Below the pieces are notes generated by a model, which did not search any database, was not told the origin of the DNA, and worked only from the letters and a program-made list of their open reading frames with translations. A program made the translations under genes and the position numbers. From positions 928,001 to 992,000 of the forward strand of contig CM000434.1 in the NCBI GenBank assembly GCA_000165345.1: DNA of 64,000 bases, read 5' to 3'. Each line of letters begins with the position of its first letter. Positions within the stretch are counted from its first letter, which is position 1. Of the stretch, positions 1 to 64,000 are shown piece by piece.

Positions 1-1116
1 TCCAAAACCTTACCAGATCTCTTGTCCATCTTAGCAGTGATAGTCTGGAATTTGCAGGAAATGTGAGCGGTGTGACAGTCAACGACTGGAGAGTAACCGT
101 TCTTGATTTCACCTGGGTGGTTGAGGACGATAACTTGAGCAGTGAAGTCTTCACAGCCCTTAGCTGGGTCATTCTTGGCATCAGAAGCAACGAAACCTCT
201 CTTGATATCCTTGATGGAGACGTTCTTAACATTGAAACCAACGTTGTCACCTGGGACGGCCTCTGGCATCTGCTCATGGTGCATTTCTACTGACTTAACT
301 TCAGTGGTAACACCAGCTGGAGCGAAGGTAACATTCATACCTGGTCTGATGATACCAGTCTCAACACGACCGACTGGGACAGTACCTACACCACCTATCT
401 TGTAAACATCTTGTAATGGGAGACGGAGTGGCTTGTCAGTTGGTCTCTTTGGTGGTTCCATAGTGTCGAGGGCTTCGACTAAGGTCTTACCCTTATACCA
501 TGGCATCTTGTCAGATCTCTCAACCATATTATCACCAACGAAACCAGAAATGGCAACGAATGGGATCTTCTCGGTGTTGTAACCAACCTTCTTGAGGTAA
601 CCATCAACTTCGTTGAAGATTTCATCAAAACGAGATTGCTTGTATTCACAGGTATCCATCTTGTTAATACCGACAATCATTTGTCTGACACCCAAAGTGA
701 AGGCCAATAAAGCATGTTCTCTGGTTTGACCTTCCTTGGAGAAGGCACCTTCGAAACGATCGGCTGGGACAACCAATAAAGCAACATCAGCTTGAGAGGT
801 ACCAGTAATCATATTCTTGATGAAATCTCTGTGACCTGGGGCATCAATGACAGTGTAGTGGTATTTTGGGGTTTCGAATTGCCATAAAGCAATATCGATG
901 GTAATACCTCTTTCTCTCTCAGCCTTGAGCTTATCCAAAACCCAGGCGTATTTGAAGGAACCCTTACCCATTTCGGAAGATTCCTTCTCGAACTTTTCGA
1001 TAGTTCTCTTATCAATACCACCGAGCTTGTAAATCAAGTGACCAGTGGTGGTTGATTTACCAGAGTCGACGTGACCAATAACGACCAAGTTAATGTGAGT
1101 CTTTTCCTTACCCATG
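1..1116 (-). CDS. EF1A: Translation elongation factor 1-alpha (EF-1alpha), 3' end truncated by the window edge; start codon is the complement of 1114-1116
   Basis: Minus-strand translation from 1116 reads [30 protein letters not shown]... then ...[30 protein letters not shown]... then ...[45 protein letters not shown]. This contains the GTPase P-loop and is a very strong EF-1alpha signature. The frame runs off position 1 without a stop, so it is absent from the ORF track. Listed ORFs 63..293, 142..405, 479..676 and 809..1021 are wrong-strand or wrong-frame artefacts. Confidence 0.97.
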
Positions 1117-2565
1117 TTTACGCGATTTCTTTAAAAAAATGCAAATTACGACTTTTTCGAAAAAAAAAGCAAAGATATATTATATCTGTATTTTCCCTGT
1201 ACGAGCTTATATCAGTAATCCTGGGGAAAATATAGCTTTTTATTGTTTTGACAAAATCCCCTCACTTAGTTCAATTATATTTGGTGTCTCCAATATTACA
1301 TTATATTCTTTGAATACTTTTTTAAATACAGGATACTAATATATCATTTTCTGTCTCTTATTGAATTAAAATATTAGTTCCTGTCGCCATATTTAAATGT
1401 CTCCCTATAAGACAGCCGCCCATTCTTAATTATGTTACCGCCCAATTCACAGATTTGGTAAAATGGATGCTATTCTTCAGAATTCTTTCCTTTTTTTTTT
1501 AAATCACTCTTTCGCTGCTATGTTCTCATATGTAAAAAAGTTTGTTTTCTTTTTTCTCTGAGACTAAAGATCTTTAGTGTATTTTGTTTAAATAACTTAT
1601 TTCTAAAACTAATTTTGTCTAATCCCCACAGATAATTGCCAAACCGCGCGCGCCAAATGGTGTATTTAGCAAATTTTATTTGTGTGTGAAACATTCAAGA
1701 AAAATATAAAGATAAGTTCAAAAAGACAAAATATAGATGAGAATAATTTGAATTCAAAGCGAGTAATAACATGAAAAAGTTGAGTGGTAAACTCAAAGGA
1801 ATACTGATATTCTTTAAATTCATTGCTATAGCGCTCACTCTTCGTATTTATTCGTGGGTAAAATGAAGATTATAGATAACAAATGCAATTTGAGATTGAA
1901 ATAAACCCTTTCCTTGCTATTTTGTTTCTATCGTTTGAAATTTATTTAATAAAAAATTGTATCAAACTTTTATTAGTAGTTTCTCAACGATACCCTAAAT
2001 GGCGCCAATTTACTCGGTTATACTAAAATACATCTATAATTAATTTCGAATGCCATAAATCTTTTTTATACTCTCTCTTTTGTTGTTTCTCTTTCCTATT
2101 TTAACTTTTTGCTAATGATGACCCACCCAATTATCTTTTATTACTATTTGAGCTCGTTTAAACTAACTAAATAAGAATCTCCTCATTTCTAAAAACTAAA
2201 AATGCACCGCAAAGTTTACCGCGCGCGGCAAGTTTGTTAAAATGCATGCTTCATGCAGAAAAGTACAAGAAGGCATAAAAAAAATAATAAAATAATAAGA
2301 ACTAAATCCAATTTGGAAATAATTAGATTTAGAAGAGGTAGGAAAAAATTGTCACAACTAAATATTTAAGCTGGAATTGAAATCTAAGAATATAAAAACT
2401 AATTCAAATAGTTTTCAGAGATCTAAATTATATTCACAATAACAAAGCTAAAAAGAGTTATTTCTAACTATAAGAGTTGGAGAATTATTAAGAAGACAAG
2501 AATTATTATTTGTAATTAGAAAATATTCTCCCCAAATTTTCCTATAATCTATGTGTGAAATTTAG

Positions 2566-4503
2566 ATGACAGTCAAGAGAATACCAATAACAGAAACAGT
2601 TCTTTTATTACTGGTTCTCTTGATATTATCTCATAATGGAACTTCTGCCCTAAATATCTATTCTGCATTACCTGATCATATTGTAGAATGGCTTAAGAGG
2701 CATATTCTTATCGAGATCAGTAACGTAGATGGTAATATACCTCATGATTACTTGAAAGATGATCACCTAGAATATGCTCAAACTTGCAATTCAATTAATG
2801 GTCCATTTTGTAAATACCTTAATCAAATTTCTGACTCTTCCGAATTTGATCTTGATACAAAAAAATATATCTATGATCATGAAGGAGGTATCGGATATTT
2901 TAATAAGGATTTCTTCATTGGTAAAAGTATATTTAATTTATTCTTAATTCCAAAAATTGCTGATCTAAATGGAGGATATGTATATGATTCAAAAATTAAG
3001 GGTATTTCTAGAACAAGGTCTGATGATACTACTAAAATACAAAAACATTGTAAGCTAACAAGGAAAAGCTTATTCTACTGTATTAAAATTATTATATTGA
3101 GTTATTACAAAAGTTCCATTCAACAATTCACTGGGATTAGTTATATATCTAAATTTATTAATATTTGGAAGGAATTCTTAAGCCTTATAAAAAACAAAAA
3201 GTTATTCAAGCTTATTAATAGAAAAGCAAGTAAGAGAGCTTCCAAAATGATGTATGAAAAAAAAACTCAGATATATACAATCATTGATAATTATAATCTT
3301 CCTCCATTACATTCTGATTTTCTCAATCAAGGAGACAAATTTTTGAAAACAAGTAGAATTAAAGACGATCAAAGTCAATTAAAATATATTAGTGAATTTC
3401 ACAGTAAAAGTACCTATTTTCAAACAAAGTCTAATCTACTTTTTGATGAATCTTTGAGTCAATTTCTAAAAAGTAGATATGTCAGGGTTAATTTTATCAA
3501 TAGTTTAACTTGGATTCTACAGCAAAACAATCCATATTCTGATATATGGCAAAATTGGAGAAATGAAAAGCTTGGAAAACACTATATAATTATTGATCAT
3601 CATGAAAATTACAATTGTGATAAATTCTCTATTTCACCTTTTAATGGTGCTAAGATTTGTTCAAATCTATTATTTGGTGATTTTTATGATCAATTTAGAG
3701 TGATTAGAAAAGCATGGAATGGAGTTTCTTCTATTATGAATTTCTCAATATTGAAACCAAATGTTCATATTTTGCCAAGACAATTTTCAAGTGATGAAAA
3801 TCTTTCTTGTAATTGGGAGGGATTGTGGGAAACTTATTACGACCAAGTTTTAAATATTAAATTACTTTCTAAATTAGGGAAACTTAAGATAATTAATGAA
3901 AAGATTGTTATTTCTCGTCTCCCTATTTCAATAAGTAAAGGCTTTATAAAAAGTCAAACTCATAATAAAATGGATGAATTAAAAACCATTACTATTTCAG
4001 GATATAATCATTCAAAATTATTATGGAAAGCAACCATTCCTATAAATGAATTTATAACAGAAGATAGTAATGAAATCAAATGGATCAATGCTTTAGACTA
4101 TTCAGATAATATTCCATATTCACTTATTAATATTATTCAATTTGAAACAGATCTCACAATAGATAATATAGAACAAAGTATTATAGTAGGTCAATTTGAA
4201 TACAATCTATTGAATCCAATTTTTAATTACGTTCCGAGAACTGGAGAAATCTATGAGAATTTGAATGTAGAAATAGGCCAAGTAGCTGAACTTAGCTTAG
4301 TGGTTTACACTAACAATAAAGAAAAGAGAAGAAATAATAGAATTCCTTCAATATCTATGACAACAATGTATGCCAGCAAAGCATCTCCTTTAGTTTCAAT
4401 GTATAACATAGAGAAAAACAGACTTCAATTAAAAGATAGGATCAATGAAAATACTCTTTGTGTAATTAAGAGAAATATGGCAGAGATCACTAAAGACCAA
4501 TAA
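2566..4503 (+). CDS. Hypothetical secreted protein (645 aa) with a hydrophobic N-terminal signal-peptide-like segment and Asn/Ile/Lys-rich composition
   Basis: Long ORF. The N-terminus (PITETVLLLLVLLILSHNGTSALN) looks like a signal peptide and there are many N-x-S/T sites. No recognisable catalytic motif. Confidence 0.6.
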   Translation: MTVKRIPITETVLLLLVLLILSHNGTSALNIYSALPDHIVEWLKRHILIEISNVDGNIPHDYLKDDHLEYAQTCNSINGPFCKYLNQISDSSEFDLDTKKYIYDHEGGIGYFNKDFFIGKSIFNLFLIPKIADLNGGYVYDSKIKGISRTRSDDTTKIQKHCKLTRKSLFYCIKIIILSYYKSSIQQFTGISYISKFINIWKEFLSLIKNKKLFKLINRKASKRASKMMYEKKTQIYTIIDNYNLPPLHSDFLNQGDKFLKTSRIKDDQSQLKYISEFHSKSTYFQTKSNLLFDESLSQFLKSRYVRVNFINSLTWILQQNNPYSDIWQNWRNEKLGKHYIIIDHHENYNCDKFSISPFNGAKICSNLLFGDFYDQFRVIRKAWNGVSSIMNFSILKPNVHILPRQFSSDENLSCNWEGLWETYYDQVLNIKLLSKLGKLKIINEKIVISRLPISISKGFIKSQTHNKMDELKTITISGYNHSKLLWKATIPINEFITEDSNEIKWINALDYSDNIPYSLINIIQFETDLTIDNIEQSIIVGQFEYNLLNPIFNYVPRTGEIYENLNVEIGQVAELSLVVYTNNKEKRRNNRIPSISMTTMYASKASPLVSMYNIEKNRLQLKDRINENTLCVIKRNMAEITKDQ

Positions 4504-4645
4504 AATAATAAGTTTAGAAGTATTTATTCACTTGGGGGATGAATTAATGGTATTAAGGCGATTAAATATTTATAAAGGGATTATATAAACTTAATAATTT
4601 AGATGTGTAAACTAAGTATTAATTTCTGAATAATTGAGAAATGAT

Positions 4646-5131
4646 TTAATAGTTAATGCATTCATTTATAGTTAGAAATTTAAAATCTTTTGGCAAGATT
4701 GCGACTCCTTTTTCGCTAAAATTACCGAACATATCAATGCTAGTACTAGTACAGAGGTTAAGTAGCTTTTTTGGAGAGTATGGAAAAGTATACAAGGTAC
4801 CCAAAGAATCAGTGAAACTGATTAAGTATTTGTTCTTTTCGTTCAAAGTCTTTTTATTTGGAATCCAAATGACATTATTTACTTTAGTAAAACACTCCCA
4901 AGAGATTCTCATAGTTTTTTCATCTTTTAACTTAGTATGGCATTTAAATATACCAGTTTCTAATTTTGTTGTTTCTCCAGGCTTAATTGGTTTTATATGT
5001 GGAAAGTGAGAATTCCAGTAGTTGTTTTGAATGAGTTGACGTGAGCTTGAGTTTAGGCTTAAGTTTAAGCTTGACCATGCATTTTGCAATTCAAGAAAAA
5101 GCAAGAATAAAAAAGAAGAAAGCTTTTTCAT
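4646..5131 (-). CDS. Small putative secreted protein (161 aa), signal peptide plus 4 Cys
   Basis: Minus ORF begins MKKLSSFLFLLFLELQNAWSS (signal-peptide-like). The overlapping plus-strand ORF 4656..5009 lacks such features. An upstream promoter-motif cluster at 5437-5504 fits a divergent arrangement with the PDE gene. Confidence 0.4.
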   Translation of the reverse strand: MKKLSSFLFLLFLELQNAWSSLNLSLNSSSRQLIQNNYWNSHFPHIKPIKPGETTKLETGIFKCHTKLKDEKTMRISWECFTKVNNVIWIPNKKTLNEKNKYLISFTDSLGTLYTFPYSPKKLLNLCTSTSIDMFGNFSEKGVAILPKDFKFLTINECINY

Positions 5132-5436
5132 TTCTATTATTTTTTCCCGTTTATTTGCTACCTTAAAGATAAAATAATGTTGTTGGTAGGTTGTTTATGT
5201 GTGCAGAAATAATTGACAAATTTATTTTTCTAAGTTACTTTTTCTATCTTTTCTTGTTAAATTGAATAAAGGAGCGATAATTTTTGAATTTTGCTTATTT
5301 TATGAATAAGCTACCCACAGAAAAAAAAAATCCCTTAAATTCCAAAATCCCTCTCTTTCTCAGTCAATTTTTCTTAAGTTTAAATCTTAAAAGAAAACTT
5401 TCGTGATAATTTACTCAACGATATTTGTAAAAAAAA

Positions 5437-5504
5437 CACGTGTTTTTCCCGCCAATTGCATGCAAGTAAAAAAAGTGGCAAATTGCATGCAGTGACATGC
5501 AAGG
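5437..5504. promoter_or_regulatory. Divergent promoter (small secreted gene / PDE): CACGTG, TTTCCCGCCAA (E2F-like), and three (T)GCATGCA(G/A) boxes
   Basis: cacgtg at 5437-5442, tttcccgccaa at 5445-5455, ttgcatgcaag at 5456-5466, ttgcatgcag at 5483-5492, acatgcaagg at 5495-5504. Confidence 0.55.
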
Positions 5505-5707
5505 CAGTGATGTGGGGAAACAGTGTCGGTAATTTACGTGTGAATAATTTTTTGAGAAGGAATTTGTAAGAAAAATTTTTAAAGAGGAAGGAGAGATTTT
5601 GGAGAAAAGTTAGTGGTTGAGATGAGTTGACTGTTGTTTTACTAGAATAATATAATAGAAAGGTGAAAATAAGAAAATTTAATAAAGAGAATTAAGAAAT
5701 AAGATAA

Positions 5708-5750
<43 letters not shown>

Positions 5751-5754
5751 AGAG

Positions 5755-8700
5755 ATGTTTTTAAGAAAGCGAATAACAAGATTAGATAGCAATGAGAAGA
5801 AGTATAGCATAGAAGAAATACTTAATGGAATAACATATGGGAAAATAAAGAAATTTTCTTTAGGATGGAACTTATGGTTGGGAATTACAATATCTTGTAT
5901 TGTACTGATTTGGACAGCAATATATGCCTCAAGATTGTTAAATATTGCGCATAAGTTAAAGAATAATGATAAATTATTTGATGAAATAAAGTTTGATGAA
6001 CAGCTAACAATTTATGGATATAACATAGGAGGTTTAAGTTTATCTATATTAGCTTTTTGTAAGATGGAAAGCAGTCCCACTTTGCACAATATTGGAATAA
6101 GACTAGGATTATCTAATCAGATTTTGAAGCAAAGATATATGCTAAGAAATGCAATAGAAAAATTGAATGAAATAAAATATCCAATAGATAAATTAGATCA
6201 GAAGACAATAATAGAAGAGATGATTGAAAATACAACACAACTTCTAAAAGAGTTAGTACCTTTGCATTTTGCTCTTGAAGATCAGCCAAGTCCAATTTCT
6301 CCAGCTCCTCCTCCATTCTATGTTCCTTATAGAACAAATATTACAGAAAGTGAAATAAGAAATTCTACAGAAAGTGACTCAACTACATTTTTGTCAGCTA
6401 AATATTTATGTAACAACACGGAATATATTTCAGAAACATCAAATTCTCTCAGATATAAGGCATTGAATATAAGTAACCCAGCCAAATTATTTGATTTGCA
6501 TTATCTGAATGCATACTTTAAGCAAAGTGACATAATTAAATTTCAGTCTACAAACAGGATATTGATTTTCCACTTTATTGTCGTTATATTTGTGGTAATT
6601 ATAACTTTGATAGTTTTCTACTTTGGCTCAAATGATCACTTTCAGAAGAAAAATCGACTTAAAATGATGAATATTTGTAAAAAACAAATTATTGATATCT
6701 TTGATCAAATACTTAATGTGGATAAAGCCAATAAGTCTTTAATTCGAGATAAGTTTAAGCCTGTTTCTAAGATATTTGAGAATTTAAAGTATGTATGTGA
6801 TGGAATTGTGATAGAATATGGTAAAGATGCTCAGAATGATATTATATTTTCTTTAGAAACTTTATCAAAGGTTATTCATGAATTTCAAACTTGTGTTGAA
6901 CTAGCTCAAAAGTTTTGTGATATCTTGGATAATGAAATTAATATAAACAAAAAAAACACAAAAGAGCCTATTAAAATACATGAAATTATTGAACAAGACA
7001 TCCAAAATAATAATATTACTGGTAATAGCCACCATTTCTCAGATAAAGTTCCAAATGAAATTTATTTATACTCTGGTAAACAAGAATTTAATGACATTAT
7101 TAACTCAGTGGTTAATGTTTTAAGTCCAAATCTTGGTAAGACTATTTTTTGGGATATTATTCAGGTTGGTGATCATTCACTTATTCCAAATTCTATGGTT
7201 AATACTATTGGAGAAGTTAGTACAGGCGTCAAGCAAGTTATTGATGATAACTGGAATATAATATCTTCTAATCAAGAAGAAATTAGGGAATATTCTTTTC
7301 TGACAATTGATATTTCTCCTTGTATGATCTTTAAGAATATTCATAATGAAAAAAAAGCAGAAGATATCAAAGTTGAGGAAAATAATGAACAATATGAAGT
7401 TAATTGCCTTCTAGAGGCATTGAATTGTGTAACAAGAAGTTTCCATTTATTGATTGCTAAAAGGATGGCAAATTGTGTTTTTGGAGGGGTTTTGATTTGC
7501 CATGGAAATTTTGGAGATCAAGCGAGAGAGTTTCAAGTCAATGAACTTAATTACATTAGAGATATTACTGGAAATACTTTAATTATTCCAATAAAGAAGA
7601 ATCAAAAGAACTTATTAAAAAGTAATTCACTAATAAAAAGCTTGAGTAATATTATTAATCCAGATGTGAAAATATATACAAGTGGTTTAGACTTTAAGGT
7701 TTCAACAATCATAAAAAATATTTCCAAAATCTTAAATATTCCACATTTGGAAATTGAATGTTGGGTTCTACAAGAAAAAAATGATTTAGTTGACTATTTA
7801 TTGGATAAACCAGGATATTGGTTTATTGATACTTCAATCATTCATTTAATCAGTAGTAATTCCAAGTATATCATTAATTTATATAGCCAAAATTACTATT
7901 TGGACAATAACATTGACGTAATACTTTTAACCACAATTGGCAAGGTTGAAGTTATCTCTGAATATAACAATGACATAAATTTGAACCAGTTTTATTATTC
8001 ATTAAAATATTTTCTAAGTGGCAAATCATTTCCAGTTAAACAAAGCCCATCAAAAACTCATATTATACAAGAAAAGAAGATAAATTGTGATTATAGGCAA
8101 ATTATTAGATTATTGAACAGACCAATTTCTGAAATTAATGAGAACTTATTTAGAGATATTGGTAATATGAGCCAAATCTCTGGAAAGGATGATTCATTGA
8201 TTGGAAGCAGTTATATTAAACTGGTTGATATTAGAGAGTTATATTGTAAACAAAAGATGAATAAGAATAGTGGTAAACTTAAAAGTTTTAATGATGAGAA
8301 ATGGGACATTAGAAAACCAGAAATACTTTCCAAGGAATGGTATAATATCGACTTGCTTGAATTAAGTATAGATGAAATTAAAGAAATTGCAGAATTTTTA
8401 ATCTATTACAGATTTAGAGAAGTAATACGTGATAAAGACGATTATGATGATGATGTTTTGTCTTGGCAAATAAACAAAAGAAAAATTAAAAACTTTGTTT
8501 CAGAGTTAATAAAATATTACCATGAAGAAAATCCTTTTCATAATTTTCATCATGCTGTAAGTATTTCCATAACACTAAATAATTGGCTAGACAAACCTTC
8601 TGTGAGACATTATGTAAATTCATTAGAAGCTTATTGTTTAATCATTTCATCTCTTTCACATGATTTGGATCATCCAGGATTAACTAATGATATGATTAAA

Positions 8701-9375
8701 GAGTTGAATATTCTCTCAAGAAAAGTATTACAAGAATTTACAACAGATGAACAGTTTTTTGAAATTTTACAAAACAATACTCTCTCAACACTAAAAATAT
8801 ATAATAATTTTTCAGTATTGGAAAATCATCATTCTTCTCTCTTATTTGTAATATTAAATGATGAAGCTTCCAATATTATGCCTCCAACTACTTCCAAATA
8901 TTATTCAGAATTACATAAAATGATGATTAATTCAATACTATTTACTGATATGTTCCAACACAAATATTTGAGAGATCTAGTTTTAAACTTTAATAAAAAC
9001 TATTCCTCAAATTCAAGGAGTATCGAAGTTGAAGCACAAAAGAAGAAGTTGTATTTATTAATTTTACTACACTCTGTCGATATTTCAAATCCACTAATGA
9101 ATACTAATATATATCTAAAATGGTCAAGACTAGTTTATGAAGAATTAGAAAACCAAAAGAAACTAAAACTAATGTTAAATATTTCACTAAATGACACAAC
9201 TGACACGTATGATTATACTAAATTGCAAACCAGCTTTATTAGCTCAATCTGTATTCCTTATTTTCAAGCATTACTAAAATTTGACCCAGAAATAGTTCAA
9301 GAATGCATTCAAAACTTATACTTTAACAATGAGTATTTTGCAAAAACTGGTCAGAAAACAAGAACAAATAAATGA
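5755..9375 (+). CDS. Class I 3',5'-cyclic-nucleotide phosphodiesterase with a multi-pass transmembrane N-terminal region and a C-terminal PDEase catalytic domain
   Basis: The C-terminal region carries the PDE metal-binding signatures FHNFHHAVSISITL and SHDLDHPGLTNDMI (HNxxH ... HDxDHxG). The N-terminal third has several hydrophobic helices (ITISCIVLIWTAIYASRLL, GGLSLSILAFC, ILIFHFIVVIFVVIITLIVFYFG). This architecture is typical of apicomplexan PDEs. Confidence 0.85.
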   Translation: MFLRKRITRLDSNEKKYSIEEILNGITYGKIKKFSLGWNLWLGITISCIVLIWTAIYASRLLNIAHKLKNNDKLFDEIKFDEQLTIYGYNIGGLSLSILAFCKMESSPTLHNIGIRLGLSNQILKQRYMLRNAIEKLNEIKYPIDKLDQKTIIEEMIENTTQLLKELVPLHFALEDQPSPISPAPPPFYVPYRTNITESEIRNSTESDSTTFLSAKYLCNNTEYISETSNSLRYKALNISNPAKLFDLHYLNAYFKQSDIIKFQSTNRILIFHFIVVIFVVIITLIVFYFGSNDHFQKKNRLKMMNICKKQIIDIFDQILNVDKANKSLIRDKFKPVSKIFENLKYVCDGIVIEYGKDAQNDIIFSLETLSKVIHEFQTCVELAQKFCDILDNEININKKNTKEPIKIHEIIEQDIQNNNITGNSHHFSDKVPNEIYLYSGKQEFNDIINSVVNVLSPNLGKTIFWDIIQVGDHSLIPNSMVNTIGEVSTGVKQVIDDNWNIISSNQEEIREYSFLTIDISPCMIFKNIHNEKKAEDIKVEENNEQYEVNCLLEALNCVTRSFHLLIAKRMANCVFGGVLICHGNFGDQAREFQVNELNYIRDITGNTLIIPIKKNQKNLLKSNSLIKSLSNIINPDVKIYTSGLDFKVSTIIKNISKILNIPHLEIECWVLQEKNDLVDYLLDKPGYWFIDTSIIHLISSNSKYIINLYSQNYYLDNNIDVILLTTIGKVEVISEYNNDINLNQFYYSLKYFLSGKSFPVKQSPSKTHIIQEKKINCDYRQIIRLLNRPISEINENLFRDIGNMSQISGKDDSLIGSSYIKLVDIRELYCKQKMNKNSGKLKSFNDEKWDIRKPEILSKEWYNIDLLELSIDEIKEIAEFLIYYRFREVIRDKDDYDDDVLSWQINKRKIKNFVSELIKYYHEENPFHNFHHAVSISITLNNWLDKPSVRHYVNSLEAYCLIISSLSHDLDHPGLTNDMIKELNILSRKVLQEFTTDEQFFEILQNNTLSTLKIYNNFSVLENHHSSLLFVILNDEASNIMPPTTSKYYSELHKMMINSILFTDMFQHKYLRDLVLNFNKNYSSNSRSIEVEAQKKKLYLLILLHSVDISNPLMNTNIYLKWSRLVYEELENQKKLKLMLNISLNDTTDTYDYTKLQTSFISSICIPYFQALLKFDPEIVQECIQNLYFNNEYFAKTGQKTRTNK

Positions 9376-9426
9376 AAGAGTAAAAATATGATCATGTTCA
9401 AAATTTTGTTTATTTATTTAATTGAA

Positions 9427-9487
9427 TGCATGCATGCAATTATTTATTGAACTCCACGTGTGGCGCCAAACTTGGGTGCATGTAATT
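9427..9487. promoter_or_regulatory. Motif cluster between the PDE 3' end and the 9901 gene: ATGCATGCATGCAAT, CACGTG, TGGCGCCAAA, GTGCATG
   Basis: atgcatgcatgcaat at 9427-9440, cacgtg at 9455-9460, tggcgccaaa at 9461-9470, gtgcatgtaat at 9477-9487, about 420 bp upstream of the ATG at 9901. Confidence 0.5.
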
Positions 9488-9900
9488 AGTTATAAAGAAT
9501 GAAAAGTGGGTATATAAATAAATACACCCTGTTAAAAGTTGACTATTTGATTTCTTCTTTTAACAAGGTTATTTATATTATAATAAGGGAATATTTTTGT
9601 CAGTAAATTTACAATGTTAAGTACCTAATACTTGGAAAGAAATTTTGTAATCAAGACGTAAAAGAAGAAAAAAAAGTATTAATAATCATTTTAATAAAAA
9701 GGCACTTATCAAAGCCAAAATAAGAGTTTATAAAGCCATTTATATTGGATTCAAATATAATATTAAGTTTAAATGCAAGGTTTAAGAACAATAATATTGG
9801 AATACTTAAGTTAAAAGTAAATATTTCTTCTTTACAGTTTTTAAGACTTGAGTTAATCTTTTAATTGCTATTAGATTGGTAATTAGATTTAACTTAAGAG

Positions 9901-12900
9901 ATGTCCAGTGAAAACGTAAAGACTGATAGTTTAAATCTAGGAAAGTCTATTCTATCACCGCAAAATCGTAATAGAACTTTATTATTGAAGAAAAATGTTC
10001 AAGATGAAGAAGCCGAGGGGAGTGGTGCAGAAGAAATTTCTCCAATTATTAAGGTAACTCCAGCAAAGTCTACAAGTAAGATGCAAACAACCCCAAAAAA
10101 AGGAGATAGTCCCGGGAAAAGTATGATTAAAGGTGAAACCCCAAAGTCTGGAATAAAAAAAGAACCTTCATTGGGAAAGAAGACAATTGTGGATATTACT
10201 AGCTCTGGGTTGCTTGGACTTTCAGGAAAGTTAAGAGAGAAGAAACAATCCGTTCCATTCAACTTGTTGAAAGGAACAACAAATTTAGAAGCTGGAAAGT
10301 CTGATGTAAACAAAAGTATCAAACCTCCAAACTCGCAAGGATCTGTATTACCTTTGACGAAAAATGCACAAAACTCTGCAAAAATTCTAAATATGGTGAA
10401 TAAGATTAATGCTACAAAGGATTTAAGTCCTAATATTGTAGATTTTGATCCATTAAAATCCAGGCTTGTAAAGACTAGTAAAAATAACATAAATAATAGG
10501 TCTCATTTGTTTGGTCACGAGCCAGCAACCTATACCACAAATCCTCTCATAATTGAGGATTTGATTGATGAGCTGGAGGAGAAAGCCAAGAACTATTTTA
10601 TTATGTTTTCAAAGGAGCGAAAAGAAAGAGAAAAATTGGAAAGGCAGTGTTATTGGATGCAGGAAGAAAATAAAACTTTACAAAATACTTTAAAGAATCA
10701 AATGACTACAATTCAAGGGCTTCAAAACAAAATTATTGACTTGAGAGGAAATCCAAATGTTATAACAGAAACTATTGAAAGAATAGATATGCTTTATACT
10801 CAATTAGATACTTTAATTCAAGCTTTCGCTGGTATATGTAGTTATATTACATTCAATGAGCCAACTGACAGACGTGAGATTATTGAGCTGGTTCTAGAGT
10901 ATCTACATCCATGTAGAGGACTTGATTTGAGACTCAATTCATTATATGGATCAATTTATTACTTTAAGCTTGGAATCATCAAAGATTTACCTCCTCCTAT
11001 ACAACCACCAGAGAAGATTCCAGGATATGATGTTTGGCAGCCACCTCCACCACAAAAAGTTGATCAGAAGGATTCTGATAATTCAAGGCTTCAACCACAT
11101 ATGCAACAAGGTAATTCTTTATCAAAAGTTGCTGATAATTATATGAATGATGGACCAAGAGAAGGGGCTGCAAAGGCTTCTATGTCTGATAAAACTAACA
11201 AAGATGAACAGTCAATTCCAAAGATTTCAACACCTGTTGCATCAACCAAGCAGTCAGTTGTACCAACAAGCTCAACACAATTGACTGGAGATATTAATGT
11301 ACCTTTATCAGGTTTTGAGATAAAGATTAAGTCAGTCCAAGGAATTGAACCAATTGGGGATGGTAAAGGTAAACTATCTTTTGTGGCTAGAATTGATAAC
11401 GAGTCCTCAACTCAGTGCAAGAATAATCCAAAGAGAAGGTCATCTGAATATGAATACAAAATTAGTCATGCTGACAATAAAGGGTCAATTGAAAAGGAGA
11501 TGATTCTAGAAATAGATACTTTACCTCCTAAATCTCCAGGATTAATACCTAGATTTACTATTGATATGTGGGATTCATCAATAACTTCCGGTCCAATTGG
11601 CCATGCTTCAAAGACATTTATTGATCCATACACATTACTTCCAGAACAGCCATGGGATGTAATGAAGGAAGATGGTGATAAGCCTTTAGCTACTTTGATA
11701 ATTACAGTGGCTCCAAAACCAGGAAACTCAATGCTTCCAGCTGGTCGCTTTATAGTTGCTAAGGAATCAAAGAATAAACAGGACCCAACAGCTAAGAAGG
11801 AGAGTAAGTTATCTAGACTAAGCTTCAGAGGAGATAAGGAGAGCAAAGGATTAGATAAGATTAACTCAATGCTTAGACCAGCATTGAATATTGGAAAGAG
11901 GACAAAGAGTACTGGTAATTTGGACGATAAGGATGAGAAGAATGAAAAACTGAAAGAAGGCAAGGACTTAACAAAGTCAGTTGTAAAACCATTATCTATT
12001 AAGGAATCAACTTCGGTTCCTCCACCAGCCCCACCAGCCCCACCAGCCCCACCAGCCCCACCAGCCCCACCGGCTCCTCCGTCTCCACCTACTCTAAGCA
12101 AATCGGAAGCTCAAGAGAGTCCAAGCGTATTAAAATCATCACAAATAACAGTCAAAGAACCATCCAAAGCATCAGAAGGTGATACTAACATATTGAAGAA
12201 ATCCATGATAAATCAGCAACCTCCAAAGGAAGATTTGAAGTCTTCTATTAAGGCTCCTCCAGTCCCAAAATCAGGCCCAGGCAATGAGAAGACTGAAGAG
12301 GAAAAATTAAAGAGCTCAGAGCCAATCATAAAAGAAAATGTAACAAAATCTAATTTGTTAGCTCCAAAGTCGGATTTAATAAAATCTGATTCACTAAAGA
12401 AATCAACAGAATTAGGAAAAAGTCAATTAGACTCAAAGTCTATGATTATTAAGAAGATGGGATCTGGGGCATTGGACTTAAGCAAAAAATCAATTTCAGC
12501 TCCAAAAACTGATGTAAAATCTTCAACATCAGAGAATACTGTATCTAAAGAAATCAGTGCTCCAACACCAATTAAGATTGTTCCAAAGATTATTCCAAAA
12601 CCTGCTATTACTAAGGAACAACCCACAAACAATGCTCCGAAAGCCGTACAGGTTAATAACTTAGCTCCAGGAAAAGTAAAACAAATTACTCCTCCTGCAA
12701 TTATTAAAAAGATTGACGTTAAACCAGCTGTTATTAAACCAAAGATAGCTACAGCAGCTCCTGTAATTAATATTAAGAAACCTGGAAGTCCTATCCAGAT
12801 TAAGCCCAAAGGAATCGAACTAGGAAAACCTGCAGTTACAATTACTCCCAAATTTGCTGCAAGCCCTCCAAAGCCTGCCTCTGGAGCAGCAGCAGGCGGG

Positions 12901-13014
12901 GCCGCACCAGCTCAGCCAAAAGAAGATTTGAAGATTCTAGTAACCAAAGGAGCAGCAAATATATCTCCAAAAATTGTACCCAAAGTTAAGATCACGCCAA
13001 AAGTAAAAATGTAA
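9901..13014 (+). CDS. Large Lys/Pro/Ser-rich low-complexity protein (1037 aa) with a (PPAPPA)n tract and a K/P/I/A-rich basic tail
   Basis: Long ORF. The central region is predicted coiled coil (KLERQCYWMQEENKTLQNTLKNQ...). PPAPPAPPAPPAPPAPPAPP lies at about 12022-12078. The C-terminal 200 aa are KxxPK-type repeats (PKIIPKPAITKEQ, IKPKIATAAPVINIKKPG), reminiscent of MAP-like basic repeats. No catalytic motif. Confidence 0.6.
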   Translation: MSSENVKTDSLNLGKSILSPQNRNRTLLLKKNVQDEEAEGSGAEEISPIIKVTPAKSTSKMQTTPKKGDSPGKSMIKGETPKSGIKKEPSLGKKTIVDITSSGLLGLSGKLREKKQSVPFNLLKGTTNLEAGKSDVNKSIKPPNSQGSVLPLTKNAQNSAKILNMVNKINATKDLSPNIVDFDPLKSRLVKTSKNNINNRSHLFGHEPATYTTNPLIIEDLIDELEEKAKNYFIMFSKERKEREKLERQCYWMQEENKTLQNTLKNQMTTIQGLQNKIIDLRGNPNVITETIERIDMLYTQLDTLIQAFAGICSYITFNEPTDRREIIELVLEYLHPCRGLDLRLNSLYGSIYYFKLGIIKDLPPPIQPPEKIPGYDVWQPPPPQKVDQKDSDNSRLQPHMQQGNSLSKVADNYMNDGPREGAAKASMSDKTNKDEQSIPKISTPVASTKQSVVPTSSTQLTGDINVPLSGFEIKIKSVQGIEPIGDGKGKLSFVARIDNESSTQCKNNPKRRSSEYEYKISHADNKGSIEKEMILEIDTLPPKSPGLIPRFTIDMWDSSITSGPIGHASKTFIDPYTLLPEQPWDVMKEDGDKPLATLIITVAPKPGNSMLPAGRFIVAKESKNKQDPTAKKESKLSRLSFRGDKESKGLDKINSMLRPALNIGKRTKSTGNLDDKDEKNEKLKEGKDLTKSVVKPLSIKESTSVPPPAPPAPPAPPAPPAPPAPPSPPTLSKSEAQESPSVLKSSQITVKEPSKASEGDTNILKKSMINQQPPKEDLKSSIKAPPVPKSGPGNEKTEEEKLKSSEPIIKENVTKSNLLAPKSDLIKSDSLKKSTELGKSQLDSKSMIIKKMGSGALDLSKKSISAPKTDVKSSTSENTVSKEISAPTPIKIVPKIIPKPAITKEQPTNNAPKAVQVNNLAPGKVKQITPPAIIKKIDVKPAVIKPKIATAAPVINIKKPGSPIQIKPKGIELGKPAVTITPKFAASPPKPASGAAAGGAAPAQPKEDLKILVTKGAANISPKIVPKVKITPKVKM
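12022..12078 (+). repeat. Tandem hexanucleotide-pair repeat (ccaccagcc)n encoding (PPA)n
   Basis: Seen directly: ccaccagccccaccagccccaccagccccaccagccccaccagccccaccggctcct. Confidence 0.9.
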
Positions 13015-13067
13015 ATAATTACTTGTTAGCTAAAATATTAAAGAACAAACATATAATATTCTGAAGT

Positions 13068-16000
13068 CTAAGGTATATAATTATAGAAATGTTCATTTTC
13101 TGAATCAATCTCTATCAAATCTCTTTGTATTAAAGAATTCAAAATCTTCAAGATCTCTCCGTTGATTATCTTATTGTTCTGATGAATGCTATCAACGTTA
13201 TCATCTTTATTTAAAGAAAACTCCTTCATTACTACTTGTATTAAATTAAGAAGTGATGACTTTTGTTTATGTTTTAAGAATTTCATTATTATGGCCTCTA
13301 TACGGTACTTATTATTTTTAAACAAAGAAATGTAGTTATTACTCTTTAAGCTATCATAATCAAAGCTATATTGCTCCTCTCTTCCATTACATCCTTTTTC
13401 GTTTCTACTCATATTCTCATCCAAATAATCCTTTTCTTTATAAATATAGTCCAAACAAAAGTCTGAACTAAAGTCTATTGTATTCAAACCTGAAGCATAG
13501 TTCATCAAATATTCCTTTGATTGATCAAACTCTCCAGATCCTACATAATTTTTTATTATTGTATCAAAATTTATATTATACTCAATCTTTACATTATCTT
13601 TATTTTCCTCATGTAATATTAGAAGTGGCGGTAACTCCAATTCTTTTTCTTCTGCCACTTCTACCATTTCTCCTTCCAATCCCACTCTAGCCACCAAAAG
13701 TCTAATTGGATCAAATAGCCTACCAATATTGTCTTTAAGAGCTAAATATTGTTCTCTTCTTAATTCCACAAATATTTTCTCTTCATTAAAACATAATAAT
13801 AATATTCCTTGCTGTAAAGTTAAAATCATCCTCAGACGTTGGCGCCCCAATGCATGCATGCAATAATCCATTATACAAGTACCCAAAAAATAAGACCAAG
13901 TCAAAGTTCTGGAGTAAATTTTAGTATAAAATTGTTGGTAAAGTTGCATTTCATTGTGGATATGTTGAATATCTATATTACCATTGTACTTGGAAAACAA
14001 TTCACACTCCAAAAAATTCAATGGTAAACAACTTTCTTCATTTATAATACCGGTGTTTTTGGTGCCATCTTCTCCATTTTTATAATTTCTCAATGGCCAG
14101 TTTGTTGAAGATAACACAATTAAAGAGAATGGAACTTCATATTTGATATTTTTAAGAACAATTTCCTTCTCAAGCTCCTCATTTTCTTGAGATTTTTGGA
14201 TTTCAGAAGGAACACCACTAGAAATTATAAAATCACCAACCTCGTCATTTTCAGCTAATCCTACATTATCCAAGGATGAACTCTCATACTTCATTTTAAG
14301 ATCTTCTGATTTAAGCCAAAAGTGGATCTCTTCGCAAATTGTTGTAGATAAATTTTTTGTAATTCTCTTTTTTCTGTGAGAAAAATTACCAAATTCGATT
14401 TTAAGATTCTCATCTTTTCTTAAACAAGAAGATTCTGAATTAGCATCTTCAACAATCTTAACGCTTGGCGCCATTTGGTGCCCAATAGACTCCAATAGAT
14501 AGAATTTAAAGATGGACTGACTGGCAAACCAGTCCTTAATTACAAAGTTTGATTTACTAATAAAAGTATAACCACATTCAGTGTAAAGTAACTTCATCAA
14601 ATAGATCTCATAAATATCAACCTTGTTCATTAACATCTCTATATTACTTCCCAAAGCTGATGATAAACTCCAGCCAAGGTAATACTTAAGGATTTCTCCT
14701 TGATTACTTCCAAAACCAATTCTGTTGTTTGTAAAATAGTATACTATTCTTTGAGATAATAGCTGATGATAGTAATTCTGGAAATAATCCTTATAGTTAC
14801 TGCATTTAAATAAATAAATAATGCTCTCAAAGTATTCTCTAGTCTTAATATCACTACTATTACTGGTTCCCTCTAGAGAATTCCCACTAGAGGAATTATT
14901 GACATTCCAACAAATTATGTCCAAATTAGCTCTAGAAAGTCTTTTTTGGGTACCACCAGATCTTAAATCTACATTTTCCCCTTTATGGAAGTTATAGCTT
15001 CTAACCAATATGTGGTGAATTAATATTGAAAATCCTCTCATTATCTCTTTGGCTAAGGTATCGTCACAATTCAAGATCTGTACCCAGGCCTCATTTATAC
15101 ACAAATTACGAATTTTCTCATCCTCAATAAAAGATCTCTTCCAGATCCTCTCAATCTTTAAATAAAACTCCAACAAACCTTTTATATTCTGCAAATAAGT
15201 CTCGAATATAGAGTTTGTCTTTCTGTGATCCTTCATTTCACTTGGATCTAAAAATCGATACTTGGGTAGTTGCTTAACTAAATCGAGACCTTGTTCAATT
15301 ATACACTTCTCTAGCTCTTTTCTAAATAGTTGTTCTTTGTTCTTTCTTTTGAATACATTGAAAAGGAATGTCAAGATCTCAAATTCTTCATTTGAAACAA
15401 GTAACGTAAGGCAGCTAAGTCCTTGATTACTTTTGGAGTAGTGATGAATGATATCATCAGAAATCAAAACGTCTAAAATGTTCAGCTCCACGTTAAAGAC
15501 AAATAAATCCCAGCTAGTTTCATAATCTTCGTTAAATTGATCAAAGCTGGATATATCTGTCGGAGAAGTGTCTCTAAATGCATTCAATGGGATCTTCTGA
15601 TCTTGGTTGATCAGAGATAAAAGAGAGGTATCAAGCTTTGAACTTGAGCTTCCAAAATTACTGGTATAAAGCAAATCTCTATTATTATAAGTAACTAAAA
15701 GACTTCTCTCCAATTCTAAAGCTTCTCTGACAAAGTTGACAAAATCCTTAAAGCCTAAAGACTTCTTTTCTTCAAATATCTTCAAGTAATACCTTCTCAG
15801 AATCTCCAAGTAAAGTTTCTTCAGGTCTTGGTTTATAATTTGTAGTTCAACAAACATCTCAAAGATCTTTTTGAGCATAAAAAAAGGCTTTTCATATTTT
15901 CCTCCAACTGCTTCCTTTAATCTCTCAGTAACAGAAATTTGACTAGAGTAACTGAAGTCTCTAATTTCATTTATAGATATAAAAACCGATAGTAATAATC

Positions 16001-16682
16001 CCACTAATGAAATGGGTACTGATCCTATCATATAGGAATGACTAGTTGCAGGATGTATAGAAAGAATGATGGACTTTAGGAAAGAGTTGGCATTTTGAAT
16101 AAAGCCAAGATACTCATTCTCCTTATTAGAAGCACTTATAGTTGCTCTATAACGCTTGTACATGCAGTCAAAAGTCAAATACACGTTGCATATGATTTGA
16201 GTGGATCTCTTATGATGACACCAAAACCTTGTGAACACATTCAAATAGTCACTTATTATTCCATTTTGGATCGACATCCTGAAGTCTTCCAGAGAGAACA
16301 GAGTATTATATATGAACTCAGAGAGCTCTAGACCTGTATTATCTTTTTGAATCCTATTCTGAATGGTTATAACCAATTCGTGTTGTTGGATCGTTTGGAT
16401 ATTACTAGTCCAAAGATCGAAATAATTCTTTTTAAAGGTATCATAAAGAAATTGGTATTGCCCACGGTTACAAAGATGAGTGATTAAACGACGAGTTCTT
16501 TCTAAATTGACTCTCTTAGAATCACAATCTCTACTGAGCTTCATTCTCTTAAAGGTATTGATTTTGCAAGATAAAGTTTCGTCATCATGATTGATTTCAT
16601 ATAGTTTCGCTAAAAAGAATTCTATTTCATTTTCAAATTCCTCCACCCCCCTCTGTATAATGCCTGGATTTTCCAAATGCAT
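13068..16682 (-). CDS. Cullin-family protein (cullin-homology region with C-terminal winged-helix / neddylation-type domain); could be a divergent cullin or an APC2-like subunit
   Basis: The C-terminus YRIEAIIMKFLKHKQKSSLLNLIQVVMKEFS...ILKILNSLIQRDLIEIDSENEHFYNYIP matches the cullin C-terminal signature RIDAAIVRIMKMRK...LIDRDYMERD...YxYVA. The long upstream region is alpha-helical. Single uninterrupted 1204-aa ORF. Confidence 0.75.
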   Translation of the reverse strand: MHLENPGIIQRGVEEFENEIEFFLAKLYEINHDDETLSCKINTFKRMKLSRDCDSKRVNLERTRRLITHLCNRGQYQFLYDTFKKNYFDLWTSNIQTIQQHELVITIQNRIQKDNTGLELSEFIYNTLFSLEDFRMSIQNGIISDYLNVFTRFWCHHKRSTQIICNVYLTFDCMYKRYRATISASNKENEYLGFIQNANSFLKSIILSIHPATSHSYMIGSVPISLVGLLLSVFISINEIRDFSYSSQISVTERLKEAVGGKYEKPFFMLKKIFEMFVELQIINQDLKKLYLEILRRYYLKIFEEKKSLGFKDFVNFVREALELERSLLVTYNNRDLLYTSNFGSSSSKLDTSLLSLINQDQKIPLNAFRDTSPTDISSFDQFNEDYETSWDLFVFNVELNILDVLISDDIIHHYSKSNQGLSCLTLLVSNEEFEILTFLFNVFKRKNKEQLFRKELEKCIIEQGLDLVKQLPKYRFLDPSEMKDHRKTNSIFETYLQNIKGLLEFYLKIERIWKRSFIEDEKIRNLCINEAWVQILNCDDTLAKEIMRGFSILIHHILVRSYNFHKGENVDLRSGGTQKRLSRANLDIICWNVNNSSSGNSLEGTSNSSDIKTREYFESIIYLFKCSNYKDYFQNYYHQLLSQRIVYYFTNNRIGFGSNQGEILKYYLGWSLSSALGSNIEMLMNKVDIYEIYLMKLLYTECGYTFISKSNFVIKDWFASQSIFKFYLLESIGHQMAPSVKIVEDANSESSCLRKDENLKIEFGNFSHRKKRITKNLSTTICEEIHFWLKSEDLKMKYESSSLDNVGLAENDEVGDFIISSGVPSEIQKSQENEELEKEIVLKNIKYEVPFSLIVLSSTNWPLRNYKNGEDGTKNTGIINEESCLPLNFLECELFSKYNGNIDIQHIHNEMQLYQQFYTKIYSRTLTWSYFLGTCIMDYCMHALGRQRLRMILTLQQGILLLCFNEEKIFVELRREQYLALKDNIGRLFDPIRLLVARVGLEGEMVEVAEEKELELPPLLILHEENKDNVKIEYNINFDTIIKNYVGSGEFDQSKEYLMNYASGLNTIDFSSDFCLDYIYKEKDYLDENMSRNEKGCNGREEQYSFDYDSLKSNNYISLFKNNKYRIEAIIMKFLKHKQKSSLLNLIQVVMKEFSLNKDDNVDSIHQNNKIINGEILKILNSLIQRDLIEIDSENEHFYNYIP

Positions 16683-16874
16683 TGAATTTCAGTAATATGG
16701 CCAATTTTGAAAGAAAAAACCTCAAAAAATCCCAGTACAGATCGATTCCCTTGAACAGCTTGAATTTTAGAAGTTATAAAGCATATCCATCCTTATTAAG
16801 CTACTGAGGTTTCCAGTTTTTACAGAAATGCAGTTTTCTGTCAAGAAATGAAAATTCTGATAAAATTTTTTGAA

Positions 16875-16912
16875 CACGTGTAATTAAAAAAATGACAATG
16901 TCAGGCGCCAAA
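16875..16912. promoter_or_regulatory. Divergent promoter region (cullin gene on minus / 17227 gene on plus) with CACGTG and a GGCGCCAAA E2F-like box
   Basis: cacgtg at 16875-16880 and ggcgccaaa at 16904-16912, inside the 545-bp interval between two divergently oriented start codons. Confidence 0.5.
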
Positions 16913-17226
16913 GTTTCCCCACATAATAAAAAAAAAGCAATGCAGAAACAAAAAAAAAAGGAAAAAAAGGAAAGGATTACGAATATTAATAATAAAAGTG
17001 AAGGAGAAGATATTAAAATGCGGACGGGGTAGTTTTTAGATAGGAAGGCAAGGAATCTAGTAGTTTCTATTAGCTTTAATACATTGAAGAAGAGTGATAA
17101 CCAAGATTCCCGGATAGATAGTAAGAAATCTCAGAGAAGGAATAAAGTAGAATTGAAAATTAGCCAAGAAAAAAGAACTGAATACTGAAATAGGTACATT
17201 TAAGAGAAGGATAAAAAGAATTCTTT

Positions 17227-19635
17227 GTGAAGATGGAGCAACTGGAGGTAGTAATAAAGAATAATACTCGACTAACTTTTTTCAGGTATATACAAATACT
17301 TGATAAAGGAGAATGGATTTACCATCCAGTAGAAAGGATTAGCTCAGGAATGATGACGTCATTTGTGTGTTCAAGTGCAACCTATCAAAGTATTTTTGGG
17401 TGCAACGTTGTATATTCTGTTATAGTGAACGGGTTGGAGTATTTCTTTATTTATAAGTATGAATCCCGTATAATAGGAGATTGTGAGGCTAATGCTTGGA
17501 CTGGGGTTATTGAAGGAGATGACAAGTTTGTAGGATTTACAAGCAAGGCTGATGGAAACAGGAGTGAGATCTTTTACTTGGATAATACGAACGGATTGCA
17601 GCGATCTTGTAAGAGGTTAATGACTCATATTAATATTAGAGAGACTGAATTTGGTAACAAGTTATTGGATAGACTAGACTCAAAGGATTATAGAGAAAAG
17701 CATTCCAATCAATATAACTTTGATTTGAATAAGAGGTTGAATTCGAATTATTACGAGTGGGTAAAGAGACTAAGAACATTTCCTCGGTCTCTTTACATTA
17801 GAATTGTGAACTTGACAGATTTTGATTTAACTTTACAGCTCCCTGCAGCAAGTAAGAGCGATAGCGAAAAGTTCAAGAATAGGAGTTTGGGAAATTCGAC
17901 CATTTCATCAGCAGTTACTCCCAGCATGCATATAGAAAGTCATAATGAAAATTTGATAACAAGAGGCCCATATTCTCCCTATTCTATGGAGAACTTAGTT
18001 TCGGGAGGACAGTGGATAGAATTTCCTCCAGAAAAGATTTATGCAAATAGCATAGTAGAGTTTGGTGCGAGCTGTGAATCTCTTTTTTCGGCAGATTTCA
18101 AGGCAAGTATTGTTTATAGAGTTTCTGGATATGCTGGTAAGGTTTTGTTTGGATGGGATTTCCCTGCTGGATTTACCCCAAGTCTCTCGTGTAAAGGTTT
18201 TCATGATCTTCATAATTTATCAATATCATCCCACTATGAGAATTTTAACGACGGGAATATATTATTTCATATAATAGATGAATCAAAACCTCCAAAGATA
18301 CGTTTAATGTCAGTTAAGGCCATTTTCTCAGAGAATTTTTTGAGTATAATTTCTGAAAACAGCACTGGCGAGGAAAAGCTGAACTTGAATGAGAATATTT
18401 TGGACCAAATTTTTGGCAAGAATGATACTTTGACAGGGAAAAGTGGTTTGAATCTGGAAAGGAACTCCACAGTACAGAATGATGAAAAAAATATTGGTTC
18501 AAAAATATACAATAACCATGATTCTGATTTATACAATGTTATTGGAAAAGATGAGGAGTTTACGGACGGGGACTTGACCAGAGATATTTTGCCTTACTTT
18601 ATTGAATACGTTAAACCAGAAAGAGTAATAAATTGCAAAGAAGGAAACATATTTCTTTATAATAGGATAGCTTTAGATAGTCCAAGAGTATTGTTTTCTT
18701 CTCTTCTTGCAAGCAGCAACATAAATATGCATCAAAAGTATTGTGGGAACATAGATTCAATTTCTCTTTTTATTGAATGGTCAATTGGATGTGAAATATT
18801 TAGGAAAATTTGGGGTCCAGATGAGAAACCAATTCTGGCATCAAGTAGTGCTGGAGGAATGAATGATTGGAATTCAATATTGAATTCCATATATTCTCGA
18901 ATTTGCAGAAGAAACAGGTCAAAAGATAGAATTTACTTTTATGATGATGATGATGATGATAGACGAGAATCGATAGGAAAGAGCACTTATTCAAGAAAAT
19001 TGTCCAGCTGTCAGATGAACTGCTTCTTTCTGGAAGATGAGGCCGAAGTGAATGAAGAAGACCAATCTAATTTTGAAATTGCTTTAACTGTTCAGCAACT
19101 ACTCGCTCAGATACTTGCACCATATTTGGTTAAATATTTGAAATCTTCAACTATATCCAAAGGTGGAATGTCCTCAAATATTTCAAACTCCTCAAGATTT
19201 TCGAATGCTTCCACAGTTCTTCAAGGTCTTGTTGATAATGACCATATATGGAAATATTCAAAGATTAGAAATATCAAAGGAGTTAATAACTTTGAAGAGA
19301 GAGATAAGCAAGGTATTCTTGATTTTCAAGGAACCATAAGCTTTTTAATTTTACACTGGGATGACTTATTCTTTGAACTCTTTGAAAAAAAGTTAAGCAA
19401 GCTATCTTCATATTTCAAACACCAATTCAATTCAGATACTCTTTTGTGCATTATTCAGAGAGTAAGTTTGCTTTGGGAAAATAAGGATTTTGAGTTTTTT
19501 GAAGATTCCAATTTTCTTCTAGAATTTATAGATGCTGCAGCAGTCATTTGCAGAATTATTGAGAATGATGAAAACAGCCACGCATTGAACTGCTTGATTA
19601 AACTCCGTAATTCAATTAAAGTAAAGACTCCTTGA
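17227..19635 (+). CDS. Hypothetical protein (802 aa), no recognised domain; contains an acidic poly-Asp run
   Basis: Long uninterrupted ORF with a coding-like composition rather than pure low complexity (e.g. SGYAGKVLFGWDFPAGFTPSLSCKGFHDLHNL) and a DDDDDD stretch near residue 575. No motif I can assign. Confidence 0.6.
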   Translation: MKMEQLEVVIKNNTRLTFFRYIQILDKGEWIYHPVERISSGMMTSFVCSSATYQSIFGCNVVYSVIVNGLEYFFIYKYESRIIGDCEANAWTGVIEGDDKFVGFTSKADGNRSEIFYLDNTNGLQRSCKRLMTHINIRETEFGNKLLDRLDSKDYREKHSNQYNFDLNKRLNSNYYEWVKRLRTFPRSLYIRIVNLTDFDLTLQLPAASKSDSEKFKNRSLGNSTISSAVTPSMHIESHNENLITRGPYSPYSMENLVSGGQWIEFPPEKIYANSIVEFGASCESLFSADFKASIVYRVSGYAGKVLFGWDFPAGFTPSLSCKGFHDLHNLSISSHYENFNDGNILFHIIDESKPPKIRLMSVKAIFSENFLSIISENSTGEEKLNLNENILDQIFGKNDTLTGKSGLNLERNSTVQNDEKNIGSKIYNNHDSDLYNVIGKDEEFTDGDLTRDILPYFIEYVKPERVINCKEGNIFLYNRIALDSPRVLFSSLLASSNINMHQKYCGNIDSISLFIEWSIGCEIFRKIWGPDEKPILASSSAGGMNDWNSILNSIYSRICRRNRSKDRIYFYDDDDDDRRESIGKSTYSRKLSSCQMNCFFLEDEAEVNEEDQSNFEIALTVQQLLAQILAPYLVKYLKSSTISKGGMSSNISNSSRFSNASTVLQGLVDNDHIWKYSKIRNIKGVNNFEERDKQGILDFQGTISFLILHWDDLFFELFEKKLSKLSSYFKHQFNSDTLLCIIQRVSLLWENKDFEFFEDSNFLLEFIDAAAVICRIIENDENSHALNCLIKLRNSIKVKTP

Positions 19636-20165
19636 TGAATTGTTAAATTACAATTCTATTCTTACATACTTTACCTCCAACAAACCTTTCCTTATAATTT
19701 AAATATATATTCTCTATCATTAGTTGTTATTTTATAATTTGTTTCTATATATTATTGTCCACATAATTATTTAAATTACGTGTTATATTCCTATACCGGT
19801 TATACCATCCACATGCACTTGCAAAAATTTGCATTGAAAGGAAAGTGCATGTGCATGTAGGCAGAGTTTGAAAGTTAAAAAAAAAAAAAATGAGTAAAAT
19901 TTAGGAATTAGTAATGAATATAAATAAAGAAAGGTTAATGACATTAAATTTAATTAAAATGAAGTTGTCAGATAGAATAATAAATCAAATTAATTTTACT
20001 TTGGATTAATGGTACTTATTCTTTGCTTTTTGTTTTTGAGGAACTTGAATCTCCTAATAGAAATCAGAACAAACAGTTATAGAAGGATCAATAATGCAAA
20101 TGTTAAAGATGAAAAAATAATAGAGAATATATTTAATCCATTTAAAATTATATTCTCTAATTAAT

Positions 20166-20555
20166 TTATAAACTTACAGGTTCAGGGGTAAATACCCAAT
20201 TAATGATTAATTTTCCAATTTTATAAATAATATAAATTGGGATTAGCAAAAAAATATACCAGAAATAGTTTGATACAACGGATAATATTGCAACCATAGA
20301 GTTTAAGATATATACATCTTGGTACATTGAATATCCAACTCCAACCTCTAAACGGGATTTAATGCTGGAGTACGTAAAAAAGTAAATGGAAGAAATTATT
20401 GCAAATCCAATGCCTGATTTTCCAATCAGTTTTGATGGGCTATATAGTCCTTTAAAAATGAAATGAATTGAAATACAAGAAATCATTATATAAAGGTAAA
20501 TTGATGTGTATTTGGCAGCTTCTTTAGCTATTCTTTTTGCTGATTGTCCTGCCAT
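20166..20555 (-). CDS. Small multi-pass membrane protein (129 aa as a single ORF); a possible additional 3' exon is described in findings
   Basis: MAGQSAKRIAKEAAKY... is followed by three to four hydrophobic helices (IYLYIMISCISIHFIF, IGFAIISSIYFFTY, MVAILSVVSNYFWYIFLLIPIYIIY). The ORF ends ...TPEPVSL*, but the last codons are CCT|GTAAGTTTA, a perfect splice-donor consensus. Confidence 0.45.
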   Translation of the reverse strand: MAGQSAKRIAKEAAKYTSIYLYIMISCISIHFIFKGLYSPSKLIGKSGIGFAIISSIYFFTYSSIKSRLEVGVGYSMYQDVYILNSMVAILSVVSNYFWYIFLLIPIYIIYKIGKLIINWVFTPEPVSL

Positions 20556-20757
20556 ACTTCAACTTTGCAAAAGTAATTAAAATATATCAAATAAAAGAGA
20601 ACAAAAGTTAATTTATAAGCAAGTATTGCAATAATATTTAAATTATTTATTAAAAATATTATTGTTACAAATTTTGTTCTCAAAATTATTTAAAATAACT
20701 CCTGTTAAGATCCAAACTGAGCGCTGAAATATTTACATTGAAGTTTTTATATGAATT

Positions 20758-22902
20758 TTGGGATTAAAAATTAAATTTTTATTAAAAAAAAATCAACAAA
20801 AAGTACACAGCCTGCAGCTTTTGAATATGAGACTGGTCAGAGCAGTTAAACATATTGGCCAAAATGCAGAAAAGTTCAGGTTTGATCTAAGAGTTGAGAA
20901 TCTTCATATTTTTCTACACGAACAGTGTGAAATTACTATTGATTGGATAAGAGGCCCAAAGAGGATTTCTGGAAAAGAAGCTGTATCATGCGTGAATGGA
21001 AGTATAATACATCCTTTCTACCAGCCAATGGTCTTGATTGCAACACTATTCCAAAAATCCTCTCAGAAACAAGGAAAAACTCAAGCAAATTCTGAAACAT
21101 TCTTACCCAAGGATTCTAGACTTGTTATATACGGTAAATTTAAAGATAATCCCTTGGTTTCATTGATTGGAGAGGTCCCTTTAGAGCTTTCAAGCTTTGC
21201 AAACAGCTATAGACTAGCAGGTTATGAAACTTCTGAGCCGGTAAAAGTTGAAATTCCATTAATTAAATGCTCAGACCCAAATTCATATATTGAGATTTAT
21301 ATCTCATGTTCTTCTTTAGGCCAAGTTTCTGAGGGATTTGATGATACAGCTTCTATGATGTCCGGATTTACCACAGTTTATACCGAGATTTCTGACAATC
21401 CAATACAAAACTTAAATGAATTTAAAAATAACTTTGTTAGGGTTAATGAATTATCTTCTGTTCATAACAATGGAATTACTCAAAAAGAATTTCTTGGCAA
21501 ACATTCTGATAAAAAAAAGGATAACAAATTATCATGTGAAAGTACATTAGGAATTCCAATGTTTTCAATCAAAGAAGATATTGAGGTTATTAATGAAACA
21601 GTTAGAGAGGCGGAAGAGTTAACCGAAACTGCTACTATTGTTGATGTTGAAGTTAATAATGAAAAGTTGGAATCTCAGATCCATGAGATTCGTCAGGGTA
21701 AAGATGAATCAGAAACAAAAAATAATGGATTAAGCCAAATTAATAATGAGGGTAGTCAAAGAGTTACTCCAAGTTATTACCCAAATCCAATGATTAAGAT
21801 GCCAGGCCAATCCATGGAAAACTTTAAGGCACTTGATGTTGCTTCAGATCAGGGAATTGCAAAAGTTTCATCTCCTCAGTCATCAACATCTTATGAGATA
21901 CTTACACAAAGGTTATACATGGAACAGGAGGAAAATAAAAGAAGGATTCATGAATATAACATGGAGATTAACTCTTTAAAACAACAACTACAGATATATT
22001 CAGAGCAGGAAAAGAGTTGGAAGCAGAGGGAAGCAGATTTGATGAATGAAATCATGATTTTGAGGAATACTGAGGACTTGAGTGATAAGCCTGACAATAA
22101 AAATGGTATTGAAAACAATAAATGCACAAAGGTTGTAGGCTTGGATGATTATTGCCTATTACAACAGGAAGTTAGTGAGCTTACTGGAATTAGAGATGAG
22201 TTGAGACGTCTAAGAGAATCCGATAGATTTAAATATGAAAAGTATATTGCACAATTAGAAAATCAAATTCAAGATATTACTAAACAACTTGAAGTTTATA
22301 AAAAGAATGGCCGAATTCAGGATGAAGTTGAGGAAGAAATCTTCTCCATTCCAAAGCATCCAACCTTTTTTGCTACTGCTAATAGTAATATTTCAGATTT
22401 TACTACAGTTAATAAGACTAATAAGTTGAATGCTTCTATTGGAGATGATGTTGCAACTGGAAATCATAGTATAGATATACCTGCGGATCATAACCAGAAT
22501 TTGGAACGAGGTTCATCGAACCATAATCTCTCTTACGGATTTGAAGAAATTGAAAGAGAATTAATATCTACTAAGCTTGCCTTGGCACAGACAGAAACTA
22601 ACTATCAAGTTGAAGTCAATAATTTGAGGAGTAGAATCGAAAAGCAAAGGAAGCAGCTACTTTCTTATAGTTCATATGTTGGCAATTTGGAAGTTATTAA
22701 TGCTGATTTGAAATATGGAGCAAGAAAGCACAAGGATTTAAAGTCTCTAAATGAAGAGTTGGATGAAAGCTCTATTGAGAATCAAAATAAGCAGACCTTT
22801 ATTAACTCACAGGACAGCGATGGTAGTAGCAAGACAAAGAGTGGGGGAAATATGAATACAATAAATTCGTATTGGAAGACTTTCAAGCAGAGAATAAGAT
22901 GA
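20758..22902 (+). CDS. N-terminal C2-like (NT-C2) domain protein with a long C-terminal coiled coil (714 aa)
   Basis: The N-terminal approximately 160 aa (FRFDLRVENLHIFLHEQCEITIDWIRGPKRISGKEAV...RLVIYGKFKDNPLVSLIGEVPLELSSFANS) fit the NT-C2 / EEIG1-EHBP1-type pattern. The C-terminal half is a heptad-rich coiled coil (LQIYSEQEKSWKQREADLMNEIMILRN...). Confidence 0.55.
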   Translation: MGLKIKFLLKKNQQKVHSLQLLNMRLVRAVKHIGQNAEKFRFDLRVENLHIFLHEQCEITIDWIRGPKRISGKEAVSCVNGSIIHPFYQPMVLIATLFQKSSQKQGKTQANSETFLPKDSRLVIYGKFKDNPLVSLIGEVPLELSSFANSYRLAGYETSEPVKVEIPLIKCSDPNSYIEIYISCSSLGQVSEGFDDTASMMSGFTTVYTEISDNPIQNLNEFKNNFVRVNELSSVHNNGITQKEFLGKHSDKKKDNKLSCESTLGIPMFSIKEDIEVINETVREAEELTETATIVDVEVNNEKLESQIHEIRQGKDESETKNNGLSQINNEGSQRVTPSYYPNPMIKMPGQSMENFKALDVASDQGIAKVSSPQSSTSYEILTQRLYMEQEENKRRIHEYNMEINSLKQQLQIYSEQEKSWKQREADLMNEIMILRNTEDLSDKPDNKNGIENNKCTKVVGLDDYCLLQQEVSELTGIRDELRRLRESDRFKYEKYIAQLENQIQDITKQLEVYKKNGRIQDEVEEEIFSIPKHPTFFATANSNISDFTTVNKTNKLNASIGDDVATGNHSIDIPADHNQNLERGSSNHNLSYGFEEIERELISTKLALAQTETNYQVEVNNLRSRIEKQRKQLLSYSSYVGNLEVINADLKYGARKHKDLKSLNEELDESSIENQNKQTFINSQDSDGSSKTKSGGNMNTINSYWKTFKQRIR

Positions 22903-23125
22903 TTCAAAATTTCATTTTTCTTTTTTTTTGTTGGGTTTATATAGTTTTATATTAATTTAATTTAATTTTGAAAATTATCATTCTATTCAAATTATATTAA
23001 AAAAAAGATATTTAGAGGATTAATCATTTAGGATTTAATTGCAAGTTTAAAAAGTAAAAATTTATAAGCAATTTTTTTCTATTATTTCTAATGAAATGAC
23101 TTACAATATTTTTGTAAATTCAGGT

Positions 23126-24646
23126 TTAATTAGATACCTGAATGTTTTTATTTAGATTTTGTCTTAAAAATGGCTTATTTTTTATTGATTTGAAAAGCGG
23201 TTCGCTATTTTTTTCCGATCTTCTCAAACTTTTACACTTGCTTTCGTGCAAAGACTCTTTTTTAGATACCCATTCTAAAATTTTTTCAATTAAATCCTGA
23301 AATCCTATTTCTCTGGTTAGAATATGCGACATTTTCTTACAAGTAATTGGCCATAGTACAAATTCTGATTCTATATTACTTTCGGTAGATTCAAATTGTT
23401 GGATTTGATTGATTGATTGATTAAAATAACTAATAGTACTTTCACTTCCTTCAAAGTCTGTCAATATGTCATGGACACAATGACATATTAATAGAGGAAC
23501 ATCAATTGGATAATAATTTAAATTATCTCTGACTGCATCAGTATAATTCAAAAGACTTTTACACATTAGAGCCTTGACTCTTTTACTGTAGTATAAAGGA
23601 TCACATTTAGAAAAGGAAGTGATATACTCACAAACTGGATTATTTATTCTAGATCCAATTTGTAAATTTGGGAATAAATAGGATGCGATTGGTAGTAAGG
23701 GAAGCATGATTTTATTTATTGTTTTTTTCTTAATAGATTCCAAGCTTAACATAGGGGAAAGTAGGACAATGCAAACTAATCTTGACCTTAAGCATTTAAC
23801 AATTGATTTATCTTGAAACCCATCCAGATTATCTTCTTGGCATATTTGACCAATGTACTCAGCAAGTCTTAAAGCAATAGCTCCACCCATTGAAATACCA
23901 CAGATAATAATTTTTTCTCCAAAGGTATCTTTGAAGCAACATCCTGTGTCAGAACAATGAATACATATTTTTGTTCTTAAGTTGTTAATAGTGTCTTTAA
24001 CGTTAACTTTGTGTATTTTGGAAGAATATAGAAAAAATTCATTTTCTTTATCGCTTTTGCCTTTTTCTTCATATTTTATATCATAATTAGTAGTAATTTC
24101 ATTATTCCAAGAATGTGATGAAACTTGAAAATTCTTCAGTTCGTTATTTTTATCACCAGAATGTTTAAGTAATTCAATTTTCAACATTTGTATGATGTTA
24201 AAACAGTTATTATCCAAATTTTCAGTGTTACACTTAGAACCTTGTGAAAATCCATGACCTTCTAAATCTAGTGATATAACATCATAACCTTTTTTATTGA
24301 AGTACTCAATATAGCTTCCATTATAAGTTGTAACAAATTGAGACTTATTGAAGGGAGTATTATTATCATTATTTTTATTTCGAGTACAATGATTTTTGGA
24401 AATATCAGTTTCATTGTATTCTAAATCTTTATTCTCCACAATATTCATATATTCAGATAAAGTATGACAAGAATAGCCATGTATTAACAAAGCTGTTCCT
24501 TTCCTTGTTTGGTTTGGTTCAACTTTAAAGTAGTGGTAACATTGCATTAATCCGCTCTTTTCACTTTGAAATCTGGTGGAAGAGAACTTTTTCTCTTTAC
24601 AGTAATGATCAGGGGAAACAGAGTACTCGTCGATAAATTGGTTCAT
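23126..24646 (-). CDS. Alpha/beta-hydrolase fold protein, likely a lipase / lysophospholipase-like serine hydrolase
   Basis: Nucleophile elbow G-x-S-x-G (IICGISMGGAIALRLAEY), an upstream LLIHGYSCH block (oxyanion-hole region), and C-terminal D/H-containing segments (CHCVHDILTDFEG). 506 aa. Confidence 0.7.
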   Translation of the reverse strand: MNQFIDEYSVSPDHYCKEKKFSSTRFQSEKSGLMQCYHYFKVEPNQTRKGTALLIHGYSCHTLSEYMNIVENKDLEYNETDISKNHCTRNKNNDNNTPFNKSQFVTTYNGSYIEYFNKKGYDVISLDLEGHGFSQGSKCNTENLDNNCFNIIQMLKIELLKHSGDKNNELKNFQVSSHSWNNEITTNYDIKYEEKGKSDKENEFFLYSSKIHKVNVKDTINNLRTKICIHCSDTGCCFKDTFGEKIIICGISMGGAIALRLAEYIGQICQEDNLDGFQDKSIVKCLRSRLVCIVLLSPMLSLESIKKKTINKIMLPLLPIASYLFPNLQIGSRINNPVCEYITSFSKCDPLYYSKRVKALMCKSLLNYTDAVRDNLNYYPIDVPLLICHCVHDILTDFEGSESTISYFNQSINQIQQFESTESNIESEFVLWPITCKKMSHILTREIGFQDLIEKILEWVSKKESLHESKCKSLRRSEKNSEPLFKSIKNKPFLRQNLNKNIQVSN

Positions 24647-24913
24647 ATTCTTCTTTTTTTCTAAAGTAATTGTCTTGATTCTTATGTATTTACCCTATTA
24701 ATTTCTGTAATTCAGTGCTTATATAAAAAATTTCCCTTCCCCAATATACAACAACAAATAAAACTGATCAATTAGCTTTCAATAAACGGCGTTTACTTTT
24801 TTAACTTTAATATGTGCTATGTTTCTGAATCTGTAATTTTTTTGGTTTTATTAACAATTTTTCAGACTGCATGATTGCTTTCCCCTCGTTAGGATTTACA
24901 AGAATGTGAGAAA

Positions 24914-24968
24914 CCGCCAAATCTTGGGATTTATTTTACCATTATTGTCGATGTTTGCATGCAAGTAT
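24914..24968. promoter_or_regulatory. Promoter-type motif pair upstream of the hydrolase gene: CCGCCAAA plus TTTGCATGCAAG
   Basis: ccgccaaa at 24914-24921 and tttgcatgcaagta at 24955-24968, about 270-320 bp upstream of the minus-strand ATG at 24646. Confidence 0.45.
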
Positions 24969-25736
24969 TAATAAAGTTTAGAATAATTAAGTTTCAATTT
25001 ATTTTATATTTCTTGTAGAAAACATAGGTTTTGTAAGGCTTATTTACTCTATTTTAATAACTTTGCGATTTATACCTTTGTTTTTATATAAAAATTTACC
25101 AATAAATAAATATTTTAAATGAGTAATAAAATTTATTATTTTGTTTCATACTTCTTTTTTAATAAACAGTATTAGTAATTAAAATAATTATTAATGTGGA
25201 TGGATTGCATGCAAACACCGGTATATGAAAAATGAACATTACATGCCATAATTTGCAAGCTAGTGAGTGGACGCTAATCCTATACCGGCATAAAAGTCAA
25301 TTTTTATATGTGGATAAATAATAATTTTGAAATTATGAATAATTTAGTATTATTATAAGCTAAAGTTTATAGTTAAAATTTAATTGGGCAAAAAAGTCAC
25401 CAATAGCAATATTATTGAATATTGCATGTAAAGTGGCTTTTTTAAGCATTAAATGCCTAAGAGTTATAATTAATAAGTATGTAATAAAAAGTGCAATTAA
25501 AATTCCATATTAATATGAATACCTATTTATAAATGAAGAATAATTGGTTTTAAGTAATATTAAAAATGATCAAGTAATCACATTTAACCTTTAAGAACAG
25601 TAAATTAAGAGGCGCCAAAATGTACAGCACAATTTGTCATGCATTAACATTAATTTGTTTTACTGTGGGAAAAAAAAGGATAAAGTCAAGCTAGATAGAT
25701 TTAGGAAGAAAGAATTATTAAATTTAAGATATTGAG

Positions 25737-26768
25737 ATGGAATTTTTCATAAGGAGTGAAATAATAAAGAATGAGGAGAATAATACAGTAAAAAGTTTGT
25801 TAAAAAATTTGTTAGAAATGTTAGAATTGGCATTCCAAGAATCAATAATGAATATTGATGGTTTGGTAGAACAACAGATAAGAAATTTGGAAAGATATGA
25901 ACGATTTATTGGTAGTACAAAGCTACTTGAGGAAGTTAGTATTCATGATGCGAGAAAGATTGTGCATATAGGACACCCTAAGTATAAACTAAATGACATT
26001 GTAAATAAAGCAAGTAAATTAAGAGATAGTTTAAAAGGCAATGGAATGGATTCTCTTGGAATTATTCGATTTAACAATCCTAATCATCTAACTGATTCAA
26101 ATAAAAATGCAAAAAATTTCTCGATTAATCAAATAACAGAAAATAAAAATGAAGAGAACTTAACTTTGGACTTATTATTATTCGAAGAAACCCAAAGTTA
26201 TGAGGAAAGGTATCTGATTTCAAATGAGATACATGATTACTATTGTTATGGAAATCATGAATATAATTTATTCTTTAATAATTTTTATAAAGATTATGAA
26301 CTTGGGATATTGGAAGAGTTTAACACTCATAATTTTGATATAGACCTTAATATAGACTCTAATTCTAATTCAATTTATAAAATTGAATCAAATCCAAGTT
26401 CAAATTCAAATTCAGGTCTAGAAATTGAAGAAATTCCTATTCCCCATCAAAGTTTTGGCTCAAGTTCTTCTTTGGAATCTAGTCCTTATTCACAGTATAA
26501 ACCTAAGTCTCAGACTAACTACAATCTCGATTCCAACTCAAATTCAGAAGAAAATATTTCCCACTCTTGGTCTACAGTTTTAACTCCTCAAAATACAAAA
26601 ATTTCTGAAGAATCTTCAGACCGTTTTGTAAATAGATCAATAAGTAAATTGAAGCCAGATCAAAAGGAGATAATATCAATAGATAAGGGTAAAGAGTCAC
26701 CTGACGTTTTAAAAGCTATAGGATACTGTCATACTTCATCATTCTATACAGTAAAGAGTTTGGAATAA
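25737..26768 (+). CDS. Hypothetical Asn/Ser-rich protein (343 aa)
   Basis: ORF with an ordered N-terminal approximately 110 aa (LLKNLLEMLELAFQESIMNIDGLVEQQIRNLERYERFIG) followed by N/S-rich low complexity. A GGCGCCAAAA box sits at 25611-25620, about 120 bp upstream. Confidence 0.4.
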   Translation: MEFFIRSEIIKNEENNTVKSLLKNLLEMLELAFQESIMNIDGLVEQQIRNLERYERFIGSTKLLEEVSIHDARKIVHIGHPKYKLNDIVNKASKLRDSLKGNGMDSLGIIRFNNPNHLTDSNKNAKNFSINQITENKNEENLTLDLLLFEETQSYEERYLISNEIHDYYCYGNHEYNLFFNNFYKDYELGILEEFNTHNFDIDLNIDSNSNSIYKIESNPSSNSNSGLEIEEIPIPHQSFGSSSSLESSPYSQYKPKSQTNYNLDSNSNSEENISHSWSTVLTPQNTKISEESSDRFVNRSISKLKPDQKEIISIDKGKESPDVLKAIGYCHTSSFYTVKSLE

Positions 26769-28062
26769 ATTTTAAAATATGAGCCCCACCCTTCCCTCCA
26801 CAGTGTTTCGGAAGTAAAATTCAAATTACTCAATTTATAAACAATAATATCACTAAGCTTTCTACACACTTTATAATCGGTAATTGCATACTAGCAATCT
26901 TATCAATTCAATTAAATACAAGTTCACTCTAACTTTTAACTCTTACAAGAACTATTCTACAAACCATCTATTTACTAATCAGGGTTTTCCCCACAAAATT
27001 CCAATTTCAAGCATAATAAGTTCCTCCAAGAAAGAATTTTAAAAATTGGCTGTAAAATATAAAGCAAAGGTATTCATAATAAATAATTACAGTATATATG
27101 AATATATTATCCCATCAAAAATTTTTTTTTAGCAATAATTAATATATTTGATTCCAGTCCAAATTTACGCGGGAAACTGTGTGCGCAATTAATAGTCAGT
27201 TACCTATTTTTGGATATGAATGCTCATGCTTAAGTATTAATTCTACAAATTCGACTTTATGAATGCAAATAATATAATGAAGAAATCATTATTGAAATTA
27301 CTCTGAATGCATTTATTCGCCTATTTTAATATTGAAAGTCAATAATTAACTTATGGGTTTAATCCAACCAGTTCATTATTTAGAGTTATCAATACTTGCA
27401 AATTATTTTATAAAAAAGAAAATTCTATCTAACAAAGCCAAGTTATTAACTGGTCCACTTATTTACATATCAGTTCATCCACTAACCTTCCTCCCCCAAA
27501 AACTTAGTCATACTACTATTAAACAGAAAAAAAGTCGACGAAATTTTACATGGCGTTTCTCATTCATCACAATCCTAATTCATCAAATTATATGGCATTT
27601 TACAAAATCTATCCACCTTTCTTCGGCCATCCCTTCCCTAGAATGGCTTCAAGGCTAAATAAAGTGCATGGCAGCCCGCCTTTTTATCATCCCCAAGAGT
27701 CGTTCAAGCGAATTGTGAAAATCAAATAATGCAAAATAAAGATATCAATCAAGCATAAATGAAAACTAGTACATACCATTTTCATATTCTTACATTCATA
27801 AATATTCACATTTATGGGTTATTCACAATTTCACATACTTCTTTTTAATATATATTAATTTCAGATACAAATATTTAATGGGTATACGTACACGCACGTC
27901 TCCATTCAAAATGTCACCCCAAAAAAAAGTGTATGTAACTATCCGTCTGTTGTTGTCTCTTGGGGTTGGCGCAACGCACATACAATAGTCAAAATCTGAA
28001 CAAGTAATAACTTTTGTGTATGGGAGTGGGCTAATTAGTGGATTATCAGGAATCTTATAAAA

Positions 28063-31000
28063 ATGGAAGAACAAGAGAGGAATGGGCCAGCTATTAATGG
28101 GGACCAGTCTGTTTCTCGACCTTATGCTGCCATATCAGTATCAGCAATGCCCCAAAACCAGAATAGGCCATTACAATCATTTGTTCCAGTCCCTGAAGGA
28201 GAAAGCAATGACTTGAATATCAGAGAGGTTCAAACTTCTACAAATACTTCTATGGCGGAAGATAATGCTCAACTGTTACCTATCAATCATTCTTTTTCCA
28301 AGCATACTGACTCTATTCCAGCAGTATCTAAACTAAATACTACTGTTTCCATTAATAACAGTAATAGCGCCACAAACACTAATGCAAATCCTATAAGCTT
28401 TAAATCTAATATAGCAAGTGGAAACATTGAGCCAAGTGGTAACAGTAATAACTGCTCTGGAAATACTCAAAATGGTACTTTAAATTTAGATTTATACCAA
28501 GCCGCTCAACAGATCCAAACAGGGAACCAGGCAAAGCCAATAATTGCAGGTTTAGGAAACACTAATGGATCTCTTAATACTCCTTTGCAGTTTACTGCTG
28601 AGCAAATTCACCAGCAACAGTTGATGTTACTAAATGCGATACAACAACAACATATTAAGCAACAACAACAACAGCAACAGCAACAGCAACAACAGCAACA
28701 GCAACAACAACAACAACAACAACAACAACATATTAAGCAACAACAACAGCAACAACAGCAGCAGCAGCAACAACAACAACAACAACAGCAACAACAACAA
28801 CAACAACAACAGCAACAACAACAACAGCAAGCACAAAATCCTTCACAATTACATGCGCAATTGCATGCACAACAGATCTTTAATACTATGATCCCCCAAC
28901 ATGCTCAGATTAATCCAATGATTTTTCAAAATCCAATATTAATGAATGCACTTCAGTCAGGTGGGACAAATCCAATGGGTGTTCCATCACAACAAGTAGT
29001 GGGCCAACCTCATTCACCACACCCAATGGGCTTGCAGCCTTTTCCTATGCATTCAATATTGCTGCCAACCCTATTACAAGCTCAAATTCAGGCACAAATG
29101 AGACAGACATCATCAAACCAGTCAGTTCCGTCCAGTATTTCAGTGGAGAATAGTTCAATTGCAAAAGGAGTAAGCCAAGGTATAGGAAAACTTCCGGCAG
29201 ACTCTCATGAAGCAAAAAGTACTAATAACGAGAATATTGCTCCCTCTGGAGACGAGAATAATGCGAATGATAGTAAGGCAGAAGAGACTATTACAAATAA
29301 CTTGATTAGTTCTACTTTAGCAACCGAGGAAAAGAAAGGAGGAGATGATAATGATGCAACCTCCCAAGGTATAGGTATAAGCTCAGCCCCTTCTCAAGTA
29401 GCAAATGATAGCAATGGTATAGTAGAGAATTCTCAACCCGCTAAAACTAAGGAGGAAAGTAAAGAAACAACGGGATTATCTTCTCAAGAAAATACTCAAT
29501 TAACTGAACTAAAATCTAACATTGATAAGGCAGACTCTAATGCCATTACTGGGCCAGTTCAACAAATGGATTCAAATTCAGTTAAGACTTCTCCATCATT
29601 AGTTCCAAACTCTGGAGGGAACCAACTTACAACTCCATTATTAAATCAATCTCAGCAACAGGCACAACATGCAGCATTAATTCAAGGAGGGTTGTTGCCA
29701 GGGCTTGGTATTCCAATGACCCAACCAGGCGTTCCAGGTGTTCCAGGTGTTCCAGGTGTTCCAGGTGTTCCAGGTGTTCCAGGTGTTCCAGGTGTTCCAG
29801 GCGTTCCAGGCGTTCCAGGCGTTCCAGGAAGCCAAGGAGGATTAGTTAATCCATTTTTGATGATGCAAAGAATGTCTGCAGCAAATCCTATGCTTTTAGC
29901 ATTCAACCCTCAGCTAGCTGCTGCTGCTGCTGCAACAGCTGCAACATCTACAGGTTCAGGAGGACAGGCTCAAATTCCAGCTCAACCTCAAAATATGCCT
30001 CCAATTGTTCCTCCTACTCCCCAAGGTGTTGCACAACAACTTTCCCAAATGATGGGTTTCATGGGAGGGGGTGGAGGTTCTGGAGGAATTGAGGGTTTCC
30101 ACCAATTCTTCCCTGGATTAAATATGGGTGGGGAATATATTGGAGGATTACTTCCAGGAGCTTTAGCTGCAGCTGGACTGAACATTGGAGGAGGTATTAA
30201 TAGTGCAAATGCAGGTGTAGGGGGTGGAAATAATAATGCAGGATTTAATGGAATGGTACCGGGAATAATAGGATCAGGAATTGGTGGAGGATGTTTATTG
30301 GAAAATGATCTTGAAAGATTACATTCTCATGCAGAAAGTCTTGTAAAGACTTTATTAGATACATCAGTACCTAAATCAGGTATTAGATTACGCCTTGAAT
30401 GGGATAGAAGAAGATATTGTTTTAAATTTACAGTCTACCAAATAGAAGAAGTGAGGGATTCTCTTGGTTATCAAAAGAAAAGATTAATACCAATCGACCA
30501 AGATGAGTTATTTGTCAATGTGAATGCATCAAAACAATTAAGCATAGACAATGTGGAAAAAGCAATGTGGAGTGCGTTTGTTTCTGTTCGTCATACTTTG
30601 GCGAAGTACTGTGATCGGCAAGCTGGGCAACGACGTCAAAGCGGGGCAGGCTTAACCTCAACTGCATCAGGACGTAACTTAGGATCCAATTCCCTTGTTA
30701 AGTTGGATGAGAGCGGTCTAATTTCTGGTATTAGCGGAAAAGTTAACAAATCATTGAAGAAGGATGAGCAATTGCATGGTGGATTATTGGATGGCAAAAA
30801 GTATATCCCAGGTAGTGTGGGAGGAGGATTAATTTCCGACTTACCTGGTATTGGAGCAGGTGCTGCTGGTCTTGGAGGTAGAACATATAAATCTGATCCA
30901 TATAGTAATAATGTAGGAGGAATTGGTTCAGCAGGAGGAGTATCTATGGGCGGAAATTCTTCAATTGGTACAAGGGGAAGAAGAGGTTATGGTAGTGGTA

Positions 31001-33159
31001 GTTGTACTACCACTACTAGATCAGGAAGATTTGTATCCCTTAAATATGGCTATGATGATATTCTAATGAGTGATGATGATGCAATTTTAGGTGCTGATCA
31101 AGAGTATGTAGGGGGAAGAAAGGGAAGAGGAAAGAGTTCAAAGTATGGTTCAGGAGCTGTTGGAGGAGGATCTTCATCTGGAGAGGATGAGCATGGTATA
31201 GTTTCAGGATCAGTTTCTAACAATAATAGATATGCAAAGACTTATTTGACAAGTAGTAGAGGTAGTAGAAGAGGAGGTAATGGAGCATATTCATCAGGGA
31301 ATAATACTGGTACTGGAGGAATGAGTGTATATAGAACAAGAGGTTCAGGATTATCACTTTCAGATAATTATGATTCTTTGGGAGGCGGTATATCAATTTC
31401 CACAAATGTTCCTATATTTGTATTACAAAAAGATGATCCAAATAAGAAGAGCAACTCTCTTGTTGGATTATATGCAGAATGGGTTGATAAGAATACTATT
31501 TGGGATGTTAGAAAGGGACCTTTTAAGACGGTTTTTGTTTCCGAGAGTATTAAAGATTTGGATTATACATCAGATAAGAGGGGAACTTTAAAATTTACAA
31601 CTAATAACTACTTGAAATGGGATCCTTCTCATCTGATCACAGATTTAAGAGGGATTCATATTCCTCTTTCTTTAGCAGGCAAGTACTTTGGACTTCTTAA
31701 GAATGAAAGAACTAAAGGGGATAAAGAAGATGTGAGAAGTAAAGTAGATAAGATTACAGATCAAACTTGTGCTATTTCTACTGTTACAAATAATGATCAA
31801 GTTGGTATTAACAAAGAAGAGCAATCATCTTATTTAGATTCAAATATTGAAGCAGGAAATAAATCAGCTCCAATTACTATTAAAGGTAACCATGTTCCAA
31901 ATGCTAATCAGATTAGATTTATATCTAATGATGGGAGTTTTAAAAGCCAGCAATTATTTAATAATAATATAGTAGGAGGAGAAAAACTTAATAATGAGAA
32001 CCAGGAAGAGCTTGAGAGCAAGTTATTGGAGAGTAAACTATTAGAATTGGAAGCTGTTGATTCAGTTTTAGTATCAACAATTCAAACAACAGCAGCTTTA
32101 GAGCAAAGAAAAAAGCGTGAAAATAAGAATTCTTGTATATCAGTACCAACTGGATCATTCTTAATTAGAGCTTTTTATAGTAATAATGGCGTAAATAATA
32201 ATAATGGTAATCATTCAGATAGTACAAATGAAGATGAAAATAGTTCAGTAAATGGAGGACATTCTGGAAATGGAATTGAACATACAAATCACCTAATTAT
32301 TTTTAATAATGAGGAGCTTGAAGAATACAAACATCTTGTATTGAGGTTTATGCATCAACAAAATGGAAATGATGATTATCATTTAATTGAAAATTATAAC
32401 AATACAAATAATATAAAGAATGATGAAGTGGTTTCAGAAGCTGTTGTTAAATCACAAGAGATAATGGATTCTGTGAATACTACTGAAGGAATAAATGATC
32501 ATCAATCAAAGAATTCAGTTTCTCAAACAATAACAACAGGATCAGGAAGAATTCCTTCAAGAGGAATTAAAAGAAGAGGGTCATTGAAGAATCAGACAGA
32601 TATTACTATGAATGGAGGAGGAATCGAAGGTAATTCAACAACTGTTTTAGAGGGAGGTAGTACTTGTAGAAACACTACTGATGATCATTCATCTTCAATG
32701 ACAATATCAGGTACAAATATTAATTCAAATTCAGGTAGTAGCTCATCATTAACAACAGCTTTGAATGGTGGAGGAGTGTTAGGACAGCATTCTTCTTCTA
32801 ATAATAATAATAATCATAATAATAGCGGCAATGGAATTTCTTCATCATATGGAGGAGTTGTTAATGACGATACGGTCTCCTCAGGAGGAGCAATTGCAGT
32901 ATCTGCAATGTTAGAGGGACTAATTACCTCAGTTAGAGGAAGCTCAGGAGACAAATATAGACAGCAGCAACTGATGCAAGCATATCCCCAGAATAGATTT
33001 GTATCTAAAAAGAAATGCAGAGAGACAAACGAAATCTTGGCAAAGTATGTTAATGATTTAGCCAGTGAGTATTGTCATCGCAATTTTGGGTCAAGCAACT
33101 TGGCTGATGGTTATATTAATGCTTTCAATAGTCATGTTTTGAAGAATTTTAATAAATAA
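28063..33159 (+). CDS. Very large (1698 aa) Gln/Gly/Ser/Asn-rich low-complexity protein with polyQ tracts, a (PGV)12 repeat and Gly-rich regions; probably nuclear or regulatory, function unknown
   Basis: Single uninterrupted ORF. Long polyQ (CAA/CAG) at about 28641-28830, twelve perfect PGV nonamers at 29724-29831, and scattered non-repetitive islands (e.g. SGIRLRLEWDRRRYCFKFTVYQIEEVRDSLGYQKKRLIPIDQDE) that might be globular domains. Confidence 0.65.
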   Translation: MEEQERNGPAINGDQSVSRPYAAISVSAMPQNQNRPLQSFVPVPEGESNDLNIREVQTSTNTSMAEDNAQLLPINHSFSKHTDSIPAVSKLNTTVSINNSNSATNTNANPISFKSNIASGNIEPSGNSNNCSGNTQNGTLNLDLYQAAQQIQTGNQAKPIIAGLGNTNGSLNTPLQFTAEQIHQQQLMLLNAIQQQHIKQQQQQQQQQQQQQQQQQQQQQQQHIKQQQQQQQQQQQQQQQQQQQQQQQQQQQQQQQAQNPSQLHAQLHAQQIFNTMIPQHAQINPMIFQNPILMNALQSGGTNPMGVPSQQVVGQPHSPHPMGLQPFPMHSILLPTLLQAQIQAQMRQTSSNQSVPSSISVENSSIAKGVSQGIGKLPADSHEAKSTNNENIAPSGDENNANDSKAEETITNNLISSTLATEEKKGGDDNDATSQGIGISSAPSQVANDSNGIVENSQPAKTKEESKETTGLSSQENTQLTELKSNIDKADSNAITGPVQQMDSNSVKTSPSLVPNSGGNQLTTPLLNQSQQQAQHAALIQGGLLPGLGIPMTQPGVPGVPGVPGVPGVPGVPGVPGVPGVPGVPGVPGSQGGLVNPFLMMQRMSAANPMLLAFNPQLAAAAAATAATSTGSGGQAQIPAQPQNMPPIVPPTPQGVAQQLSQMMGFMGGGGGSGGIEGFHQFFPGLNMGGEYIGGLLPGALAAAGLNIGGGINSANAGVGGGNNNAGFNGMVPGIIGSGIGGGCLLENDLERLHSHAESLVKTLLDTSVPKSGIRLRLEWDRRRYCFKFTVYQIEEVRDSLGYQKKRLIPIDQDELFVNVNASKQLSIDNVEKAMWSAFVSVRHTLAKYCDRQAGQRRQSGAGLTSTASGRNLGSNSLVKLDESGLISGISGKVNKSLKKDEQLHGGLLDGKKYIPGSVGGGLISDLPGIGAGAAGLGGRTYKSDPYSNNVGGIGSAGGVSMGGNSSIGTRGRRGYGSGSCTTTTRSGRFVSLKYGYDDILMSDDDAILGADQEYVGGRKGRGKSSKYGSGAVGGGSSSGEDEHGIVSGSVSNNNRYAKTYLTSSRGSRRGGNGAYSSGNNTGTGGMSVYRTRGSGLSLSDNYDSLGGGISISTNVPIFVLQKDDPNKKSNSLVGLYAEWVDKNTIWDVRKGPFKTVFVSESIKDLDYTSDKRGTLKFTTNNYLKWDPSHLITDLRGIHIPLSLAGKYFGLLKNERTKGDKEDVRSKVDKITDQTCAISTVTNNDQVGINKEEQSSYLDSNIEAGNKSAPITIKGNHVPNANQIRFISNDGSFKSQQLFNNNIVGGEKLNNENQEELESKLLESKLLELEAVDSVLVSTIQTTAALEQRKKRENKNSCISVPTGSFLIRAFYSNNGVNNNNGNHSDSTNEDENSSVNGGHSGNGIEHTNHLIIFNNEELEEYKHLVLRFMHQQNGNDDYHLIENYNNTNNIKNDEVVSEAVVKSQEIMDSVNTTEGINDHQSKNSVSQTITTGSGRIPSRGIKRRGSLKNQTDITMNGGGIEGNSTTVLEGGSTCRNTTDDHSSSMTISGTNINSNSGSSSSLTTALNGGGVLGQHSSSNNNNNHNNSGNGISSSYGGVVNDDTVSSGGAIAVSAMLEGLITSVRGSSGDKYRQQQLMQAYPQNRFVSKKKCRETNEILAKYVNDLASEYCHRNFGSSNLADGYINAFNSHVLKNFNK
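28641..28830 (+). repeat. CAA/CAG trinucleotide repeat (polyglutamine coding), two blocks separated by catattaag
   Basis: Seen directly; the reverse complement gives the spurious poly-Leu ORF 28630..28836. Confidence 0.95.
29724..29831 (+). repeat. 12 tandem copies of the nonamer ccaggYgtt encoding (PGV)12
   Basis: ccaggcgtt ccaggtgtt x7 ccaggcgtt x3 ..., perfect 9-bp periodicity with only a C/T wobble. Confidence 0.95.
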
Positions 33160-33529
33160 GGATTTGGAGATTTTCAATCCTCACTATATAAGTAAAGTAA
33201 ATATTATGACAATTCAAAACTTTTAGAAAAGATCCAATTTTATATGTCTAAAAGGCCTATTATTAATAAGATGATGATACCGATTATGATTAATAATTAT
33301 TATAATATCCTTTAATATCATACATATCTTATTTATAGTGAAGATATATAATTCAGGCTATGAGAAAAAAAAGTAAAGTCAAGTAGATCTGAAAATAGAA
33401 AAATTAATAAAGTTTTATGATTATAAACTTTTTCTTTTTATTTCTTTTAAAAAAATATAAATTAGAGCGAAGATCATTGCTCCAATTTTTTAAATCTTTT
33501 GCTTTCTACTTATAAATTTCTGACACGTT

Positions 33530-33601
33530 GGGCGCCAAGCTGCATGAAAAAAACATGCTGCCGCCTAATTAGTGTTAGTTTGTATAGTTAGGCGCCAATG
33601 G
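33530..33601. promoter_or_regulatory. Motif cluster upstream of the 34049 gene: GGGCGCCAAG, TGCATG (x2), GCCGCC, GGCGCCAATGG
   Basis: gttgggcgccaagctgcatg at 33527-33546, catgctgccgcc at 33554-33565, taggcgccaatgg at 33589-33601, about 450-520 bp upstream of the ATG at 34049. Confidence 0.45.
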
Positions 33602-34048
33602 TGAAATATTATATGCTTGTAATTTTAATTTAGTTGAGGGGTTTAGAGCTGGATGAGAAGAGGGATTTGGTATATTTGGGCTGGGAAGAGAGGAAGTGTG
33701 GAATTTTTGGCGGGAAAGTCTATTAAAAGATATATAAATTTTAAAGGTACCGGTAATCAAAGCGATCAAAAAAAAAAATTTGTAACCAAAATATTTGGAG
33801 TAATTGGCATAGAGCAGAGTATGTTTTAGTACTTATTTGTTGAGTAGTATATGGAAATTTGTTTAATTGCAAGTATAAGATCCAGAAAAAAAAAACTGGA
33901 TGGGAAGACCCTGAAATCAAACTTAAGTCAAGTCTGAACCAAACTTGGACTAAAATATTATTTTGAAAAAAGAAATCTCTAAATAATATTAGTTGAAAGG
34001 AAAGAAATAGTTGTGAATTTTAGAGGATTTAGTATTTGAAGGTTTATA

Positions 34049-34522
34049 ATGTCAGAAAAGTACTGGAGTCGTCTACTTTTGGACGTTGCAACAAATGTTA
34101 GATCAATGCACGATGGAGTAAGCAGAATGCCATTTAATTATAGAGAAAATCAAAAGTATCCAGAATATTTGGATGATATTGGAGCTCTCTGTGCATGTAT
34201 TCGAGTCTTTCAAGATTCTCTCTCTCCTATTTCTCAGCATCTTGCATTACATCCATATGAGAAGATTTACAAAGACCCTATATCTATGCCTGACCTACTT
34301 ACAACAAGTATATCAGACCAGATGAGAGAAGAAATTAAAGCTTCAGAATCGATCGTAGAGGAACTTAAAGGTACTGATGATTTTGATCAGATGTTCTTTA
34401 AAGATATGGATAGAAGCCAAATATGCAACAGAATTAATGAATTCAATAATTCAATTATCAATATTTCTCAGACAATTTCTGACTTGGATTTACTGCAATT
34501 CAATGATAACACTAAAGCCTAA
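34049..34522 (+). CDS. Hypothetical small protein (157 aa)
   Basis: Isolated ORF with non-repetitive composition, flanked by a promoter-motif cluster upstream. No recognised motif. Confidence 0.4.
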   Translation: MSEKYWSRLLLDVATNVRSMHDGVSRMPFNYRENQKYPEYLDDIGALCACIRVFQDSLSPISQHLALHPYEKIYKDPISMPDLLTTSISDQMREEIKASESIVEELKGTDDFDQMFFKDMDRSQICNRINEFNNSIINISQTISDLDLLQFNDNTKA

Positions 34523-34814
34523 AGTCAATAAGTTCTCGTGATCACTATCAATCTACTTGAAGTTGTGAGAAACTAAGTTATTTTTAGATTTGCAAAGGTA
34601 ACAAACAATACACTAACAAGTTAATGATTAACATTTATATATAACTTCCATCTATTAATTGACTAATTATAGCTTATAATTGAAATTAATAATTATTAAT
34701 ACCTCCTTCTTTTTTCTTAAAGTTAAAAAATAATAATATTAAAAAGAAATAAGATTCACTTTTTTATCTTCTTCCAATGTTTTATTGGTTCTTCTGGAAT
34801 TCACTCATATTAAG

Positions 34815-35711
34815 CTAAATATTAAGCTTCAAAACTCCTCCTTTGCTTTGGACATTATTAACTCCAGAACCATCATCATCAAAAGTAGTTGTAATTAAAT
34901 CGACTTTTTCTTCATGTATTAAATTCATATCAACAGTATGATCATTAGCATCCCCCTCAGCATTTGCTAAACTAACCTTCTCTCCAGGTTTGAACGCTGG
35001 CATTCCCTTATAGGGACATCCAGAACATCTGAAAGCATCACCTAAGTAACAATTGCCACAACTTGAGCGAGCTGTACCTGTCTCAACTTTCTCCTGATAT
35101 ACCTTTCTTGCAGCTTCAACTCCAATTTCCTTCTCAAGATCAGCTCTTCCACAATTACAGTTGTTACAGGCTCTTTCTTTTGACTTACAACTTTCTTTTC
35201 CTTGTCCAAGAGGAACATAATTCTTGATATCTGGTACAGAACCCTCTAAGTCAATATCATCAACAAGTACTTTACCTTCTTCAGGTTTCCAACTGGGCTT
35301 TTCAGCTTTAATAACTATCTCAAAATCACTATCAGATGAATTTAATCCATCACCCTTCAATTTTTTTACCTTAATAAACCCAGAAAATAACAAATTCCTT
35401 TCAAAGGCTTTAACTTTATCAATAGAGTCTAGAGCCAATATATTCACTTTTAAAACTGATCCAAAATCCAACACCCCATAAAACTCTTTCAAAAATTCAA
35501 ATGTAAAGATTTCACCCAAAATTGATCCTGATGATAAATAAATGGATACAATTCTAAATTCTCCCTTCTTTACAATAGCTCTTAAATCAGATAAGGATGA
35601 AAACTTTCCAAATTTATCCTCTTCCTTCTTAATTCTATTCAGCTCTGACAAAAATACCTCACTCTCCTCTAATTTACTATCACTTTGATGAGTAATTATT
35701 AACTGAGTCAT
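34815..35711 (-). CDS. Anamorsin / Dre2 (CIAPIN1-family Fe-S cluster assembly protein)
   Basis: C-terminal twin cysteine motifs characteristic of the CIAPIN1 domain: [19 protein letters not shown] and [33 protein letters not shown]. The N-terminal methyltransferase-like fold region is also present. Confidence 0.8.
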
Positions 35712-35810
35712 ACCAACAAATCCAGCAATATTTCTCTTAAAATGTTATTTTCTTCCTTTAACAATTTTATATTAATTTATTTCCTCGAAATTTACTTTGA
35801 ATTAGAAATT

Positions 35811-35900
35811 TTGGCGCCTTTTGACTTTTTTAAACCAATTAAAAATTTTTACATAGCATGACCGGTATTGCAAGAAAAAATGTGCATGCAACACGTAATA
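35811..35900. promoter_or_regulatory. Anamorsin upstream region: TTGGCGCC box, ATGACCGGTATTGCAAG, and the 17-mer GCATGCAACACGTAATA
   Basis: ttggcgcc at 35811-35818, catgaccggtattgcaag at 35858-35875, gcatgcaacacgtaata at 35884-35900. The last is identical to 38321-38337 upstream of Ndc80. Confidence 0.55.
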
Positions 35901-35977
35901 GATGAAAAATATGATAAAACTTCTTTTTTAATAATAAATGTGGGGCAGGGTAAAGGAAGTATGTTTTGAATGAAAAT

Positions 35978-38068
35978 TTACTTTTTCCATTTTTCAACTT
36001 CAATTAACTTAGAATTATTCCTCAGTTTTACTTGATTTTTCAAATTAGAAATCGAATTAAGTGAATTTGAAAGATTTTGGATAATATACTCTTTAAGTTT
36101 AAAAATTGCCTCAGCATCTGACTGAATAACTTGTTTGCATTGAATAATTTCATTTCTAGAATGGCTTTCTTGAAGATTGCTTTGTTGTTCAAGTTGAATA
36201 ATACGACTCTTTGCCTTCTCCAACCTTTTTAGAGCTTCATCTTTGTTACGTTCAAACTCTGCCTTATAACTCTTTACTTTTTCTTGAATTTGTTCTAATT
36301 GCCTCATCTCCCTTTTGTCACAGACTGATAAATCTCCATCCAAATTTTTGATCTTTTTCTCCAAAGCATCACATGCCTGTTTCTTTTGAATTATAGTATC
36401 TTTTGTACTCTTCATTATTTCACTGAATTGTACTTCTTGAGTTTTCAGTTTTCTCTTCCACATTTCAACTTCAACAATACATCTTTTGCAACTATGTTTC
36501 ATGTTACTCCAATTCTGTCCAATGATTCCATCGACTCCTTGAGATTTATCATTGCTTCCAGAATATGAAATATTTAAAGATAAAGGTTGAAGCAAATTGA
36601 ATGAACAAACTTCATTAGTTCTTATATCATTTGAGGTAATATTTGTAATTTCTTGATATATACTATTCCAAGCTCGACTTAAATTATATAAATTAGTTGA
36701 ATGTTCCTCAATAGATAATTCAATCTCCCAGTTTTCCTTTTCAGTATTTTCTCTTTCTGTCCTTAAATTACGTATTGTTTGTCTTTTGACTTTCATATCC
36801 TGATAAACTCTTGAAACATCATCCCTTTGTATTCCTTGATTGGCAATTCTCTTTTGAAGCTTTTCAATTTCATCCTCGATATCTCTCAACTCCTTCTTTT
36901 TTATGTTCAAAATATTTTCAGTATCATTACAAGAATTTTCCATTTGTCGAATAGAATTTTGACATTGACCAACAGCATGTTCCATTTTTAACAAATCCTG
37001 AGAAAGCGTGTGATTTCTTTGGAGCAATAACTCTCCTTCCTGTAATTCGTGATTGATTTTTTGGATTTCCATATTCATCTGTTCAAGTTCATGCTTTTTC
37101 TTCTCTAAAGCCTGTTGAGCCTGGTTCTTCCTTTCTCTGCAATAAGCTTCCAAAGTCTCATTTAGTAATCCTCCATCATTCTGACCATTCAGAAATAACT
37201 TATAACTCTCACTTAACCTTCTATTCAATGTTTGAGATAACAATTTTGACGAATCTAAATTATTGTTATTTCCTTCAAAATTTGGAAAACCATTCGCAAC
37301 ATTTGAATTTGCATGCTGAAAAATATTAGACAAAGTACTTGTTAGAGATGTATCTGCCATATAACCACCAAATTCTCCATCTTTGCTATAATTCAAATGT
37401 GGGAAGACAGCTTGTTCATAATCTAATAACTCGCAGAGCCATGTCATTGCTGCAATGTGTTGTGGCCAAGTATTTGGAGCTCCAGGTGCAATAATAGTTG
37501 TTTTATTAATAGTAATAGGATATCCTATATCTTTAAAGAACCTTGGAATCTCATCATCTGGCTTAGATATTTTTATTCTTGGATCATACTGGCTTATAAT
37601 AAATTGTAAAACTTCTAAATATAATGCTCTAGTTGGACTATTTAAAGTTTTTGGATTAATCTGATTTGGATATCCTCTCTTACTCAAAAATGTTAATATT
37701 GTCTTCAATCCTTCTCTTCTGCTATCTGAAATACTTCTCCCTTTTGATGATGACGCTGCTGCTGAGCTCATATTTCCAGTCATTGAAGATGTTCCTACTG
37801 CATTTGCTCCCCTTTGAGAATTTCCACCTCTAGATGATGAATATGCCCAAGCATTACTTGTATTATTTATATTATTACTATTGCCACCTTTCATTAATAA
37901 TGATGACGTGGCAAAATGTGTAGGTGATTGAGTCTTATTTTGCCCTATAGAAAACGATGTCATTACAACATCTTGGCTATTAAGATCTCCATTCTCTGAA
38001 TTATCTCTAAACCCTGTTGTTCTTCTCATTGAATTTTGGCCAAAAGGACGAAAAGCATTACTCGACAT
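35978..38068 (-). CDS. NDC80: Ndc80/HEC1 kinetochore protein (N-terminal calponin-homology domain plus long coiled coil)
   Basis: The CH-domain block RALYLEVLQFIISQYDPRIKISKPDDEIPRFFKDIGYPITINKTTIIAPGAPNTWPQHIAAMTWLCELLDY matches the Ndc80 signature (...PRIFKDLGYPF...GAPHTWP...). The remaining approximately 450 aa are coiled coil. Confidence 0.8.
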   Translation of the reverse strand: MSSNAFRPFGQNSMRRTTGFRDNSENGDLNSQDVVMTSFSIGQNKTQSPTHFATSSLLMKGGNSNNINNTSNAWAYSSSRGGNSQRGANAVGTSSMTGNMSSAAASSSKGRSISDSRREGLKTILTFLSKRGYPNQINPKTLNSPTRALYLEVLQFIISQYDPRIKISKPDDEIPRFFKDIGYPITINKTTIIAPGAPNTWPQHIAAMTWLCELLDYEQAVFPHLNYSKDGEFGGYMADTSLTSTLSNIFQHANSNVANGFPNFEGNNNNLDSSKLLSQTLNRRLSESYKLFLNGQNDGGLLNETLEAYCRERKNQAQQALEKKKHELEQMNMEIQKINHELQEGELLLQRNHTLSQDLLKMEHAVGQCQNSIRQMENSCNDTENILNIKKKELRDIEDEIEKLQKRIANQGIQRDDVSRVYQDMKVKRQTIRNLRTERENTEKENWEIELSIEEHSTNLYNLSRAWNSIYQEITNITSNDIRTNEVCSFNLLQPLSLNISYSGSNDKSQGVDGIIGQNWSNMKHSCKRCIVEVEMWKRKLKTQEVQFSEIMKSTKDTIIQKKQACDALEKKIKNLDGDLSVCDKREMRQLEQIQEKVKSYKAEFERNKDEALKRLEKAKSRIIQLEQQSNLQESHSRNEIIQCKQVIQSDAEAIFKLKEYIIQNLSNSLNSISNLKNQVKLRNNSKLIEVEKWKK

Positions 38069-38277
38069 TTTCTTCCCTCGCTACCAACATCAATTCCTTG
38101 CTTCTCAATCTTGTGTGTTCTTACTTGTTTTTATATCAAGAGAAGACTTACAAATCCAACAATTTATATATTATTCACTTGCTTTTGCTCAATTTAATTT
38201 CCTGCCACCTTATTCAGATTTTTCTCTTCAAATCACTGTTTTCATAAATACCCCTATAATATGTGGTTGTTTTCATT

Positions 38278-38337
38278 CCCGCCCAAAAATGTTGTGGGGT
38301 ATTTTCATTTATGCAAAGCTGCATGCAACACGTAATA
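38278..38337. promoter_or_regulatory. Ndc80 upstream region: CCCGCCCAAAAA E2F-like box plus the 17-mer GCATGCAACACGTAATA
   Basis: cccgccc at 38278-38284 and gcatgcaacacgtaata at 38321-38337, about 210-270 bp upstream of the minus-strand ATG at 38068. A further tttgcatgcaaag at 38576-38588 and ggcgggaaattt at 38617-38628 lie about 510-560 bp upstream. Confidence 0.55.
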
Positions 38338-38692
38338 TATTTGAGTATATGACCGCCAAGCATTTGTATAAGGCACATTTGTAAAAAAAAAAAAAGTTAG
38401 AACAGATAACTCAAATAATTATGAATAATAGGGTAGACACATTTTGAATAATTACTTAAAAATATCAATACAGTATTTTACCTTTCAAAACTAAACTAGG
38501 CTTAAATTAATTAATAAAATTGAAATTCAATCCATCTGCAAGAGCATTAATTTTATTATATAATATATATTTCATTTGCATGCAAAGCAAAATAACTAAA
38601 ATTGCATACAAAATCAGGCGGGAAATTTAGTGAATTAAAATGCACACAAATGATTATTGAGCTTTAATTGGCAAAAAATTGGGATTTTTTGT

Positions 38693-41600
38693 TTACCACA
38701 AGTCTACATCAATATCCAGATCAGTAAGTGCCACATTTGTATCATCAGCTTGGTTGGAAACCTCTTGTAAGAATGCTGGAGTTTGTACTTCTCCTTCATT
38801 CGCAAACCAGCTTGCCATTTCATCAAGTTTACTGGTTTTGACAGCATTCGCCTTTGGCGCCATATTTACTGTCAATTTTTGCTTTTGTAATGTAGGTCTG
38901 GATTCTGTTGTTCCTCGTTTAGGTTGGGAAACTGATTTCTTTTCTGATAGTTTAAGCTTGACTGTGCTTGCGCTCTTTTCTCTCTTTGCGAGATTTTCTT
39001 GCTTTTGTTTTAATCTTCGTTCTTCATCCAACTTTGTTTTACGTACGAGATCTACTGATGAAATGAAATTCCATAATACACGGAAATAATCTGGCCAAAC
39101 AATTCTTTGAATCGTATTTTGCGGTTCTCCCAAGTATAGTGCCATCTTTTCTAGATTTTCTTTAACACTTTTCATAGTTGCTACTAAATCTTCAATTCTA
39201 GGCTCAGTATCGGAAACAAAGTCTGCTAGAATCTTAGCAATGGGATCCTTTTCTCCCATAGGGCCGGCTCTCTCATTACTTTTCTGAGCTGATTTCATTG
39301 TATCTGTGACCTTATTTAAAGATCCATTCAGTGATTGAATTTCACCTTCAATAGCACCTAAATCGCATTTGGCTGCTTTCTCTACTAAAGCCAATGGCTC
39401 TGCCAAAGAAAGCAATTCTGGCTTATCTCTCCAAATAATCTCTGTGATATATTGAAGCAAAGTTTTAATAGGTTTAGTACTCGAACGAACTTCACATAAC
39501 TTTGATAGTGAACTCATTCTAAAACCTTTAGCTTCTCCCTTTTCTGTATTAAGATTCAAAACATTACCAACTGAAAGAATTATAGAAAATACTTTCTTAA
39601 GCTTTGAATTTGTCTTAATTTCGTTGCAAACTGTAATAATCTCTTGTAAAGGCGTCATTAATTCATTAAAGGAATTGTCAAACGAAAGAATAAACAGCTG
39701 AGCGTTCAAACGAGCGCCAAACATTGGAATACCAATCATTGCAGCTATAAATTGTTCAGGCTTATCCAACTGAGTCAAGTCACCTCCTGCATCAATATAC
39801 TCTTTTACGATTGCAAACTCTTCTGGAGTTGGGGTCATTAAAATCAAAGCTTCTGTAGCTTCTGTATCCAAAATCTTCTTATCAAGATCCAATATAGCAT
39901 CACGCAATTGTTGGAATGTATATGCACTGAACTTTGATAATGCAATACTTATATTGTATGCTCTCTTTGAGTCTGGTAAAATTTGCATGACCTTTGGCTT
40001 CTTTGTCGCCTCTGTCGCCTTCTTTGGTTTTGCTGATTCGATACCAAATACTTCCTCCAAATTTCCGAAATCCAACTTGATTGGTTCTTTAATATCCCAA
40101 ATTGTACCTTGAATATTCTCAACCTTATCCCAATGTAACTTCTTTGTCTTCGATTCTGGACCACTTGGCTTACTTCCTGTCTTTCCTCCAAATTTCCCTG
40201 CCTTTCCTTTTGGGGGTCCTTTTCCTGTTGGGGGTCCTTTCCCACCTGGTGGTCCTTTTCCCCCTGGAGGACCCTTTCCTCCTGGAGGTCCTTTCCCTTT
40301 CCCTGGTGGGCCCTTTCCTTTTGCTGGCGGCGTGCCCTTTGCCGGTGGCGCGCCCTTTGCCGGTGGCGCGCCCTTTGCTTCTGCTGGTTCTGCCTTTGGT
40401 TCTGTAGGAGCACCTTCTTTTGCTTGCGGTGGCGGAGATTTGTTAATAATGTTGTCCATTTTCCCAATACCATCCAGCAATCCAGATAATGCCTTTCCTG
40501 ACTTTACACCTGCTCCTACAATACCTGTGTATACCCCTCCATCCGAAGGTTTGTATTGAATCATTGAGCTAATAAGGGCGCCAACTCCGCTACCTTTAAG
40601 AAGTTCTATCACACCCTGTGAATCAGGAGAAGGAAGTCCCCATTTTGCTGATGCTGTAAGAGCAATTCTAGTTGAAGCGCATACAAATGGCTCAAGATCG
40701 ATCACATAAGGCAACTTTGTTACTACGTTACCCCCATCATCTAAAAATGAAATGCATGCAAGTCTTTCATTACCAGATTCTTCTACATCAGGTTTTGCTC
40801 CTTTAATCTTTGCTAAAATATCATCTGGAGGAAGTTGTTGATCGATACCTACTATCTGAGTCTGAGTTACTTTAACTTGTTTAGCCTCCTCCTTATCTTT
40901 ATTTCTTTGTCTAACTAAAGGAATCAATGCATTTGGAATCCATATTGATTCTTTGAAATAAGCCTTCATTTCTTCCTTACCTGCATAATCTACTAATGGC
41001 AAATAAAATGGTAAACCTGTACTCTCATCTTTTTCTATTTGAGTTAACAACTTCCCTTCTGGAGTTATACAAGGTTCTGGAATCTCCCATTTCTCCAAAA
41101 CTGTCTGAGCTTCTTCATTTATCATCATTGTCACTGACTGCTCTCCCATAACTGGGAATCCTCTTGTTAACTTTGGAATGTTTATTATAGGTAACTTCTT
41201 TCTTTCTGTCTTACTAAATGGAGGAAGAGAAAGCATTGTAGAAACTCCTAGATAGTCTGGACCTGTAATTCTTACTTTCAAGTGAGGTAAAATTGCTGTT
41301 GAACTCACTGTCATACTCTGAAATGACTCTCCATGTAGTGCTCTGATTCTTGAAGTGCATAAAAGTTGTTGAGTTTGGTTATTTGAAAATGGGGTACTTC
41401 TATTTAACCCTCTCAAATTCTTTGGATCAAATAAAAAAGTCTCCAATTGTCGATACCTTAATTGATCAATACTTGGACAAATTGGACTTGCTAATAATGG
41501 TGATTCCTCATACATTATTCTTGTTAATTTACTTGATTTTCCTAAGGTATCGGTAATTATTTCTTTTAAAGATCTCTCTGCTCTTGATTCTAGTGATTCT

Positions 41601-43609
41601 CTTGCATCAATACACTTGTTCTGAAGCTCATGAGCTATATAAGAGTCTGTACAACTGCTTACATTCTCTGTTAAGTATACTTGGGTATCTGCATCTAATA
41701 AAGTTATCAATTCTAATACATATCTTGTATCAGGATGATCAAATCCTAAGTTCTCTCTTCTATATTTATAAACCTCATTATAAAGCTCTAAAGCATATCT
41801 AAAGTTTCCAGCCTGGTGAAAAATACATCCCAAAGCTAGTATATTGTCTTGTACTAATGGAAACTCTCTGTTATTGTAGATCCTCATTAACATATCTAAA
41901 GCTACCATTATATGTTGTACTCCTTGTCTACAATCTCCAAGTAATCGATAAACTAATCCCAAATTTGAATAGCAATCAGCTACACGAGGATGAGGTGGAT
42001 TCTTATTATGATCTCCCAGAACCTGTTTTCTGATTTCCAGACAATTATGTAACATTTCCTTACATTTTTCAAAATTCTTTATTCTGAAATAGTAACTTGC
42101 TGCTGTAGAGTATGCATCACTCATAACTAAGTCTCCTGAACCATAAACTTCATTTACTAATGAAAGATATTTTTCAAGGTAAAATGCTGATGATGTATGA
42201 TCTCTATACATACTACATAGATCAGAGACTGTTAGTACCAGACTACATAATACTGAAGAATCACATGAAACTGATGGTCCTACAGCTGTAACATTTTGAG
42301 TTGAACCTCCAGATCCTGATAAATTTGAGATATTGCTAATATGAGAAGAATCATTTTTTGCATTTTTATTCTCAGAATTGCGATCTGCAACAGCTAAGAT
42401 GGTATTTTCCACAAGAAATCGAAGCTCTTTAAGATATTGTTCTCCTTTACGTAATTCTCCTGTTAAACCACAACATTTAGCAATAATGATTAATTCTACA
42501 ACCATTATACCTTCTAATGGGTGTCCAAGGTACTTGGATAGAAAAGCTCGAGATATTTCATAACAATGTAAAGCATTCAGCATGGCATCTGAGTATTGAG
42601 CTTTCAAAAACTTCTCTAAAGCTGAGCTTCTTAGTCTTTGAATGATTCTTTGAATTTCATGTATTTCTCCATCTCCACGTGATTCTTCAAGACGTTGTAA
42701 AAGAAGAAGGGAATCTGTCATAATTTCAAACTTCTCATTAACAATTTGAGGTCTGGCTTTTGTTGTTTGTCCAAATAAGAGATTATTCTTTTCAGAAGTT
42801 GTTAGTGTAAAGTGTCTACTTGCAAACTCTTCTTTAAATGTTTGACTTAAAGCTGCTAGTGAGTGTTCAGCAGCTTCTGTTAATGCTGGATCCAATACAC
42901 TTACGTGTAGATTAAACATATCATCTTCTCTTTGAGAAATTCGAGCATTTCTTCCTTCTTTTTTTTTCAAGTTACTTTTTCCAGGAGCTTTATCTTGGAA
43001 AAGTAGACGTTTAATAGGGCCAACATCAAAAGGAAGAGTTGATTCAACAAAGGTACTTCTATTACTTAATTCTGAGTAACGTCCATCTTTAGAGAGATTG
43101 TTCTTCAATAGTTTAGATTCACCATTAATAGTGGTTGCAGTAGAAGATGCTCCTGTTGAGCTGGAAGGTAGACTACTAGCTTTGGAATCTTTACTTATAC
43201 TTTTCAGAACAGTTTTTGCTGAGGCTGGCTTTGATGGTACGCTTACTGGAGGAGCGTGACCATTGGATACTGGTGTATCATTTAAAGGTTCTGATGAATT
43301 TTTAGGTATTGGGGCCTTTGGGGCTGGTTTTAATGCAGTAGGAGGTCCTTTTGAGACCTTTGGACCAGGAGGAGAGGGTGATGGAGAAGCTGACTTTGGT
43401 GGAGGTGGTGTTGATGGTTTTGGTGGAGGTGGGGATGATGGTTTTGGTGGAGGAGATTCTGAAAGGTTTGGAGAAGGAGTTGAAGATAATTTTGAAGGTG
43501 GTGGAATTTTCGTTGCTGGTTTCCCTCCAAGTGGTTTAGCAGGGGGAGGCGGTTTTTTTCCACCAGGAGGAGAAAGAGGAGCCTTGCCTGGCACACCCAA
43601 TTTTTTCAT
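38693..43609 (-). CDS. Formin (FH1 poly-Pro/Gly region plus FH2 domain) with a Pro-rich N-terminus and a TPR-like helical-repeat region (1638 aa)
   Basis: FH1: GAPPAKGAPPAKGTPPAKGKGPPGKGKGPPGGKGPPGGKGPPGGKGPPTGKGPP. It is followed immediately by FH2 (KKLHWDKVENIQGTIWD..., MQILPDSKRAYNISIALSKF, GNVLNLNTEKGEAKGFRMSSLSKL). The N-terminal region has TPR-like repeats (ADCYSNLGLVYRLLGDCRQGVQHIMVALDMLMRIY) and a PPPPKPSTPPPPK tract. Confidence 0.85.
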   Translation of the reverse strand: MKKLGVPGKAPLSPPGGKKPPPPAKPLGGKPATKIPPPSKLSSTPSPNLSESPPPKPSSPPPPKPSTPPPPKSASPSPSPPGPKVSKGPPTALKPAPKAPIPKNSSEPLNDTPVSNGHAPPVSVPSKPASAKTVLKSISKDSKASSLPSSSTGASSTATTINGESKLLKNNLSKDGRYSELSNRSTFVESTLPFDVGPIKRLLFQDKAPGKSNLKKKEGRNARISQREDDMFNLHVSVLDPALTEAAEHSLAALSQTFKEEFASRHFTLTTSEKNNLLFGQTTKARPQIVNEKFEIMTDSLLLLQRLEESRGDGEIHEIQRIIQRLRSSALEKFLKAQYSDAMLNALHCYEISRAFLSKYLGHPLEGIMVVELIIIAKCCGLTGELRKGEQYLKELRFLVENTILAVADRNSENKNAKNDSSHISNISNLSGSGGSTQNVTAVGPSVSCDSSVLCSLVLTVSDLCSMYRDHTSSAFYLEKYLSLVNEVYGSGDLVMSDAYSTAASYYFRIKNFEKCKEMLHNCLEIRKQVLGDHNKNPPHPRVADCYSNLGLVYRLLGDCRQGVQHIMVALDMLMRIYNNREFPLVQDNILALGCIFHQAGNFRYALELYNEVYKYRRENLGFDHPDTRYVLELITLLDADTQVYLTENVSSCTDSYIAHELQNKCIDARESLESRAERSLKEIITDTLGKSSKLTRIMYEESPLLASPICPSIDQLRYRQLETFLFDPKNLRGLNRSTPFSNNQTQQLLCTSRIRALHGESFQSMTVSSTAILPHLKVRITGPDYLGVSTMLSLPPFSKTERKKLPIINIPKLTRGFPVMGEQSVTMMINEEAQTVLEKWEIPEPCITPEGKLLTQIEKDESTGLPFYLPLVDYAGKEEMKAYFKESIWIPNALIPLVRQRNKDKEEAKQVKVTQTQIVGIDQQLPPDDILAKIKGAKPDVEESGNERLACISFLDDGGNVVTKLPYVIDLEPFVCASTRIALTASAKWGLPSPDSQGVIELLKGSGVGALISSMIQYKPSDGGVYTGIVGAGVKSGKALSGLLDGIGKMDNIINKSPPPQAKEGAPTEPKAEPAEAKGAPPAKGAPPAKGTPPAKGKGPPGKGKGPPGGKGPPGGKGPPGGKGPPTGKGPPKGKAGKFGGKTGSKPSGPESKTKKLHWDKVENIQGTIWDIKEPIKLDFGNLEEVFGIESAKPKKATEATKKPKVMQILPDSKRAYNISIALSKFSAYTFQQLRDAILDLDKKILDTEATEALILMTPTPEEFAIVKEYIDAGGDLTQLDKPEQFIAAMIGIPMFGARLNAQLFILSFDNSFNELMTPLQEIITVCNEIKTNSKLKKVFSIILSVGNVLNLNTEKGEAKGFRMSSLSKLCEVRSSTKPIKTLLQYITEIIWRDKPELLSLAEPLALVEKAAKCDLGAIEGEIQSLNGSLNKVTDTMKSAQKSNERAGPMGEKDPIAKILADFVSDTEPRIEDLVATMKSVKENLEKMALYLGEPQNTIQRIVWPDYFRVLWNFISSVDLVRKTKLDEERRLKQKQENLAKREKSASTVKLKLSEKKSVSQPKRGTTESRPTLQKQKLTVNMAPKANAVKTSKLDEMASWFANEGEVQTPAFLQEVSNQADDTNVALTDLDIDVDLW
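40325..40380 (-). repeat. GC-rich 18-bp tandem repeat (gccctttgccggtggcgc x approximately 2.5) inside the formin FH1 coding region
   Basis: ggcggcgtgccctttgccggtggcgcgccctttgccggtggcgcgccctttgc. This local GC island in an AT-rich genome encodes (GAPPAK)3 on the minus strand. Confidence 0.85.
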
Positions 43610-44286
43610 AGTTGAATAATTTTTTTCTGTTTAAATATTAGTTAATTTAGACCTATTTGAGTATAACTCTTTAATTCTTTTCATTTATTGATTCTTTTTT
43701 TTTTTGACTCAGAGTTTTCCCAATCTAGAAAAGGGTCTAGATTGACATTTTCTTTCAATATTGAAGAAAAAAGCGTTATTCTTTGTAATTTGTTAGTTTT
43801 TTAATTTAGGGAATCTTAAAAATATCCACAAGAAATTTAAAAATAAAGAAAAAAAGAAAATGCACCCCTATCTCTGTGGTTTTTATAATTTTAAAATTTG
43901 TTGGGTATTTCCAGAAAATTTTCACCAGAGTTAGGGGTACTAATATATCTACATGCACACAAAGATATTATTGGTGTATTTTGGGAAAAAAAACAACAAA
44001 TATTTTTTTTGACAAGTTTTAGTGTTTGTTTTACTTTGAATTTTTACTATTGTATGTTCTTATTATCTTCTTTGTTAATTTCTATATCTTATAATTTTTT
44101 TTTTTGTAATTCAAAAACACATTTTAATTTATTTACAAATATGACGTGTGTGCATGGTAAGAAATTTATTGGGAATATTAATTTTTAAATTAATATGTTA
44201 AATGGAAAATATATTTAAAGAGAAATGAGAATAAAAGTAAAAAATTAATACATTTTTTTTTTAGATAAAAATATGAAATAGGATAA

Positions 44287-45310
44287 TTATCTAACAAGTT
44301 CCTTTAAAAAATGTTCGTAGTTAAATCCTCCATCATTAGATGGGAAATCCCTAATTAAAAAAAATAGTAAAAATGTTAAAAGCAGGTTGGGGGAGGCTGT
44401 TTGCATGCATTTACTTGCATGGCAAATTATCACTATACCGGCGTACATGCAAGATGTACAAATAGGCGGCATATGGCACGTATTGAAATATATGAACTTA
44501 CTTTAAAAGTATTTCAATTTCTTTATTGGTTAAAACTTCTCCTGTATTAGTTAATAGAGAAGTCAGCTGCTGGCTAGTGATTGATCCAGAGTTCTGTAAT
44601 ATTGGAAGAAATTGATGAATTAGAAATAATATTATAAATAGAAAATGGAGAAGTGGCACAAAGTATATTGAACTTACATTTGAGTCATACGATCTGAAAA
44701 ATTGAACTAGATTTTCAAAAGTGTCTTCTGGATGTACAATAGAATCACAAAATTTTACAAAAGCTTGTAAATCACATGTTTGACCAACACTTGCGACAAA
44801 TCTCTGGACTTCGCTTTCAGATGGCGCTAATCCCTAAAATTAGGAATAAAAGTGATGTTTAATTAATAATAAAAATGGAGTGGAAAACTGACCATTCTTC
44901 TAACAATTTCTCCAATTTTATTGGTTTGAATGGTTGGACCTCCTCCCTATAGTTTAAAAGAGAATAATGGTATTAAAAGATGATATTAAAGATTGCTTGG
45001 GATTAGGAGTTGGGGTTAATATGGCGGAGTAATGCATTTATTTCTCCATTTTACATATCCCAAGGATGACTTGGTAAAAGCTTAACTTACAGCAGCATCT
45101 CTGAATGAAAATTCAATTCTCTCTTTGGACTATAAATATGAAAAAAGAATTAATTTATTTGCAAAAAAAAAAAAAATTAAGTAATGATAATTAATAGTTA
45201 GTCATTTCTATGAGATTCAAGTTTCTTCCCTAGTTTCTCAAAATTCACTAAAGGAAGAAAAAATGGATGGAGCGTAACAATCAAAAGAACTTACAATCTT
45301 GAAAGGTGGC
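44287..45310 (-). CDS. Calmodulin-like / myosin light-chain-like EF-hand protein. Six exons on the minus strand: 45293..45310, 45089..45127, 44893..44946, 44678..44833, 44502..44593, 44287..44350 (140 aa).
   Basis: Hand-spliced translation: MPPFKI|SKERIEFSFRDAA|GGGPTIQTNKIGEIVRRM|GLAPSESEVQRFVASVGQTCDLQAFVKFCDSIVHPEDTFENLVQFFRSYDSN|NSGSITSQQLTSLLTNTGEVLTNKEIEILLK|DFPSNDGGFNYEHFLKELVR*. It aligns with calmodulin ([40 protein letters not shown]...). Donors are GTAAGT x4 and GTCAGT x1, acceptors TAG/CAG, and the frame is maintained across all junctions. Only the last exon appears in the ORF track (44287..44472). Confidence 0.7.
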
Positions 45311-45522
45311 ATCTAAATAACTGTATATAATTATTTTGCTTGCGATCTTCACACAAAATTGATAATCTATAAATTGTCTTTTTTTTTTAACTAAAATAAT
45401 TTGCTCTTGAATTTTTTCCCTCTTTATTTTTCATGCGCTTTTTTCTCTGTATAATAAAATCTTTATTTTATTTATTTCAAATATGCCGCCTTTTATTTCA
45501 CGACCAAATGGCAAAGCAGATA

Positions 45523-45558
45523 AAGGCGGGACTTTAGGGCGGGCAAATGTGCATGTTG
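45523..45558. promoter_or_regulatory. Divergent promoter between the two EF-hand genes: two GGCGGG boxes plus GTGCATG
   Basis: aaaggcgggac at 45523-45533 and tttagggcgggcaaatgtgcatgttg at 45534-45559, between the minus-strand ATG at 45310 and the plus-strand ATG at 45878. Confidence 0.5.
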
Positions 45559-45877
45559 AATCTTGTAATGTAAATTTTTCGATACCTTCGAAGTTAAAGA
45601 TTTAATAAAAATAAAAAAATTGTGAGGAATTTCAAAAAAAGAAAATTAAGCAAGAGTTAGAATTTAAATTGTTAAGATAAGAAGAATTTGTGACTGTAAT
45701 TGTTAAATATTGAGATACTGAACCTTTTATTTCTGAGAATTATTAAAGTGTAAGTGTGAGTTAATTTAGGGGACATTGATCAAAGAAAAAAAAGTATTGG
45801 CAAAACTGTTGTAATTGGGTTATTTAAATTTATTCATTTTTTTCTAAAAAAGGAGATTTAAAGTAAGAAAAGTAGAA

Positions 45878-46966
45878 ATGATTTCATTATTAAATGGAAC
45901 AGGATGTGTTTCTTGTACTTCTGGGTGCAAGGTTGTAATTGATGACTACAAAACTACAGGAAGAATAGAATATGGTGTATTTGTAGGATATTATTCTGAA
46001 AGTGAAGAAAGTGATTATGATGAATCAGATGTTGTTACTTTAGATAAGAAGCCTTCAAATATCCAAGATTCATCAAGTGCTGAAGCAGTCTCTATTGAAG
46101 ATGAATTAGAAGAAGGTGAAGCTGATATTATTAGAGAAATGTTTGATAATGCTTCATCTGGAGGAGAATGTTCATTAGATCAGACATGCCATTTAGCACA
46201 TAGAATGGGTCTAGCACCTTCTAAATCAGATCTTGAACAACTTAACGAAGAAACTGGTGGAAAAGTAACTTATGAAGATTTTGAAAGGTGGATTATGTCA
46301 ATTACACATCCAGAAGACCATATTGATTATATGGTTTCATACTTCAGAAAGTACGATTTGAGAGGAAATGGCAAGATTTCAAGACAGCAATTCATTTGGT
46401 TAACAAGTATTGGCGGTGATATTCTTACCAGAGAAGAAGCTGAAGCTATTCTTGATAAGTTGTCCATTGGAGGAGATGTGTACTATGAAGATTTACTCAG
46501 AAAAATTATGGATGTCGAAGCTTCTGATAAGCCTATGGTAAATATTGGAAACAAGAAATCAACGCCTACAAAAATGCCAACAACTAAAGTACTTGTGACA
46601 CAAGTTTCGACTACCATAAGAGATTTAGCTGATAATGAAGCATTCCTTCCTACTATTGATCTTCTTATGGCTTTAAAAGCAACCTATGGAAATGAATTAA
46701 CTGAAGCAGCTGCAAAAGAAGCCACAGATTGTTGTGAAAATCAGGATGAAGCTGCTAAATGTTTACAAGAATTCTACTCAGAGTGGGCACAAAATAAAGG
46801 TATGGTTTCTAGAAAAATTGTTAGAAGTCTACTTATGGTCTGGAAGGCTAAGTTAGACCAGGTTAGTGCTGAGGCTTGGATTACAAGCTTATGTGGAACC
46901 GATGAAAATATTGATATTCAAAGTGTTTTGAACAAGGTAGAATGCAAAACTAACGAGATAAACTAA
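45878..46966 (+). CDS. EF-hand domain protein (362 aa) with a central four-EF-hand calmodulin-like module; paralog of the adjacent multi-exon gene
   Basis: Shared blocks with the neighbouring gene: HRMGLAPSKSDLEQL vs RRMGLAPSESEVQRF, and SITHPEDHIDYMVSYFRKYD vs SIVHPEDTFENLVQFFRSYD. An EF-hand-loop-like DLRGNGKISRQQF is present. Intronless, with N- and C-terminal extensions. Confidence 0.65.
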   Translation: MISLLNGTGCVSCTSGCKVVIDDYKTTGRIEYGVFVGYYSESEESDYDESDVVTLDKKPSNIQDSSSAEAVSIEDELEEGEADIIREMFDNASSGGECSLDQTCHLAHRMGLAPSKSDLEQLNEETGGKVTYEDFERWIMSITHPEDHIDYMVSYFRKYDLRGNGKISRQQFIWLTSIGGDILTREEAEAILDKLSIGGDVYYEDLLRKIMDVEASDKPMVNIGNKKSTPTKMPTTKVLVTQVSTTIRDLADNEAFLPTIDLLMALKATYGNELTEAAAKEATDCCENQDEAAKCLQEFYSEWAQNKGMVSRKIVRSLLMVWKAKLDQVSAEAWITSLCGTDENIDIQSVLNKVECKTNEIN

Positions 46967-47080
46967 CTTGGAATATTTTAGCATTTTTTTCTTCATAAAT
47001 CTAAAACCTACTTATCCCTTTTTCAAAATCAATATAATCCAATTTTCCATTTTCCCCTTTTCTTACTTATAATTAAATTC

Positions 47081-47152
47081 TGCATGCATGCAATTAATAT
47101 TTTTTTTTAAAATTTGTGCAAATATTAACATATACCGGAGATTAGGCGCCAA
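47081..47152. promoter_or_regulatory. Promoter motif cluster upstream of the 47265 gene: TGCATGCATGCAAT, TATACCGG, GGCGCCAA
   Basis: tgcatgcatgcaat at 47081-47094, tataccgg at 47131-47138, ggcgccaa at 47145-47152, about 110-180 bp upstream of the ATG. Confidence 0.5.
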
Positions 47153-47264
47153 CTTATTTAATTTTTCTAATTAAATTTCTTGAATATTCAAAGAATATTG
47201 GGGTTTGAAAGTAAAAAATTAAGTTATCTAAGAACAAATAGTAATTATTTGTTCTAGATATAAA

Positions 47265-50200
47265 ATGAATGGAGGATTTAGGGGGAGAAACCATAATGTA
47301 ACAGAAGATCATTTGAATTACAATATACCAAATAACTCTATACAACCACAATATGTGAATGGCACGTCAACCCATGCTCTTGGAATCCAAGAAGCAACTA
47401 ATCTTACAAATTTAAGGGGAAATTTTATGGGGAATGATGGTTCTGACTATATTCCAGTTCAATTAAGAGCTGCTAATACTAATTTAAATACCAATCATTC
47501 CATTAGTCAGAATGTAAACCAGACAACCTATGGACAAAATCTCTATGATATTAATAGAAACGCTCCTGGACAAATGGGAACAAAGAGCTTTGGAGGATCA
47601 AGAATGGGAGTTGCTCAATCTAAGGGGATGGCTCACACTCAGCAAATTGGTATGCAGTATGGTGATTCTATGCAAAATGGGAATCAAGGCGCCAATATTG
47701 GAGCCATGCATGACTCTAATATTGCTTCTTATGGTGTTGCAGAAATGAGTTATAGGAGTGGAAATAGCAGTAGTAGTATTGGTAGTCAGGGTGTACATAA
47801 TAACATTGATTCCTCTGCTAATACTCAAAATGTCGATATCCACGATATTTCTATCCAGAATTCCTATATGAGTTCACAATCACAACCTAGAACAGTATCA
47901 AAATCGAGATCCATATCACATACTAGAACACAATCTCAGCCTGTAGCTATGGTTCATCAGCACCAATATCAACAACAACAGCAGCAACAGGTTCAACACC
48001 TTAATCATCAACAATACTTTCACTCTCAACAACAGCAGCAGCAGCGTATGCAGACCTTTTCTCAGTCTCAGACTCAGAACCAGACCCAAACTAAGACTCA
48101 GGCCCAAATCCATTCTCAGTCTCATTCCCAATCCCATGTTAAAGCCCCAAATCAGACTCAAACTCAAACTCAGGTTCATTCTCAAACCCAAATCCTATCT
48201 CAATCCCAGCCTCAATCTCGCTCTCATCTTCAGTCTCAGAGTTTGCCAGGTCCACAGTCCCAGACTTATTTTAGCCATACTCAGCCAAATAACAACATGC
48301 AGCCTCCTTCTCACCCGAGAACTCAACCATTACCACATCCCTACTCCCAAGGAAACCCAGGACATCAAGTATCATCTCAAAACTTCTCCAGTTCAAGCAT
48401 TCATCCAAATTTAGTATCAGCTCAAGGATCTCACGCACAAAAAAACTTCCAAAGCTTTTCATCTTCTAATATTAATCAGAGACAAATTGGAGACAATTTG
48501 AAAAATCCAAACCATGGAATTAATGTTGGACCTAATTCTATTTATACAAAAATAGATGATACCGGGGTGGGAACATCAGGAGTAGGAGGCAGTCAGTATA
48601 GGTCGAAGCCTTACTCTCAACAGAGTAATAAATACACTCATCAGCAACAAATGAATCCAGTAAACTCAATATTGCATCCAAACTATTCTCAATCTTACTC
48701 ACAGGGTTCTTCATCTAATTTAGGTGGATTGACAGAGACAGATTCTAAGACAATGTCACAATATATATCAACAATTGGATACAAGACAAGTAACATAGAT
48801 TTGGGAGTTTGTAGCTTTCAAGTCAACGTTCCAAACAATATTTCAGATGAATTAAGAAATTCTATTATTAGATTGGTTCCAAAAGAACAGCTCAACTCGG
48901 TATTTTTCCTTGTTTCATCATTAATTAGCAAGAGTATCAATTTTAGAGACTTTCATGTTCGTTTAATAGCTATTTTGAGGAGTAGTCAACTTGTTGAAAT
49001 TCTTGAAAATATGCTCAGAGATTACTTCCAACTAAGTACCTCTTCTTCAAATACAAATTACACTGGAATTGCTATTCATCAAGGTATCTCAGATTTAAGA
49101 GGTCAAATTTCTCATCCAATTACTACTAATAGCCAAGTTTCTGCAGGAAGATCTGACTATTTATTGGCATCACAATCTCAATACACATCTGGAATAGGCT
49201 CTAATAGTCAAATATATGATGGTACATTATTGAACTCTATGATTTCTCATGCTCACTCAAAAAAGTCTATTAGTAGACATGGAGGACATTATAATATGCA
49301 TGCAAAAGAGGATATATTATTACAGATGTTGAAACATGCAAGATCTAAATCTGTTGCAAGCTTTATAGGTATTGATATGACTGGACCTTCTTCTTATATT
49401 TCTAAAATAATCTCAAATAAAACTATACAAAACAAATCTATGGTATTGGAAGAAGAATCAATATCTCCAGAAACTCTTAATATTTATACGGAAAAACTTA
49501 ATAATTATGGTCGATACCTCCTTTCTTGTGATAGTTCACTTAACTTAGAATTTATGAATTCAAATCAACAATCTGTTACTTCTAAATTAGGGAAAATAGT
49601 TAAGTTTGGTACTCAGCCAGATTTAGAAAAATCAGTTTTCTCAAGTCAAGCAGTAAAGACAATCCATAAGTTAGCATCTTTCTATGTTAGGGATATACTG
49701 AAGTTCATCCTTAATGAGGAAAGTATAAGTAATGATAAGCTGAATGGTAAAGATCTTGAAGAAGAAGAAGAAGAAGAAGAAGAAAAAGGAAAAAAAAGGG
49801 AAGAGATACAACATAATCAAAGGGGACAAAGTGATCGTCAAATTATTGATGATCTGATTGGAAATAGTAATAGTATACAAGTTCAAAAAATGGAGAATTC
49901 AAAAACTGTTAGCCTTATATCTAAAGACTCAAGCTCTAATAATTCATGTAATTTTGGAATGGGTAAATCTATTGGAGGAAAAGGTCTGGGAATGAAGTTA
50001 ACTTTATCTGGTAACGTTTCCTCTGTAAAACCCATAATGATTACTAGTCTATGGTCATGTATATACAAATCCTTACGTTATAATATGAATAGATATAATG
50101 CATGCGAACCTAATGCTTTCCATAATATAATAATTAAGAATCGTCCAGGACATTCTAAAGAACAATGTTCGAATTATATTCTAATTCCAGAGTCAATGTA

Positions 50201-50267
50201 TAGAAGTGTTGAATCCTGGCTTCTTTCAAATGCTTATAATCAATGGGATAAACTTAGTATATTATAA
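47265..50267 (+). CDS. Gln/Ser/Asn-rich low-complexity protein (1000 aa), possibly a transcription-related factor
   Basis: Long ORF. The N-terminal half is polyQ and QSQ/QTQ repeats. A conserved-looking helical island (ISDELRNSIIRLVPKEQLNSVFFLVSSLISKSINFRDFHVRLIAILRSSQLVEILENMLRDYFQ) is weakly reminiscent of TAF4-type helical domains; this is not a confident assignment. Poly-E (GAA)n lies at about 49757-49781. Confidence 0.6.
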   Translation: MNGGFRGRNHNVTEDHLNYNIPNNSIQPQYVNGTSTHALGIQEATNLTNLRGNFMGNDGSDYIPVQLRAANTNLNTNHSISQNVNQTTYGQNLYDINRNAPGQMGTKSFGGSRMGVAQSKGMAHTQQIGMQYGDSMQNGNQGANIGAMHDSNIASYGVAEMSYRSGNSSSSIGSQGVHNNIDSSANTQNVDIHDISIQNSYMSSQSQPRTVSKSRSISHTRTQSQPVAMVHQHQYQQQQQQQVQHLNHQQYFHSQQQQQQRMQTFSQSQTQNQTQTKTQAQIHSQSHSQSHVKAPNQTQTQTQVHSQTQILSQSQPQSRSHLQSQSLPGPQSQTYFSHTQPNNNMQPPSHPRTQPLPHPYSQGNPGHQVSSQNFSSSSIHPNLVSAQGSHAQKNFQSFSSSNINQRQIGDNLKNPNHGINVGPNSIYTKIDDTGVGTSGVGGSQYRSKPYSQQSNKYTHQQQMNPVNSILHPNYSQSYSQGSSSNLGGLTETDSKTMSQYISTIGYKTSNIDLGVCSFQVNVPNNISDELRNSIIRLVPKEQLNSVFFLVSSLISKSINFRDFHVRLIAILRSSQLVEILENMLRDYFQLSTSSSNTNYTGIAIHQGISDLRGQISHPITTNSQVSAGRSDYLLASQSQYTSGIGSNSQIYDGTLLNSMISHAHSKKSISRHGGHYNMHAKEDILLQMLKHARSKSVASFIGIDMTGPSSYISKIISNKTIQNKSMVLEEESISPETLNIYTEKLNNYGRYLLSCDSSLNLEFMNSNQQSVTSKLGKIVKFGTQPDLEKSVFSSQAVKTIHKLASFYVRDILKFILNEESISNDKLNGKDLEEEEEEEEEKGKKREEIQHNQRGQSDRQIIDDLIGNSNSIQVQKMENSKTVSLISKDSSSNNSCNFGMGKSIGGKGLGMKLTLSGNVSSVKPIMITSLWSCIYKSLRYNMNRYNACEPNAFHNIIIKNRPGHSKEQCSNYILIPESMYRSVESWLLSNAYNQWDKLSIL

Positions 50268-50279
50268 GTAATTATTGTA

Positions 50280-50875
50280 TTATTTAGGTATAGAATAAGA
50301 GGGAGTTGACCAACTTTCTTCAACACATTCTAGTACTTTACTATTATACTTATTTCTTTCCTTAACATACATTTCAGAAGCTATAGTGTTTGCAGGAGAA
50401 TTAGGATTTGGATCACTCAATAAGGATTGTATTGAAGTTAATACAGAAGCAATATCAATCAAAGCACTCCATTGATTCTGAAGTATATCTAAACATATCC
50501 TCCCGTCTGGATATATATTGGGATGAAACATTTTACTTAAGAATCTTACATCTGGAGGTTTTGTTGGATATTCTTCAGAGAATTGCATAATTAAGTTAAA
50601 GGTGCCTATTGGGGTTGAAGTGTATAAGTTAAATTTCTTGATAATATTAGACTTACCACTTTCCCAGAAAGTATCTTTTGGACCATTAATGATTGCCTGA
50701 CAATACATCATATTTTGTGAAAATGGCATTACACGGATACCCTGGTATACCTCTTTTCTAAGCTTATTAATATCATTAACAATTCTCCTTCTCTATCAGA
50801 AAGAATAGTCACACACATAAGTTATATGATTCAGGAATTTCTTCAATATGTTAAACTTACTGCACTAGTTGACAT
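50280..50875 (-). CDS. UBC2: Ubiquitin-conjugating enzyme E2, UBC2/RAD6 type. Two exons: 50861..50875 and 50280..50792, with a 68-nt intron at 50793..50860.
   Basis: Spliced product MSTSA|RRRIVNDINKLRKEVYQGIRV...[65 protein letters not shown] matches RAD6 (MSTPARRRLMRDFKR...[58 protein letters not shown]). The UBC active-site region [15 protein letters not shown] is present. Donor GTAAGTTT, acceptor ...TCTGATAG. Confidence 0.85.
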
Positions 50876-51126
50876 CCTGATTCTACCTAAATAGTAAACC
50901 TCTGATTGACGCTTATAAATTAGATTTATTGAATTTAATTAAGGAAACTCAAAAAAGAAAAAAACAAAGATAGACGTATTATAAGTTTAGAAGAGATGCA
51001 TTAATTAGATTTTGATTATATTTTCTCACGTTTTTATGTAATTTTTTTTTTTTTTAAGAATGACCTTTTTCTTCACAATTTTTATTCGAGGGTATTCCAC
51101 ATACTAGAATAAAAAGGAATAAAAAA

Positions 51127-51155
51127 TTGCATGTGCCCGCCCAAAATGGCCCGCC
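51127..51155. promoter_or_regulatory. Divergent UBC2 / RPL10 promoter: TGCATGTG plus tandem E2F-like GC boxes (CCCGCCCAAAATGGCCCGCC)
   Basis: ttgcatgtgcccgcccaaaatggcccgcc at 51127-51155, lying between UBC2 (minus, ATG at 50875) and RPL10 (plus, ATG at 51594). Confidence 0.5.
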
Positions 51156-51593
51156 TAAAGACGAGTATATAAAAATGTCTCAATTATAGATGATTAAGAT
51201 TAATTAATATTGAATGAGAGAAAGGTTGGTTGTTAAATAATAAAAAAAAGGTGAATAAAAAATAAAAAGACGAGACAACATAAATAATAAATAAAGGAAA
51301 TAATAGAAATTAATTAGGGTATATATATAGTGATTAAAAGAAGTGTATAGAGAACAAATAATTAAAGAATACACAAATAAATATAAATATAAATAAAAAA
51401 TAAGTTGATATTTATATAGGGTAAGGAATAAGTACTAAATAACATTTGAAATAGGAAATATATAGAAAATAAATTATACGTGTCGATTTTCGACTAAATT
51501 ACGAAACGTAAAATTTAAGGGAAAAAATAGCAATAGATCATCCAAAGTATTAATTATTATTTCTTTTAATTGATATTATTTGGAAGAGAAACA

Positions 51594-52262
51594 ATGGCAC
51601 GTCGTCCAGCAAGATGTTATAGATATTGCAGGGGAAAACCATACCCAAAGTCACGTTTCTGCCGTGGTGTACCAGACCCAAAGATTCGTATTTACGATGT
51701 TGGTAGAAAGAAGGCAGAATGTGATGCTTTCCCAGCAGTAATTCACTTGATTTCTGATGAATACGAACAAATTTCCAGTGAAGCTTTGGAAGCTGCTCGT
51801 ATTTCTGCTAACAAGTACATGATCAAGTTTTGTGGTAAGGATAACTTCCACTTAAGAATTAGAGTACATCCATTCCACGTACTCAGAATTAATAAAATGC
51901 TTTCATGTGCTGGTGCCGATAGGCTCCAGACTGGTATGAGAGGTGCTTATGGTAAACCAACAGGTACTGCTGCTCGTGTGAATATTGGTCAGGTCTTGAT
52001 GTCCATTAGATGCAAGGAAGATAAGACCCAGACTGCAGTAATGGCCTTGAGAAGAGCCAAATATAAGTTCCCAGGAAGACAAAAGGTCGTTGTCTCAGAC
52101 AAGTGGGGTTTCACTAAGTTCACCAAGGAGGAATACCTCAAATATCAAGCTGAGGGCAGAATTGTTCCTGATGGAGTTAACTGCAAATACATTAGTTGCC
52201 GTGGATCTCTTTCTAGAATCTTCCCAGAAGCTGCTAATATTAATATTCCACTTGATGACTAA
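51594..52262 (+). CDS. RPL10: 60S ribosomal protein L10 (uL16 / QM)
   Basis: [37 protein letters not shown]...[37 protein letters not shown] is a canonical L10/QM sequence. The start is placed at the conserved MARRPARCY (51594) rather than the upstream in-frame ATG at 51570 used by the ORF track. Confidence 0.93.
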
Positions 52263-54062
52263 GCAGTAGGGAGGTGATTGAATGAAGGAAATATATATTT
52301 ACTTTGTGGATTATTGGCAGCTGTTATCTTTATAACTCGCCATATGTCCCATTGTTAAGATATTTATTATTTTCAACATTTATTTCATTAATATCCAAGC
52401 ATAGAAGTAATATTAATAATTCTTATTACAATGTTTATAACAGTTTTTTGTTTTATTTCATTTCCGTGCCTTTTTTTGTTAGTTTCACAAGTGGGAGAAA
52501 ATGTATTTTAACTTAAATAATGTAATGGGTAAAAAATTTTTGGTTTTGTTATTCTATTTATCAAGAACAAACAAATCTCTTATTTTTCCCTCCATTGCTA
52601 ATAATATTTCCTTTGGGGGAAAATTCTCTAAAATTTTGATCCAAATGAATCTCCAATAGCACTGATATGACTGTCAATACTAGAAATTTGTGCAAAAATC
52701 TCATTCAAATATGCATGCTTAGATTTTTTGTTGACACGTGTGGCGGTAAAAGCATGCAAATTTGTAAATACGTGTTTTGCAGATTCGCCGTACCGGTATT
52801 GCCAGTGTGAATTTTAACCACATAAACATGAATATGTGCATGCACAATTAAATTAGTTGTGAGGAACTAATGCTAAATTTTTACAAACAATTAAAATAAT
52901 TAAAAATTTTAGAATTTGAAATTCAATAGTTTTACCTTCAATCTCAAGAAGGAATATGCAATATATATATATGCATGTAAATATATATTAAAATAAACAA
53001 GAATCAATGAAATGACAAACTTAATTCAAATTTTCATTTATTCAATAAGCTATTATTTAATGAAAAATTGCAATTTTTAAGTCATTTATGTTCAGAAAAA
53101 TTAGGCGCCAATGCATTCCTTCATAATATTTCCTATTCCACCCCCCACATTACATTTGTTTTACTTGTAATGCTATTTGTGCAAGAAGTATAAAGCATAT
53201 ACAATTTTTGGAAATAAGTCAAAATTAAGAAAGGAATAAAATTTGGGATTTGAATTATTCAAAACTTTAAGAGCACGATTTGTGAACAATTTGGTATTCA
53301 AAAAGAAAAAAAAACAAGTAAACTTCAGAATATAGGTCACCCAGAGACAAAAAATATAGTTCTATTATTTTCATTAATATAAAAAAGCGACATACCAAAA
53401 TATAAATGGAGTTTATATTATTATTATTATTGTTATCGGGTCTCAAATAAAAAAATAAACTTTACTTCAAAATCTAATTTTGTATTAATATTTAATTTAT
53501 TTGTATTGGCTATAAACTGATCCAAGCAATAATCTCAGGAAGATATAAATAAATACCAATTAATACAGAAGGCAATAATAATAATAATAATTTTTAACTT
53601 TCTAATAGTTTATTCATACTTTTACACGCAAATTTATATTTTCAGATTCTGGAATTATTGCAAGTTTTTCTGTCGCAGAATTTGGCGGGCATAATTTCAA
53701 GATAATTCTTATGGTTGATCATAATTAAAAATATTTTTTCATTTTTGCCAACAAATTTGTTGGCTGAAGAAATAATAAAAGATAAACATTAAATTAATCT
53801 AAAGGAAAAATTGGAATTACGAAGTTTTTTTTTCTAGGGTGGAATTAAGCTATAATTATTAAGAAGATCTAAAACACACAAAACATAAGATAATTAGAGA
53901 TCTGAATGAATAAGTTCTCATTTATATTTGCTCATATATAATATATCTTAATAAAAGATTATAATATATGAACATTGTTATATTTACACACATTTATCAC
54001 ATAAATTGCAAATTTCCCAAGTATTTTAATATCTTTGGGAATTCTACTTATAACTTACTTTC

Positions 54063-55577
54063 ATGCAGCCATTAAAAGATCCACTTAATGACAGAGTTGT
54101 AAAGGAGTCTGACCCTCCTCCTCCACTTCCAATTACTGAAGAATTGCTTTTTCCAAATGGAATTGAAGGTAATCCTGATTGGAGAATTCTTAAATCACAC
54201 TTATTAAGAGAGGGACGCGTAAGAAAAGATCATCTATTGGAAATTGTTAGAAGAACTTCTGAAATTACTGCAAACGAATCAAACCTCTTAAGATTAAGAG
54301 ATCCAATTACTGTTGTTGGTGATATTCATGGACAATATTACGATCTAGTTAAATTACTAGACGTTGGTGGTGATCCTGAAACTACACAATATCTATTCTT
54401 AGGAGATTATGTTGACAGAGGATCTTTCTCTATTGAGGTCTTATTGCTACTATATTCATTAAAGCTAAATTATCCAGATACTGTCTATTTACTTAGAGGA
54501 AATCACGAATGTAGACAAATGACAACTTTTTTCAATTTTCGTGATGAATGTGAATACAAGTATGATTCAACTGTACATGGATATTTTATGGAATCCTTTG
54601 ATACTCTTCCAATTGCTGCAATTATTAATGGAAAGTTCTTTTGCGTACATGGTGGACTTTCTCCTGAATTACGTTCAGTTGACCAAATTCTAACAATTAA
54701 TAGATTCCAAGAACCACCAAGATCCGGACTTTACTGTGATATTTTATGGGCTGATCCTATTGATGAAAAAGATGAAACTGAAACTTCTGAAGAACATTTC
54801 GTGACCAATGATGTCAGAGGATGCTCATATTTTTTTGCTACTCAAGCAAGTAACAAGTTTCTTGATCAAAATGGATTACTTTCTATTGTAAGAGCTCATG
54901 AGGCACAATTAGAAGGTTTTAAGATGCACAGTCCAAATGTAAAAACAAGATTTCCATCTGTAATCACAATTTTCAGTGCTCCGAATTATTGTGATGTATA
55001 TAATAATAAAGGTGCTATTCTCAAGTTTGAAAATAACACTTTAAATATACAACAATTCAATTTCTCTGCTCATCCATATTATTTACCAAACTTTTTGGAC
55101 ATATTTTCATGGTCTCTTCCTTTTGTATCGGAAAAAGTTACTGAAATGTTATATTCTATTATACAACCTGTTGCAACTTCTTCTTCTGAACCTATGGAAC
55201 TTGAAGAAGAAGATTTACCTGATGATGTACGTAGATTAATGGATGCATTTTGCATTAATGAAGATGGAAAGTTACCAGAAGAGGTTGCTAGTCTTGGTTC
55301 TTCAATTATTAGATCTGCACAACCAGCTTCTAGTGTTATTTCAAAGGAAAGAGCTGATACTCTCAGAAAGAAAGTTCAAAGTGTTGCTCGTATTATGAGA
55401 GTATTTTCAACTCTTAGAGAGCAAAATGAACTTATTGTTAAGCTCAAGGGTGTCACCCCTGGCCATAGAATACCCATGGGATTACTCCTTGGTGGAAGGG
55501 ATGCTCTTGAAAATGAATTAGAAAAGTTCAACAAAGTTAAAACTATGGATGCATACAATGAAAGAAGACCTTATTAA
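54063..55577 (+). CDS. Serine/threonine protein phosphatase 2B (calcineurin A) catalytic subunit
   Basis: PPP-family motifs GDIHGQ, GDYVDRG, LRGNHE, plus calcineurin-specific blocks (DRVVKE..., LPNFLDIFSWSLPFVSEKVTEMLYSI = CnB-binding helix region, and the C-terminal ARIMRVFSTLREQNELIVKLKGVTPG regulatory region). A TTTGGCGGG box at 53681-53689 lies about 375 bp upstream. Confidence 0.9.
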   Translation: MQPLKDPLNDRVVKESDPPPPLPITEELLFPNGIEGNPDWRILKSHLLREGRVRKDHLLEIVRRTSEITANESNLLRLRDPITVVGDIHGQYYDLVKLLDVGGDPETTQYLFLGDYVDRGSFSIEVLLLLYSLKLNYPDTVYLLRGNHECRQMTTFFNFRDECEYKYDSTVHGYFMESFDTLPIAAIINGKFFCVHGGLSPELRSVDQILTINRFQEPPRSGLYCDILWADPIDEKDETETSEEHFVTNDVRGCSYFFATQASNKFLDQNGLLSIVRAHEAQLEGFKMHSPNVKTRFPSVITIFSAPNYCDVYNNKGAILKFENNTLNIQQFNFSAHPYYLPNFLDIFSWSLPFVSEKVTEMLYSIIQPVATSSSEPMELEEEDLPDDVRRLMDAFCINEDGKLPEEVASLGSSIIRSAQPASSVISKERADTLRKKVQSVARIMRVFSTLREQNELIVKLKGVTPGHRIPMGLLLGGRDALENELEKFNKVKTMDAYNERRPY

Positions 55578-55986
55578 GATATTTATCATATCTTTTGTTT
55601 ATATCTCAAACTATCAAAGGAGTATAATTTCACGATTTTTTTTTTTTAAGTTTATCAAAGAAATACACTTTGTTTTACAACATTTAGACAGAACAAATAA
55701 AAAAAAAAAGAAACTCTGATGAAGTAATATATGTTTAATCTGCAATGGTTTATTTCTATCACATTTTCTCTTGTATCTTTATAATATATACAATATATAG
55801 AAAAAAAAAAAGAACTTAATTATGTGATTACTTTTAAATATATAGTTCTCGGGTACCGAAAAGCTAGTTATTAGCCATCCATTAACCCCTCTTTTCTTTC
55901 AACATTAATTCAATTGGTATAAACTCGGAAAAGAATCATATGATCAGTAATATGAGATTTCTTTTAATTATTTTCATAACATTAGC

Positions 55987-58900
55987 TCATCTTTTCTTTG
56001 CAGTAACAGTTCTCTTTGGTCTTCCAGGTCTTGGAATTCCTGTAGAAGATGAAGAAATTGTCACACCTATTTGGTTACTAGATCCTATTGGACTGCTAAT
56101 AGCTTCCAGAAAATTCTCTTGTGCTGCTGTATTTTCATTAGATGAAATATGGTTTTCATCAATTGGAGAGCTTTGATAAAAGTTTGATGATTTTAAAGAA
56201 TCTAGTGAGCCTTGCTTTTGCTCTGATTTTGAGGAAATTATTGAAGGATTTTTACTAAGATTTAAAGTATTTTCTGAATAAATATTCAAATTTTCATCAT
56301 TAATAATATTCTCTCGTTCTTTTCTCTTTTCTGATCTATCAATTCCATTTGGCTGTTGTACTTCTTCCCTTAAAAACAAATCAGAAGAGCCAACAGTTGT
56401 TTCTTGGATAAACTGAGAAATGTTTAATGATCTCATTTCATCGCACTTTACATTTCCCCAGTTGAAACAAGATAAATTTGGTAATTCCTCCCCTCGAAGA
56501 TTTAATTGAGAATTTAACATTTCATCGCCTTTTTTGTTCTCATCATTAAATGGATCCAACATTTTATGGGTTTGGTTAAAATCAATATTGGGTCTCGGTA
56601 AAGTTTCAATATAGTAATCAACATATTTCATTGGAGATAAACATCTTTCTCTTAAAATAGGAATACTGTAGCTTTGTCTCCTACTTGGAGTTTGTCCTGA
56701 GGCTGGGCTGGTCTTTGCAACAACATTCTCAATCTCTATTAATCCTTGAAGGACTTTATCTAGAATCTTGGGTAAGTCTTTTACCGGACTGGAAGAATCC
56801 TTCTTCTCATTATTTCCAGATTTTTCATGAGAGAAGTTTGAGAAAGCAGTAACTTCACCCAAAAGTTGAATCATATCATTAATCTTCACCTGAATATTAC
56901 TTTGGAAGGATGTCAAGTTATAACCAAAATAATCATCAATACATGATGATAATTCACTATAAGAGCTGTTCTGTAGATTCACTACAGATGAAACATTATT
57001 AACACAACTTTGAATTGAGCTAGCGCTTAATTCGGATATTTCTGTAAACTTGGAATTAATTTGATCAAATTGTTCATTCCTAATCTTGGAAAAGTCAGAA
57101 AATCCTTCAATCAACTTTTTCTCTCCAAGGTGAGAAATTGAATGAACAAGTTCTCCAAGCTCATTCTTTCTCTTTTCAAGACAGTCTGTCTGATCTTTAA
57201 CAAGCTCTAATTGAGCCAATTCTAATTGTTCAATTCGGCCATTAGTTTCACGAAGCAAATTCTTATTTGCTAAATACCCATTTTCTAATTCATTAATGAT
57301 CTTTTCTCTCAAATCATCCACTTGTTTGAAAAGCCTCTCCTTTTCATCAATCAAGGCTTTGGAAGTTTCTTCAACAAAGTTATCAACTAATTTACAGAAT
57401 TGATTTTTCATTCCCTTGGATTTCTCATCCAAACTTGATAATTGTTCAGAAAGACGTTGATCAATCTCAATTTGGTGTGACTTTGCAAGATGTTCAACAG
57501 AACCTACAAGCTGCTGAGAGAATACTGTATCTAATTGTGTTTCACATCCTTTTGAATGATCTTTGTAATCTTGAACAAGACTCTGACAACGTTCATTTGA
57601 GAGCTTAAGCCTTTCTAATTGATTAGTAATATCCATTGATATCTTTTCTGTATCAGTTGAGCAATCTACAAGTCCCTTTCTAATTTCATCTTTAATTCTA
57701 GTAGTTATTTCATCTTGAGTTTTAAGACATTTTTTTAAATTTTCCTTTGCATTATTCATACCAGCATAAAGTTCTTCTGTTAAAGATTGTTCTAGAGAAT
57801 CAGAGAGCATAGAGATAACGTTATTACAAAGCTTTTTTCCAGTGTCAATCATTCCAATGATTTCAACATGTGAAAGTTGGCTTTTATTTTTCCAGTGAAC
57901 AAGTAAATCCTGATTGAGATCATTATATAGAATTTCAAGGCATTCCCTAGTCTTTTTCTCAGTTAACTGAATATCACTAATAAGTTGTTGTTGGAGCTTA
58001 AATAGTTGAGTATTCTGAGAAGATTGGAAAAGCTCAGATCCAATAATTTTTCTATGTAATTTTCCAATGTTCTCTAAAGATTGATTCATTTGCATAAATA
58101 AGTCTTTATACTTTTCATGATAAAGCTTGGCATGTTTTGAAACATGAATATTAGCAAAGTCTCCAGCTCTAACACGTAAAGATTTCTCATTTAGTTGATC
58201 AGTAAGGCTATTAACAGTAGATTCCATTTCTTTATAAAGAGCATGTTGATTTTGGAGTTCAGATTCCATTTCAACAATTTCATTAGCCTGGGATTGAAGT
58301 TTGCTTTCCATCTCGTTAAACTGAGAAAGAGGTAAATAAACTCCATTCTTTTCTCTATTGCATTGTAGTTCTTGTTTAAGTTTTTCAATTTCACAATTCA
58401 TTTCTCTGATCATGACTTTCTTTGTCATCTTTTGATTGACTACTGGCATATTCTTAATATTCTTAGCTCTGTGAGCATAGTCTAAAGTATTAAGAGTTTC
58501 TTCGAGATAAATAGAGGAAGCCGTGATAGTTGCAATAATGCAAGTCTTTGTACGGCCTCCCAAACTATCCTGTAAAAGACGTGTTAGCTTTGAATCTCTA
58601 TAAGGAACATAACTTGAGTGTTCTACTAAGGCGTTAATTACACGACCTAATGTTAACAAGCTTTGATTAATCATTCCTGCTTCCTTAGCCCGATCTTTTA
58701 CTGCATTTGCTCCGCTTCTTTGAATATTCTCGGACCCTGCTAAGTCTACCAGGTTCAACTTTCCCACCTTTAAAACATCTTCTCCATCTATGTTTGTTTC
58801 TTTGGTGTGGATTGTAATTGTGAAAATACAATGACTTCTAGAAGATGATTTATTTAATAAAGTCTCAGCTGTTCGTCTTTTTCTCACTGCAGTGGAAAGT

Positions 58901-59541
58901 ATATTAAGTATGTCTTGTGCTTTATTTACAGGAATCTCCTCAAGTCGATCCACATTTAGACCTCTCTTACCAGCAATATCATCATAGATTCTTAAATTAA
59001 GCTTTTCATCACTCAATAAATCTGATAACTCCTCATTATATATCTCCAAATACGAAACTCGAACCCCATATTCCGTGTATTGACTTTCCAACCTCTCAAA
59101 AATAAGTTGCACAGCTCTTGGAATAATTCCTGCATGCTCAGTCAGTTCCAAATTACTTGATTCCAGATACTCCTTCATATCACCCTCCATTGTATAAGTC
59201 TTCCCAGTTCCTGTCTGTCCATATGCAAAGATTGTACAATTAAAACCTAATAGTACTTCATCCACAATAGGAACCACATATTGTTTAAAAAGCTCTCTTT
59301 GTGAAGTGAATGACCCACAAACTCCATCAAAAGTAAACAGCTTGGTAGAGTATGAGTCAAATTTACGACTCAAAGATTGGTGAGAGACAACAATTTCTTT
59401 GGAATCTGGCTTAACTTGCAAAACATTACTGTTACTAGGGTCTTTCTTTTCCTGTTCTGTCAAAGGTCTGCATCGAACAATTACCTTCACATTTACTCCG
59501 TTCTCCTCAATAGTATTCTGACGGGGTTTTGAATTCTTCAT
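55987..59541 (-). CDS. Kinesin-5 (BimC/Eg5-type) motor protein (1184 aa)
   Basis: N-terminal motor with P-loop GQTGTGKTYTM, switch motifs (SSRSH, DLAGSE), and a neck/linker RAKNIKNMPVVNQKMTKKVMIREMNCEIEKLKQEL that closely matches Eg5 ([35 protein letters not shown]). This is followed by a long coiled-coil stalk and tail. Confidence 0.9.
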   Translation of the reverse strand: MKNSKPRQNTIEENGVNVKVIVRCRPLTEQEKKDPSNSNVLQVKPDSKEIVVSHQSLSRKFDSYSTKLFTFDGVCGSFTSQRELFKQYVVPIVDEVLLGFNCTIFAYGQTGTGKTYTMEGDMKEYLESSNLELTEHAGIIPRAVQLIFERLESQYTEYGVRVSYLEIYNEELSDLLSDEKLNLRIYDDIAGKRGLNVDRLEEIPVNKAQDILNILSTAVRKRRTAETLLNKSSSRSHCIFTITIHTKETNIDGEDVLKVGKLNLVDLAGSENIQRSGANAVKDRAKEAGMINQSLLTLGRVINALVEHSSYVPYRDSKLTRLLQDSLGGRTKTCIIATITASSIYLEETLNTLDYAHRAKNIKNMPVVNQKMTKKVMIREMNCEIEKLKQELQCNREKNGVYLPLSQFNEMESKLQSQANEIVEMESELQNQHALYKEMESTVNSLTDQLNEKSLRVRAGDFANIHVSKHAKLYHEKYKDLFMQMNQSLENIGKLHRKIIGSELFQSSQNTQLFKLQQQLISDIQLTEKKTRECLEILYNDLNQDLLVHWKNKSQLSHVEIIGMIDTGKKLCNNVISMLSDSLEQSLTEELYAGMNNAKENLKKCLKTQDEITTRIKDEIRKGLVDCSTDTEKISMDITNQLERLKLSNERCQSLVQDYKDHSKGCETQLDTVFSQQLVGSVEHLAKSHQIEIDQRLSEQLSSLDEKSKGMKNQFCKLVDNFVEETSKALIDEKERLFKQVDDLREKIINELENGYLANKNLLRETNGRIEQLELAQLELVKDQTDCLEKRKNELGELVHSISHLGEKKLIEGFSDFSKIRNEQFDQINSKFTEISELSASSIQSCVNNVSSVVNLQNSSYSELSSCIDDYFGYNLTSFQSNIQVKINDMIQLLGEVTAFSNFSHEKSGNNEKKDSSSPVKDLPKILDKVLQGLIEIENVVAKTSPASGQTPSRRQSYSIPILRERCLSPMKYVDYYIETLPRPNIDFNQTHKMLDPFNDENKKGDEMLNSQLNLRGEELPNLSCFNWGNVKCDEMRSLNISQFIQETTVGSSDLFLREEVQQPNGIDRSEKRKERENIINDENLNIYSENTLNLSKNPSIISSKSEQKQGSLDSLKSSNFYQSSPIDENHISSNENTAAQENFLEAISSPIGSSNQIGVTISSSSTGIPRPGRPKRTVTAKKR

Positions 59542-59768
59542 ATAATTTTAACTTCAATTTATCTTCTCAAGTGGGTTTTTTTCTTTCTCTAAAGAGAGAA
59601 AACCAACTCTCCAATTTTCTTCCCTCTAGAATGTTAGTTTTCCAATTGGATTCGTAAAAATTTCTAAAATTTCTACAATTTATCAAAGTTATTCTTTTTC
59701 AGACAAAAATTGTAATTATTTGTCTTTCGTTATATTATTAATTAATTCTGCTAATTTTTGCTTACCCA

Positions 59769-59820
59769 CATGTGCATGTGTTCATTTGGGCGCCAACGAC
59801 ATTTTGTTAATACCGGTATT
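59769..59820. promoter_or_regulatory. Divergent kinesin-5 / TBC promoter: CATGTGCATGTG, TTTGGGCGCCAAC, AATACCGGTATTG
   Basis: catgtgcatgtg at 59769-59780, tttgggcgccaac at 59785-59797, ataccggtatt at 59810-59820, between the minus-strand ATG at 59541 and the plus-strand ATG at 60123. Confidence 0.5.
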
Positions 59821-60122
59821 GAAATTTGTAATAATACTGCTTCTTTTTGCCCCCCATTTCCTAGAAGCTTTCAAATGAGGGGCGCACACGCAATAAAAAT
59901 GGTTGGTTGGTTGTTGGGGGGCAGACTGACAATTTAGCAAGGCATCATCTAATAAGGCAAATTACACGTTGGAAGTGAATTTTGTGATTTGTAATTAATA
60001 ATAAATTTTTTCAAAAATAAGAAAAAACAAGGGAGATGCTGTTTTAATTGCAAAGAAAAGGTCAATTTATGCTAGATTAAAATAATTGAGTGTGTGCATG
60101 TTGGAAGAGAAGTTAATTAGGA

Positions 60123-61235
60123 TTGTTACACCTACATATGAGTTCTTTTGTATCCACAAGCAGTAGTAGGTGCCAAACAGAAGAAAATGAGCTCGAACAA
60201 GCTATTAGAGAATGCAAGGAGCTGCTCCAGGATTCACCTCAGTTATTGTATGAGCATTCATATAAGAAATGGAATCGCATGATTAATAAGGGATTGGATT
60301 ACTTTGTCAAAGAACACCCAAAGACTCTAAGAAGAAGGTTAGCTAGAGGAGTACCACAAGACTTTAGATGGAAAATTTGGAACTCTTTATTACAGATTTC
60401 TTCTCTAGATGATGAGGATAAAATTAATGAAAAGGTTTCTCAAAGCTTAAGAAACTCGAATTTTTTTTTGGAAATATTTAATATCAATGACCAGAATTCT
60501 CCGAATTTTCAGTCTCCAACCATTAATTTTATATATTGTAATTATTACGATTATGCTGCCAAATTTCTAAACAAATATTCCCCTCTGATAAGTATTGATG
60601 TTCCACGAACTTTTCCAGAACTCAATATTTTTAGAGACCAAGCATCTCAGGAATGCCTTTTTAGAGTATTAAATGCTACTGCAAACCATATTCCTGATGT
60701 TGGGTATTGCCAGGGAATGAATTTTATTGCAGCTTTATTATTAATAACCAGTAACTTTGATCAAGAAAGAAGTTTCTATTCATTAATACTAATACTAGAA
60801 ACATATGGACTTTCTGGATTTTATAAAGATCAATTCCCACTATTAACCAAGTATATTCAAGCATTTGACACAATGTTTCAGACAAATATTCCCAAGCTTT
60901 GGAAACATTTTCAAGATGAAGGAATCTTTGATCCTGTTTATCTTCATCCTTGGTTCCTTACTCTATTTGTTTCAACTCTTCCGCTCAAAACTGTTGTCAT
61001 TATATGGGATTACTTGCTAGCAAATGGCCTTCAATCATTAATTTCCATAGCTATAGCGCTTCTTAAGACCCTTGAGTCCTCTTTGATTGGACAATCAATG
61101 GAAAATATTATCCAATTCTTTAAATCCCTTCGTATTTCAGTTGGGATAAATGACGTCACATGTGCTAGAATGTTGCTTTCAAAGGCAAAGAACATCCATA
61201 TTTCCGAAGAAATACTTGCTACTTTTAAGGTTTAG
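60123..61235 (+). CDS. TBC-domain Rab GTPase-activating protein
   Basis: Arg-finger motif RGVPQDFRWKIWNSLL (IxxDxxR / RxxxW) and Gln-finger YCQGMNFIAALLL (YxQ). About 370 aa, essentially domain-only. Confidence 0.85.
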   Translation: MLHLHMSSFVSTSSSRCQTEENELEQAIRECKELLQDSPQLLYEHSYKKWNRMINKGLDYFVKEHPKTLRRRLARGVPQDFRWKIWNSLLQISSLDDEDKINEKVSQSLRNSNFFLEIFNINDQNSPNFQSPTINFIYCNYYDYAAKFLNKYSPLISIDVPRTFPELNIFRDQASQECLFRVLNATANHIPDVGYCQGMNFIAALLLITSNFDQERSFYSLILILETYGLSGFYKDQFPLLTKYIQAFDTMFQTNIPKLWKHFQDEGIFDPVYLHPWFLTLFVSTLPLKTVVIIWDYLLANGLQSLISIAIALLKTLESSLIGQSMENIIQFFKSLRISVGINDVTCARMLLSKAKNIHISEEILATFKV

Positions 61236-61793
61236 CCTGATTTTCTTTACTCTTTACTTTTTTTTATAAAATAATTTTTAGCCATATATATTATTAACTT
61301 TTAATCTTTCCAATACATTTATTTATATTTTTCTAAACAAATACAATGCTTACTGCTTGTTTTTTCGTTATATCCTTCCTTTTATATAGTATCCTCTCTC
61401 CCCCTCCCAAATTCCCTCCTATATTAACTATCACTCATCCTTATATAGAATTATTTATCCTATAACTATTTAGACTGCATTTATTCGACAAATTATTTAA
61501 AAAAAAATAGAGCTTTGCTAATGTAAAATATGGTAAAAAAAACGTAATCCTGAAGACCAATCCTATTGATCACTTTTCTTAAATTAGTCGTTTTAAAATA
61601 ACAAAACAATCAAAACATACAAAATAAAAAAGATTTATGACTAACTTTGAAAAAAAAAATCATTTTTTACTAAACAATATCCAAAAATTTTCCCGCCTTT
61701 GCTATGAATTTTCTTATTAATCCTTGATTGTATAAATATAAATTATACAATTCTTAAAGAACTAATTCAAAAAATATTAATTAGTAAACTTTA

Positions 61794-63296
61794 TTGTTAA
61801 TTATTATTTTGAGAGCTAGTTCTAGAATGACAGTATTATATTCCTACATTTCTCTTTTATTCTTATTCTTACTCCAGTTTTCCTTTGGTTCTTCATTGAA
61901 ATCGAATCCTTTAGGAAACGAAAATAATTATCAAGCTTACTCAGATAGAAATCATTATTCTAGTAATAAGAAGGTGGGTCCAAAGGGAATTGTATCTCCC
62001 GGAGGGCTAGGTTCTAATCGTGCTAACTATAGTTATAATTCCCAAAGTGTTAATAATGGAGGAGCTTTATCGCACAGCCGAACAGTTCATTCTAGAAGTT
62101 CATTATCGCCTGGGAATCAGATTTTACTAACACAACCCAGTAGTTCTTATTCAACTTCGTCTCTAAATCCTTCTGTACAGTCCACTTTCTATAAATATTA
62201 TTTAGAATCTATTGGAAAAAGCCCCACTGCTCAAAGTAGTCAATATAACATATACGGACAAAGATTTTCTAATTACTCCCCATTAAATCCTCATCGTACA
62301 CCATTTTATGACTATTACTTAAGTTCCGTTGGTCAATCTTCCTATAGAAAAGATAGTGATCGTTCTTACGATAAAAATAAACAAAAACCTTTAACTAATT
62401 TGGGATATAATGATTCTAAGAAACAATGGAGAGAACAGAAATCTATTTATGGACAGACTCTCCCACATAAATCTCCTACTACTGATTTACAAATAATTAA
62501 TTCTAAAAGTAAACAATCTTTGAGATCCCAACAAGGCAGTACAACGAAAACTGAAACTTCTCATTCTGAAAAACCACATACTTCTGAATTGAAAGAAGTT
62601 ATTGAACGACTTTCAAATGAAACGTCTACTGTAAGAGGCCCAGTTATTGACAAACAACCATTAACTTTATCAGTTATTCTAATTGAAGAAGATTACCAGT
62701 CATTTAGACGTGTAAGTCGTTGTTGCATTTTAATTCAGGATTTTGTTGATATAGCATTAATGATAATTTCAAATATTGTAAAAACTTGGACTGGGAATTC
62801 TGAACTATTAGAGGAGATGTTAATTCAAGCAACCACAGCTTTTTCTATTCTTCACTCTTCATTATCTAGCTGTAAGACTAAGCTTTTGTCACTTGATCCA
62901 TCAAATAAGTTTGCATTATCTATAACTCATGGGCCGTACATTGACGAAGAAACTGTTAAACACTCTGAAAAAAGTTTGGATATTGAGGATGAGAAACAAT
63001 ATAAGACTGTGCTACGTTCAATTCGTAAAATCTCCTTCAAAGTTAATGAGAATTCAGATTTAATAACTAAAATTTTCAAACTAAAACAAATGGATCAGCA
63101 ATGCAAAGATTTTGGCATAAGTTCTTGCAGAAGAGCTCTTATAAATATTCTTAATATATATTCAAAGGTCTTGAAAGAAGAATTAGACAAGGCTCAGCTA
63201 GCTGCAGATATTTATACAGCAAATGAGATATTTGATGAATCAGCTCAGTCAGACTTTGATAAATATGTACTAAAAATTTCCGAATCATCCGATTAA
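61794..63296 (+). CDS. Hypothetical Ser/Tyr/Asn-rich protein, probably secreted (signal-peptide-like segment after the second Met at 61827)
   Basis: ORF of 500 aa. MTVLYSYISLLFLFLLQFSFGSS is signal-peptide-like, followed by S/Y/N-rich low complexity and then a more ordered C-terminal approximately 200 aa. No motif recognised. Confidence 0.5.
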   Translation: MLIIILRASSRMTVLYSYISLLFLFLLQFSFGSSLKSNPLGNENNYQAYSDRNHYSSNKKVGPKGIVSPGGLGSNRANYSYNSQSVNNGGALSHSRTVHSRSSLSPGNQILLTQPSSSYSTSSLNPSVQSTFYKYYLESIGKSPTAQSSQYNIYGQRFSNYSPLNPHRTPFYDYYLSSVGQSSYRKDSDRSYDKNKQKPLTNLGYNDSKKQWREQKSIYGQTLPHKSPTTDLQIINSKSKQSLRSQQGSTTKTETSHSEKPHTSELKEVIERLSNETSTVRGPVIDKQPLTLSVILIEEDYQSFRRVSRCCILIQDFVDIALMIISNIVKTWTGNSELLEEMLIQATTAFSILHSSLSSCKTKLLSLDPSNKFALSITHGPYIDEETVKHSEKSLDIEDEKQYKTVLRSIRKISFKVNENSDLITKIFKLKQMDQQCKDFGISSCRRALINILNIYSKVLKEELDKAQLAADIYTANEIFDESAQSDFDKYVLKISESSD

Positions 63297-64000
63297 TATA
63301 AGATCATTTGGTTTTGATTTGAAATTTTTTAATTGCTTGGAAGAAAACGCATTAATAAAGTCAGCAAAAATTTGAGACTTATACACAATTATTTCAATCA
63401 TAATCAATTGACATATCATTTATTCGGTCAATTTTATTGATTAATGCACGTTATAATCATTGTCATTACTTTGGATTTCTAGAATTGTCAGGGCCTATGC
63501 CGAAAAAACCACTATTATGGCGGGTAGTTAATAATTGGTGAATTATTTCCCTTTGTGCCACATTGATATTTAGGCGGTAAAGTGACAATTTATATTTTAA
63601 ATCTCGTTTTTATTGTAATTAATCGAGGGATTTTAAATGACAGATTTTCTATTACTATTGTAATTGATTATATTAACTACCTTATAATTTAGGTATTTAG
63701 TTTAGGCATTCGGATTTGAATGCTTTTTTTATGCTATATTCGCCGTTAAAGTGTGGCTGTGCAAGTATTTTCTGAGTATTGTTTAGAACTTAGACTTAGG
63801 TTGCGTGTTTAGTGTAGATTATTATCATTCTTAATGGGGGGTAATTTTAATTTACAGTCTAGTAAAAGCTTCGTTTTAGAGTCAAATTCAATATTATTGA
63901 AATTGTACATTATACTTGAAACCAAGATAGTTGATTTGCAAATTTATTCTCTACTACCGAATATTCCACTATTAGTTTTAGACCCACTAATATAGACGTT

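Follow-up and report, generated by a model that had tools for sequence, protein, structure and literature searches.

The recurring GC-rich and GCATGC boxes in this 64,000-nucleotide stretch of Cryptosporidium parvum chromosome 6 (the window) are real, conserved promoter elements, previously described for C. parvum. We consider it highly probable that the boxes are cis-regulatory elements of C. parvum RNA polymerase II promoters, arranged in compact composite modules in which the E2F-like boxes are general and the AP2 and other sites modulatory. The analysis showed that the motifs are enriched, compartment-specific, clustered and under purifying selection across the genus, while the assignment of proteins to boxes and the E2F motifs marking ATAC-seq peaks are taken from the literature. 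The preliminary description of the sequence, which had read the boxes as a promoter grammar, was mostly right, yet its content was already known.

Six ORFs encode products identical to C. parvum Iowa II proteins of chromosome 6 (contig of 1.3 Mb), so the earlier inference of Cryptosporidium was right; the window was placed on CP029785.1, spans approximately cgd6_3990-4230 and holds 25 genes in the curated gene map. Expected motif counts were obtained from 200 dinucleotide shuffles per compartment, non-coding (15,965 bp, GC 26.1%) and coding (48,035 bp, GC 33.8%), with the E2F-like box scored as SGCGCS or GGCGGG. The non-coding compartment contained 27 E2F-like boxes (0.95 expected), 16 GCATGC (1.41), 13 TGCATGCA (0.22) and 4 CACGTG (0.30), an 11- to 59-fold excess, with the peak in the most AT-rich compartment. 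The coding counts were 10 (2.2 expected), 9 (4.6), 5 (0.63) and 1 (1.4), respectively, and the non-coding density exceeded the coding density ~8x, ~5x, ~8x and ~12x, although non-coding GC is lower. Because non-coding counts lie far above the shuffles and densities are 5-12x those of coding DNA, neither composition-level frequency nor equal coding density, the two outcomes named earlier as refuting the grammar, was found.

Over the entire window TGCATGCA occurred 18 times (0.93 expected) and GGCGCC 15 times (0.56 expected). Nine of the ten control hexamer palindromes were not enriched against shuffles; the exception, GCGCGC (3 vs 0.10), is itself one of the E2F cores. The highest-ranking k-mers in an unbiased discovery analysis were GCATGCA, GGCGCCA(A) and GGCGGG(A). 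A hold-out sample of flanking C. parvum non-coding DNA (3.9 kb, independent of the window) gave 9 E2F-like boxes (0.17 expected), 5 GCATGC (0.30) and no CACGTG (0.08; uninformative). The sequences listed in the preliminary description were present at 36 of 36 coordinates, two of its GCATGC entries being weak (33541-33546 is TGCATG only, and 59769-59780 is CATGTGCATGTG).

The claim that nearly every promoter carries a motif agrees with our count: at least one was detected in 16 of 17 promoter-bearing intervals versus 0 of 7 short 3'/3' intervals, and an E2F-like box in 15 of 17 versus 0 of 7 convergent intervals. The divergent promoter at 20556-20826 is the sole promoter-bearing interval lacking motifs, which are absent there in all three species checked. 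The length-aware contrast is weak (p of about 0.06, an estimate, for three motifs; p=0.16 for all four motif classes) because the convergent intervals total only 1.66 kb, 10.9% of interval DNA. Modules do occur in at least two intervals that are nominally convergent (19778-19860 and one just outside the window). Of seven single-promoter cases, six had GCGCCAA facing the gene, a weak trend that is not significant. Different motif types cluster: the median nearest-neighbour distance is 28 bp, compared with 95 bp when motifs are placed at random inside those intervals, and 0 of 2000 permutations came down to 28 bp. The motifs build tight composite modules, a point added here to the earlier description.

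The modules are ~30-130 bp in length, the typical distance to the start codon downstream is 100-550 bp, and divergent gene pairs often have one in common. The EF1a / cgd6_4000 divergent interval carries the E2F-like box CCGCGCGCGCCAAA (1643..1657); an E2F-like (T)GGCGCCAA lies at 2001..2006, and E2F-like CCGCGCGCGG with GCATGC forms a module at 2219..2258. The SP161 / PDE divergent promoter (5436..5542) has the order ACACGTGT - TTTCCCGCCAA - TTGCATGCAA - TTGCATGCA - ACGTGT, with ~60 bp near-identical among C. parvum, C. ubiquitum and C. canis and the E2F and AP2 boxes also retained in C. felis and C. bovis. Upstream of cgd6_4030 (9427..9482), TGCATGCATGCA - CACGTGT - GGCGCCAAA - GTGCATG has conserved E2F and GCATG boxes, the CACGTG being found in C. 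parvum only. The cullin / hyp800 divergent promoter module (16874..16925), ACACGTGT - AGGCGCCAAA - TCCCCACA with the last as an opposite-strand G-box, persists in C. ubiquitum and C. bovis, and its first box is CACGCG in C. felis. The hydrolase / cgd6_4090 interval (24955..25289) holds TTGCATGCAA (24955), TTGCATGCAAACACCGGTAT (25205-25225) and TATACCGG (25283), with a GCATG-CCGGTAT pair retained in C. ubiquitum and C. bovis, and E2F-like GGCGCCAAAA (25611..25620) lies 125 bp upstream of the cgd6_4090 ATG. Two features precede hyp1698, namely E2F-like CGCGGGAAA, which fits TTTSSCGC (27165..27178), and GTGCATG followed by the E2F-like box CCCGCC (27664..27681).

Upstream of hyp157 (33523..33754) we found ACACGT-TGGGCGCCAAG-CTGCATG, GGCGCCAATG, GGCGGGAAAG and GTACCGGTAA. 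The anamorsin promoter contains TTGGCGCC - ACCGGTATTG - GTGCATGCAACACGTAATA (35811..35900) and the Ndc80 promoter TTCCCGCCCAAAA - TGTGGGG (G-box) - GCATGCAACACGTAATA (38276..38337); the 17-mer GCATGCAACACGTAATA also occurs at 35884-35900. TTGCATGCAAAG - GGCGGGAAATTT lies at 38576..38628, and TTGCATGCAT - TATACCGG (44396..44442), upstream of formin, adjoins the 3' end of the EF-hand gene. The EF-hand / MTIP-like divergent promoter (45523..45556) reads GGCGGGA-N6-GGCGGG-N5-GTGCATGTT, the same in order and spacing in 7 of 7 species, gastric C. serpentis included. Upstream of cgd6_4170 (47081..47152) the module is TGCATGCATGCAAT - ATATACCGGAG - TTAGGCGCCAAC, with a CGG...TTAGGCGCC block invariant in five species, and the UBC / RPL10 divergent promoter has paired E2F-like boxes, GCCCGCCCAAAATGGCCCGCC (51135..51155), conserved in five intestinal-clade species. 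The module at 52711..52845, 1.2-1.35 kb upstream of the calcineurin ATG, is the richest (ATGCATGC - ACACGTGTGGCGG - GCATGCAAA - ACGTGT - GTACCGGTATTG - GTGCATGCAC); the RPL10 / calcineurin interval also contains E2F-like boxes GGCGCCAA (53104..53111) and TTTGGCGGG (53681..53689). The kinesin-5 / RabGAP divergent promoter module ACCCACATGTGCATGTG - TTTGGGCGCCAAC - ATACCGGTATTGAAA (59766..59822) is near-invariant across six species and is, of the intergenic blocks detected, the one with the strongest conservation. E2F-like TTCCCGCC (61690..61698) lies 137 bp upstream of the cgd6_4230 ATG.

The motifs are under purifying selection across the genus. Invariant in five species were 49 of 166 motif positions versus 362 of 5373 other intergenic positions (odds ratio 5.8; the Fisher P overstates significance because alignment positions are not independent), and among the ten best-conserved 12-bp intergenic blocks, seven include a listed motif. 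The modules keep their order and spacing in up to seven Cryptosporidium species, among them two with GC-rich DNA, C. canis and C. felis, and the gastric C. serpentis, and the boxes stay invariant while flanks diverge, even over a GC shift from 26% to 45%. What is conserved is precisely the E2F and AP2 cores, not GC content in general; single E2F sites and pairs ~13 bp apart are conserved genus-wide as far as C. serpentis. The majority of coding-region motif copies decay at synonymous sites.

The E2F-like and AP2_1 (TGCATGCA) motifs are the dominant published upstream motifs of Cryptosporidium (PMC3734150) and were reportedly first seen over-represented in chromosome 6 non-coding DNA (Bankier 2003). 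The GC boxes, already called E2F-like in the preliminary description, correspond to published motifs 3 (DTTGSCGCCH) and 4 (TTTGGCGGGAAV) (PMC3734150), a family given as 5'-[A/T][C/G]GCGC[G/C][A/T]-3', TTTGGCGGGAA (Oberstaller et al. 2013). All 10 non-coding GGCGCC sites here are GGCGCCAA, fitting DTTGSCGCCH, in the same organism and on the same chromosome, and likewise near-ubiquitous upstream of genes. We detected no substantive difference from this family; site and pair conservation to C. serpentis is added here.

In animals and plants, S-phase and mitotic genes are under E2F control, and a dedicated cell-cycle regulon driven by E2F/DP, with Ndc80, kinesin-5, cullin and UBC as targets, had been suggested. 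These genes do carry the box, and E2F and DP transcripts have an early peak in asexual development. However, an E2F-like box is present in the 5' interval of 22 of the 25 window genes, including RPL10, calcineurin, PDE and EF-hand proteins, so the argument has no discriminating power. E2F motifs are over-represented upstream of 163 of 200 expression clusters genome-wide with no characteristic profile, kinesin-5 and cullin belong to separate clusters (32 and 92), and no Rb orthologue is known in apicomplexans. The dedicated regulon is therefore disfavoured, and we regard it as unlikely.

(T)GGCGCCAA / GGCGGGAA boxes are putative sites for parasite E2F/DP winged-helix heterodimers (C. parvum has 2-3 E2F and 2 DP proteins). 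Because they are present before nearly every gene, they would act as a general promoter-defining, open-chromatin element, not as a cell-cycle-specific switch. In sporozoite ATAC-seq peaks, E2F ranks first among motifs and poly-T second (bioRxiv 10.1101/2025.01.17.633476). The near-ubiquity of the boxes, their coincidence with sporozoite open chromatin and the position of many between poly-A/T tracts might suggest that they act mainly via chromatin or replication (nucleosome exclusion, replication origins) and not via sequence-specific activators. This is quite improbable, since conservation falls on the exact cores, the parasite has cognate DNA-binding proteins and, in vitro, the AP2 domains recognize TGCATGCA; moreover, it would fit E2F/DP as a chromatin opener, a refinement of the cis-regulatory reading rather than an alternative. 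That the boxes arose as by-products of composition or mutation, or are what is left of dispersed repeats or mobile elements, with no regulatory role, is extremely unlikely: some motifs, such as the E2F-like box, exceed shuffles in coding DNA and a 24-nt AATGCATGCATGCAAT.. string has three copies (repeat family D7), but the excess is strongest where AT content is highest, the control palindromes lack it, motif flanks are unrelated, no repeat family covers the modules, and the cross-species footprints, boxes invariant amid diverging flanks, effectively refute it.

The (T)GCATGCA boxes correspond to AP2_1 as published (PMC3734150). Protein-binding microarrays (PMC4117751) have TGCATGCA recognized by cgd2_3490 and cgd1_3520, which makes it an ApiAP2 site, and Plasmodium PF14_0633 / AP2-Sp orthologues also bind it; the "G-box-like" label that it had been given is wrong, as the Cryptosporidium G-box is 5'-G.GGGG-3', bound by ApiAP2 cgd8_810. 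This distinct Cryptosporidium/Plasmodium element, missing from the earlier list, is enriched here too (18 vs 3.7 expected in non-coding shuffles), and its copy in at least one module (TCCCCACA, ~16917) is conserved. Our GCATGC sites share the palindromic AP2_1 core (5'-TGCATGCA-3'), its non-coding enrichment and frequent doubling as TGCATGCATGCA, whereas the conserved form in several modules is GTGCATG(T), not the full palindrome, and resembles published motifs 7 and 8 (ACATGY, HTGCACH). (T)GCATGCA would be recognized by ApiAP2 factors (AP2_1 family; cgd2_3490, cgd1_3520 and others), which, together with the G-boxes (G.GGGG), ACGTGT/CACGTG and ACCGGTAT, probably provide stage-specific modulation. 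AP2 motifs were not seen in sporozoite open chromatin in the ATAC-seq study, so AP2_1 sites may act only at other stages. We infer that general and modulatory elements divide the labour, and the fixed spacing suggests cooperative binding.

ACGTGT/CACGTG and ACCGGTAT are the two less characterised elements. The CACGTG reported previously is real but was under-described: it belongs to a wider ACGTGT element, a point added here, with the enriched core ACGTGT/ACACGT (16 vs 1.5 expected in the k-mer analysis; 4 vs 0.36 in the hold-out flanks, replicating the window result). The core lies ~0-30 bp from an E2F box, CACGTG is conserved at 2 of 3 testable sites, and ACGTGT/ACACGT is not among the 25 published Cryptosporidium motifs. 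It resembles plant ACGT-core elements (G-box CACGTG, ABRE ACGTGT; bZIP/bHLH-bound) in sequence only, with no known Cryptosporidium binding factor. A further palindrome, ACCGGTA(T), was found 9 times (0.24 expected, k-mer analysis) and is conserved in the kinesin-5 / RabGAP module and others; the hold-out flanks lend weak support (half-site 2 vs 0.24, full ACCGGT 0), and a non-exhaustive search of published Cryptosporidium motif catalogues gave no entry. The oomycete promoter motif ATACCGGTAT / GTACCGGTA (Plasmopara halstedii streme-5; Phytophthora motif-9, Seidl et al.) is the same palindrome in a different phylum, with a binding factor known in neither, and a link between the two is speculative.

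Two features lie outside regular promoter intervals. The composite module ACGTTGGCGCCCCAATGCATGCATGCAAT within the cullin CDS (13836..13866), whose synonymous and neighbouring codon positions are retained in C. parvum, C. ubiquitum and C. canis, is a candidate antisense or internal promoter. The cluster ACGTGT - TATACCGGTTATACC - CACATGCAC - GTGCATGTGCATG in the nominally convergent interval (19778..19860) is present in C. ubiquitum with identical spacing.

Cryptosporidium ranks among the leading causes of diarrhoea in children, and experimental validation of its gene regulation is poor. The preliminary description had assigned the DNA to this genus from its promoter motifs. We detected six ORF products identical to C. 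parvum Iowa II proteins (exact matches include PDE EAZ51539, calcineurin CAD98461, anamorsin DRE2_CRYPI and CAD98450, the same as CPHLJ_6g4090), and the window ends lie within CP029785.1 (chromosome 6). The organism was correctly inferred from promoter motifs alone, which serves as a positive control. Pfam annotation and ORF inspection gave 25 genes, from EF-1alpha, truncated by the window start, to the gene at 61827-63296, with numbering from about cgd6_3990 to cgd6_4230; cgd6_4040 (cullin) and cgd6_4210 (kinesin) were both matched to a published table. The GC content is 31.9% for the whole window, 33.8% for coding and 26.1% for non-coding DNA.

The motifs named in the preliminary description were found at each of its positions, with only partial matches at 33541-33546 (TGCATG) and 59769-59780 (CATGTGCATGTG). 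Expected counts were obtained from dinucleotide-preserving shuffles, with coding and non-coding DNA shuffled apart. E2F-like boxes (SGCGCS or GGCGGG) were observed 27 times in non-coding DNA (0.95 expected) and 10 times in coding DNA (2.2 expected). The corresponding values were 16 vs 1.41 and 9 vs 4.6 for GCATGC, 13 vs 0.22 and 5 vs 0.63 for TGCATGCA, and 4 vs 0.30 and 1 vs 1.4 for CACGTG. Motif density per kb was 5-12 times higher in non-coding than in coding DNA despite the lower non-coding GC (1.69/kb vs 0.21/kb for E2F-like boxes). By both the shuffles and the densities, the motifs exceed composition-matched expectation and are not equally dense inside genes; the original observation is confirmed and robust. 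An unbiased scan in which every 6-, 7- and 8-mer was scored against an order-2 Markov model ranked GCATGCA first (P about 1e-31), with GGCGCCA(A) and GGCGGG(A) also at the top, beside poly-A and AT repeats. The excess was also present in 3.9 kb of independent C. parvum non-coding DNA flanking the window, used as a hold-out (E2F-like 9 vs 0.17 expected, GCATGC 5 vs 0.30). Four of the ten coding "E2F-like" matches come from a tandem duplication of CCGGTGGCGCGCCCTTTG (two copies) in the proline-rich region of the formin coding sequence (40347-40372); these raise the coding total and probably have nothing to do with regulation.

All 19 listed GC boxes fit the E2F-like core ([C/G]GCGC[G/C] or GGCGGG with T/A-rich flanks; DTTGSCGCCH, TTTGGCGGGAAV), and the non-coding GGCGCC sites read GGCGCCAA in ten of ten cases. 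The core of the ApiAP2 site AP2_1 (BGCATGCAH / TGCATGCA) fits 11 of the 13 listed GCATGC entries, and the other two are partial. Both classes are published Cryptosporidium upstream motifs (PMC3734150, PMC4117751). In Oberstaller et al. 2013 (PMC3734150), no upstream motifs are more abundant than the E2F-like DTTGSCGCCH and TTTGGCGGGAAV, which are enriched in 163 of 200 expression clusters and show no particular expression pattern; AP2_1 (BGCATGCAH) is classed there as an ApiAP2 site with good documentation. That paper credits Bankier et al. 2003 with first seeing the over-representation of E2F-like and AP2_1 motifs in non-coding DNA of chromosome 6, which is the chromosome of the window. On protein-binding microarrays, cgd2_3490 and cgd1_3520 recognise TGCATGCA in vitro through their AP2 domains (PMC4117751), E2F is the leading motif of sporozoite ATAC-seq peaks (bioRxiv 10.1101/2025.01.17.633476), and the same set of motifs is listed in a review from 2025 (PMC12246861). 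C. parvum is reported to have two to three E2F genes and two DP genes (PMC3734150, bioRxiv 10.1101/2025.01.17.633476, PMC12246861), none of which is encoded in the window. The main motif classes are already known and their identity is settled by this literature; the interpretation of organism and motif identity was essentially right, and the finding as first stated is a rediscovery of known E2F/AP2_1 promoter motifs that changes nothing by itself. The further motifs and the genus-wide module architecture described below are modestly new, as incremental additions to a known phenomenon.

The motifs are nearly ubiquitous at promoters, as had been claimed, with an E2F-like box in the 5' interval of 22 of the 25 genes, which belong to all functional classes. 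The proposed link between these boxes and a cell-cycle programme stands in that the cell-cycle genes do carry the box, but the association is not selective, and the argument is non-discriminating because nearly every window gene has one. In the published table kinesin-5 falls in expression cluster 32 and cullin in cluster 92. E2F/DP sites as general promoter elements in Cryptosporidium are the more economical reading. To our knowledge, this genus no longer has Rb or most of the remaining canonical factors. The label "G-box-like" for TGCATGCA proved mistaken, since this sequence does not match the Cryptosporidium G-box 5'-G.GGGG-3' (DTGTGGGG / KKGRGGGGRR). True G-boxes (G.GGGG), absent from the preliminary description, occur 18 times in the non-coding DNA of the window vs 3.7 expected, and one is conserved within the module between cullin and hyp800.

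The distance from an E2F-like box to the nearest start codon has a median of 350 bp (range 102-959 bp). None of the seven convergent (3'/3') intervals has an E2F-like box; the contrast with promoters is only suggestive once length is counted, because the convergent intervals total only 1.66 kb. A strictly promoter-only location holds for the three originally described motifs in the window, but the length-aware test is not significant, and modules occur in two nominally convergent intervals. One is at 19778-19860. The other, TGCATGCATGC with an E2F-like box, lies at 7045-7075 of the C. parvum flanking sequence L012, some 400 bp before the window begins, in the gap separating a 157-aa gene from the 3' end of EF-1alpha, and shows that the motifs are not strictly limited to annotated 5' regions. 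The promoter interval between TMEM208 and NT-C2 (20556-20826) is the only one in the window that is motif-free, and it has no motifs in C. ubiquitum and C. bovis either. GCGCCAA was oriented toward the gene at 6:1 in single-promoter intervals, but with so few cases and no such pattern described in the literature, we make no claim of orientation bias.

Syntenic loci were compared for the right third of the window (C. meleagridis, C. ubiquitum, C. canis, C. felis, C. bovis, C. serpentis) and for the left third (C. ubiquitum, C. canis, C. felis, C. bovis). In each species, C. canis and C. felis included, E2F-like and GCATGC motifs showed the same surplus in non-coding relative to coding DNA. In the alignments the boxes are unchanged amid diverged flanks, forming phylogenetic footprints. 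When five well-diverged species are compared, invariance holds for 49 of the 166 positions in motifs and for 362 of the 5373 intergenic positions outside them (odds ratio 5.8), and seven of the ten most conserved 12-bp intergenic blocks contain a motif. The array GGCGGGA-N6-GGCGGG-N5-(G)TGCATGTT upstream of the MTIP-like gene was kept in seven of seven species, including the gastric-clade C. serpentis. Motif copies in coding sequences were examined as candidate intragenic promoters; most were altered at synonymous sites, and the hyp1000 copy at 49298 is ambiguous. These footprints, together with the shuffles and ten control hexamer palindromes (nine without enrichment, the tenth, GCGCGC, being itself an E2F core), rule out a compositional artefact. 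A dispersed-repeat or mobile-element origin was likewise ruled out, as no repeat family accounts for the modules and the sole common string is a motif with its AT-rich flank. The GC-rich islands are not RNA genes, since tRNA and Rfam scans of the whole window gave no matches.

The C. felis and C. canis loci (L002, L003, L008, L009) have a GC content of about 51% in coding and 43-45% in intergenic DNA, compared with 34% and 26% in C. parvum. They retain synteny and the promoter boxes despite this much higher GC, which makes them especially suited to footprinting.

CACGTG is enriched in the window, but it had been under-described and is probably part of a broader candidate element, ACGTGT/ACACGT (16 vs 1.5 expected; CACGTGT, 7 vs 0.29, passes Bonferroni correction), located 0-30 bp from an E2F box. 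The ACGT element is conserved at 5436 as far as C. canis and at 16874 as far as C. bovis. ACGTGT/ACACGT was found four times in the hold-out vs 0.36 expected, a count reached in 0 of 500 shuffles; strict CACGTG was found there 0 times, and its site at 9455 is C. parvum-specific. The palindrome (A)TACCGGTA(T) was detected nine times vs 0.24 expected and is conserved in several modules; its hold-out support is weak (half-site 2 vs 0.24, full ACCGGT 0). ACGTGT and ACCGGTA are absent from the 25 published motifs (PMC3734150) and from the text of the AP2 binding study. Priority for both elements is uncertain, because Bankier et al. 2003 may list such oligomers. A search of the Cryptosporidium literature for CACGTG, ACGTGT and ACCGGT gave PCR primers and unrelated papers only. 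ATACCGGTAT was reported upstream of oomycete genes (PMC10031896) and is the identical palindrome to ACCGGTA of the window; if the element is real, it could therefore mark an ancient factor-site pair common to stramenopiles and alveolates.

Motifs of different types are clustered, with a median nearest-neighbour distance of 28 bp vs 95 bp for random placement inside the same intervals (0 of 2000 permutations as low). Such modules were detected at 5436-5542 (ACACGTGT-TTTCCCGCCAA-TTGCATGCAA...TTGCATGCA), at 47081-47152 (TGCATGCATGCAAT...ATATACCGGAG-TTAGGCGCCAAC) and between kinesin-5 and RabGAP at 59766-59822 (ACCCACATGTGCATGTG-TTTGGGCGCCAAC-...-ATACCGGTATTG), the last with GGCGCC, GTGCATG and ACCGGTAT among its elements. 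The 17-mer GCATGCAACACGTAATA, an AP2_1 box fused to ACACGT, has identical copies at 35884-35900 and 38321-38337, upstream of the neighbouring minus-strand genes anamorsin and Ndc80, suggesting a fixed composite site. Alongside the E2F and AP2_1 sites, ACGTGT/CACGTG and (A)TACCGGTA(T) could be further conserved promoter elements, with all four elements arranged in modules of fixed order and spacing that predate the intestinal/gastric split, a tentative reading that we consider possible rather than probable. If true, the fixed modules would imply cooperative binding of E2F/DP, ApiAP2 and further factors. The delimited genus-wide modules (e.g., 59766-59822 and 45523-45556) and the two candidate elements may aid the design of reporter and promoter-mutation experiments.

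The cluster at 19778-19860 (ACGTGT - TATACCGGTTATACC - CACATGCAC - GTGCATGTGCATG) has the same spacing in C. ubiquitum. The hyp800/TMEM208 interval in which it lies is nominally 3'/3' and, at 530 bp, longer than two 3' UTRs would suggest; it may therefore contain an unannotated transcript or promoter.

A complete composite module, ACGT-TGGCGCC-CCAATGCATGCATGCAAT, was also found inside the coding sequence of cullin (cgd6_4040, minus strand) at 13836-13866, 773 bp from the stop codon. In the codon alignment the TGCATGCATGC and GGCGCCAACGT nucleotides are retained in C. parvum, C. ubiquitum and C. canis, as is the rare CGC Arg codon, while the intervening amino acids vary, which suggests DNA-level constraint. 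The module is possibly the promoter of a putative antisense lncRNA; antisense lncRNAs have E2F and AP2_1 motifs upstream, and published lncRNAs are biased to gene 3' ends (PMC7840661).

The interval between RPL10 and calcineurin (52263-54062) is 1.5-1.8 kb in six intestinal-clade species and 365 bp in C. serpentis. The module richest in motifs (52711-52845) is 1.2-1.35 kb away from the calcineurin ATG as annotated. A conserved block at about 53637-53650 (TTATATTTTCAG followed by AT) resembles a 3' splice site. A 5' intron, or an exon further upstream, may therefore exist in calcineurin and would, if present, account for this distance.

Other conserved blocks were detected. In the UBC/RPL10 interval (51269-51281), AAGACGAGACAAC is among the most conserved intergenic blocks in five species; it fits no main motif and may be related to the published motif 10, RMGACG. 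Two further blocks are invariant in five species, TTTTAGCA at 46967-46985, directly after the stop codon of the MTIP-like gene, and TTAAG.TATCTAAGA.CAAATAG at 47225-47250, just 5' of the next ATG; as candidates, they could serve in 3'-end processing and as 5'-UTR or initiator elements.

Follow-up and report, generated by a model that had tools for sequence, protein, structure and literature searches.

An 18-nucleotide sequence, TGCATGCAACACGTAATA, occurs in identical form upstream of two neighbouring genes of Cryptosporidium parvum, and it is probably a composite transcription-factor binding element, in which an AP2_1 site, TGCATGCA, is joined on its gene-distal side to the word ACGTGT. The DNA that we analysed, here called the window, is a 64-kb stretch of C. 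parvum chromosome 6. All word counts, copy searches and enrichments refer to this C. parvum window, in which a crude ORF model was used to separate coding from non-coding DNA (27% of the window, ~17 kb). The two genes, like that for formin, lie on the minus strand. The first (34815-35711; ATG at 35711) is an ORF of 298 aa for anamorsin/CIAPIN1, with Pfam PF05093 found on the identical called gene, and the second (35978-38068; ATG at 38068) is an ORF of 696 aa for Ndc80/HEC, with PF03801 and an identical protein in C. parvum records. The gene id of the latter appears to be cgd6_4140, as assigned from name and position. The intergenic DNA ahead of the anamorsin gene measures 266 bp and that ahead of Ndc80 624 bp.

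Both copies of the element are on the minus strand. The first, at 35883-35900, follows the Ndc80 stop codon by 78 bp and precedes the anamorsin ATG by 172-189 bp; the second, at 38320-38337, precedes the Ndc80 ATG by 252-269 bp and is 356 nt from the upstream stop codon. In gene sense, both read 5'-TATTACGTGT followed directly by TGCATGCA-3'. The palindromic octamer occupies 35883-35890 in the first copy and 38320-38327 in the second, and the minus-strand ACGTGT that abuts it (ACACGT on the plus strand) occupies 35891-35896 and 38328-38333. The original prediction had described two perfect copies of a 17-mer, and GCATGCAACACGTAATA does occur exactly twice on the plus strand, at 35884-35900 and 38321-38337; the 17-nt identity is real, while the full exact match is one base longer. 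The distances to the two start codons had been given correctly, as had the shared orientation of both copies relative to their minus-strand genes. No further copy of the 18-mer was found in the window with up to three mismatches allowed, and a search for ACGTGTNGCATGC with up to two mismatches returned the same two sites and no others.

How improbable is such a match? The initial estimate of 4^-17 per site was overstated, having left out base composition and the number of comparisons. When the 17 kb of non-coding DNA in the window were simulated with an order-2 Markov model, an exact match of at least 18 nt between any two intergenic regions appeared in 1.3% of the runs (P ~0.013). Coding DNA in the same window also holds an unrelated chance pair of 18-mers, at 12531 and 57517, without similarity in the flanks. 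The 18-nt match is moderately, not astronomically, improbable, and it is because of conservation across species, not because of its length, that we regard it as more than chance. Pure coincidence, or an origin in some dispersed repeat family that has nothing to do with promoters, is an extremely improbable reading, which could draw on the simulated probability and the second 18-mer pair, but which conflicts with the retention of the block at orthologous positions of both loci across the genus. The longer repeat family that had been named as a counter-case was not found either: identity stops at 18 nt, two copies in 64 kb are all that the mismatch-tolerant search recovered, and the flanks are not repeat-like.

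We give just as little credence to a gene-conversion tract common to neighbouring genes or to a small duplicated promoter module, the latter put forward in the original prediction. Either would suit an 18-nt identity between copies that lie 2.4 kb apart in the same orientation, with E2F, G-box and ATGACCG words near both. Against this, the identity ends at once on both sides in ungapped extension, and repeat finding within and between the two intergenic regions, gapped and ungapped, gave nothing longer than 18 nt. The order of the neighbouring motifs also differs, since the anamorsin promoter has its G-box distal and TACCGGT proximal, whereas that of Ndc80 has its G-box proximal and GGCGGTCAT distal. 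Furthermore, both copies are already present in distant species, where they diverge independently. A scan of 35400-39000 against Rfam returned no match at an E-value of 1 or better. Since the flanks are unrelated, the window holds no other copies and there is no Rfam match, we conclude that neither duplication of a module nor a dispersed repeat accounts for the element.

Conservation was assessed against 10 other Cryptosporidium species or isolates, giving alignments of 11 sequences. Alignment-free 7-mer footprinting was too noisy in AT-rich DNA, so alignment-based scoring was used instead. Up to nine other taxa have orthologous copies at a corresponding distance from the ATG, which is 182-212 bp for anamorsin and 236-271 bp for Ndc80. 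When all 18-nt segments of each intergenic region were ranked by conservation, the Ndc80 copy came first of 384 and the anamorsin copy second of 274 (first when shifted by one base), although the tendency of MAFFT to anchor on shared words inflates these ranks. They hold despite a GC content at the locus that varies between 0.32 and 0.53 among species. The composite cis-element originally proposed upstream of both genes is supported by this pattern, which makes the block the best-conserved 18-nt stretch of both intergenic regions across the genus.

The anamorsin copy differs by at most one mismatch in C. tyzzeri, C. hominis, C. meleagridis and C. canis and by two or three in chipmunk genotype I and a further Cryptosporidium species. 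It is one base shorter in C. ubiquitum, showing that the spacing is not absolutely fixed, and both of its halves are unrecognisable in C. felis, C. ryanae and C. andersoni. The Ndc80 copy is exact in C. tyzzeri, C. hominis and C. meleagridis, with one mismatch in chipmunk genotype I and C. ubiquitum and two in the further species. Its ACGTGT half has been lost in C. canis and C. felis, and its CATGCA core persists out to C. andersoni, with the columns of the octamer invariant or nearly so in the 11 sequences. Because the substitutions found in chipmunk genotype I, C. canis and C. ubiquitum differ between the two copies, the copies do not evolve in concert. Judged from these alignments, the block is under selection in both promoters. 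The identity of the copies is probably explained by purifying selection on some 14-17 constrained bases at two independently evolving sites, and does not stem from shared descent of the DNA. A single lineage-specific A-to-T change would have brought the 18th base into agreement.

The TGCATGCA half corresponds to a known motif. The AP2_1 motif is defined as BGCATGCAH/TGCATGCA (PMC3734150 Table 1), and the plus strand of both copies reads T-GCATGCA-A, in full agreement with that definition. Both sites are in non-coding DNA less than 1 kb upstream of an ATG. The octamer is strongly over-represented, with 18 occurrences in the window against 0.93 expected, 13 of them in non-coding DNA. Among its in vitro binders are the AP2 domains of cgd2_3490 and cgd1_3520 and the Plasmodium falciparum protein PF14_0633, and further AP2 domains bind TGCAT-like motifs (PMC3734150, PMC4117751, PMC12246861). 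The TGCAT class of AP2 domains also takes in cgd8_3230 and cgd4_1110. The suggestion of AP2-type binding was a sound lead for this half, for which binding is known in vitro (PMC3734150, PMC4117751). In its exact 8-mer, its upstream non-coding position, its enrichment in non-coding chromosome 6 DNA and its co-occurrence with G-box and E2F sites, the octamer behaves as AP2_1 does in Cryptosporidium and other Apicomplexa. Unlike the published AP2_1, which is an 8-9-mer only, it is fused here in one direction to ACGTGT, and the two are conserved jointly as a block of 17-18 nt. Counting against the composite-element reading, ATAC-seq of sporozoites (bioRxiv 10.1101/2025.01.17.633476) reportedly recovered motifs for E2F, but none for AP2, from open chromatin.

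The ACGTGT half is absent from the published Cryptosporidium motif tables of PMC3734150 and PMC12246861. The window contains 22 copies of its complement ACACGT, where 4.1 would be expected. Sixteen of these are in non-coding DNA, against 1.9 expected, which ranks the word fifth of 2080 hexamers. The words above it in this unbiased ranking of non-coding hexamers are CATGCA, GCATGC, GGCGCC and CCCGCC. ACGTGT often has a TT/AT-rich lead, giving TTACGTGT. An ACGT-core word inside the element had been predicted correctly, but the plant-style label of G-box did not fit: CACGTG is absent from both copies, which have TACGTG/ACACGT, and in Cryptosporidium the name G-box stands for G.GGGG. Elsewhere in the window CACGTG is found at 5437, 9455, 16875 and 52735, and the palindrome ACACGTGT at 5436, 16874 and 52734.

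Two known classes of site may be compared with this half. The first is that of the bZIP elements with an ACGT core, such as CACGTG (the plant G-box) and TACGTG (the A/G hybrid). In plant ACGT-box nomenclature, TTACGTGT contains an ACGT core of the A/G-hybrid kind, but canonical CACGTG is lacking from both copies. In a 2025 review, bZIP comes up solely in connection with the CAAT-box (PMC12246861). The second class is the AP2_2-like motif CACACA/GTGTGT, bound by the AP2 domains of cgd4_600, cgd8_3130, cgd5_2570 and cgd6_2600, with which ACACGT has ACAC in common. Aligned to CACACA, the C. parvum site reads AACACG and matches four of six bases, and at the Ndc80 site the further Cryptosporidium species has GTGTGT (CACACA on the other strand) where C. 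parvum has ACGTGT. CACACA itself occurs 15 times in non-coding DNA of the window and once in coding DNA. Unlike our word, the published logo, as described in the text, does not include the ACGT core.

Both words could be functional promoter motifs while their abutment and the 18-nt identity mean nothing, the AT-rich tails matching by chance. We consider this unlikely. It is true that long words common to intergenic regions of the window are generally seeded by known motifs, as with TTAGGCGCCAATG and the 16-mer TGCATGCATGCAATTA at 9427 and 47081, and that the first matching base is derived in parvum and tyzzeri only. E2F sites, too, have ACGTGT directly beside them, at 9456, 33523 and 52736, so the word has more than one partner, which likewise counts in favour of a meaningless abutment. 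However, two of the 13 non-coding TGCATGCA sites carry ACACGT in the same register, which has P ~0.0025 under random placement of the observed numbers of sites, and the junction is conserved across species at both loci together with an ATTA lead.

The composite element stands among other recognisable motifs in both promoters. Each region has a canonical E2F site, with a core of [C/G]GCGC[G/C] or GGCGGG and flanks rich in T/A, between the element and the ATG, as in E2F/DP-driven Cryptosporidium promoters; the 18-mer, which these sites adjoin, has no E2F core of its own. In the anamorsin promoter, TTTTGGCGCCTTTT (35809-35822, 98-111 bp upstream of the ATG) matches DTTGSCGCCH, and its GGCGCC is kept from the parvum group to the further Cryptosporidium species. 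This word occurs ten times in non-coding and five times in coding DNA of the window. In the Ndc80 promoter, TTTTTGGGCGGGAAT in gene sense (38275-38289, minus strand, ~207-221 bp upstream of the ATG) matches motif 4, TTTGGCGGGAAV, and its GGCGG columns are invariant or nearly so in 11 of 11 sequences. E2F is the most abundant upstream motif of C. parvum, and E2F and G-box are both published as over-represented upstream motifs (PMC3734150).

The G-box TGTGGGG, all seven occurrences of which in the window are non-coding, is present on the plus strand in both regions. At 35939-35945 it lies distal to the first copy, where ATGTGGGG, ending at 35945, matches DTGTGGGG and is kept only in the parvum group. 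At 38293-38299 it lies between the second copy and the E2F site (CCCCACA in gene sense; TTGTGGGG, ending at 38299), and its CCCCAC is invariant or nearly so in the 11 sequences, C. andersoni included. The GC boxes that had been noted near both copies thus exist as motifs, but they are E2F sites (GGCGCC, GGGCGGG) and TGTGGGG G-boxes. The remainder of the Ndc80 promoter module (38251-38318, minus strand) reads, in gene sense, CTTTGCATAAA ... CCCCACAAC ... GGGCGGGAAT ... CAACCACATATTATAGGGG; it supplies the second- and third-ranked conserved segments of the intergenic region and contains invariant alignment columns.

An ATGACCG(G/C) word had also been seen beside each copy, and it is there, at 35858 and 38349 (the first coordinate as reported was off by one). 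It is not a shared partner of the element. The two occurrences are on opposite sides of their 18-mers, and their conserved cores differ, being ATACCGG in one and TTGGCGG in the other. Next to the first copy, on its proximal side, ATACCGGTCAT (35858-35868, minus strand, in gene sense; previously given as ATGACCGG) has the conserved core ATACCGG, kept out to C. canis, while its TCAT is not. On the distal side of the second copy, CTTGGCGGTCAT (38349-38360, minus strand, in gene sense; previously given as ATGACCGC) resembles an E2F half-site and is retained outside the parvum group in chipmunk genotype I alone, the further species having GGGCGGGAAT there. By our estimate, about two shared 7-mers are expected by chance between two 80-bp flanks. 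TACCGGT occurs nine times in non-coding DNA of the window and once in coding DNA.

We also considered that the motif may act in RNA, in the 5'UTR of the downstream gene or, for the upstream gene, as a signal in the 3'UTR or for processing, for instance a protein-binding site of the UGCAUG type. The first copy is just 78 nt past the Ndc80 stop codon and so could lie in the Ndc80 3'UTR, and there are reports of polycistronic transcripts from C. parvum. Nevertheless, we find this reading highly unlikely. The upstream stop codons lie at dissimilar distances (78 vs 356 nt), whereas the spacing to the downstream ATG is similar for both copies and has been conserved, and AP2 domains are documented to bind TGCATGCA in DNA. 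Moreover, the motif words sit in intergenic regions that contain a 5' end and are missing from all but one of the six convergent 3'/3' regions, and the Rfam scan adds nothing in favour of an RNA element.

Returning to the composite binding element, both intergenic regions appear to be built from the same words, namely AP2_1, ACGTGT, E2F (GGCGCC/GGCGGG), the G-box TGTGGGG and TACCGGT. The 18-mer is an ordinary, well-conserved case of the parasite's small promoter vocabulary. Mechanistically, TGCATGCA would most likely be occupied in vivo by a TGCAT-binding ApiAP2 protein. A second factor may occupy ACGTGT, either an AP2 domain of the CACACA/GTGTGT class or a protein that recognises the ACGT core, for instance a bZIP. 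Together with the proximal E2F site, the two factors could set the timing of transcription of the downstream gene, possibly through cooperative binding and with the two genes co-regulated. A bolder version, which we offer as a tentative and rather doubtful idea, is that ACGTGT, in the form YACGTGT and often as TTACGTGT, serves the intestinal Cryptosporidium clade as a promoter word missing from published lists. Paired with TGCATGCA in fixed register and orientation, it would make up a two-part site for cooperative reading, whether by two factors or by a single protein with two DNA-binding domains, and this site would mark a small regulon that would include kinetochore (Ndc80) and Fe-S/DNA-synthesis (anamorsin) genes.

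Gene regulation in Cryptosporidium is poorly understood, and very few of its promoters have been dissected. Both promoters described here consist of short, sharply bounded and deeply conserved blocks (AP2_1 with ACGTGT, G-box, E2F) that are suited to reporter mutagenesis, and the Ndc80 module, ~90 bp long, is conserved as far as C. andersoni. Should ACGTGT and TACCGGT hold genome-wide, they would be new entries in a motif catalogue that now has six families, and candidate targets for CACACA-class AP2 domains or other orphan factors. More generally, where intergenic regions of C. parvum share a long exact match, the usual cause is a limited and constrained set of motifs and not duplication. A full-text literature search for the gene ids of the locus gave no matches. 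In the supplement of PMC3734150, cgd6_4140 is listed in cluster 24 (membership 0.54) and the formin gene, cgd6_4150, in cluster 33.

An exact 18-mer, TGCATGCAACACGTAATA, occurs at 35883-35900 and 38320-38337, reading TATTACGTGTTGCATGCA in gene sense at both places and starting 172 bp upstream of the anamorsin ATG and 252 bp upstream of that of Ndc80. The original prediction had described an identical 17-mer; exactly two copies are present where it placed them, with only the length given one base too short. Similarity breaks off at once on either side. A dispersed repeat family, raised at that stage as a competing explanation, found no backing: the 64-kb window holds no further copy of the 17-mer with up to three mismatches, and the flanks are dissimilar. 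Rfam contained no family matching the region of the copies. All genes concerned lie on the minus strand: anamorsin/CIAPIN1 (34815-35711; PF05093), a 696-aa Ndc80-like ORF (35978-38068) and a formin (38693-43609; FH2 domain). The copies thus sit in intergenic regions of 266 bp (35712-35977, upstream of anamorsin and downstream of Ndc80) and 624 bp (38069-38692, upstream of Ndc80 and downstream of formin). Two records of C. parvum chromosome 6, BX526834.1 and CP029785.1, encode a protein identical to the Ndc80-like ORF, and clustering at 90% identity groups it with those of C. hominis, C. meleagridis, C. tyzzeri, C. ubiquitum and chipmunk genotype I. Judged by their product names and positions, Ndc80 and formin appear to be cgd6_4140 and cgd6_4150.

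The chance probability first attached to the repeat, 4^-17, is too strong a figure. When the window's 17 kb of non-coding DNA was simulated with an order-2 Markov model, 1.3% of runs gave a match of at least 18 nt between two intergenic regions, and the window itself holds an unrelated pair, the exact 18-mer AGAGAATACTGTATCTAA at 12531-12548 and 57517-57534. These lie in two unrelated coding regions with dissimilar flanks, apparently a chance match that serves as calibration for the window. Known promoter motifs seeded nearly all of the longest words common to intergenic regions, among them TGCATGCATGCAATTA, TTGCATGCAAGTA and TTAGGCGCCAATG. The first of these, a 16-mer, is a doubled site for the published ApiAP2 motif AP2_1, found with unrelated flanks at 9427-9442 and 47081-47096 in two promoter-containing intergenic regions.

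We compared the orthologous locus in 10 other taxa (C. tyzzeri, C. hominis, C. meleagridis, chipmunk genotype I, C. ubiquitum, C. canis, C. felis, C. ryanae, C. andersoni and a Cryptosporidium sp. from run SRR31860986), all with the same gene order. The Ndc80-upstream copy is exact in C. tyzzeri, C. hominis and C. meleagridis, has one mismatch in chipmunk genotype I and C. ubiquitum and two in the SRR31860986 species (ACGTGT to GTGTGT), and keeps its [G/A]CATGCA core in C. canis, C. felis, C. ryanae and C. andersoni. The anamorsin-upstream copy shows 0-1 mismatch in C. tyzzeri, C. hominis, C. meleagridis and C. canis and 2-3 in chipmunk genotype I and the SRR31860986 species, is one base shorter in C. 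ubiquitum, where the composite spacing therefore varies, and is unrecognisable at the orthologous loci of C. felis, C. ryanae and C. andersoni. Each copy keeps its distance from the ATG across taxa (236-271 bp for Ndc80, 182-212 bp for anamorsin). When 18-nt windows were ranked by the identity of each C. parvum base in seven more distant taxa, the 18-mer was the best-conserved window of the Ndc80 intergenic region (rank 1/384) and the second of the anamorsin region (rank 2/274; rank 1 if shifted by one base), in MAFFT alignments whose anchoring on shared words favours such blocks. This ranking holds despite a GC spread of 0.32-0.53 over the orthologous 9-kb locus (0.32-0.35 in C. parvum, C. 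andersoni, C. ryanae and C. ubiquitum; 0.44-0.53 in the SRR31860986 species, C. canis and C. felis). Despite its higher locus GC, C. canis retains an anamorsin-upstream composite 17/18 identical.

Full 18/18 identity is confined to C. parvum and C. tyzzeri because in most relatives the anamorsin copy begins with A; judging from the alignments, the constrained core common to both copies is ATTACGTGTTGCATGCA. In chipmunk genotype I the two copies read TATTACGTGTTACATGCA and AATTACGTATTGCATGCA, different substitutions within one species. Orthologous conservation combined with copy-specific substitutions indicates that both sites are under purifying selection, and excludes recent duplication, gene conversion and a repeat family. 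The duplicated promoter module once suggested likewise does not hold, given unrelated flanks, independent substitution and differing motif order.

One half of the 18-mer matches AP2_1, TGCATGCA, which is enriched in C. parvum upstream regions (PMC3734150). This motif has been remarked on in the non-coding DNA of chromosome 6 and is bound in vitro by the AP2 domains of cgd2_3490 and cgd1_3520, and further ApiAP2 domains bind TGCAT-like motifs (PMC3734150; PMC4117751; PMC12246861). The window holds 18 sites against 0.93 expected, 13 of them in non-coding DNA.

The abutting half, ACGTGT (ACACGT on the plus strand), is absent from the 25-motif table of PMC3734150 and from the table of the 2025 review PMC12246861. 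It is clearly a non-coding word in the window (22 observed vs 4.1 expected; 16 vs 1.9 in non-coding DNA, by a crude ORF-based mask and from 64 kb only), ranking 5/2080 among hexamers for non-coding over-representation, behind only CATGCA, GCATGC, GGCGCC and CCCGCC. Non-coding sites include 5436, 5536, 9456, 16874, 19778, 33523, 35891, 38328, 44144, 51478, 52734, 52770 and 59964, taking the form TTACGTGT, TACGTGT or the palindrome ACACGTGT. ACGTGT often directly abuts E2F cores (9456, 33523, 52736) and, at 44144, a TGCAT-like word. Two TGCATGCA sites with ACACGT in the same register have P ~0.0025 in a post hoc test (random placement, observed site numbers). At the orthologous Ndc80 site the SRR31860986 species reads CACACA, a word that four AP2 domains of C. 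parvum bind, two of them without predicted targets (PMC4117751). ACGTGT may therefore be read by a CACACA-class AP2 domain or, as the second candidate, by a factor that recognises ACGT cores, such as a bZIP.

The supposed GC boxes are E2F sites, at 35809-35822 (TTTTGGCGCCTTTT, anamorsin promoter) and 38275-38289 (TTTTTGGGCGGGAAT in gene sense, Ndc80 promoter), with Cryptosporidium G-boxes (TGTGGGG) nearby at 35939 and 38293; all match published motifs 2-4 (PMC3734150). The ATGACCG element proposed as a partner does occur beside each copy, but it flanks the 18-mer on the gene-proximal side in one promoter and on the distal side in the other, and what is conserved there is ATACCGG (anamorsin) or TTGGCGG (Ndc80), hence different words and not one common partner. 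In gene sense, 5' to 3', the anamorsin promoter reads G-box, composite, TACCGGT, E2F, ATG, and the Ndc80 promoter TTGGCGG, composite, TTTGCAT, G-box, E2F, CAACCACATATTATAGGGG, ATG; the promoters thus have vocabulary in common, not architecture. AP2_1, ACGTGT and the E2F and TGCAT-like words are concentrated in intergenic regions containing a gene 5' end and are absent from all but one of the six convergent 3'/3' regions of the window. Palindromic (A)TACCGGT(A) (19793, 25217, 33748, 35861, 52791, 59811) is nearly confined to non-coding DNA (TACCGGT, nine non-coding and one coding), with CCGGTA and ACCGGT ranking 6 and 11 among hexamers, and is likewise absent from the published C. parvum lists (PMC3734150 table; PMC12246861 table).

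Of the readings considered, a composite transcription-factor site has the best support; it would act on DNA, within the promoter of each downstream gene and alongside the proximal E2F site. The cis-element originally proposed is upheld in so far as its two copies are real, conserved and made of promoter words. We infer in vivo binding, an ACGTGT factor, cooperativity, and co-expression of anamorsin and Ndc80. Sporozoite ATAC-seq peaks, however, reportedly lack AP2 motifs (bioRxiv 10.1101/2025.01.17.633476), which counts against a composite site. The anamorsin-upstream copy might instead act at the RNA level, as it lies only 78 nt downstream of the Ndc80 stop codon. As a composite site, the element is functional-looking and conserved, yet it follows promoter grammar already known from Cryptosporidium; its modest novelty lies in AP2_1 being joined in a fixed arrangement to ACGTGT, a word missing from published lists, and in how deeply the Ndc80 promoter module is conserved.

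That module spans about 90 bp (38251-38337; AP2_1, TTTGCAT, CCCCACAAC, GGGCGGG and CAACCACATATTATAGGGG), with core columns that change little or not at all across the 11 sequences, including the gastric species C. andersoni. A second conserved cluster (38575-38652; TTTGCATGCAAAG, the E2F site GGCGGGAAATTT and TGCACACA) lies in the distal Ndc80-formin intergenic region, beginning only about 40 bp beyond the stop codon of formin and reaching to about 120 bp. This cluster is kept in the parvum group, chipmunk genotype I and C. ubiquitum and partly in C. canis, and may either serve Ndc80 as a distal element or drive an unannotated or antisense transcript as its promoter. Elsewhere, stretches 1-2565, 43610-45877 and 52263-54062 (1.8-2.6 kb each, unusually long for a compact genome) have no ORF of at least 100 aa and contain promoter-word clusters; spliced genes, short genes or non-coding RNAs may lie within them. 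Long runs of polyglutamine occur in the 1698-aa ORF at 28063-33159, together with a GTTCCAGGT (Pro-Gly-Val) unit repeated in tandem around 29725-29830; the length of this ORF varies among C. parvum assemblies (1682-1698 aa).

Follow-up and report, generated by a model that had tools for sequence, protein, structure and literature searches.

The 64,000-nt window analyzed here, a segment of Cryptosporidium parvum chromosome 6, carries on its minus strand a gene of six short exons (45312–44287) whose 140-aa product we interpret as a Ca2+-insensitive light chain with a calmodulin fold, belonging to the MLC1/MTIP/MLC4 clade of apicomplexan myosin light chains and, within that clade, to the MLC4 type. 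We assign a probability of about 0.5 to this interpretation taken as a whole, including expression of the gene. The six-exon model itself is virtually certain to be genuine, and that the product is a light chain of the MLC1/MTIP/MLC4 clade is probable, while the narrower assignment to the MLC4 type is tentative, at slightly under even odds. The six-exon gene was recognized correctly, but it had been annotated before.

Explicit splicing of the minus strand joined the six exons across five GT..AG introns of 165, 144, 59, 84 and 151 nt, in transcript order, into a 423-nt CDS for a 140-aa EF-hand protein (MPPFKISKERIEF...FLKELVR), using GTAAGT as the donor four times and GTCAGT once, and TAG as the acceptor four times and CAG once. 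The initial annotation had arrived at the same protein by hand, with the same donors and acceptors, and placed the gene at 44287–45310; the 44287 end stands, but the ATG begins at 45312, and one of the five intron lengths it gave, 142 nt, has to be corrected to 144 nt (intron 2), the other four being accurate. Exon 1 (45295–45312, 18 nt) encodes MPPFKI from the ATG at 45312–45310, and an in-frame TAG lies immediately 5' of that ATG, so that the reading frame could be extended upstream only through a further intron. Intron 1 (45130–45294, 165 nt, GTAAGT..TAG, phase 0), which contains in-frame stops, is followed by exon 2 (45091–45129, 39 nt, SKERIEFSFRDAA), intron 2 (44947–45090, 144 nt, GTAAGT..TAG, phase 0), and exon 3 (44893–44946, 54 nt, GGGPTIQTNKIGEIVRRM), which bears the degenerate loop of EF-hand 1. 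Beyond intron 3 (44834–44892, 59 nt, GTCAGT..TAG, phase 0), exon 4 (44678–44833, 156 nt, GLAPSE...HPED...FFRSYDSN) bears the clade motifs GLAPS and HPED, and exon 5 (44502–44593, 92 nt, NSGSITSQQL...ILLK) contributes the EF-hand 3 loop with Gln at position 12. These two exons are separated by intron 4 (44594–44677, 84 nt, GTAAGT..CAG, phase 0); intron 5 (44351–44501, 151 nt, GTAAGT..TAG, phase 2), with TGCATGCA at 44402–44409, leads into exon 6 (44287–44350, 64 nt), which encodes DFPSNDGGFNYEHFLKELVR and ends in the TAA stop.

All junctions keep the frame, as had been proposed, but the accompanying claim that each of them removes in-frame stops fails for intron 4, which in C. parvum is in frame and stop-free. 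Its length is also a multiple of three nucleotides, and the case for its being an intron is comparative: variable length combined with constant GT..AG boundaries. One protein in the collected set, P0008, is a gene call from genomic DNA that reads through this intron. The statement that the terminal exon alone is visible as an ORF is accurate at the default cut-off of 60 aa and breaks down at 30 aa, where exon 5 also falls inside an ORF (44498–44659). Rfam and tRNA scans over the window gave no matches. The suspicion that five introns are unusual here is borne out by published figures, according to which about 90% of C. parvum genes are intronless and the others average 2.6 exons, the range being 2–10 (PMC4637869); five introns are many for this genome, yet inside the published range. 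By our own arithmetic from the table in that paper, intron density here is about 1 per 85 nt of CDS, compared with about 1 per 10 kb genome-wide. The locus is a clean case of ORF-based scans missing a short, intron-dense gene in an intron-poor genome.

The spliced product is identical, letter for letter, to GenBank QOY41303.1 of C. parvum, and the same protein is present in C. hominis and C. tyzzeri; since this exact product has been public for years in all three species, the gene model adds nothing new. The gene bears the locus tags CPATCC_002990 and CPHLJ_6g4155, and the authors of the CPATCC annotation report RNA-seq support for 100% of introns (PMC8744675); no transcript contig coding for the full 140-aa product was found in the sequence collection searched. 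The supplementary list of the 2015 reannotation includes cgd6_4150 and cgd6_4160 but not the 140-aa gene, and a full-text literature search for cgd6_4155, cgd6_4160 and CPATCC_002990 found no paper. UniRef automatically names the protein 'Calmodulin'; the orthologue from C. andersoni is entered there as 'Myosin light chain MLC4'. Annotations in at least six species (C. meleagridis, C. ubiquitum, C. felis, C. ryanae, C. bovis and C. muris) are truncated or retain introns, and these faulty models could be corrected using the conserved six-exon structure.

That structure is maintained across the genus. The exon lengths of 18, 39, 54, 156 and 92 nt and the GT..AG junctions are the same as in C. 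parvum in the seven other species or genotypes compared (C. meleagridis, chipmunk genotype I, C. ubiquitum, C. canis, C. felis, C. bovis and C. ryanae). In an eighth relative, C. andersoni, introns 2–5 occupy unchanged positions and exon 1 is shorter, encoding MKL upstream of a candidate acceptor, as obtained by re-reading the DNA of the locus under the guidance of the C. muris protein P0024. Thus counted, five GT..AG introns are present in 9/9 species, C. parvum included. The introns themselves vary: across the seven other species intron 1 spans 137–309 nt, and intron 4 measures 81, 116, 61, 56, 47, 109 and 114 nt elsewhere, with GT..AG throughout. Intron 5 ranks with the best conserved of them, and in distant species intron identity drops to 0.34–0.58, which is near random. 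Substitutions in the spliced frame fall mostly on third codon positions (against C. canis, for example, 21/10/93 by codon position), and dN/dS is 0.08–0.17. The spliced frame is under purifying selection while the introns evolve freely. Taken together, the identical deposited proteins, the homolog scores, conservation in eight other species and this dN/dS put the gene model far beyond chance.

The protein has an EF-hand architecture with disabled loops. Pfam EF-hand_7 scores 38.2 bits on the spliced product against a threshold of 30, the profile check that had been suggested for it, and the AF2 model (pLDDT 84.7) contains eight helices, that is, a four helix-loop-helix fold. Alignment to calmodulin, with D-x-[DNS]-x-[DNS]-G-x-[ILV]-x-x-x-E taken as the canonical 12-residue loop, showed that all four Ca2+-binding loops are degenerate, as the initial annotation had supposed: none of the four is canonical. 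EF1 reads D-A-A-G-G-G, with ligand position 3 occupied by Ala, position 5 by Gly and position 12 by Lys, and has one residue inserted; EF2 has lost the first four residues of its loop; EF3 ends in Gln at position 12, as it does in TgMLC1, PfMTIP and the product of the adjacent gene cgd6_4160; and EF4 has Pro at position 1, one deletion, and His at position 12. At the N-terminus, six residues precede the first helix region, with neither Gly2 nor an N-terminal Cys, and the extension by which MLC1/MTIP-type proteins are anchored to GAP45 and the inner membrane complex is absent. Pfam MTIP_N (PF21550) reaches 22.2 bits, under its cut-off of 27. A hidden upstream exon with an MLC1-like extension was considered and is unlikely, given the in-frame stop 5' of the ATG, the short N-termini in the re-derived models of nine species, and the RNA-seq-based annotation.

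Several comparisons connect the protein to the MLC1/MTIP/MLC4 clade. The N-lobe alone matches TgMLC4 best among PDB entries (6e-13), followed by TgMLC1 (8e-10), with calmodulin far behind (3e-5). The top Foldseek match of the model is TgMLC1 bound to MyoA, in a closed clamp conformation (TM 0.72–0.75), and PfMTIP has a similar TM. Profile-profile comparison with hhalign, whose scores vary with profile depth, gave 201 against MLC1-type proteins, 201 against a set of short relatives, 124 against the MLC4 profile and 104 against calmodulin. In a neighbor-joining tree with 300 bootstraps, MLC1/MTIP-type proteins, MLC4 and the Cryptosporidium 140-aa family are united, apart from calmodulins, at 89%; the nearest neighbors of the Cryptosporidium family inside the clade receive 16%. 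The GLAPS and H-P-E-D motifs and the terminal Gln of EF3 are common to the 140-aa protein and the MLC1/MTIP core. In N-lobe, structure and profile-profile scores alike, the closest characterized relatives are apicomplexan myosin light chains, as had been surmised, but the label 'essential or regulatory' is too coarse, and specific similarity to apicomplexan ELCs was not seen among the best 60 PDB matches listed.

A word-indexed homology search with a single protein query returned Cryptosporidium sequences only, and repeating it with a mixed alignment gained almost nothing; an exhaustive profile search brought up mainly unnamed sequences and proteins built of multiple EF-hand repeats, and cluster look-ups supplied names for its matches. 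In the collected set, which comprises only matches to the Cryptosporidium family's own profile, TgMLC4 and the Cystoisospora suis MLC4 have the Cryptosporidium family as their best match beyond their own cluster. Queried in reverse, the Cryptosporidium protein scores 77–81 bits with the short relatives P0033 and P0034 and with MLC1-type proteins of gregarines and coccidia, against 65 bits with TgMLC4. In gene structure, two of the five introns lie exactly where the C. suis MLC4 gene also has introns, and in the same phase (phase 0), with about 0.05 coincidences expected by chance in our own rough calculation. Intron 2 falls between RDAA and GGGPT here and between AEIS and GNSRS in C. suis, and intron 3 between VRRM and GLAPSE here and between ARYL and GLSPSE in C. 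suis. As the comparison was with the C. suis MLC4 gene alone, these two sites may mark the whole clade and not MLC4 specifically. The MLC1-type sequence P0046 in our set is an intron-free transcript contig.

Divergently oriented to the 140-aa gene, across an intergenic region of 565 bp (45313–45877), lies cgd6_4160 (45878–46966, plus strand), an intronless gene for a 362-aa light chain of the MTIP/MLC1 type with N- and C-terminal extensions, which scores 49.8 bits with MTIP_N (4e-13) and matches TgMLC1 at 6e-17 and PfMTIP at 2e-16; its identity with the 140-aa protein is 33%. The intergenic region, which contains two GGCGGG boxes (45525–45530 and 45538–45543) at a similar distance to the ATG in five species, is a candidate bidirectional promoter, and the head-to-head pair is kept in all nine species examined. 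Downstream of the 140-aa gene, on the same strand, is an intronless gene for a 1638-aa protein with TPR and FH2 domains, a formin (38693–43609, minus strand); this arrangement, too, is conserved across the genus.

These data bear unequally on the alternatives. That the locus is non-functional, whether as a pseudogene in decay or as short ORFs strung together by chance, might be suggested by the mere fragments that appear in a prokaryote-style ORF list, but nine species retain the splice sites, the frame and the exon lengths (the shorter exon 1 of C. andersoni aside), dN/dS is low, and the product is identical to a curated annotation with reported RNA-seq support; the comparative data effectively refute this explanation, and its probability is negligible. 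Only slightly less improbable is calmodulin, or a generic Ca2+-sensing calmodulin-like protein. Calmodulin is the best whole-length PDB match (5e-18, compared with 1e-16 for TgMLC1), EF-hand_7 exceeds its threshold and the UniRef name is 'Calmodulin', but all four Ca2+ loops are defective, and the protein is therefore not calmodulin; identity is just 26–29%, the N-lobe match is seven to eight orders of magnitude poorer than that to TgMLC4, and the profile-profile score is half that for MLC1-type proteins.

A weightier, though still unlikely, alternative is that the Cryptosporidium MyoA motor uses the protein as its second light chain, in the role of an ELC, bound at the degenerate proximal IQ in the neck of MyoA beside the cgd6_4160 protein. 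ELCs are similar in size to the 140-aa protein, which resembles them also in having no N-terminal extension; the best match in structure is a light chain bound to MyoA; and divergent transcription from cgd6_4160 across the 565 bp with their GGCGGG boxes, in a pairing kept in nine species, suggests that two subunits of the same motor are co-regulated. The sequence affinity, however, is to the MLC1/MTIP/MLC4 clade, the known members of which sit at the distal MyoA site or on the MyoL neck, and neither TgELC1 nor PfELC is among the best 60 PDB matches listed for the whole protein and for the N-lobe, although their structures are in the PDB (6tj5, 6zn3). Because ELCs are very divergent between genera, this missing similarity is weak evidence.

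The MLC4-type reading, which we prefer, makes the 140-aa protein a calmodulin-fold myosin light chain predicted not to bind Ca2+. Its two EF-hand lobes would clamp an IQ-like helix of a myosin heavy chain, located in the neck or the tail, and make this helix more rigid, in the manner of TgMLC1 and PfMTIP on MyoA. It would do so without the acylated N-terminal extension by which MLC1/MTIP are tethered to the inner membrane complex. In its most specific form, the protein would be the Cryptosporidium counterpart of Toxoplasma MLC4, the light chain seen in preconoidal ring P2 on the MyoL neck. In T. gondii, TgMLC4 is bound to the MyoL neck in PCR-P2 (PMC12819142), and a published conservation table has MyoL conserved in C. 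parvum and MLC4 absent there at a BLAST cut-off of 1e-18. The five introns would be old, two of them predating the split between Cryptosporidium and the coccidia and all five predating the radiation of the genus, and would have been retained while the genome lost most of its introns. A bolder version, possible but on balance doubtful, holds that the gene is an overlooked TgMLC4 orthologue, tabulated as absent from C. parvum because the BLAST cut-off was strict, and that its product is a structural light chain of a MyoL-like protein at the preconoidal ring and belongs to an ancient apicomplexan group of short MLCs with members in Babesia as well; the conserved pairing with an MTIP/MLC1-type gene and the adjacency of the formin would then mark a small co-regulated actomyosin/apical-complex cluster. 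Myosins are among the current drug targets in this parasite, and the 140-aa protein is a candidate for a light chain of one of the Cryptosporidium myosins; no description of the light-chain complement of Cryptosporidium myosins was found in the literature searched.

Set against known systems, the protein shares with calmodulin the two-lobe fold of four EF-hands and a calmodulin-like C-lobe sequence, but differs from it in the low identity, the four defective loops and the four-residue deletion in EF2. Its core aligns nearly without gaps to TgMLC1; unlike TgMLC1 and PfMTIP, which bind the MyoA tail in the glideosome, it has no N-terminal extension of 60–70 aa and no acylatable N-terminal Gly or Cys, and the MTIP/MLC1-type position is already taken by a clear representative, cgd6_4160, next door. 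Closer in size are the short relatives, Babesia gibsoni BgAZ_110880 (P0171/P0052) and P0033, P0034 and P0085 from sequencing-run assemblies, which at 136–163 aa have the same motifs, likewise have no long N-terminal extension, and each have the Cryptosporidium family as best or near-best match beyond their own cluster; identity to them is 26–34%, and their grouping with the Cryptosporidium family, which the neighbor-joining tree does not support, is hypothetical. TgMLC4 (TGME49_294390; PDB 9YA0 chain QA), the light chain on the MyoL neck in preconoidal ring P2, is only ~31–32% identical, has ~30 more N-terminal residues, a longer EF4 region and Val instead of Gln at position 12 of EF3, and the C. 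suis MLC4 gene lacks introns 4 and 5 of the Cryptosporidium gene. Orthology to MLC4 is confirmed neither by the similarity ranking from the Cryptosporidium side nor by the neighbor-joining tree. TgMLC4 nevertheless shares with the 140-aa protein the N-lobe pattern G..CDL.AF.+FC..(V)H.ED and a short form lacking the long MLC1-type anchor extension.

The window is AT-rich (GC ~26-40%) and its long uninterrupted ORFs are closely packed, but no ORF of at least 150 aa occurs in the 2.3-kb gap between a 1638-aa minus-strand ORF (38693-43609) and a 362-aa plus-strand ORF (45878-46966). For this gap, the initial annotation proposed a gene assembled by hand splicing of six exons, and explicit splicing of the minus strand reproduced it: exons 45312-45295, 45129-45091, 44946-44893, 44833-44678, 44593-44502 and 44350-44287 join into a 423-nt CDS encoding 140 aa. 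The reported donors (GTAAGT in four introns, GTCAGT in one) and TAG/CAG acceptors (TAG in four, CAG in one) were all found, and the end at 44287 stands, but the ATG opens at 45312 rather than 45310; introns 1 to 5 measure 165, 144, 59, 84 and 151 nt, which leaves four of the claimed lengths intact and corrects that of intron 2 from 142 nt. An in-frame TAG lies directly 5' of the ATG, so that no N-terminal extension is concealed in the same exon. Two further claims proved too broad: at a 30-aa threshold, exon 5 as well as the terminal exon falls within a listed ORF, and the removal of in-frame stops at every junction does not extend to intron 4 (44594-44677), which is stop-free and, at 84 nt, a multiple of three.

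Intron 4 is in frame and stop-free both in C. parvum (84 nt) and in C. meleagridis (81 nt). Its retention would add a hydrophobic segment of 27-28 aa with the frame kept, and one gene call on genomic DNA (P0008) translates right across it. In most species compared, intron 4 has a length not divisible by three, which settles its status as an intron; its open frame is probably a coincidence in T-rich sequence. The intron count had been described as unusual. C. parvum has 688 introns in 3,865 genes, with ~90% of the genes intronless, and its intron-bearing genes have 2-10 exons (mean 2.6) and a mean intron length of 99 nt (PMC4637869); six exons are in the upper tail, yet within the published range. 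Intron density is extreme, with five introns per 423 nt of CDS and an intron total of 603 nt versus 423 nt of exon.

The locus was compared with its orthologues in C. bovis, C. canis, chipmunk genotype I, C. ryanae, C. ubiquitum, C. felis, C. meleagridis and C. andersoni. With C. andersoni set apart, exon order, the exon lengths (18/39/54/156/92) and the GT..AG junctions are unchanged in all seven species, where introns range from 47 to 309 nt. In C. andersoni, introns 2-5 occupy unchanged positions and the N-terminal exon is shortened (MKL); the C. muris protein (MKLSRGLIEASF...) points to the same position of intron 1 relative to the S-[KR]-[DE] that opens exon 2. Codon-position differences from C. 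parvum are mostly in the third position (21/10/93 in C. canis, for example), exon identity to C. parvum is 0.68-0.95, with intron identity as low as 0.34-0.58 for distant species, and dN/dS (Nei-Gojobori), where dS is unsaturated, is 0.17, 0.12, 0.08 and 0.12. Conserved splicing, third-position bias and low dN/dS together mark a functional, spliced gene. Several deposited models of this gene are faulty, through truncation or run-on into introns: C. meleagridis (130 aa), C. ubiquitum (85 aa), C. felis (93 aa), C. ryanae (239 aa), C. bovis (168 aa) and C. muris (88 aa), with one C. canis assembly likewise affected. The conserved six-exon model restores a full-length product of 137-140 aa for all seven species to which it was applied (C. 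muris left out).

The exact 140-aa product is already in GenBank for C. parvum (QOY41303.1, locus CPATCC_002990; WKS78531.1; WRK33023.1), and the same cluster, at ≥90% identity and 140 aa, includes another C. parvum isolate (KAL5368295.1, CPHLJ_6g4155), C. hominis (CUV06841.1, KAL3127769.1) and C. tyzzeri (TRY50943.1). The plus-strand neighbour is an exact match to EAK90019.1, cgd6_4160 of C. parvum Iowa II, which places the window on C. parvum chromosome 6. An exact-sequence look-up yielded no accession from the 2004 annotation for the 140-aa protein, which fits a gene introduced by later reannotations. The 2015 reannotation added 74 new genes and raised the share of intron-bearing genes from 4.3% to 10.8% (PMC4637869), and the authors of the 2022 CPATCC annotation give its introns as 100% RNA-seq-supported (PMC8744675).

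The EF-hand identity originally proposed held up in a profile search (Pfam EF-hand_7, 38.2 bits vs a cut-off of 30), with MTIP_N, the N-terminal domain of myosin A tail-interacting protein, slightly below threshold (22.2 vs 27). The AlphaFold model (pLDDT 84.7) has eight helices, and its top Foldseek match in the PDB is the MyoA light chain TgMLC1 in its clamped complex with the MyoA tail (5vt9; TM 0.72-0.75), with similar TM scores for complexes of PfMTIP. The Ca2+-binding loops, previously noted as degenerate, are all four defective in alignment to calmodulin. In the EF1 loop, ligand positions 3 and 5 are Ala and Gly, one residue is inserted and position 12 is Lys; the EF2 loop is missing its first four residues; EF3 is near-canonical (D-S-N-N-S-G-S-I-T-S-Q-Q), with a final Gln replacing the bidentate Glu, a feature common to TgMLC1, PfMTIP and cgd6_4160; and EF4 has Pro first, one deletion and His last. 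Judging from these loop defects, the protein is very unlikely to act as a Ca2+ sensor. The gene is already annotated and of an ordinary kind, most likely encoding a Ca2+-insensitive myosin light chain with a calmodulin fold.

The divergent neighbour cgd6_4160 (45878-46966, plus strand) matches MTIP_N (4e-13), TgMLC1 (6e-17) and PfMTIP (2e-16), and calmodulin at only 1e-4, which by sequence marks it as a clear MTIP/MLC1-type myosin light chain of C. parvum. Over 123 residues it shares 33% identity with the 140-aa protein. Its GenBank name is merely 'EF-hands domain containing protein', its N-terminus is Cys-rich (MISLLNGTGCVSCTSGC), and its unusual C-terminal extension of ~150 aa returned no matches. 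Downstream of the 140-aa gene, on the same minus strand, is a formin with TPR and FH2 domains (38693-43609), so that three actomyosin genes adjoin across 38693-46966. The order and orientation of the MTIP-type gene, the short light chain and the formin are kept in 9/9 Cryptosporidium species examined, including the gastric C. andersoni. The 565-bp divergent spacer between the light-chain genes holds two GGCGGG boxes 13 nt apart (45525-45543, plus strand), which we take to be a possible E2F-like promoter element; the window has six copies of GGCGGGA versus 0.52 expected. The box pair precedes the ATG by 194-232 nt in C. parvum, C. meleagridis, chipmunk genotype I, C. ubiquitum and C. canis, with deviating box positions or number in the C. 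felis, C. bovis and C. ryanae loci. Another motif, TGCATGCA, is present 18 times in the window versus 0.93 expected, chiefly between ORFs, with one copy within intron 5 (44402-44409); a nearby block, TGCATGTA(C/T)GCCGGTAT, is kept in intron 5 of C. parvum, C. meleagridis, chipmunk genotype I and C. ubiquitum. The formin start is ~0.7-0.9 kb downstream of intron 5, which, given this position, may carry a regulatory element. Beyond cgd6_4160, a 1000-aa ORF with abundant Gln, Ser and Asn low-complexity sequence (47265-50267, plus strand) has no Pfam match.

Comparison with apicomplexan light chains, as suggested in the initial annotation, grouped the 140-aa protein with MLC1, MTIP and MLC4 by tree and profile comparison. 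Whole-length phmmer scores against the PDB are nearly level (calmodulin 5e-18, TgMLC1 1e-16, TgMLC4 1.5e-16), and the C-lobe resembles calmodulin in a generic way. Scored by itself, the N-lobe separates the candidates (TgMLC4 6e-13, TgMLC1 8e-10, calmodulin 3e-5, PfMTIP 1e-4), with no essential light chain among its best 60 PDB matches. A profile of four orthologues was run against 1.8 billion representatives; its best single-domain matches outside Cryptosporidium were two short unnamed proteins (P0033, P0034; ~1e-19), gregarine and coccidian MLC1-type proteins bearing the usual N-terminal extension (best P0037, 3.5e-19), a short 140-aa protein of a Babesia gibsoni cluster (P0052, 2.9e-16) and the TgMLC4 cluster (1.7e-15). 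One MLC1/MTIP-type apicomplexan light chain with this extension (P0091, XP_053993260.1) is annotated in the bee Hylaeus volcanicus, on a 2.76-Mb scaffold of the assembly, and probably derives from a contaminating parasite, for instance a gregarine. In a neighbour-joining tree, MLC1-type proteins, MLC4, the short relatives and the 140-aa family stand apart from calmodulin-type proteins with 89% bootstrap, with no firm internal order. Taken together, these sequence comparisons would place the protein within the MLC1/MTIP/MLC4 clade with a probability of about 0.8.

The main rival to the MLC4-like role preferred below is that of a second MyoA light chain, for which the chief argument is the conserved pairing with the MTIP/MLC1-type cgd6_4160. 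Profile-profile scores agree with the tree (201 for MLC1-type proteins, 201 for the short group, 124 for MLC4, 115 for cgd6_4160 and 104 for calmodulin). Counting against an MLC4 assignment, searches that start from the Cryptosporidium protein rank other proteins above MLC4. Two observations speak for it. In all-vs-all comparison of the collected set, the Cryptosporidium family is the best out-of-cluster match for TgMLC4, Cystoisospora suis MLC4, the Babesia protein and P0033, and for P0034 it is second only to a multi-domain protein; none of these five prefers MLC1-type proteins. Two C. suis MLC4 introns, both phase 0 (AEIS/GNSRS and ARYL/GLSPSE, slash at the intron), occupy the same columns as introns 2 and 3 here (RDAA/GGGPT and VRRM/GLAPSE), a comparison made with the MLC4 gene alone and for positions that are possibly clade-wide. 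By our estimate, five and four introns across ~420 possible sites would yield ~0.05 chance coincidences, so introns 2 and 3 were inherited. All five intron positions are older than the genus radiation and two are older than the split from coccidia; the many introns here are old introns retained, not gained. Babesia gibsoni BgAZ_110880 (P0171) carries a net insertion of eight residues at the intron 2 column (SYA/GGKS), missing from its near-identical transcript-derived cluster mate P0052 (from a sequencing-run assembly), which suggests a mis-called splice site and a putative piroplasm intron at this position.

Orthology to MLC4 is a tentative proposition, somewhat short of even odds, and our preferred guess is that the 140-aa protein would play an MLC4-like role on a MyoL homologue. 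The MyoL neck at preconoidal ring P2 carries three light chains, TgMLC4 among them (PMC12819142, PDB 9YA0; bioRxiv 10.64898/2026.01.06.697858). The conservation table of that study marks MyoL as found and MLC4 as missing in C. parvum, using a BLAST cut-off of 1e-18 (PMC12819142), a threshold for which the similarity to MLC4 seen here (phmmer 1.5e-16, PDB copy) is probably too weak.

What the first reader, a model, noticed from the sequence alone, without database searches (positions are those of the whole stretch)
44287..46966. Head-to-head paralogous EF-hand gene pair with contrasting structures (6-exon versus intronless and extended)
The minus-strand multi-exon EF-hand gene and the plus-strand intronless 362-aa gene share clearly homologous blocks (RMGLAPS[EK]S[ED], S[IV][VT]HPED, FRxYD) and a 568-bp divergent promoter carrying two GGCGGG boxes. 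This is a local tandem-inverted duplication in which one copy has lost or never gained introns and acquired an acidic N-terminal extension and a C-terminal tail. It could be a retro-copy event or light-chain diversification (essential versus regulatory light-chain-like).
Basis: partly seen in the sequence, partly recalled or inferred. Interest (0 to 1): 0.5.

Follow-up and report, generated by a model that had tools for sequence, protein, structure and literature searches.

The report
Two divergently transcribed Cryptosporidium myosin light chains
This is a head-to-head pair of annotated Cryptosporidium parvum genes for two old, distinct members of the parasite-specific MTIP/MLC1 myosin light-chain family, and the "tail" of the larger protein is itself a hidden third, degenerate light-chain domain.

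Summary
The window is C. parvum chromosome 6. A 6-exon, 140-aa gene lies on the minus strand (identical to CPATCC_002990). An intronless 362-aa gene lies on the plus strand (cgd6_4160 / CPATCC_002991, named MLC1 in sister species). They are 565 bp apart, head to head, and share 33% identity over 123 aa. The shared blocks (GLAPS, HPED, FxxYD) are not generic EF-hand consensus. They are the signature of the whole apicomplexan MTIP/MLC1 light-chain family, not of this pair.

- The plus gene is the MLC1/MTIP orthologue. Its N-terminal Cys-rich and acidic extension is ancestral, not acquired.
- The minus gene is a short member without that extension. Its nearest named relative is TgMLC4, with weak support. 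It is not ELC-like.
- The two genes are as far from each other as each is from its Toxoplasma counterpart, and the arrangement holds across the genus. A recent duplication or a retrocopy is therefore not supported.
- Four of the five minus-gene introns sit at the exact position and phase of introns in TgMLC4, Cystoisospora MLC1 or a Babesia homologue. They are ancestral, and the plus gene lost its introns.

The new point is that the plus C-terminal tail is a strongly conserved, degenerate second MTIP-type domain. The functions of both proteins are inferred, not shown.

The parts
44287..45312 (-). Six-exon gene (CPATCC_002990, the cgd6_4155-type model). It encodes a 140-aa MTIP/MLC1-family light chain without an N-terminal extension. 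Exons: 45312-45295, 45129-45091, 44946-44893, 44833-44678, 44593-44502, 44350-44287.
   Evidence: All splice sites are GT..AG and the frame closes at 423 nt. The product is identical to annotated QOY41303.1. Pfam gives EF-hand_7 at 1.9e-9 and MTIP_N at 1.8e-4, which is below the curated cut-off. The best solved relative of the family profile is TgMLC4 at 75.5 bits.
44351..45294 (-). Five introns of the minus gene: 45294-45130, 45090-44947, 44892-44834, 44677-44594, 44501-44351. Introns 2 to 5 are ancestral.
   Evidence: Intron 2 (phase 0) matches TgMLC4 intron 2. Intron 3 (phase 0) matches TgMLC4 intron 3 and the single intron of the Babesia gibsoni homologue. Intron 4 (phase 0) and intron 5 (phase 2, after an identical 92-nt exon) match Cystoisospora suis MLC1 introns 1 and 2. 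All matches fall in the same alignment columns. The same intron positions are seen in C. ryanae and C. serpentis.
45313..45877 (.). Shared divergent intergenic region (565 bp, 25.7% GC), the presumed bidirectional promoter.
   Evidence: The two start codons face away from each other. The length equals the C. parvum mean intergenic length of 552 bp (PMC4637869). The head-to-head arrangement is conserved in C. ryanae and C. serpentis.
45525..45555 (+). Conserved cis-module: GGCGGG (45525-45530), GGCGGG (45538-45543) and TGCATG (45550-45555).
   Evidence: The order and spacing are conserved in C. ryanae (GCGGGC..GGCGGGCAA..TGCATG) and C. serpentis (GCGGGA..GGCGCCAA..TGCATG), although the flanks have diverged. 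Both motif types are strongly over-represented in the window. Both are published C. parvum upstream motifs, namely the G-box/E2F-like motif and the AP2 cgd2_3490 site (PMC3734150).
45878..46966 (+). Intronless gene cgd6_4160 / CPATCC_002991, encoding the 362-aa Cryptosporidium MLC1/MTIP orthologue.
   Evidence: It is 100% identical to EAK90019.1, and orthologues are named MLC1 in C. felis and chipmunk genotype I. Pfam MTIP_N scores 49.8 bits against a cut-off of 27. The best PDB hits are TgMLC1 and PfMTIP at 6e-17, with the next family at 1e-8. Foldseek's top 15 hits are all MLC1 or MTIP.
45878..46111 (+). N-terminal extension. Residues 1-40 carry conserved Cys10, Cys13 and Cys17 and the RIEYGVFVGYYS motif. 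Residues 41-78 form a poorly conserved acidic linker.
   Evidence: The Cys residues and the motif are invariant in 10 Cryptosporidium orthologues. They align with the N-terminal Cys plus [ED]Y[GF]x[WF]xP[GA] motif of coccidian and gregarine MLC1-type proteins. Identity between C. parvum and C. serpentis is 55% for residues 1-40 and 16% for the linker.
46112..46513 (+). Core MTIP/MLC1 light-chain domain (residues 79-212), the region homologous to the minus gene.
   Evidence: BLASTP against the minus protein gives 33% over 123 aa. The plus-core HMM scores TgMLC1 at 86.6 bits, TgMLC4 at 31.8 and TgELC1/2 at 19-22. There is no canonical EF loop.
46592..46933 (+). C-terminal 'tail' (residues 239-352), a second, degenerate MTIP/MLC1-type light-chain-like domain.

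Best explanation
The locus encodes two different light chains of the apicomplexan-specific MTIP/MLC1 family. They are transcribed outwards from one conserved 565-bp promoter.

The plus gene is the Cryptosporidium orthologue of TgMLC1/PfMTIP. By homology (inferred):
- its acylatable Cys-rich N-terminal extension anchors myosin A to the inner membrane complex;
- its Ca2+-independent core clamps the MyoA tail.

The plus protein also carries a strongly conserved second, degenerate MTIP-type domain at its C-terminus. This makes it a tandem 'double light chain'. I infer that this module binds a second helical (IQ-like) segment. The most likely target is the neck position next to the MLC1 site, because the C-terminus of a bound light chain points towards the motor-proximal IQ.

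The minus gene is a short, slowly evolving family member without the anchoring extension. Its closest named relative is TgMLC4, the light chain of the myosin-like protein MyoL in the preconoidal ring. It most likely serves as a soluble light chain of a class XIV myosin or of MyoL.

The two genes are old paralogues. Their divergence is comparable to the Cryptosporidium-coccidia split. They are not a recent inverted duplication and not a retrocopy. The minus gene kept at least four ancestral introns in an otherwise intron-poor genome, and the plus gene lost all of its introns.

Shown here: the gene models, family membership, domain homology of the tail, intron homology, synteny across the genus and the conserved promoter motifs. 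Inferred: binding partners, localisation and co-regulation.
For: - Identity of genes and organism.
- Plus gene is MLC1/MTIP: Pfam MTIP_N above its cut-off; PDB hits TgMLC1 and PfMTIP far above all others; Foldseek; core HMM scores TgMLC1 at 86.6 bits and TgMLC4 at 31.8; homologous N-terminal extension.
- Minus gene: its profile's best PDB hit is TgMLC4 at 75.5 bits, against TgMLC1 at 61.6 and calmodulin at 62.1. The NJ tree places it sister to coccidian MLC4. The MLC4 HMM scores minus proteins (74-91 bits) above every other non-MLC4 target. The ELCs are excluded.
- Old divergence: pairwise bit scores and identities; minus-plus clade at 7% bootstrap; the formin / short light chain / MLC1 synteny is present in C. 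ryanae and C. serpentis.
- Ancestral introns: exact column and phase matches to TgMLC4, C. suis MLC1 and the B. gibsoni homologue.
- Tail as a second light-chain domain.
- Promoter module conserved across three species. It is made of published motif types.
- TgMLC4 as a MyoL light chain, and MyoL conserved in Cryptosporidium: bioRxiv 10.64898/2026.01.06.697858.
Against: - The MLC4 assignment is weak. Bootstrap support for an exclusive minus+MLC4 clade is 19%, and the sister group contains all three MLC4 sequences in 42% of replicates.
- Minus proteins score higher on the coccidian MLC3 HMM (92-104 bits) and on the broad MLC1-type HMM (112-130 bits) than on the MLC4 HMM.
- TgMLC2, TgMLC5, TgMLC6 and TgMLC7 could not be identified among the unnamed database hits.
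- A full reciprocal search of the C. parvum proteome was not possible.
- The plus core scores about as well on the minus-family HMM (75-94 bits) as on the coccidian MLC1 HMM (84-95 bits). Sequence alone therefore does not exclude a stem-Cryptosporidium duplication.
- No expression, localisation or binding data were available.
Confidence: 0.72

Rival explanations
1. One reading: a local inverted duplication of MLC1 in the Cryptosporidium stem lineage. One copy (minus) then lost the N-terminal extension and kept the introns. The other copy (plus) lost its introns and gained the tail.
For: - The two genes are physically adjacent and head to head.
- The plus core scores as well on the minus-family HMM as on the coccidian MLC1 HMM.
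- The minus gene shares two introns with C. suis MLC1.
- The phylogeny is poorly resolved.
- The tail shows that MLC1-type domains did duplicate locally at this locus.
Against: - The minus+plus clade has only 7% bootstrap support, and the best tree puts minus with MLC4 and plus inside the N-extension MLC1 clade.
- The minus profile prefers TgMLC4 over TgMLC1 by 14 bits.
- MLC4 is far closer to minus (77 bits) than to plus (39-42 bits).
- Minus shares two further introns, and the CDLxxFxxFC block, with MLC4 and not with C. suis MLC1.
- Paralogue divergence equals the cross-phylum orthologue divergence.
Confidence: 0.15
2. The intronless plus gene is a retro-copy (processed copy) of the intron-containing minus gene.
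For: One copy has five introns and the other has none.
Against: - The plus gene has an ancestral N-terminal extension and a second domain that are absent from the supposed parent.
- It is the clear MLC1/MTIP orthologue.
- It sits next to the supposed parent and shares a conserved promoter in every species examined, rather than at a random insertion site.
- About 89% of C. parvum genes lack introns (PMC4637869), so lacking introns is the default state.
- RT-mediated intron loss in situ cannot be excluded, but that is not retro-copying.
Confidence: 0.03
3. Functional rival: the minus protein is the essential-light-chain equivalent of Cryptosporidium MyoA. Under this model the locus encodes both MyoA light chains, co-expressed stoichiometrically from one bidirectional promoter.
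For: - The head-to-head arrangement and the promoter module are conserved across the genus.
- The minus protein has the size and extension-less architecture of an ELC.
- ELCs are poorly conserved between lineages, so the position could be filled by a different EF-hand protein. This point rests on my own knowledge.
- The MLC4 orthology is weak.
Against: - TgELC1 and TgELC2 are calmodulin-like with canonical Ca2+ loops. They score only 35.5 and 28.5 bits on the minus profile.
- The closest named relative, TgMLC4, binds MyoL, not MyoA.
- The plus protein's own C-terminal light-chain-like module is an alternative candidate for the second neck site.
Confidence: 0.25
4. The C-terminal tail of the plus protein is an unrelated helical domain, and its resemblance to light chains is convergent or spurious.
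For: - Foldseek E-values are not significant (>= 0.38).
- Pfam finds nothing.
- The PDB sequence hits have E 0.04-0.16.
Against: Four independent methods converge on MTIP specifically:
- HHalign gives E 3.7e-10 and probability 96.7% against MLC1-type domains. It fails against calmodulin and in the reversed-sequence controls.
- The alignment with the protein's own core is colinear.
- Six of the seven PDB sequence hits are MTIPs.
In addition, the AF2 model shows two helix-strand-helix units typical of an EF pair.
Confidence: 0.08

Closest known systems
TgMLC1 / PfMTIP (myosin A light chain of the glideosome; PDB 6tj5_B, 5vt9, 2qac, 6ycx_D; Pfam PF21550 MTIP_N)
   Same: The plus gene has the MTIP_N plus EF-hand-pair core, the GLAPS / THPED / FxxYD signature and no canonical Ca2+ loops. 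It also has an N-terminal extension with cysteines near the N-terminus, an aromatic motif and an acidic linker.
   Different: The Cryptosporidium protein is about 150 residues longer. It carries a second, degenerate MTIP-type domain at the C-terminus, which was not found in any non-Cryptosporidium hit. It is intronless, whereas Cystoisospora MLC1 has three introns. Core identity to TgMLC1 is only about 30%.
TgMLC4 (TGME49_294390; light chain of the myosin-like protein MyoL in preconoidal ring P2, PDB 9ya0_QA)
   Same: It is the best solved match of the minus-family profile at 75.5 bits. It shares the GLAPSE, CDLxxFxxFC and VHxED blocks. Two introns are shared at identical column and phase. It is the NJ sister group. 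MyoL is reported to be conserved in Cryptosporidium.
   Different: Identity is only 35% and the alignment is confident over residues 6-114 only. TgMLC4 has an N-terminal leader of about 25 residues that the minus protein lacks. Bootstrap support is weak and HMM cross-scores are equivocal. TgMLC4 is not adjacent to an MLC1 gene in T. gondii.
TgELC1 / TgELC2 / PfELC (essential light chains of MyoA; PDB 6tj5_A, 6tj7_A, 6zn3_A)
   Different: The ELCs are calmodulin-like. TgELC1 scores 124 bits against calmodulin and has two canonical EF loops. They lack the GLAPS and HPED signature and score only 28-35 bits on the minus profile.
C. parvum promoter motifs: G-box / GGCGGG, E2F-like GGCGCC and the AP2 site TGCATGCA (Oberstaller et al. 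2013, PMC3734150)
   Same: The intergenic module consists of exactly these published motif types. The motifs are enriched 9- to 19-fold in this window.
   Different: Here they form a fixed composite (two G-boxes 13 bp apart plus TGCATG). The composite is conserved across three species at this locus and recurs at 51128-51157. Whether it drives both genes has not been tested.

Membership tests
MTIP/MLC1 myosin light-chain family (Pfam PF21550 MTIP_N + EF-hand pair) | MTIP_N domain above Pfam's curated cut-off (27 bits) | tested here: met
   The plus protein scores 49.8 bits, E 4.3e-13. The minus protein scores 22.2 bits, E 1.8e-4, below the cut-off. Strict Pfam membership therefore holds for plus only. 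The minus protein is placed in the family by its profile hits to TgMLC4 and TgMLC1 and by the shared signature blocks.
MTIP/MLC1 myosin light-chain family (Pfam PF21550 MTIP_N + EF-hand pair) | Closest solved relatives are MLC1 or MTIP rather than calmodulin, centrin or troponin | tested here: met
   For plus, TgMLC1 and PfMTIP give 6e-17 to 3e-14, and the next family (centrin) gives 1.8e-8. For the minus profile, TgMLC4 scores 75.5 bits, followed by calmodulin at 62.1 and TgMLC1 at 61.6.
MTIP/MLC1 myosin light-chain family (Pfam PF21550 MTIP_N + EF-hand pair) | Degenerate EF-hands with no canonical Ca2+-binding loop | tested here: met
   The pattern D-x-[DNS]-x-[DNSG]-G-x-[ILVFM]-x3-[ED] occurs 0 times in minus, plus and TgMLC4. 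It occurs 4 times in calmodulin and 2 times in TgELC1.
MLC1/MTIP subtype (IMC-anchored MyoA light chain) | N-terminal extension with acylatable cysteines and a conserved aromatic motif, followed by an acidic linker | tested here: met
   The plus protein has Cys10, Cys13 and Cys17 and RIEYGVFVGYYS, invariant in 10 species, aligned to the ELNYFMWMPGFEW / FLDYGLFIPGSEF type motifs. The minus protein has no extension, so the feature is not met for minus.
MLC1/MTIP subtype (IMC-anchored MyoA light chain) | Binds the C-terminal tail of myosin A and localises to the pellicle | not testable with these tools
   No CpMyoA sequence, interaction data or localisation data were accessible. No paper in the library mentions cgd6_4160 or cgd6_4155.
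MLC4 orthologue group (MyoL light chain) | Reciprocal closest relationship to TgMLC4 in a supported phylogeny | tested here: inconclusive
   In favour: the best PDB hit, the NJ sister position, and the MLC4 HMM ranking minus first among non-MLC4 targets. Against: bootstrap 19% (exclusive clade) or 42% (sister group contains all three MLC4 sequences), and minus scoring higher on the MLC3 and MLC1-type HMMs. The full C. parvum proteome was not searchable.
MLC4 orthologue group (MyoL light chain) | Shared gene structure | tested here: inconclusive
   Two of the five minus introns coincide with two of the four TgMLC4 introns. However, one of these is also in the Babesia homologue, and two other minus introns coincide with C. 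suis MLC1. These are shared ancestral characters and do not diagnose the group.
Essential light chain (TgELC1/2, PfELC) | Calmodulin-like sequence with at least one functional EF loop and closest similarity to the ELCs | tested here: not met
   The minus profile scores TgELC1 at 35.5 bits and TgELC2 at 28.5 bits, against TgMLC4 at 75.3. The minus protein has no canonical loop.
Retrocopy (processed gene copy) | The intronless copy is colinear with, and derived from, the spliced mRNA of the intron-bearing parent and lacks the parent's regulatory context | tested here: not met
   The plus gene has extra ancestral domains. It is orthologous to MLC1 rather than derived from minus. It shares a conserved promoter with minus in three species.
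Bidirectional (divergent) promoter pair | Head-to-head starts less than 1 kb apart with conserved shared cis-elements | tested here: met
   The spacer is 565 bp. The GGCGGG-GGCGGG-TGCATG module is conserved in C. ryanae and C. serpentis.
Bidirectional (divergent) promoter pair | Correlated expression of the two genes | not testable with these tools
   No transcriptome data are available in the tool set.

The most novel reading that the evidence does not exclude
Cryptosporidium MLC1 is a fused two-module light chain. Its conserved C-terminal MTIP-like domain occupies the second (ELC) site on the MyoA neck, so one polypeptide stiffens the whole lever arm. The neighbouring 6-exon gene supplies the light chain for the preconoidal myosin-like MyoL. 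Under this reading, one conserved bidirectional promoter co-ordinates the light chains of the two motility and invasion myosin systems.
Probability: 0.2. Interest if true: 0.6.

Novelty: new variant of a known kind. Interest (0 to 1): 0.4.

Why it matters
Myosin A and its light chains are drug targets in apicomplexans, and a MyoA inhibitor is already active against C. parvum (PMC13416249). The light-chain complement of the Cryptosporidium motor has not been described in the literature I could search.

Three points follow from this analysis:
- The Cryptosporidium MLC1 orthologue carries a second, highly conserved light-chain-like module. This predicts a lever-arm architecture different from the ELC plus MLC1/MTIP arrangement solved for Toxoplasma and Plasmodium. 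It also gives a concrete construct design for structural work.
- The 6-exon gene is a rare case of near-complete retention of ancestral introns in an intron-poor genome. It is mis-modelled in most Cryptosporidium assemblies, which matters for orthology tables and proteomics.
- Apart from these points the locus is ordinary. It consists of two annotated genes of a known family with known promoter motif types.

Tried and rejected
1. Word-indexed homologue searches with single proteins and with a 27-sequence family alignment returned almost only Cryptosporidium proteins and gave few names. The exhaustive representative search gave relatives, but most are unnamed Logan assemblies. Two cluster look-ups named only MLC4, MLC3, a Babesia protein, a Lankesteria protein and a few coccidian hypothetical proteins. 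TgMLC2, TgMLC5, TgMLC6 and TgMLC7 could not be placed.

2. The NJ bootstrap on 137 columns could not resolve deep branches. No ML program was available.

4. Synteny outside the genus:
   - The TgMLC4, C. suis MLC1 and B. gibsoni loci show no neighbouring light-chain gene within 3-4 kb.
   - The contig of the closest non-Cryptosporidium relative of plus (P0159) starts 96 bp upstream of the gene and is uninformative.
   - P0077 was not on record.
   - P0038 has no MLC neighbour.

5. I searched for a terminal micro-exon after the GTAAGT donor at the ancestral last-intron position in C. ryanae and C. serpentis. There are many candidate acceptors and none is decisive.

6. A literature search for the gene identifiers found nothing. 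Papers on the ELCs and on the glideosome say nothing specific about Cryptosporidium light chains.

7. There is no further family member elsewhere in the 64-kb window.


Full report
**What is there**

The window is Cryptosporidium parvum DNA. The plus-strand ORF at 45878-46966 (362 aa) is 100% identical to the C. parvum Iowa II protein EAK90019.1 / CPATCC_002991. Its orthologues in C. felis and chipmunk genotype I are named myosin light chain MLC1.

On the minus strand I assembled six exons: 45312-45295, 45129-45091, 44946-44893, 44833-44678, 44593-44502 and 44350-44287. All are bounded by GT..AG and together give a 423-nt CDS. The 140-aa product is identical to annotated QOY41303.1 / CPATCC_002990 (locus-tag style CPHLJ_6g4155).

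The start codons are 565 bp apart and face away from each other. Two GGCGGG boxes lie at 45525-45530 and 45538-45543. The proteins share 33% identity over 123 residues, E 1e-21. Profile-profile comparison gives 99.4% probability.

**What the shared blocks mean**

Neither protein has a canonical EF-hand Ca2+ loop, whereas calmodulin has four and TgELC1 has two. The similarity is therefore not generic EF-hand consensus. They occur in TgMLC1, PfMTIP, TgMLC4, TgMLC3 and in dozens of alveolate sequences recovered by an exhaustive profile search. They identify the family, not a private relationship between these two genes.

**Identity of the plus gene**

- Pfam MTIP_N scores 49.8 bits against a cut-off of 27.
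- The best solved relatives are TgMLC1 and PfMTIP at 6e-17 to 3e-14. The next family, centrin, is at 1.8e-8 and TgMLC4 is at 2e-4.
- All top 15 Foldseek hits of the AF2 model are MLC1 or MTIP chains.
- An HMM of the Cryptosporidium core scores TgMLC1 at 86.6 bits, TgMLC4 at 31.8 and TgELC1/2 at 19-22.
- The N-terminal extension has three invariant cysteines near the N-terminus, an invariant RIEYGVFVGYYS motif and then a poorly conserved acidic linker. It aligns with the Cys plus [ED]Y[GF]x[WF]xP[GA]xE[FWY] extension of coccidian and gregarine MLC1-type proteins.

The extension is therefore ancestral. By homology it is the IMC-anchoring, acylated part of the MyoA light chain. This last step is an inference from what is established for TgMLC1 and PfMTIP.

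**The 'tail' is a third light-chain domain**

Residues 239-352 are the most conserved part of the protein. Identity between C. parvum and C. serpentis is 68% there, against 54% for the core, and 52% of columns are invariant. Several lines of evidence point to an MTIP-type domain:

- A profile of the tail aligns colinearly with the protein's own core (E 1.6e-4).
- Against a profile of non-Cryptosporidium MLC1-type domains it gives probability 96.7%, E 3.7e-10, over 107 columns.
- Against the MLC4/minus group it gives E 1.2e-5, and against calmodulins E 0.2. Reversed-sequence controls give E >= 0.02.
- Searched against all PDB sequences, six of its seven hits at E <= 10 are MTIPs (E 0.04-0.16).
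- A tail-only AF2 model has pLDDT 74-89 across the domain and pTM 0.66. It shows two helix-short strand-helix units, as in an EF pair.
- Foldseek also ranks MTIP first, but without significance.

I conclude that Cryptosporidium MLC1 is a tandem of a normal MTIP-type domain and a degenerate one that probably lacks the first helix. No non-Cryptosporidium hit showed this architecture, although gregarine genomes could not be checked.

**Identity of the minus gene**

The family profile's best solved match is TgMLC4 (9ya0_QA) at 75.5 bits, ahead of Toxoplasma calmodulin at 62.1 and TgMLC1 at 61.6. TgMLC4 is one of three light chains on the neck of the myosin-like protein MyoL in preconoidal ring P2, and MyoL is reported to be conserved in Cryptosporidium.

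Evidence for a link to MLC4:
- NJ trees place the minus family sister to coccidian MLC4, and the plus family inside the clade of MLC1-type proteins with N-terminal extensions.
- An MLC4 HMM ranks minus proteins first among all non-MLC4 targets.

Evidence that the link is weak:
- Bootstrap support is 19% for an exclusive clade. The sister group contains all three MLC4 sequences in 42% of replicates.
- Minus proteins score higher on the MLC3 and broad MLC1-type HMMs than on the MLC4 HMM. This is expected for a slowly evolving protein compared with a fast-evolving clade, but it does not prove orthology.

The ELC reading is not supported. TgELC1 (sequence verified against 6tj5_A) and TgELC2 are calmodulin-like and reach only 35.5 and 28.5 bits on the minus profile.

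**Age and mode of the duplication**

- Minus against plus gives 77-82 bits and 33-36% identity. That equals minus against TgMLC4 (77 bits, 35%) and plus against TgMLC1 (75 bits, 30%). The C. parvum-C. serpentis orthologues are 62% (minus) and 54% (plus core) identical.
- A minus+plus clade appears in 7% of bootstrap replicates.
- The order formin(-) / short light chain(-) / MLC1(+) is the same in C. ryanae and in the gastric species C. serpentis. Minus and plus orthologues also lie on the same contigs in five further species.
- In T. gondii, C. suis and B. gibsoni the corresponding genes have no light-chain neighbour within 3-4 kb.

The pairing is therefore at least as old as the genus, and the paralogy is probably as old as the Cryptosporidium-coccidia split. 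Whether the adjacency is a relic of an ancient tandem duplication or a secondary juxtaposition cannot be decided. A stem-Cryptosporidium duplication remains possible at about 15%.

**Introns**

I mapped exons exactly for TgMLC4, C. suis MLC1 and a B. gibsoni homologue and placed the introns on a protein alignment.

| Minus intron | Phase | Position | Matches |
|---|---|---|---|
| 2 | 0 | ..DAA\|GGG.. | TgMLC4 intron 2 |
| 3 | 0 | ..RRM\|GLAPS.. | TgMLC4 intron 3 and the Babesia intron |
| 4 | 0 | ..YDSN\|NSG.. | C. suis MLC1 intron 1 |
| 5 | 2 | after an identical 92-nt exon | C. suis MLC1 intron 2 |

TgMLC4 and C. suis MLC1 share a further phase-2 intron before a 22-nt terminal exon. C. parvum lacks it. 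C. ryanae and C. serpentis have a GTAAGT donor at exactly that column and phase, but the terminal exon could not be assigned.

At least four of the five introns therefore predate the split of the subfamilies. The minus gene retained them, and the plus gene lost all of its introns in every Cryptosporidium species (intronless in L001 and L002). In C. parvum about 89% of genes have no intron, and intron-containing genes average 2.6 exons (PMC4637869). The unusual gene is therefore the 6-exon one, not the intronless one. A retrocopy origin of the plus gene is contradicted by its extra ancestral domains and by its orthology.

**Promoter**

The 565-bp spacer equals the genome's mean intergenic length of 552 bp. 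Within it, the GGCGGG - 7 nt - GGCGGGCAA - 3 nt - TGCATG module is conserved in order and spacing. It appears in C. ryanae as GCGGGC..GGCGGGCAA..TGCATG and in C. serpentis as GCGGGA..GGCGCCAA..TGCATG, while the flanks are unalignable.

GGCGGG (13 observed against 1.5 expected) and TGCATGCA (18 against 0.9) are strongly enriched in the window. A near-identical composite recurs at 51128-51157. These are the published C. parvum G-box/E2F-like and AP2 (cgd2_3490) motif types (PMC3734150). The boxes are therefore real and conserved but of a common kind. Co-regulation of the two genes is plausible and untested.

**How it most likely works**

The steps are marked as shown or inferred.

Shown:
- The locus encodes two distinct Ca2+-independent light chains of one family.
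- One has the anchoring extension and an extra light-chain-like module.
- The arrangement and the promoter module are conserved.

Inferred:
- The plus protein anchors MyoA to the inner membrane complex and clamps its tail.
- Its C-terminal module binds a second helical segment. Light chains bind antiparallel to the heavy chain, so the C-terminus of MLC1 points towards the motor-proximal IQ. The ELC position on the MyoA neck is therefore the most economical target (probability about 0.2-0.3).
- The minus protein is a soluble light chain. It is either the MyoL/MLC4-type partner (about 0.45) or a neck light chain of MyoA or another class XIV myosin (about 0.25-0.35).

**Verdict**

The interpretation needs correction in most of its evolutionary details. 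The genes and the family are known and annotated. The points that appear new, as far as the searchable literature shows, are:
- the cryptic second MTIP-type domain of Cryptosporidium MLC1;
- the near-complete retention of ancestral introns in its neighbour;
- the genus-wide conservation of the divergent pair and its promoter module.

Interest is moderate.

Noticed in passing
window 51128-51157: A near-identical composite of two G-boxes plus GCATG (reverse orientation: GGCGGGC-N6-GGGCGGGCACATGCAA) lies in the intergenic region after the 47265-50267 ORF. This suggests that the module in the light-chain promoter is a recurrent promoter cassette. GGCGGG also sits next to TGCATGCA at 5448-5464 and near 38278-38327 and 38577-38622.
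   Followed up: partly
L001 4968-5735 (C. serpentis); L002 3406-5318 (C. ryanae); proteins P0013-P0019: Orthologues of the 6-exon gene are mis-modelled in most Cryptosporidium assemblies. The errors include exon skipping, intron read-through and truncation: C. meleagridis 130 aa, C. bovis 168, C. ryanae 239, C. canis 164, C. felis 93, C. ubiquitum 85 and C. serpentis 88 aa. The gene would be missed or split in orthology tables.
   Followed up: partly
L001 ~4977 and L002 ~4243 (minus strand): C. serpentis and C. ryanae have a GTAAGT donor (AAAGA|GTAAGT, phase 2) exactly where TgMLC4 and Cystoisospora MLC1 have their last intron before a 22-nt terminal exon. C. parvum reads straight through to ..FLKELVR*. 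This is either a sixth retained ancestral intron in those species or simply a stop codon (GAG TAA). It remains unresolved.
   Followed up: partly
protein P0077 (XP_053993260.1): An MLC1/MTIP-type light chain with the apicomplexan N-terminal extension is annotated as a protein of the bee Hylaeus volcanicus (LOC128884163). This is most likely apicomplexan (gregarine-like) contamination of that assembly. It groups near the Cryptosporidium MLC1 clade in the NJ trees.
   Followed up: no
window 44402-44409 and 47081-47092: The AP2-type palindrome TGCATGCA lies inside intron 5 of the minus gene. An overlapping double copy (TGCATGCATGCA) lies 115 bp downstream of the plus-gene stop codon, in the spacer before the next gene at 47265.
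   Followed up: no
window 38693-43609 (-) and 47265-50267 (+): The flanking genes are a 1638-aa proline-rich formin (FH2 domain by the Pfam mark on the C. serpentis orthologue) and a 1000-aa Gln/Ser/Asn-rich low-complexity protein. The formin, another actin-motility gene, stays next to the light-chain pair in C. ryanae and C. serpentis.
   Followed up: partly
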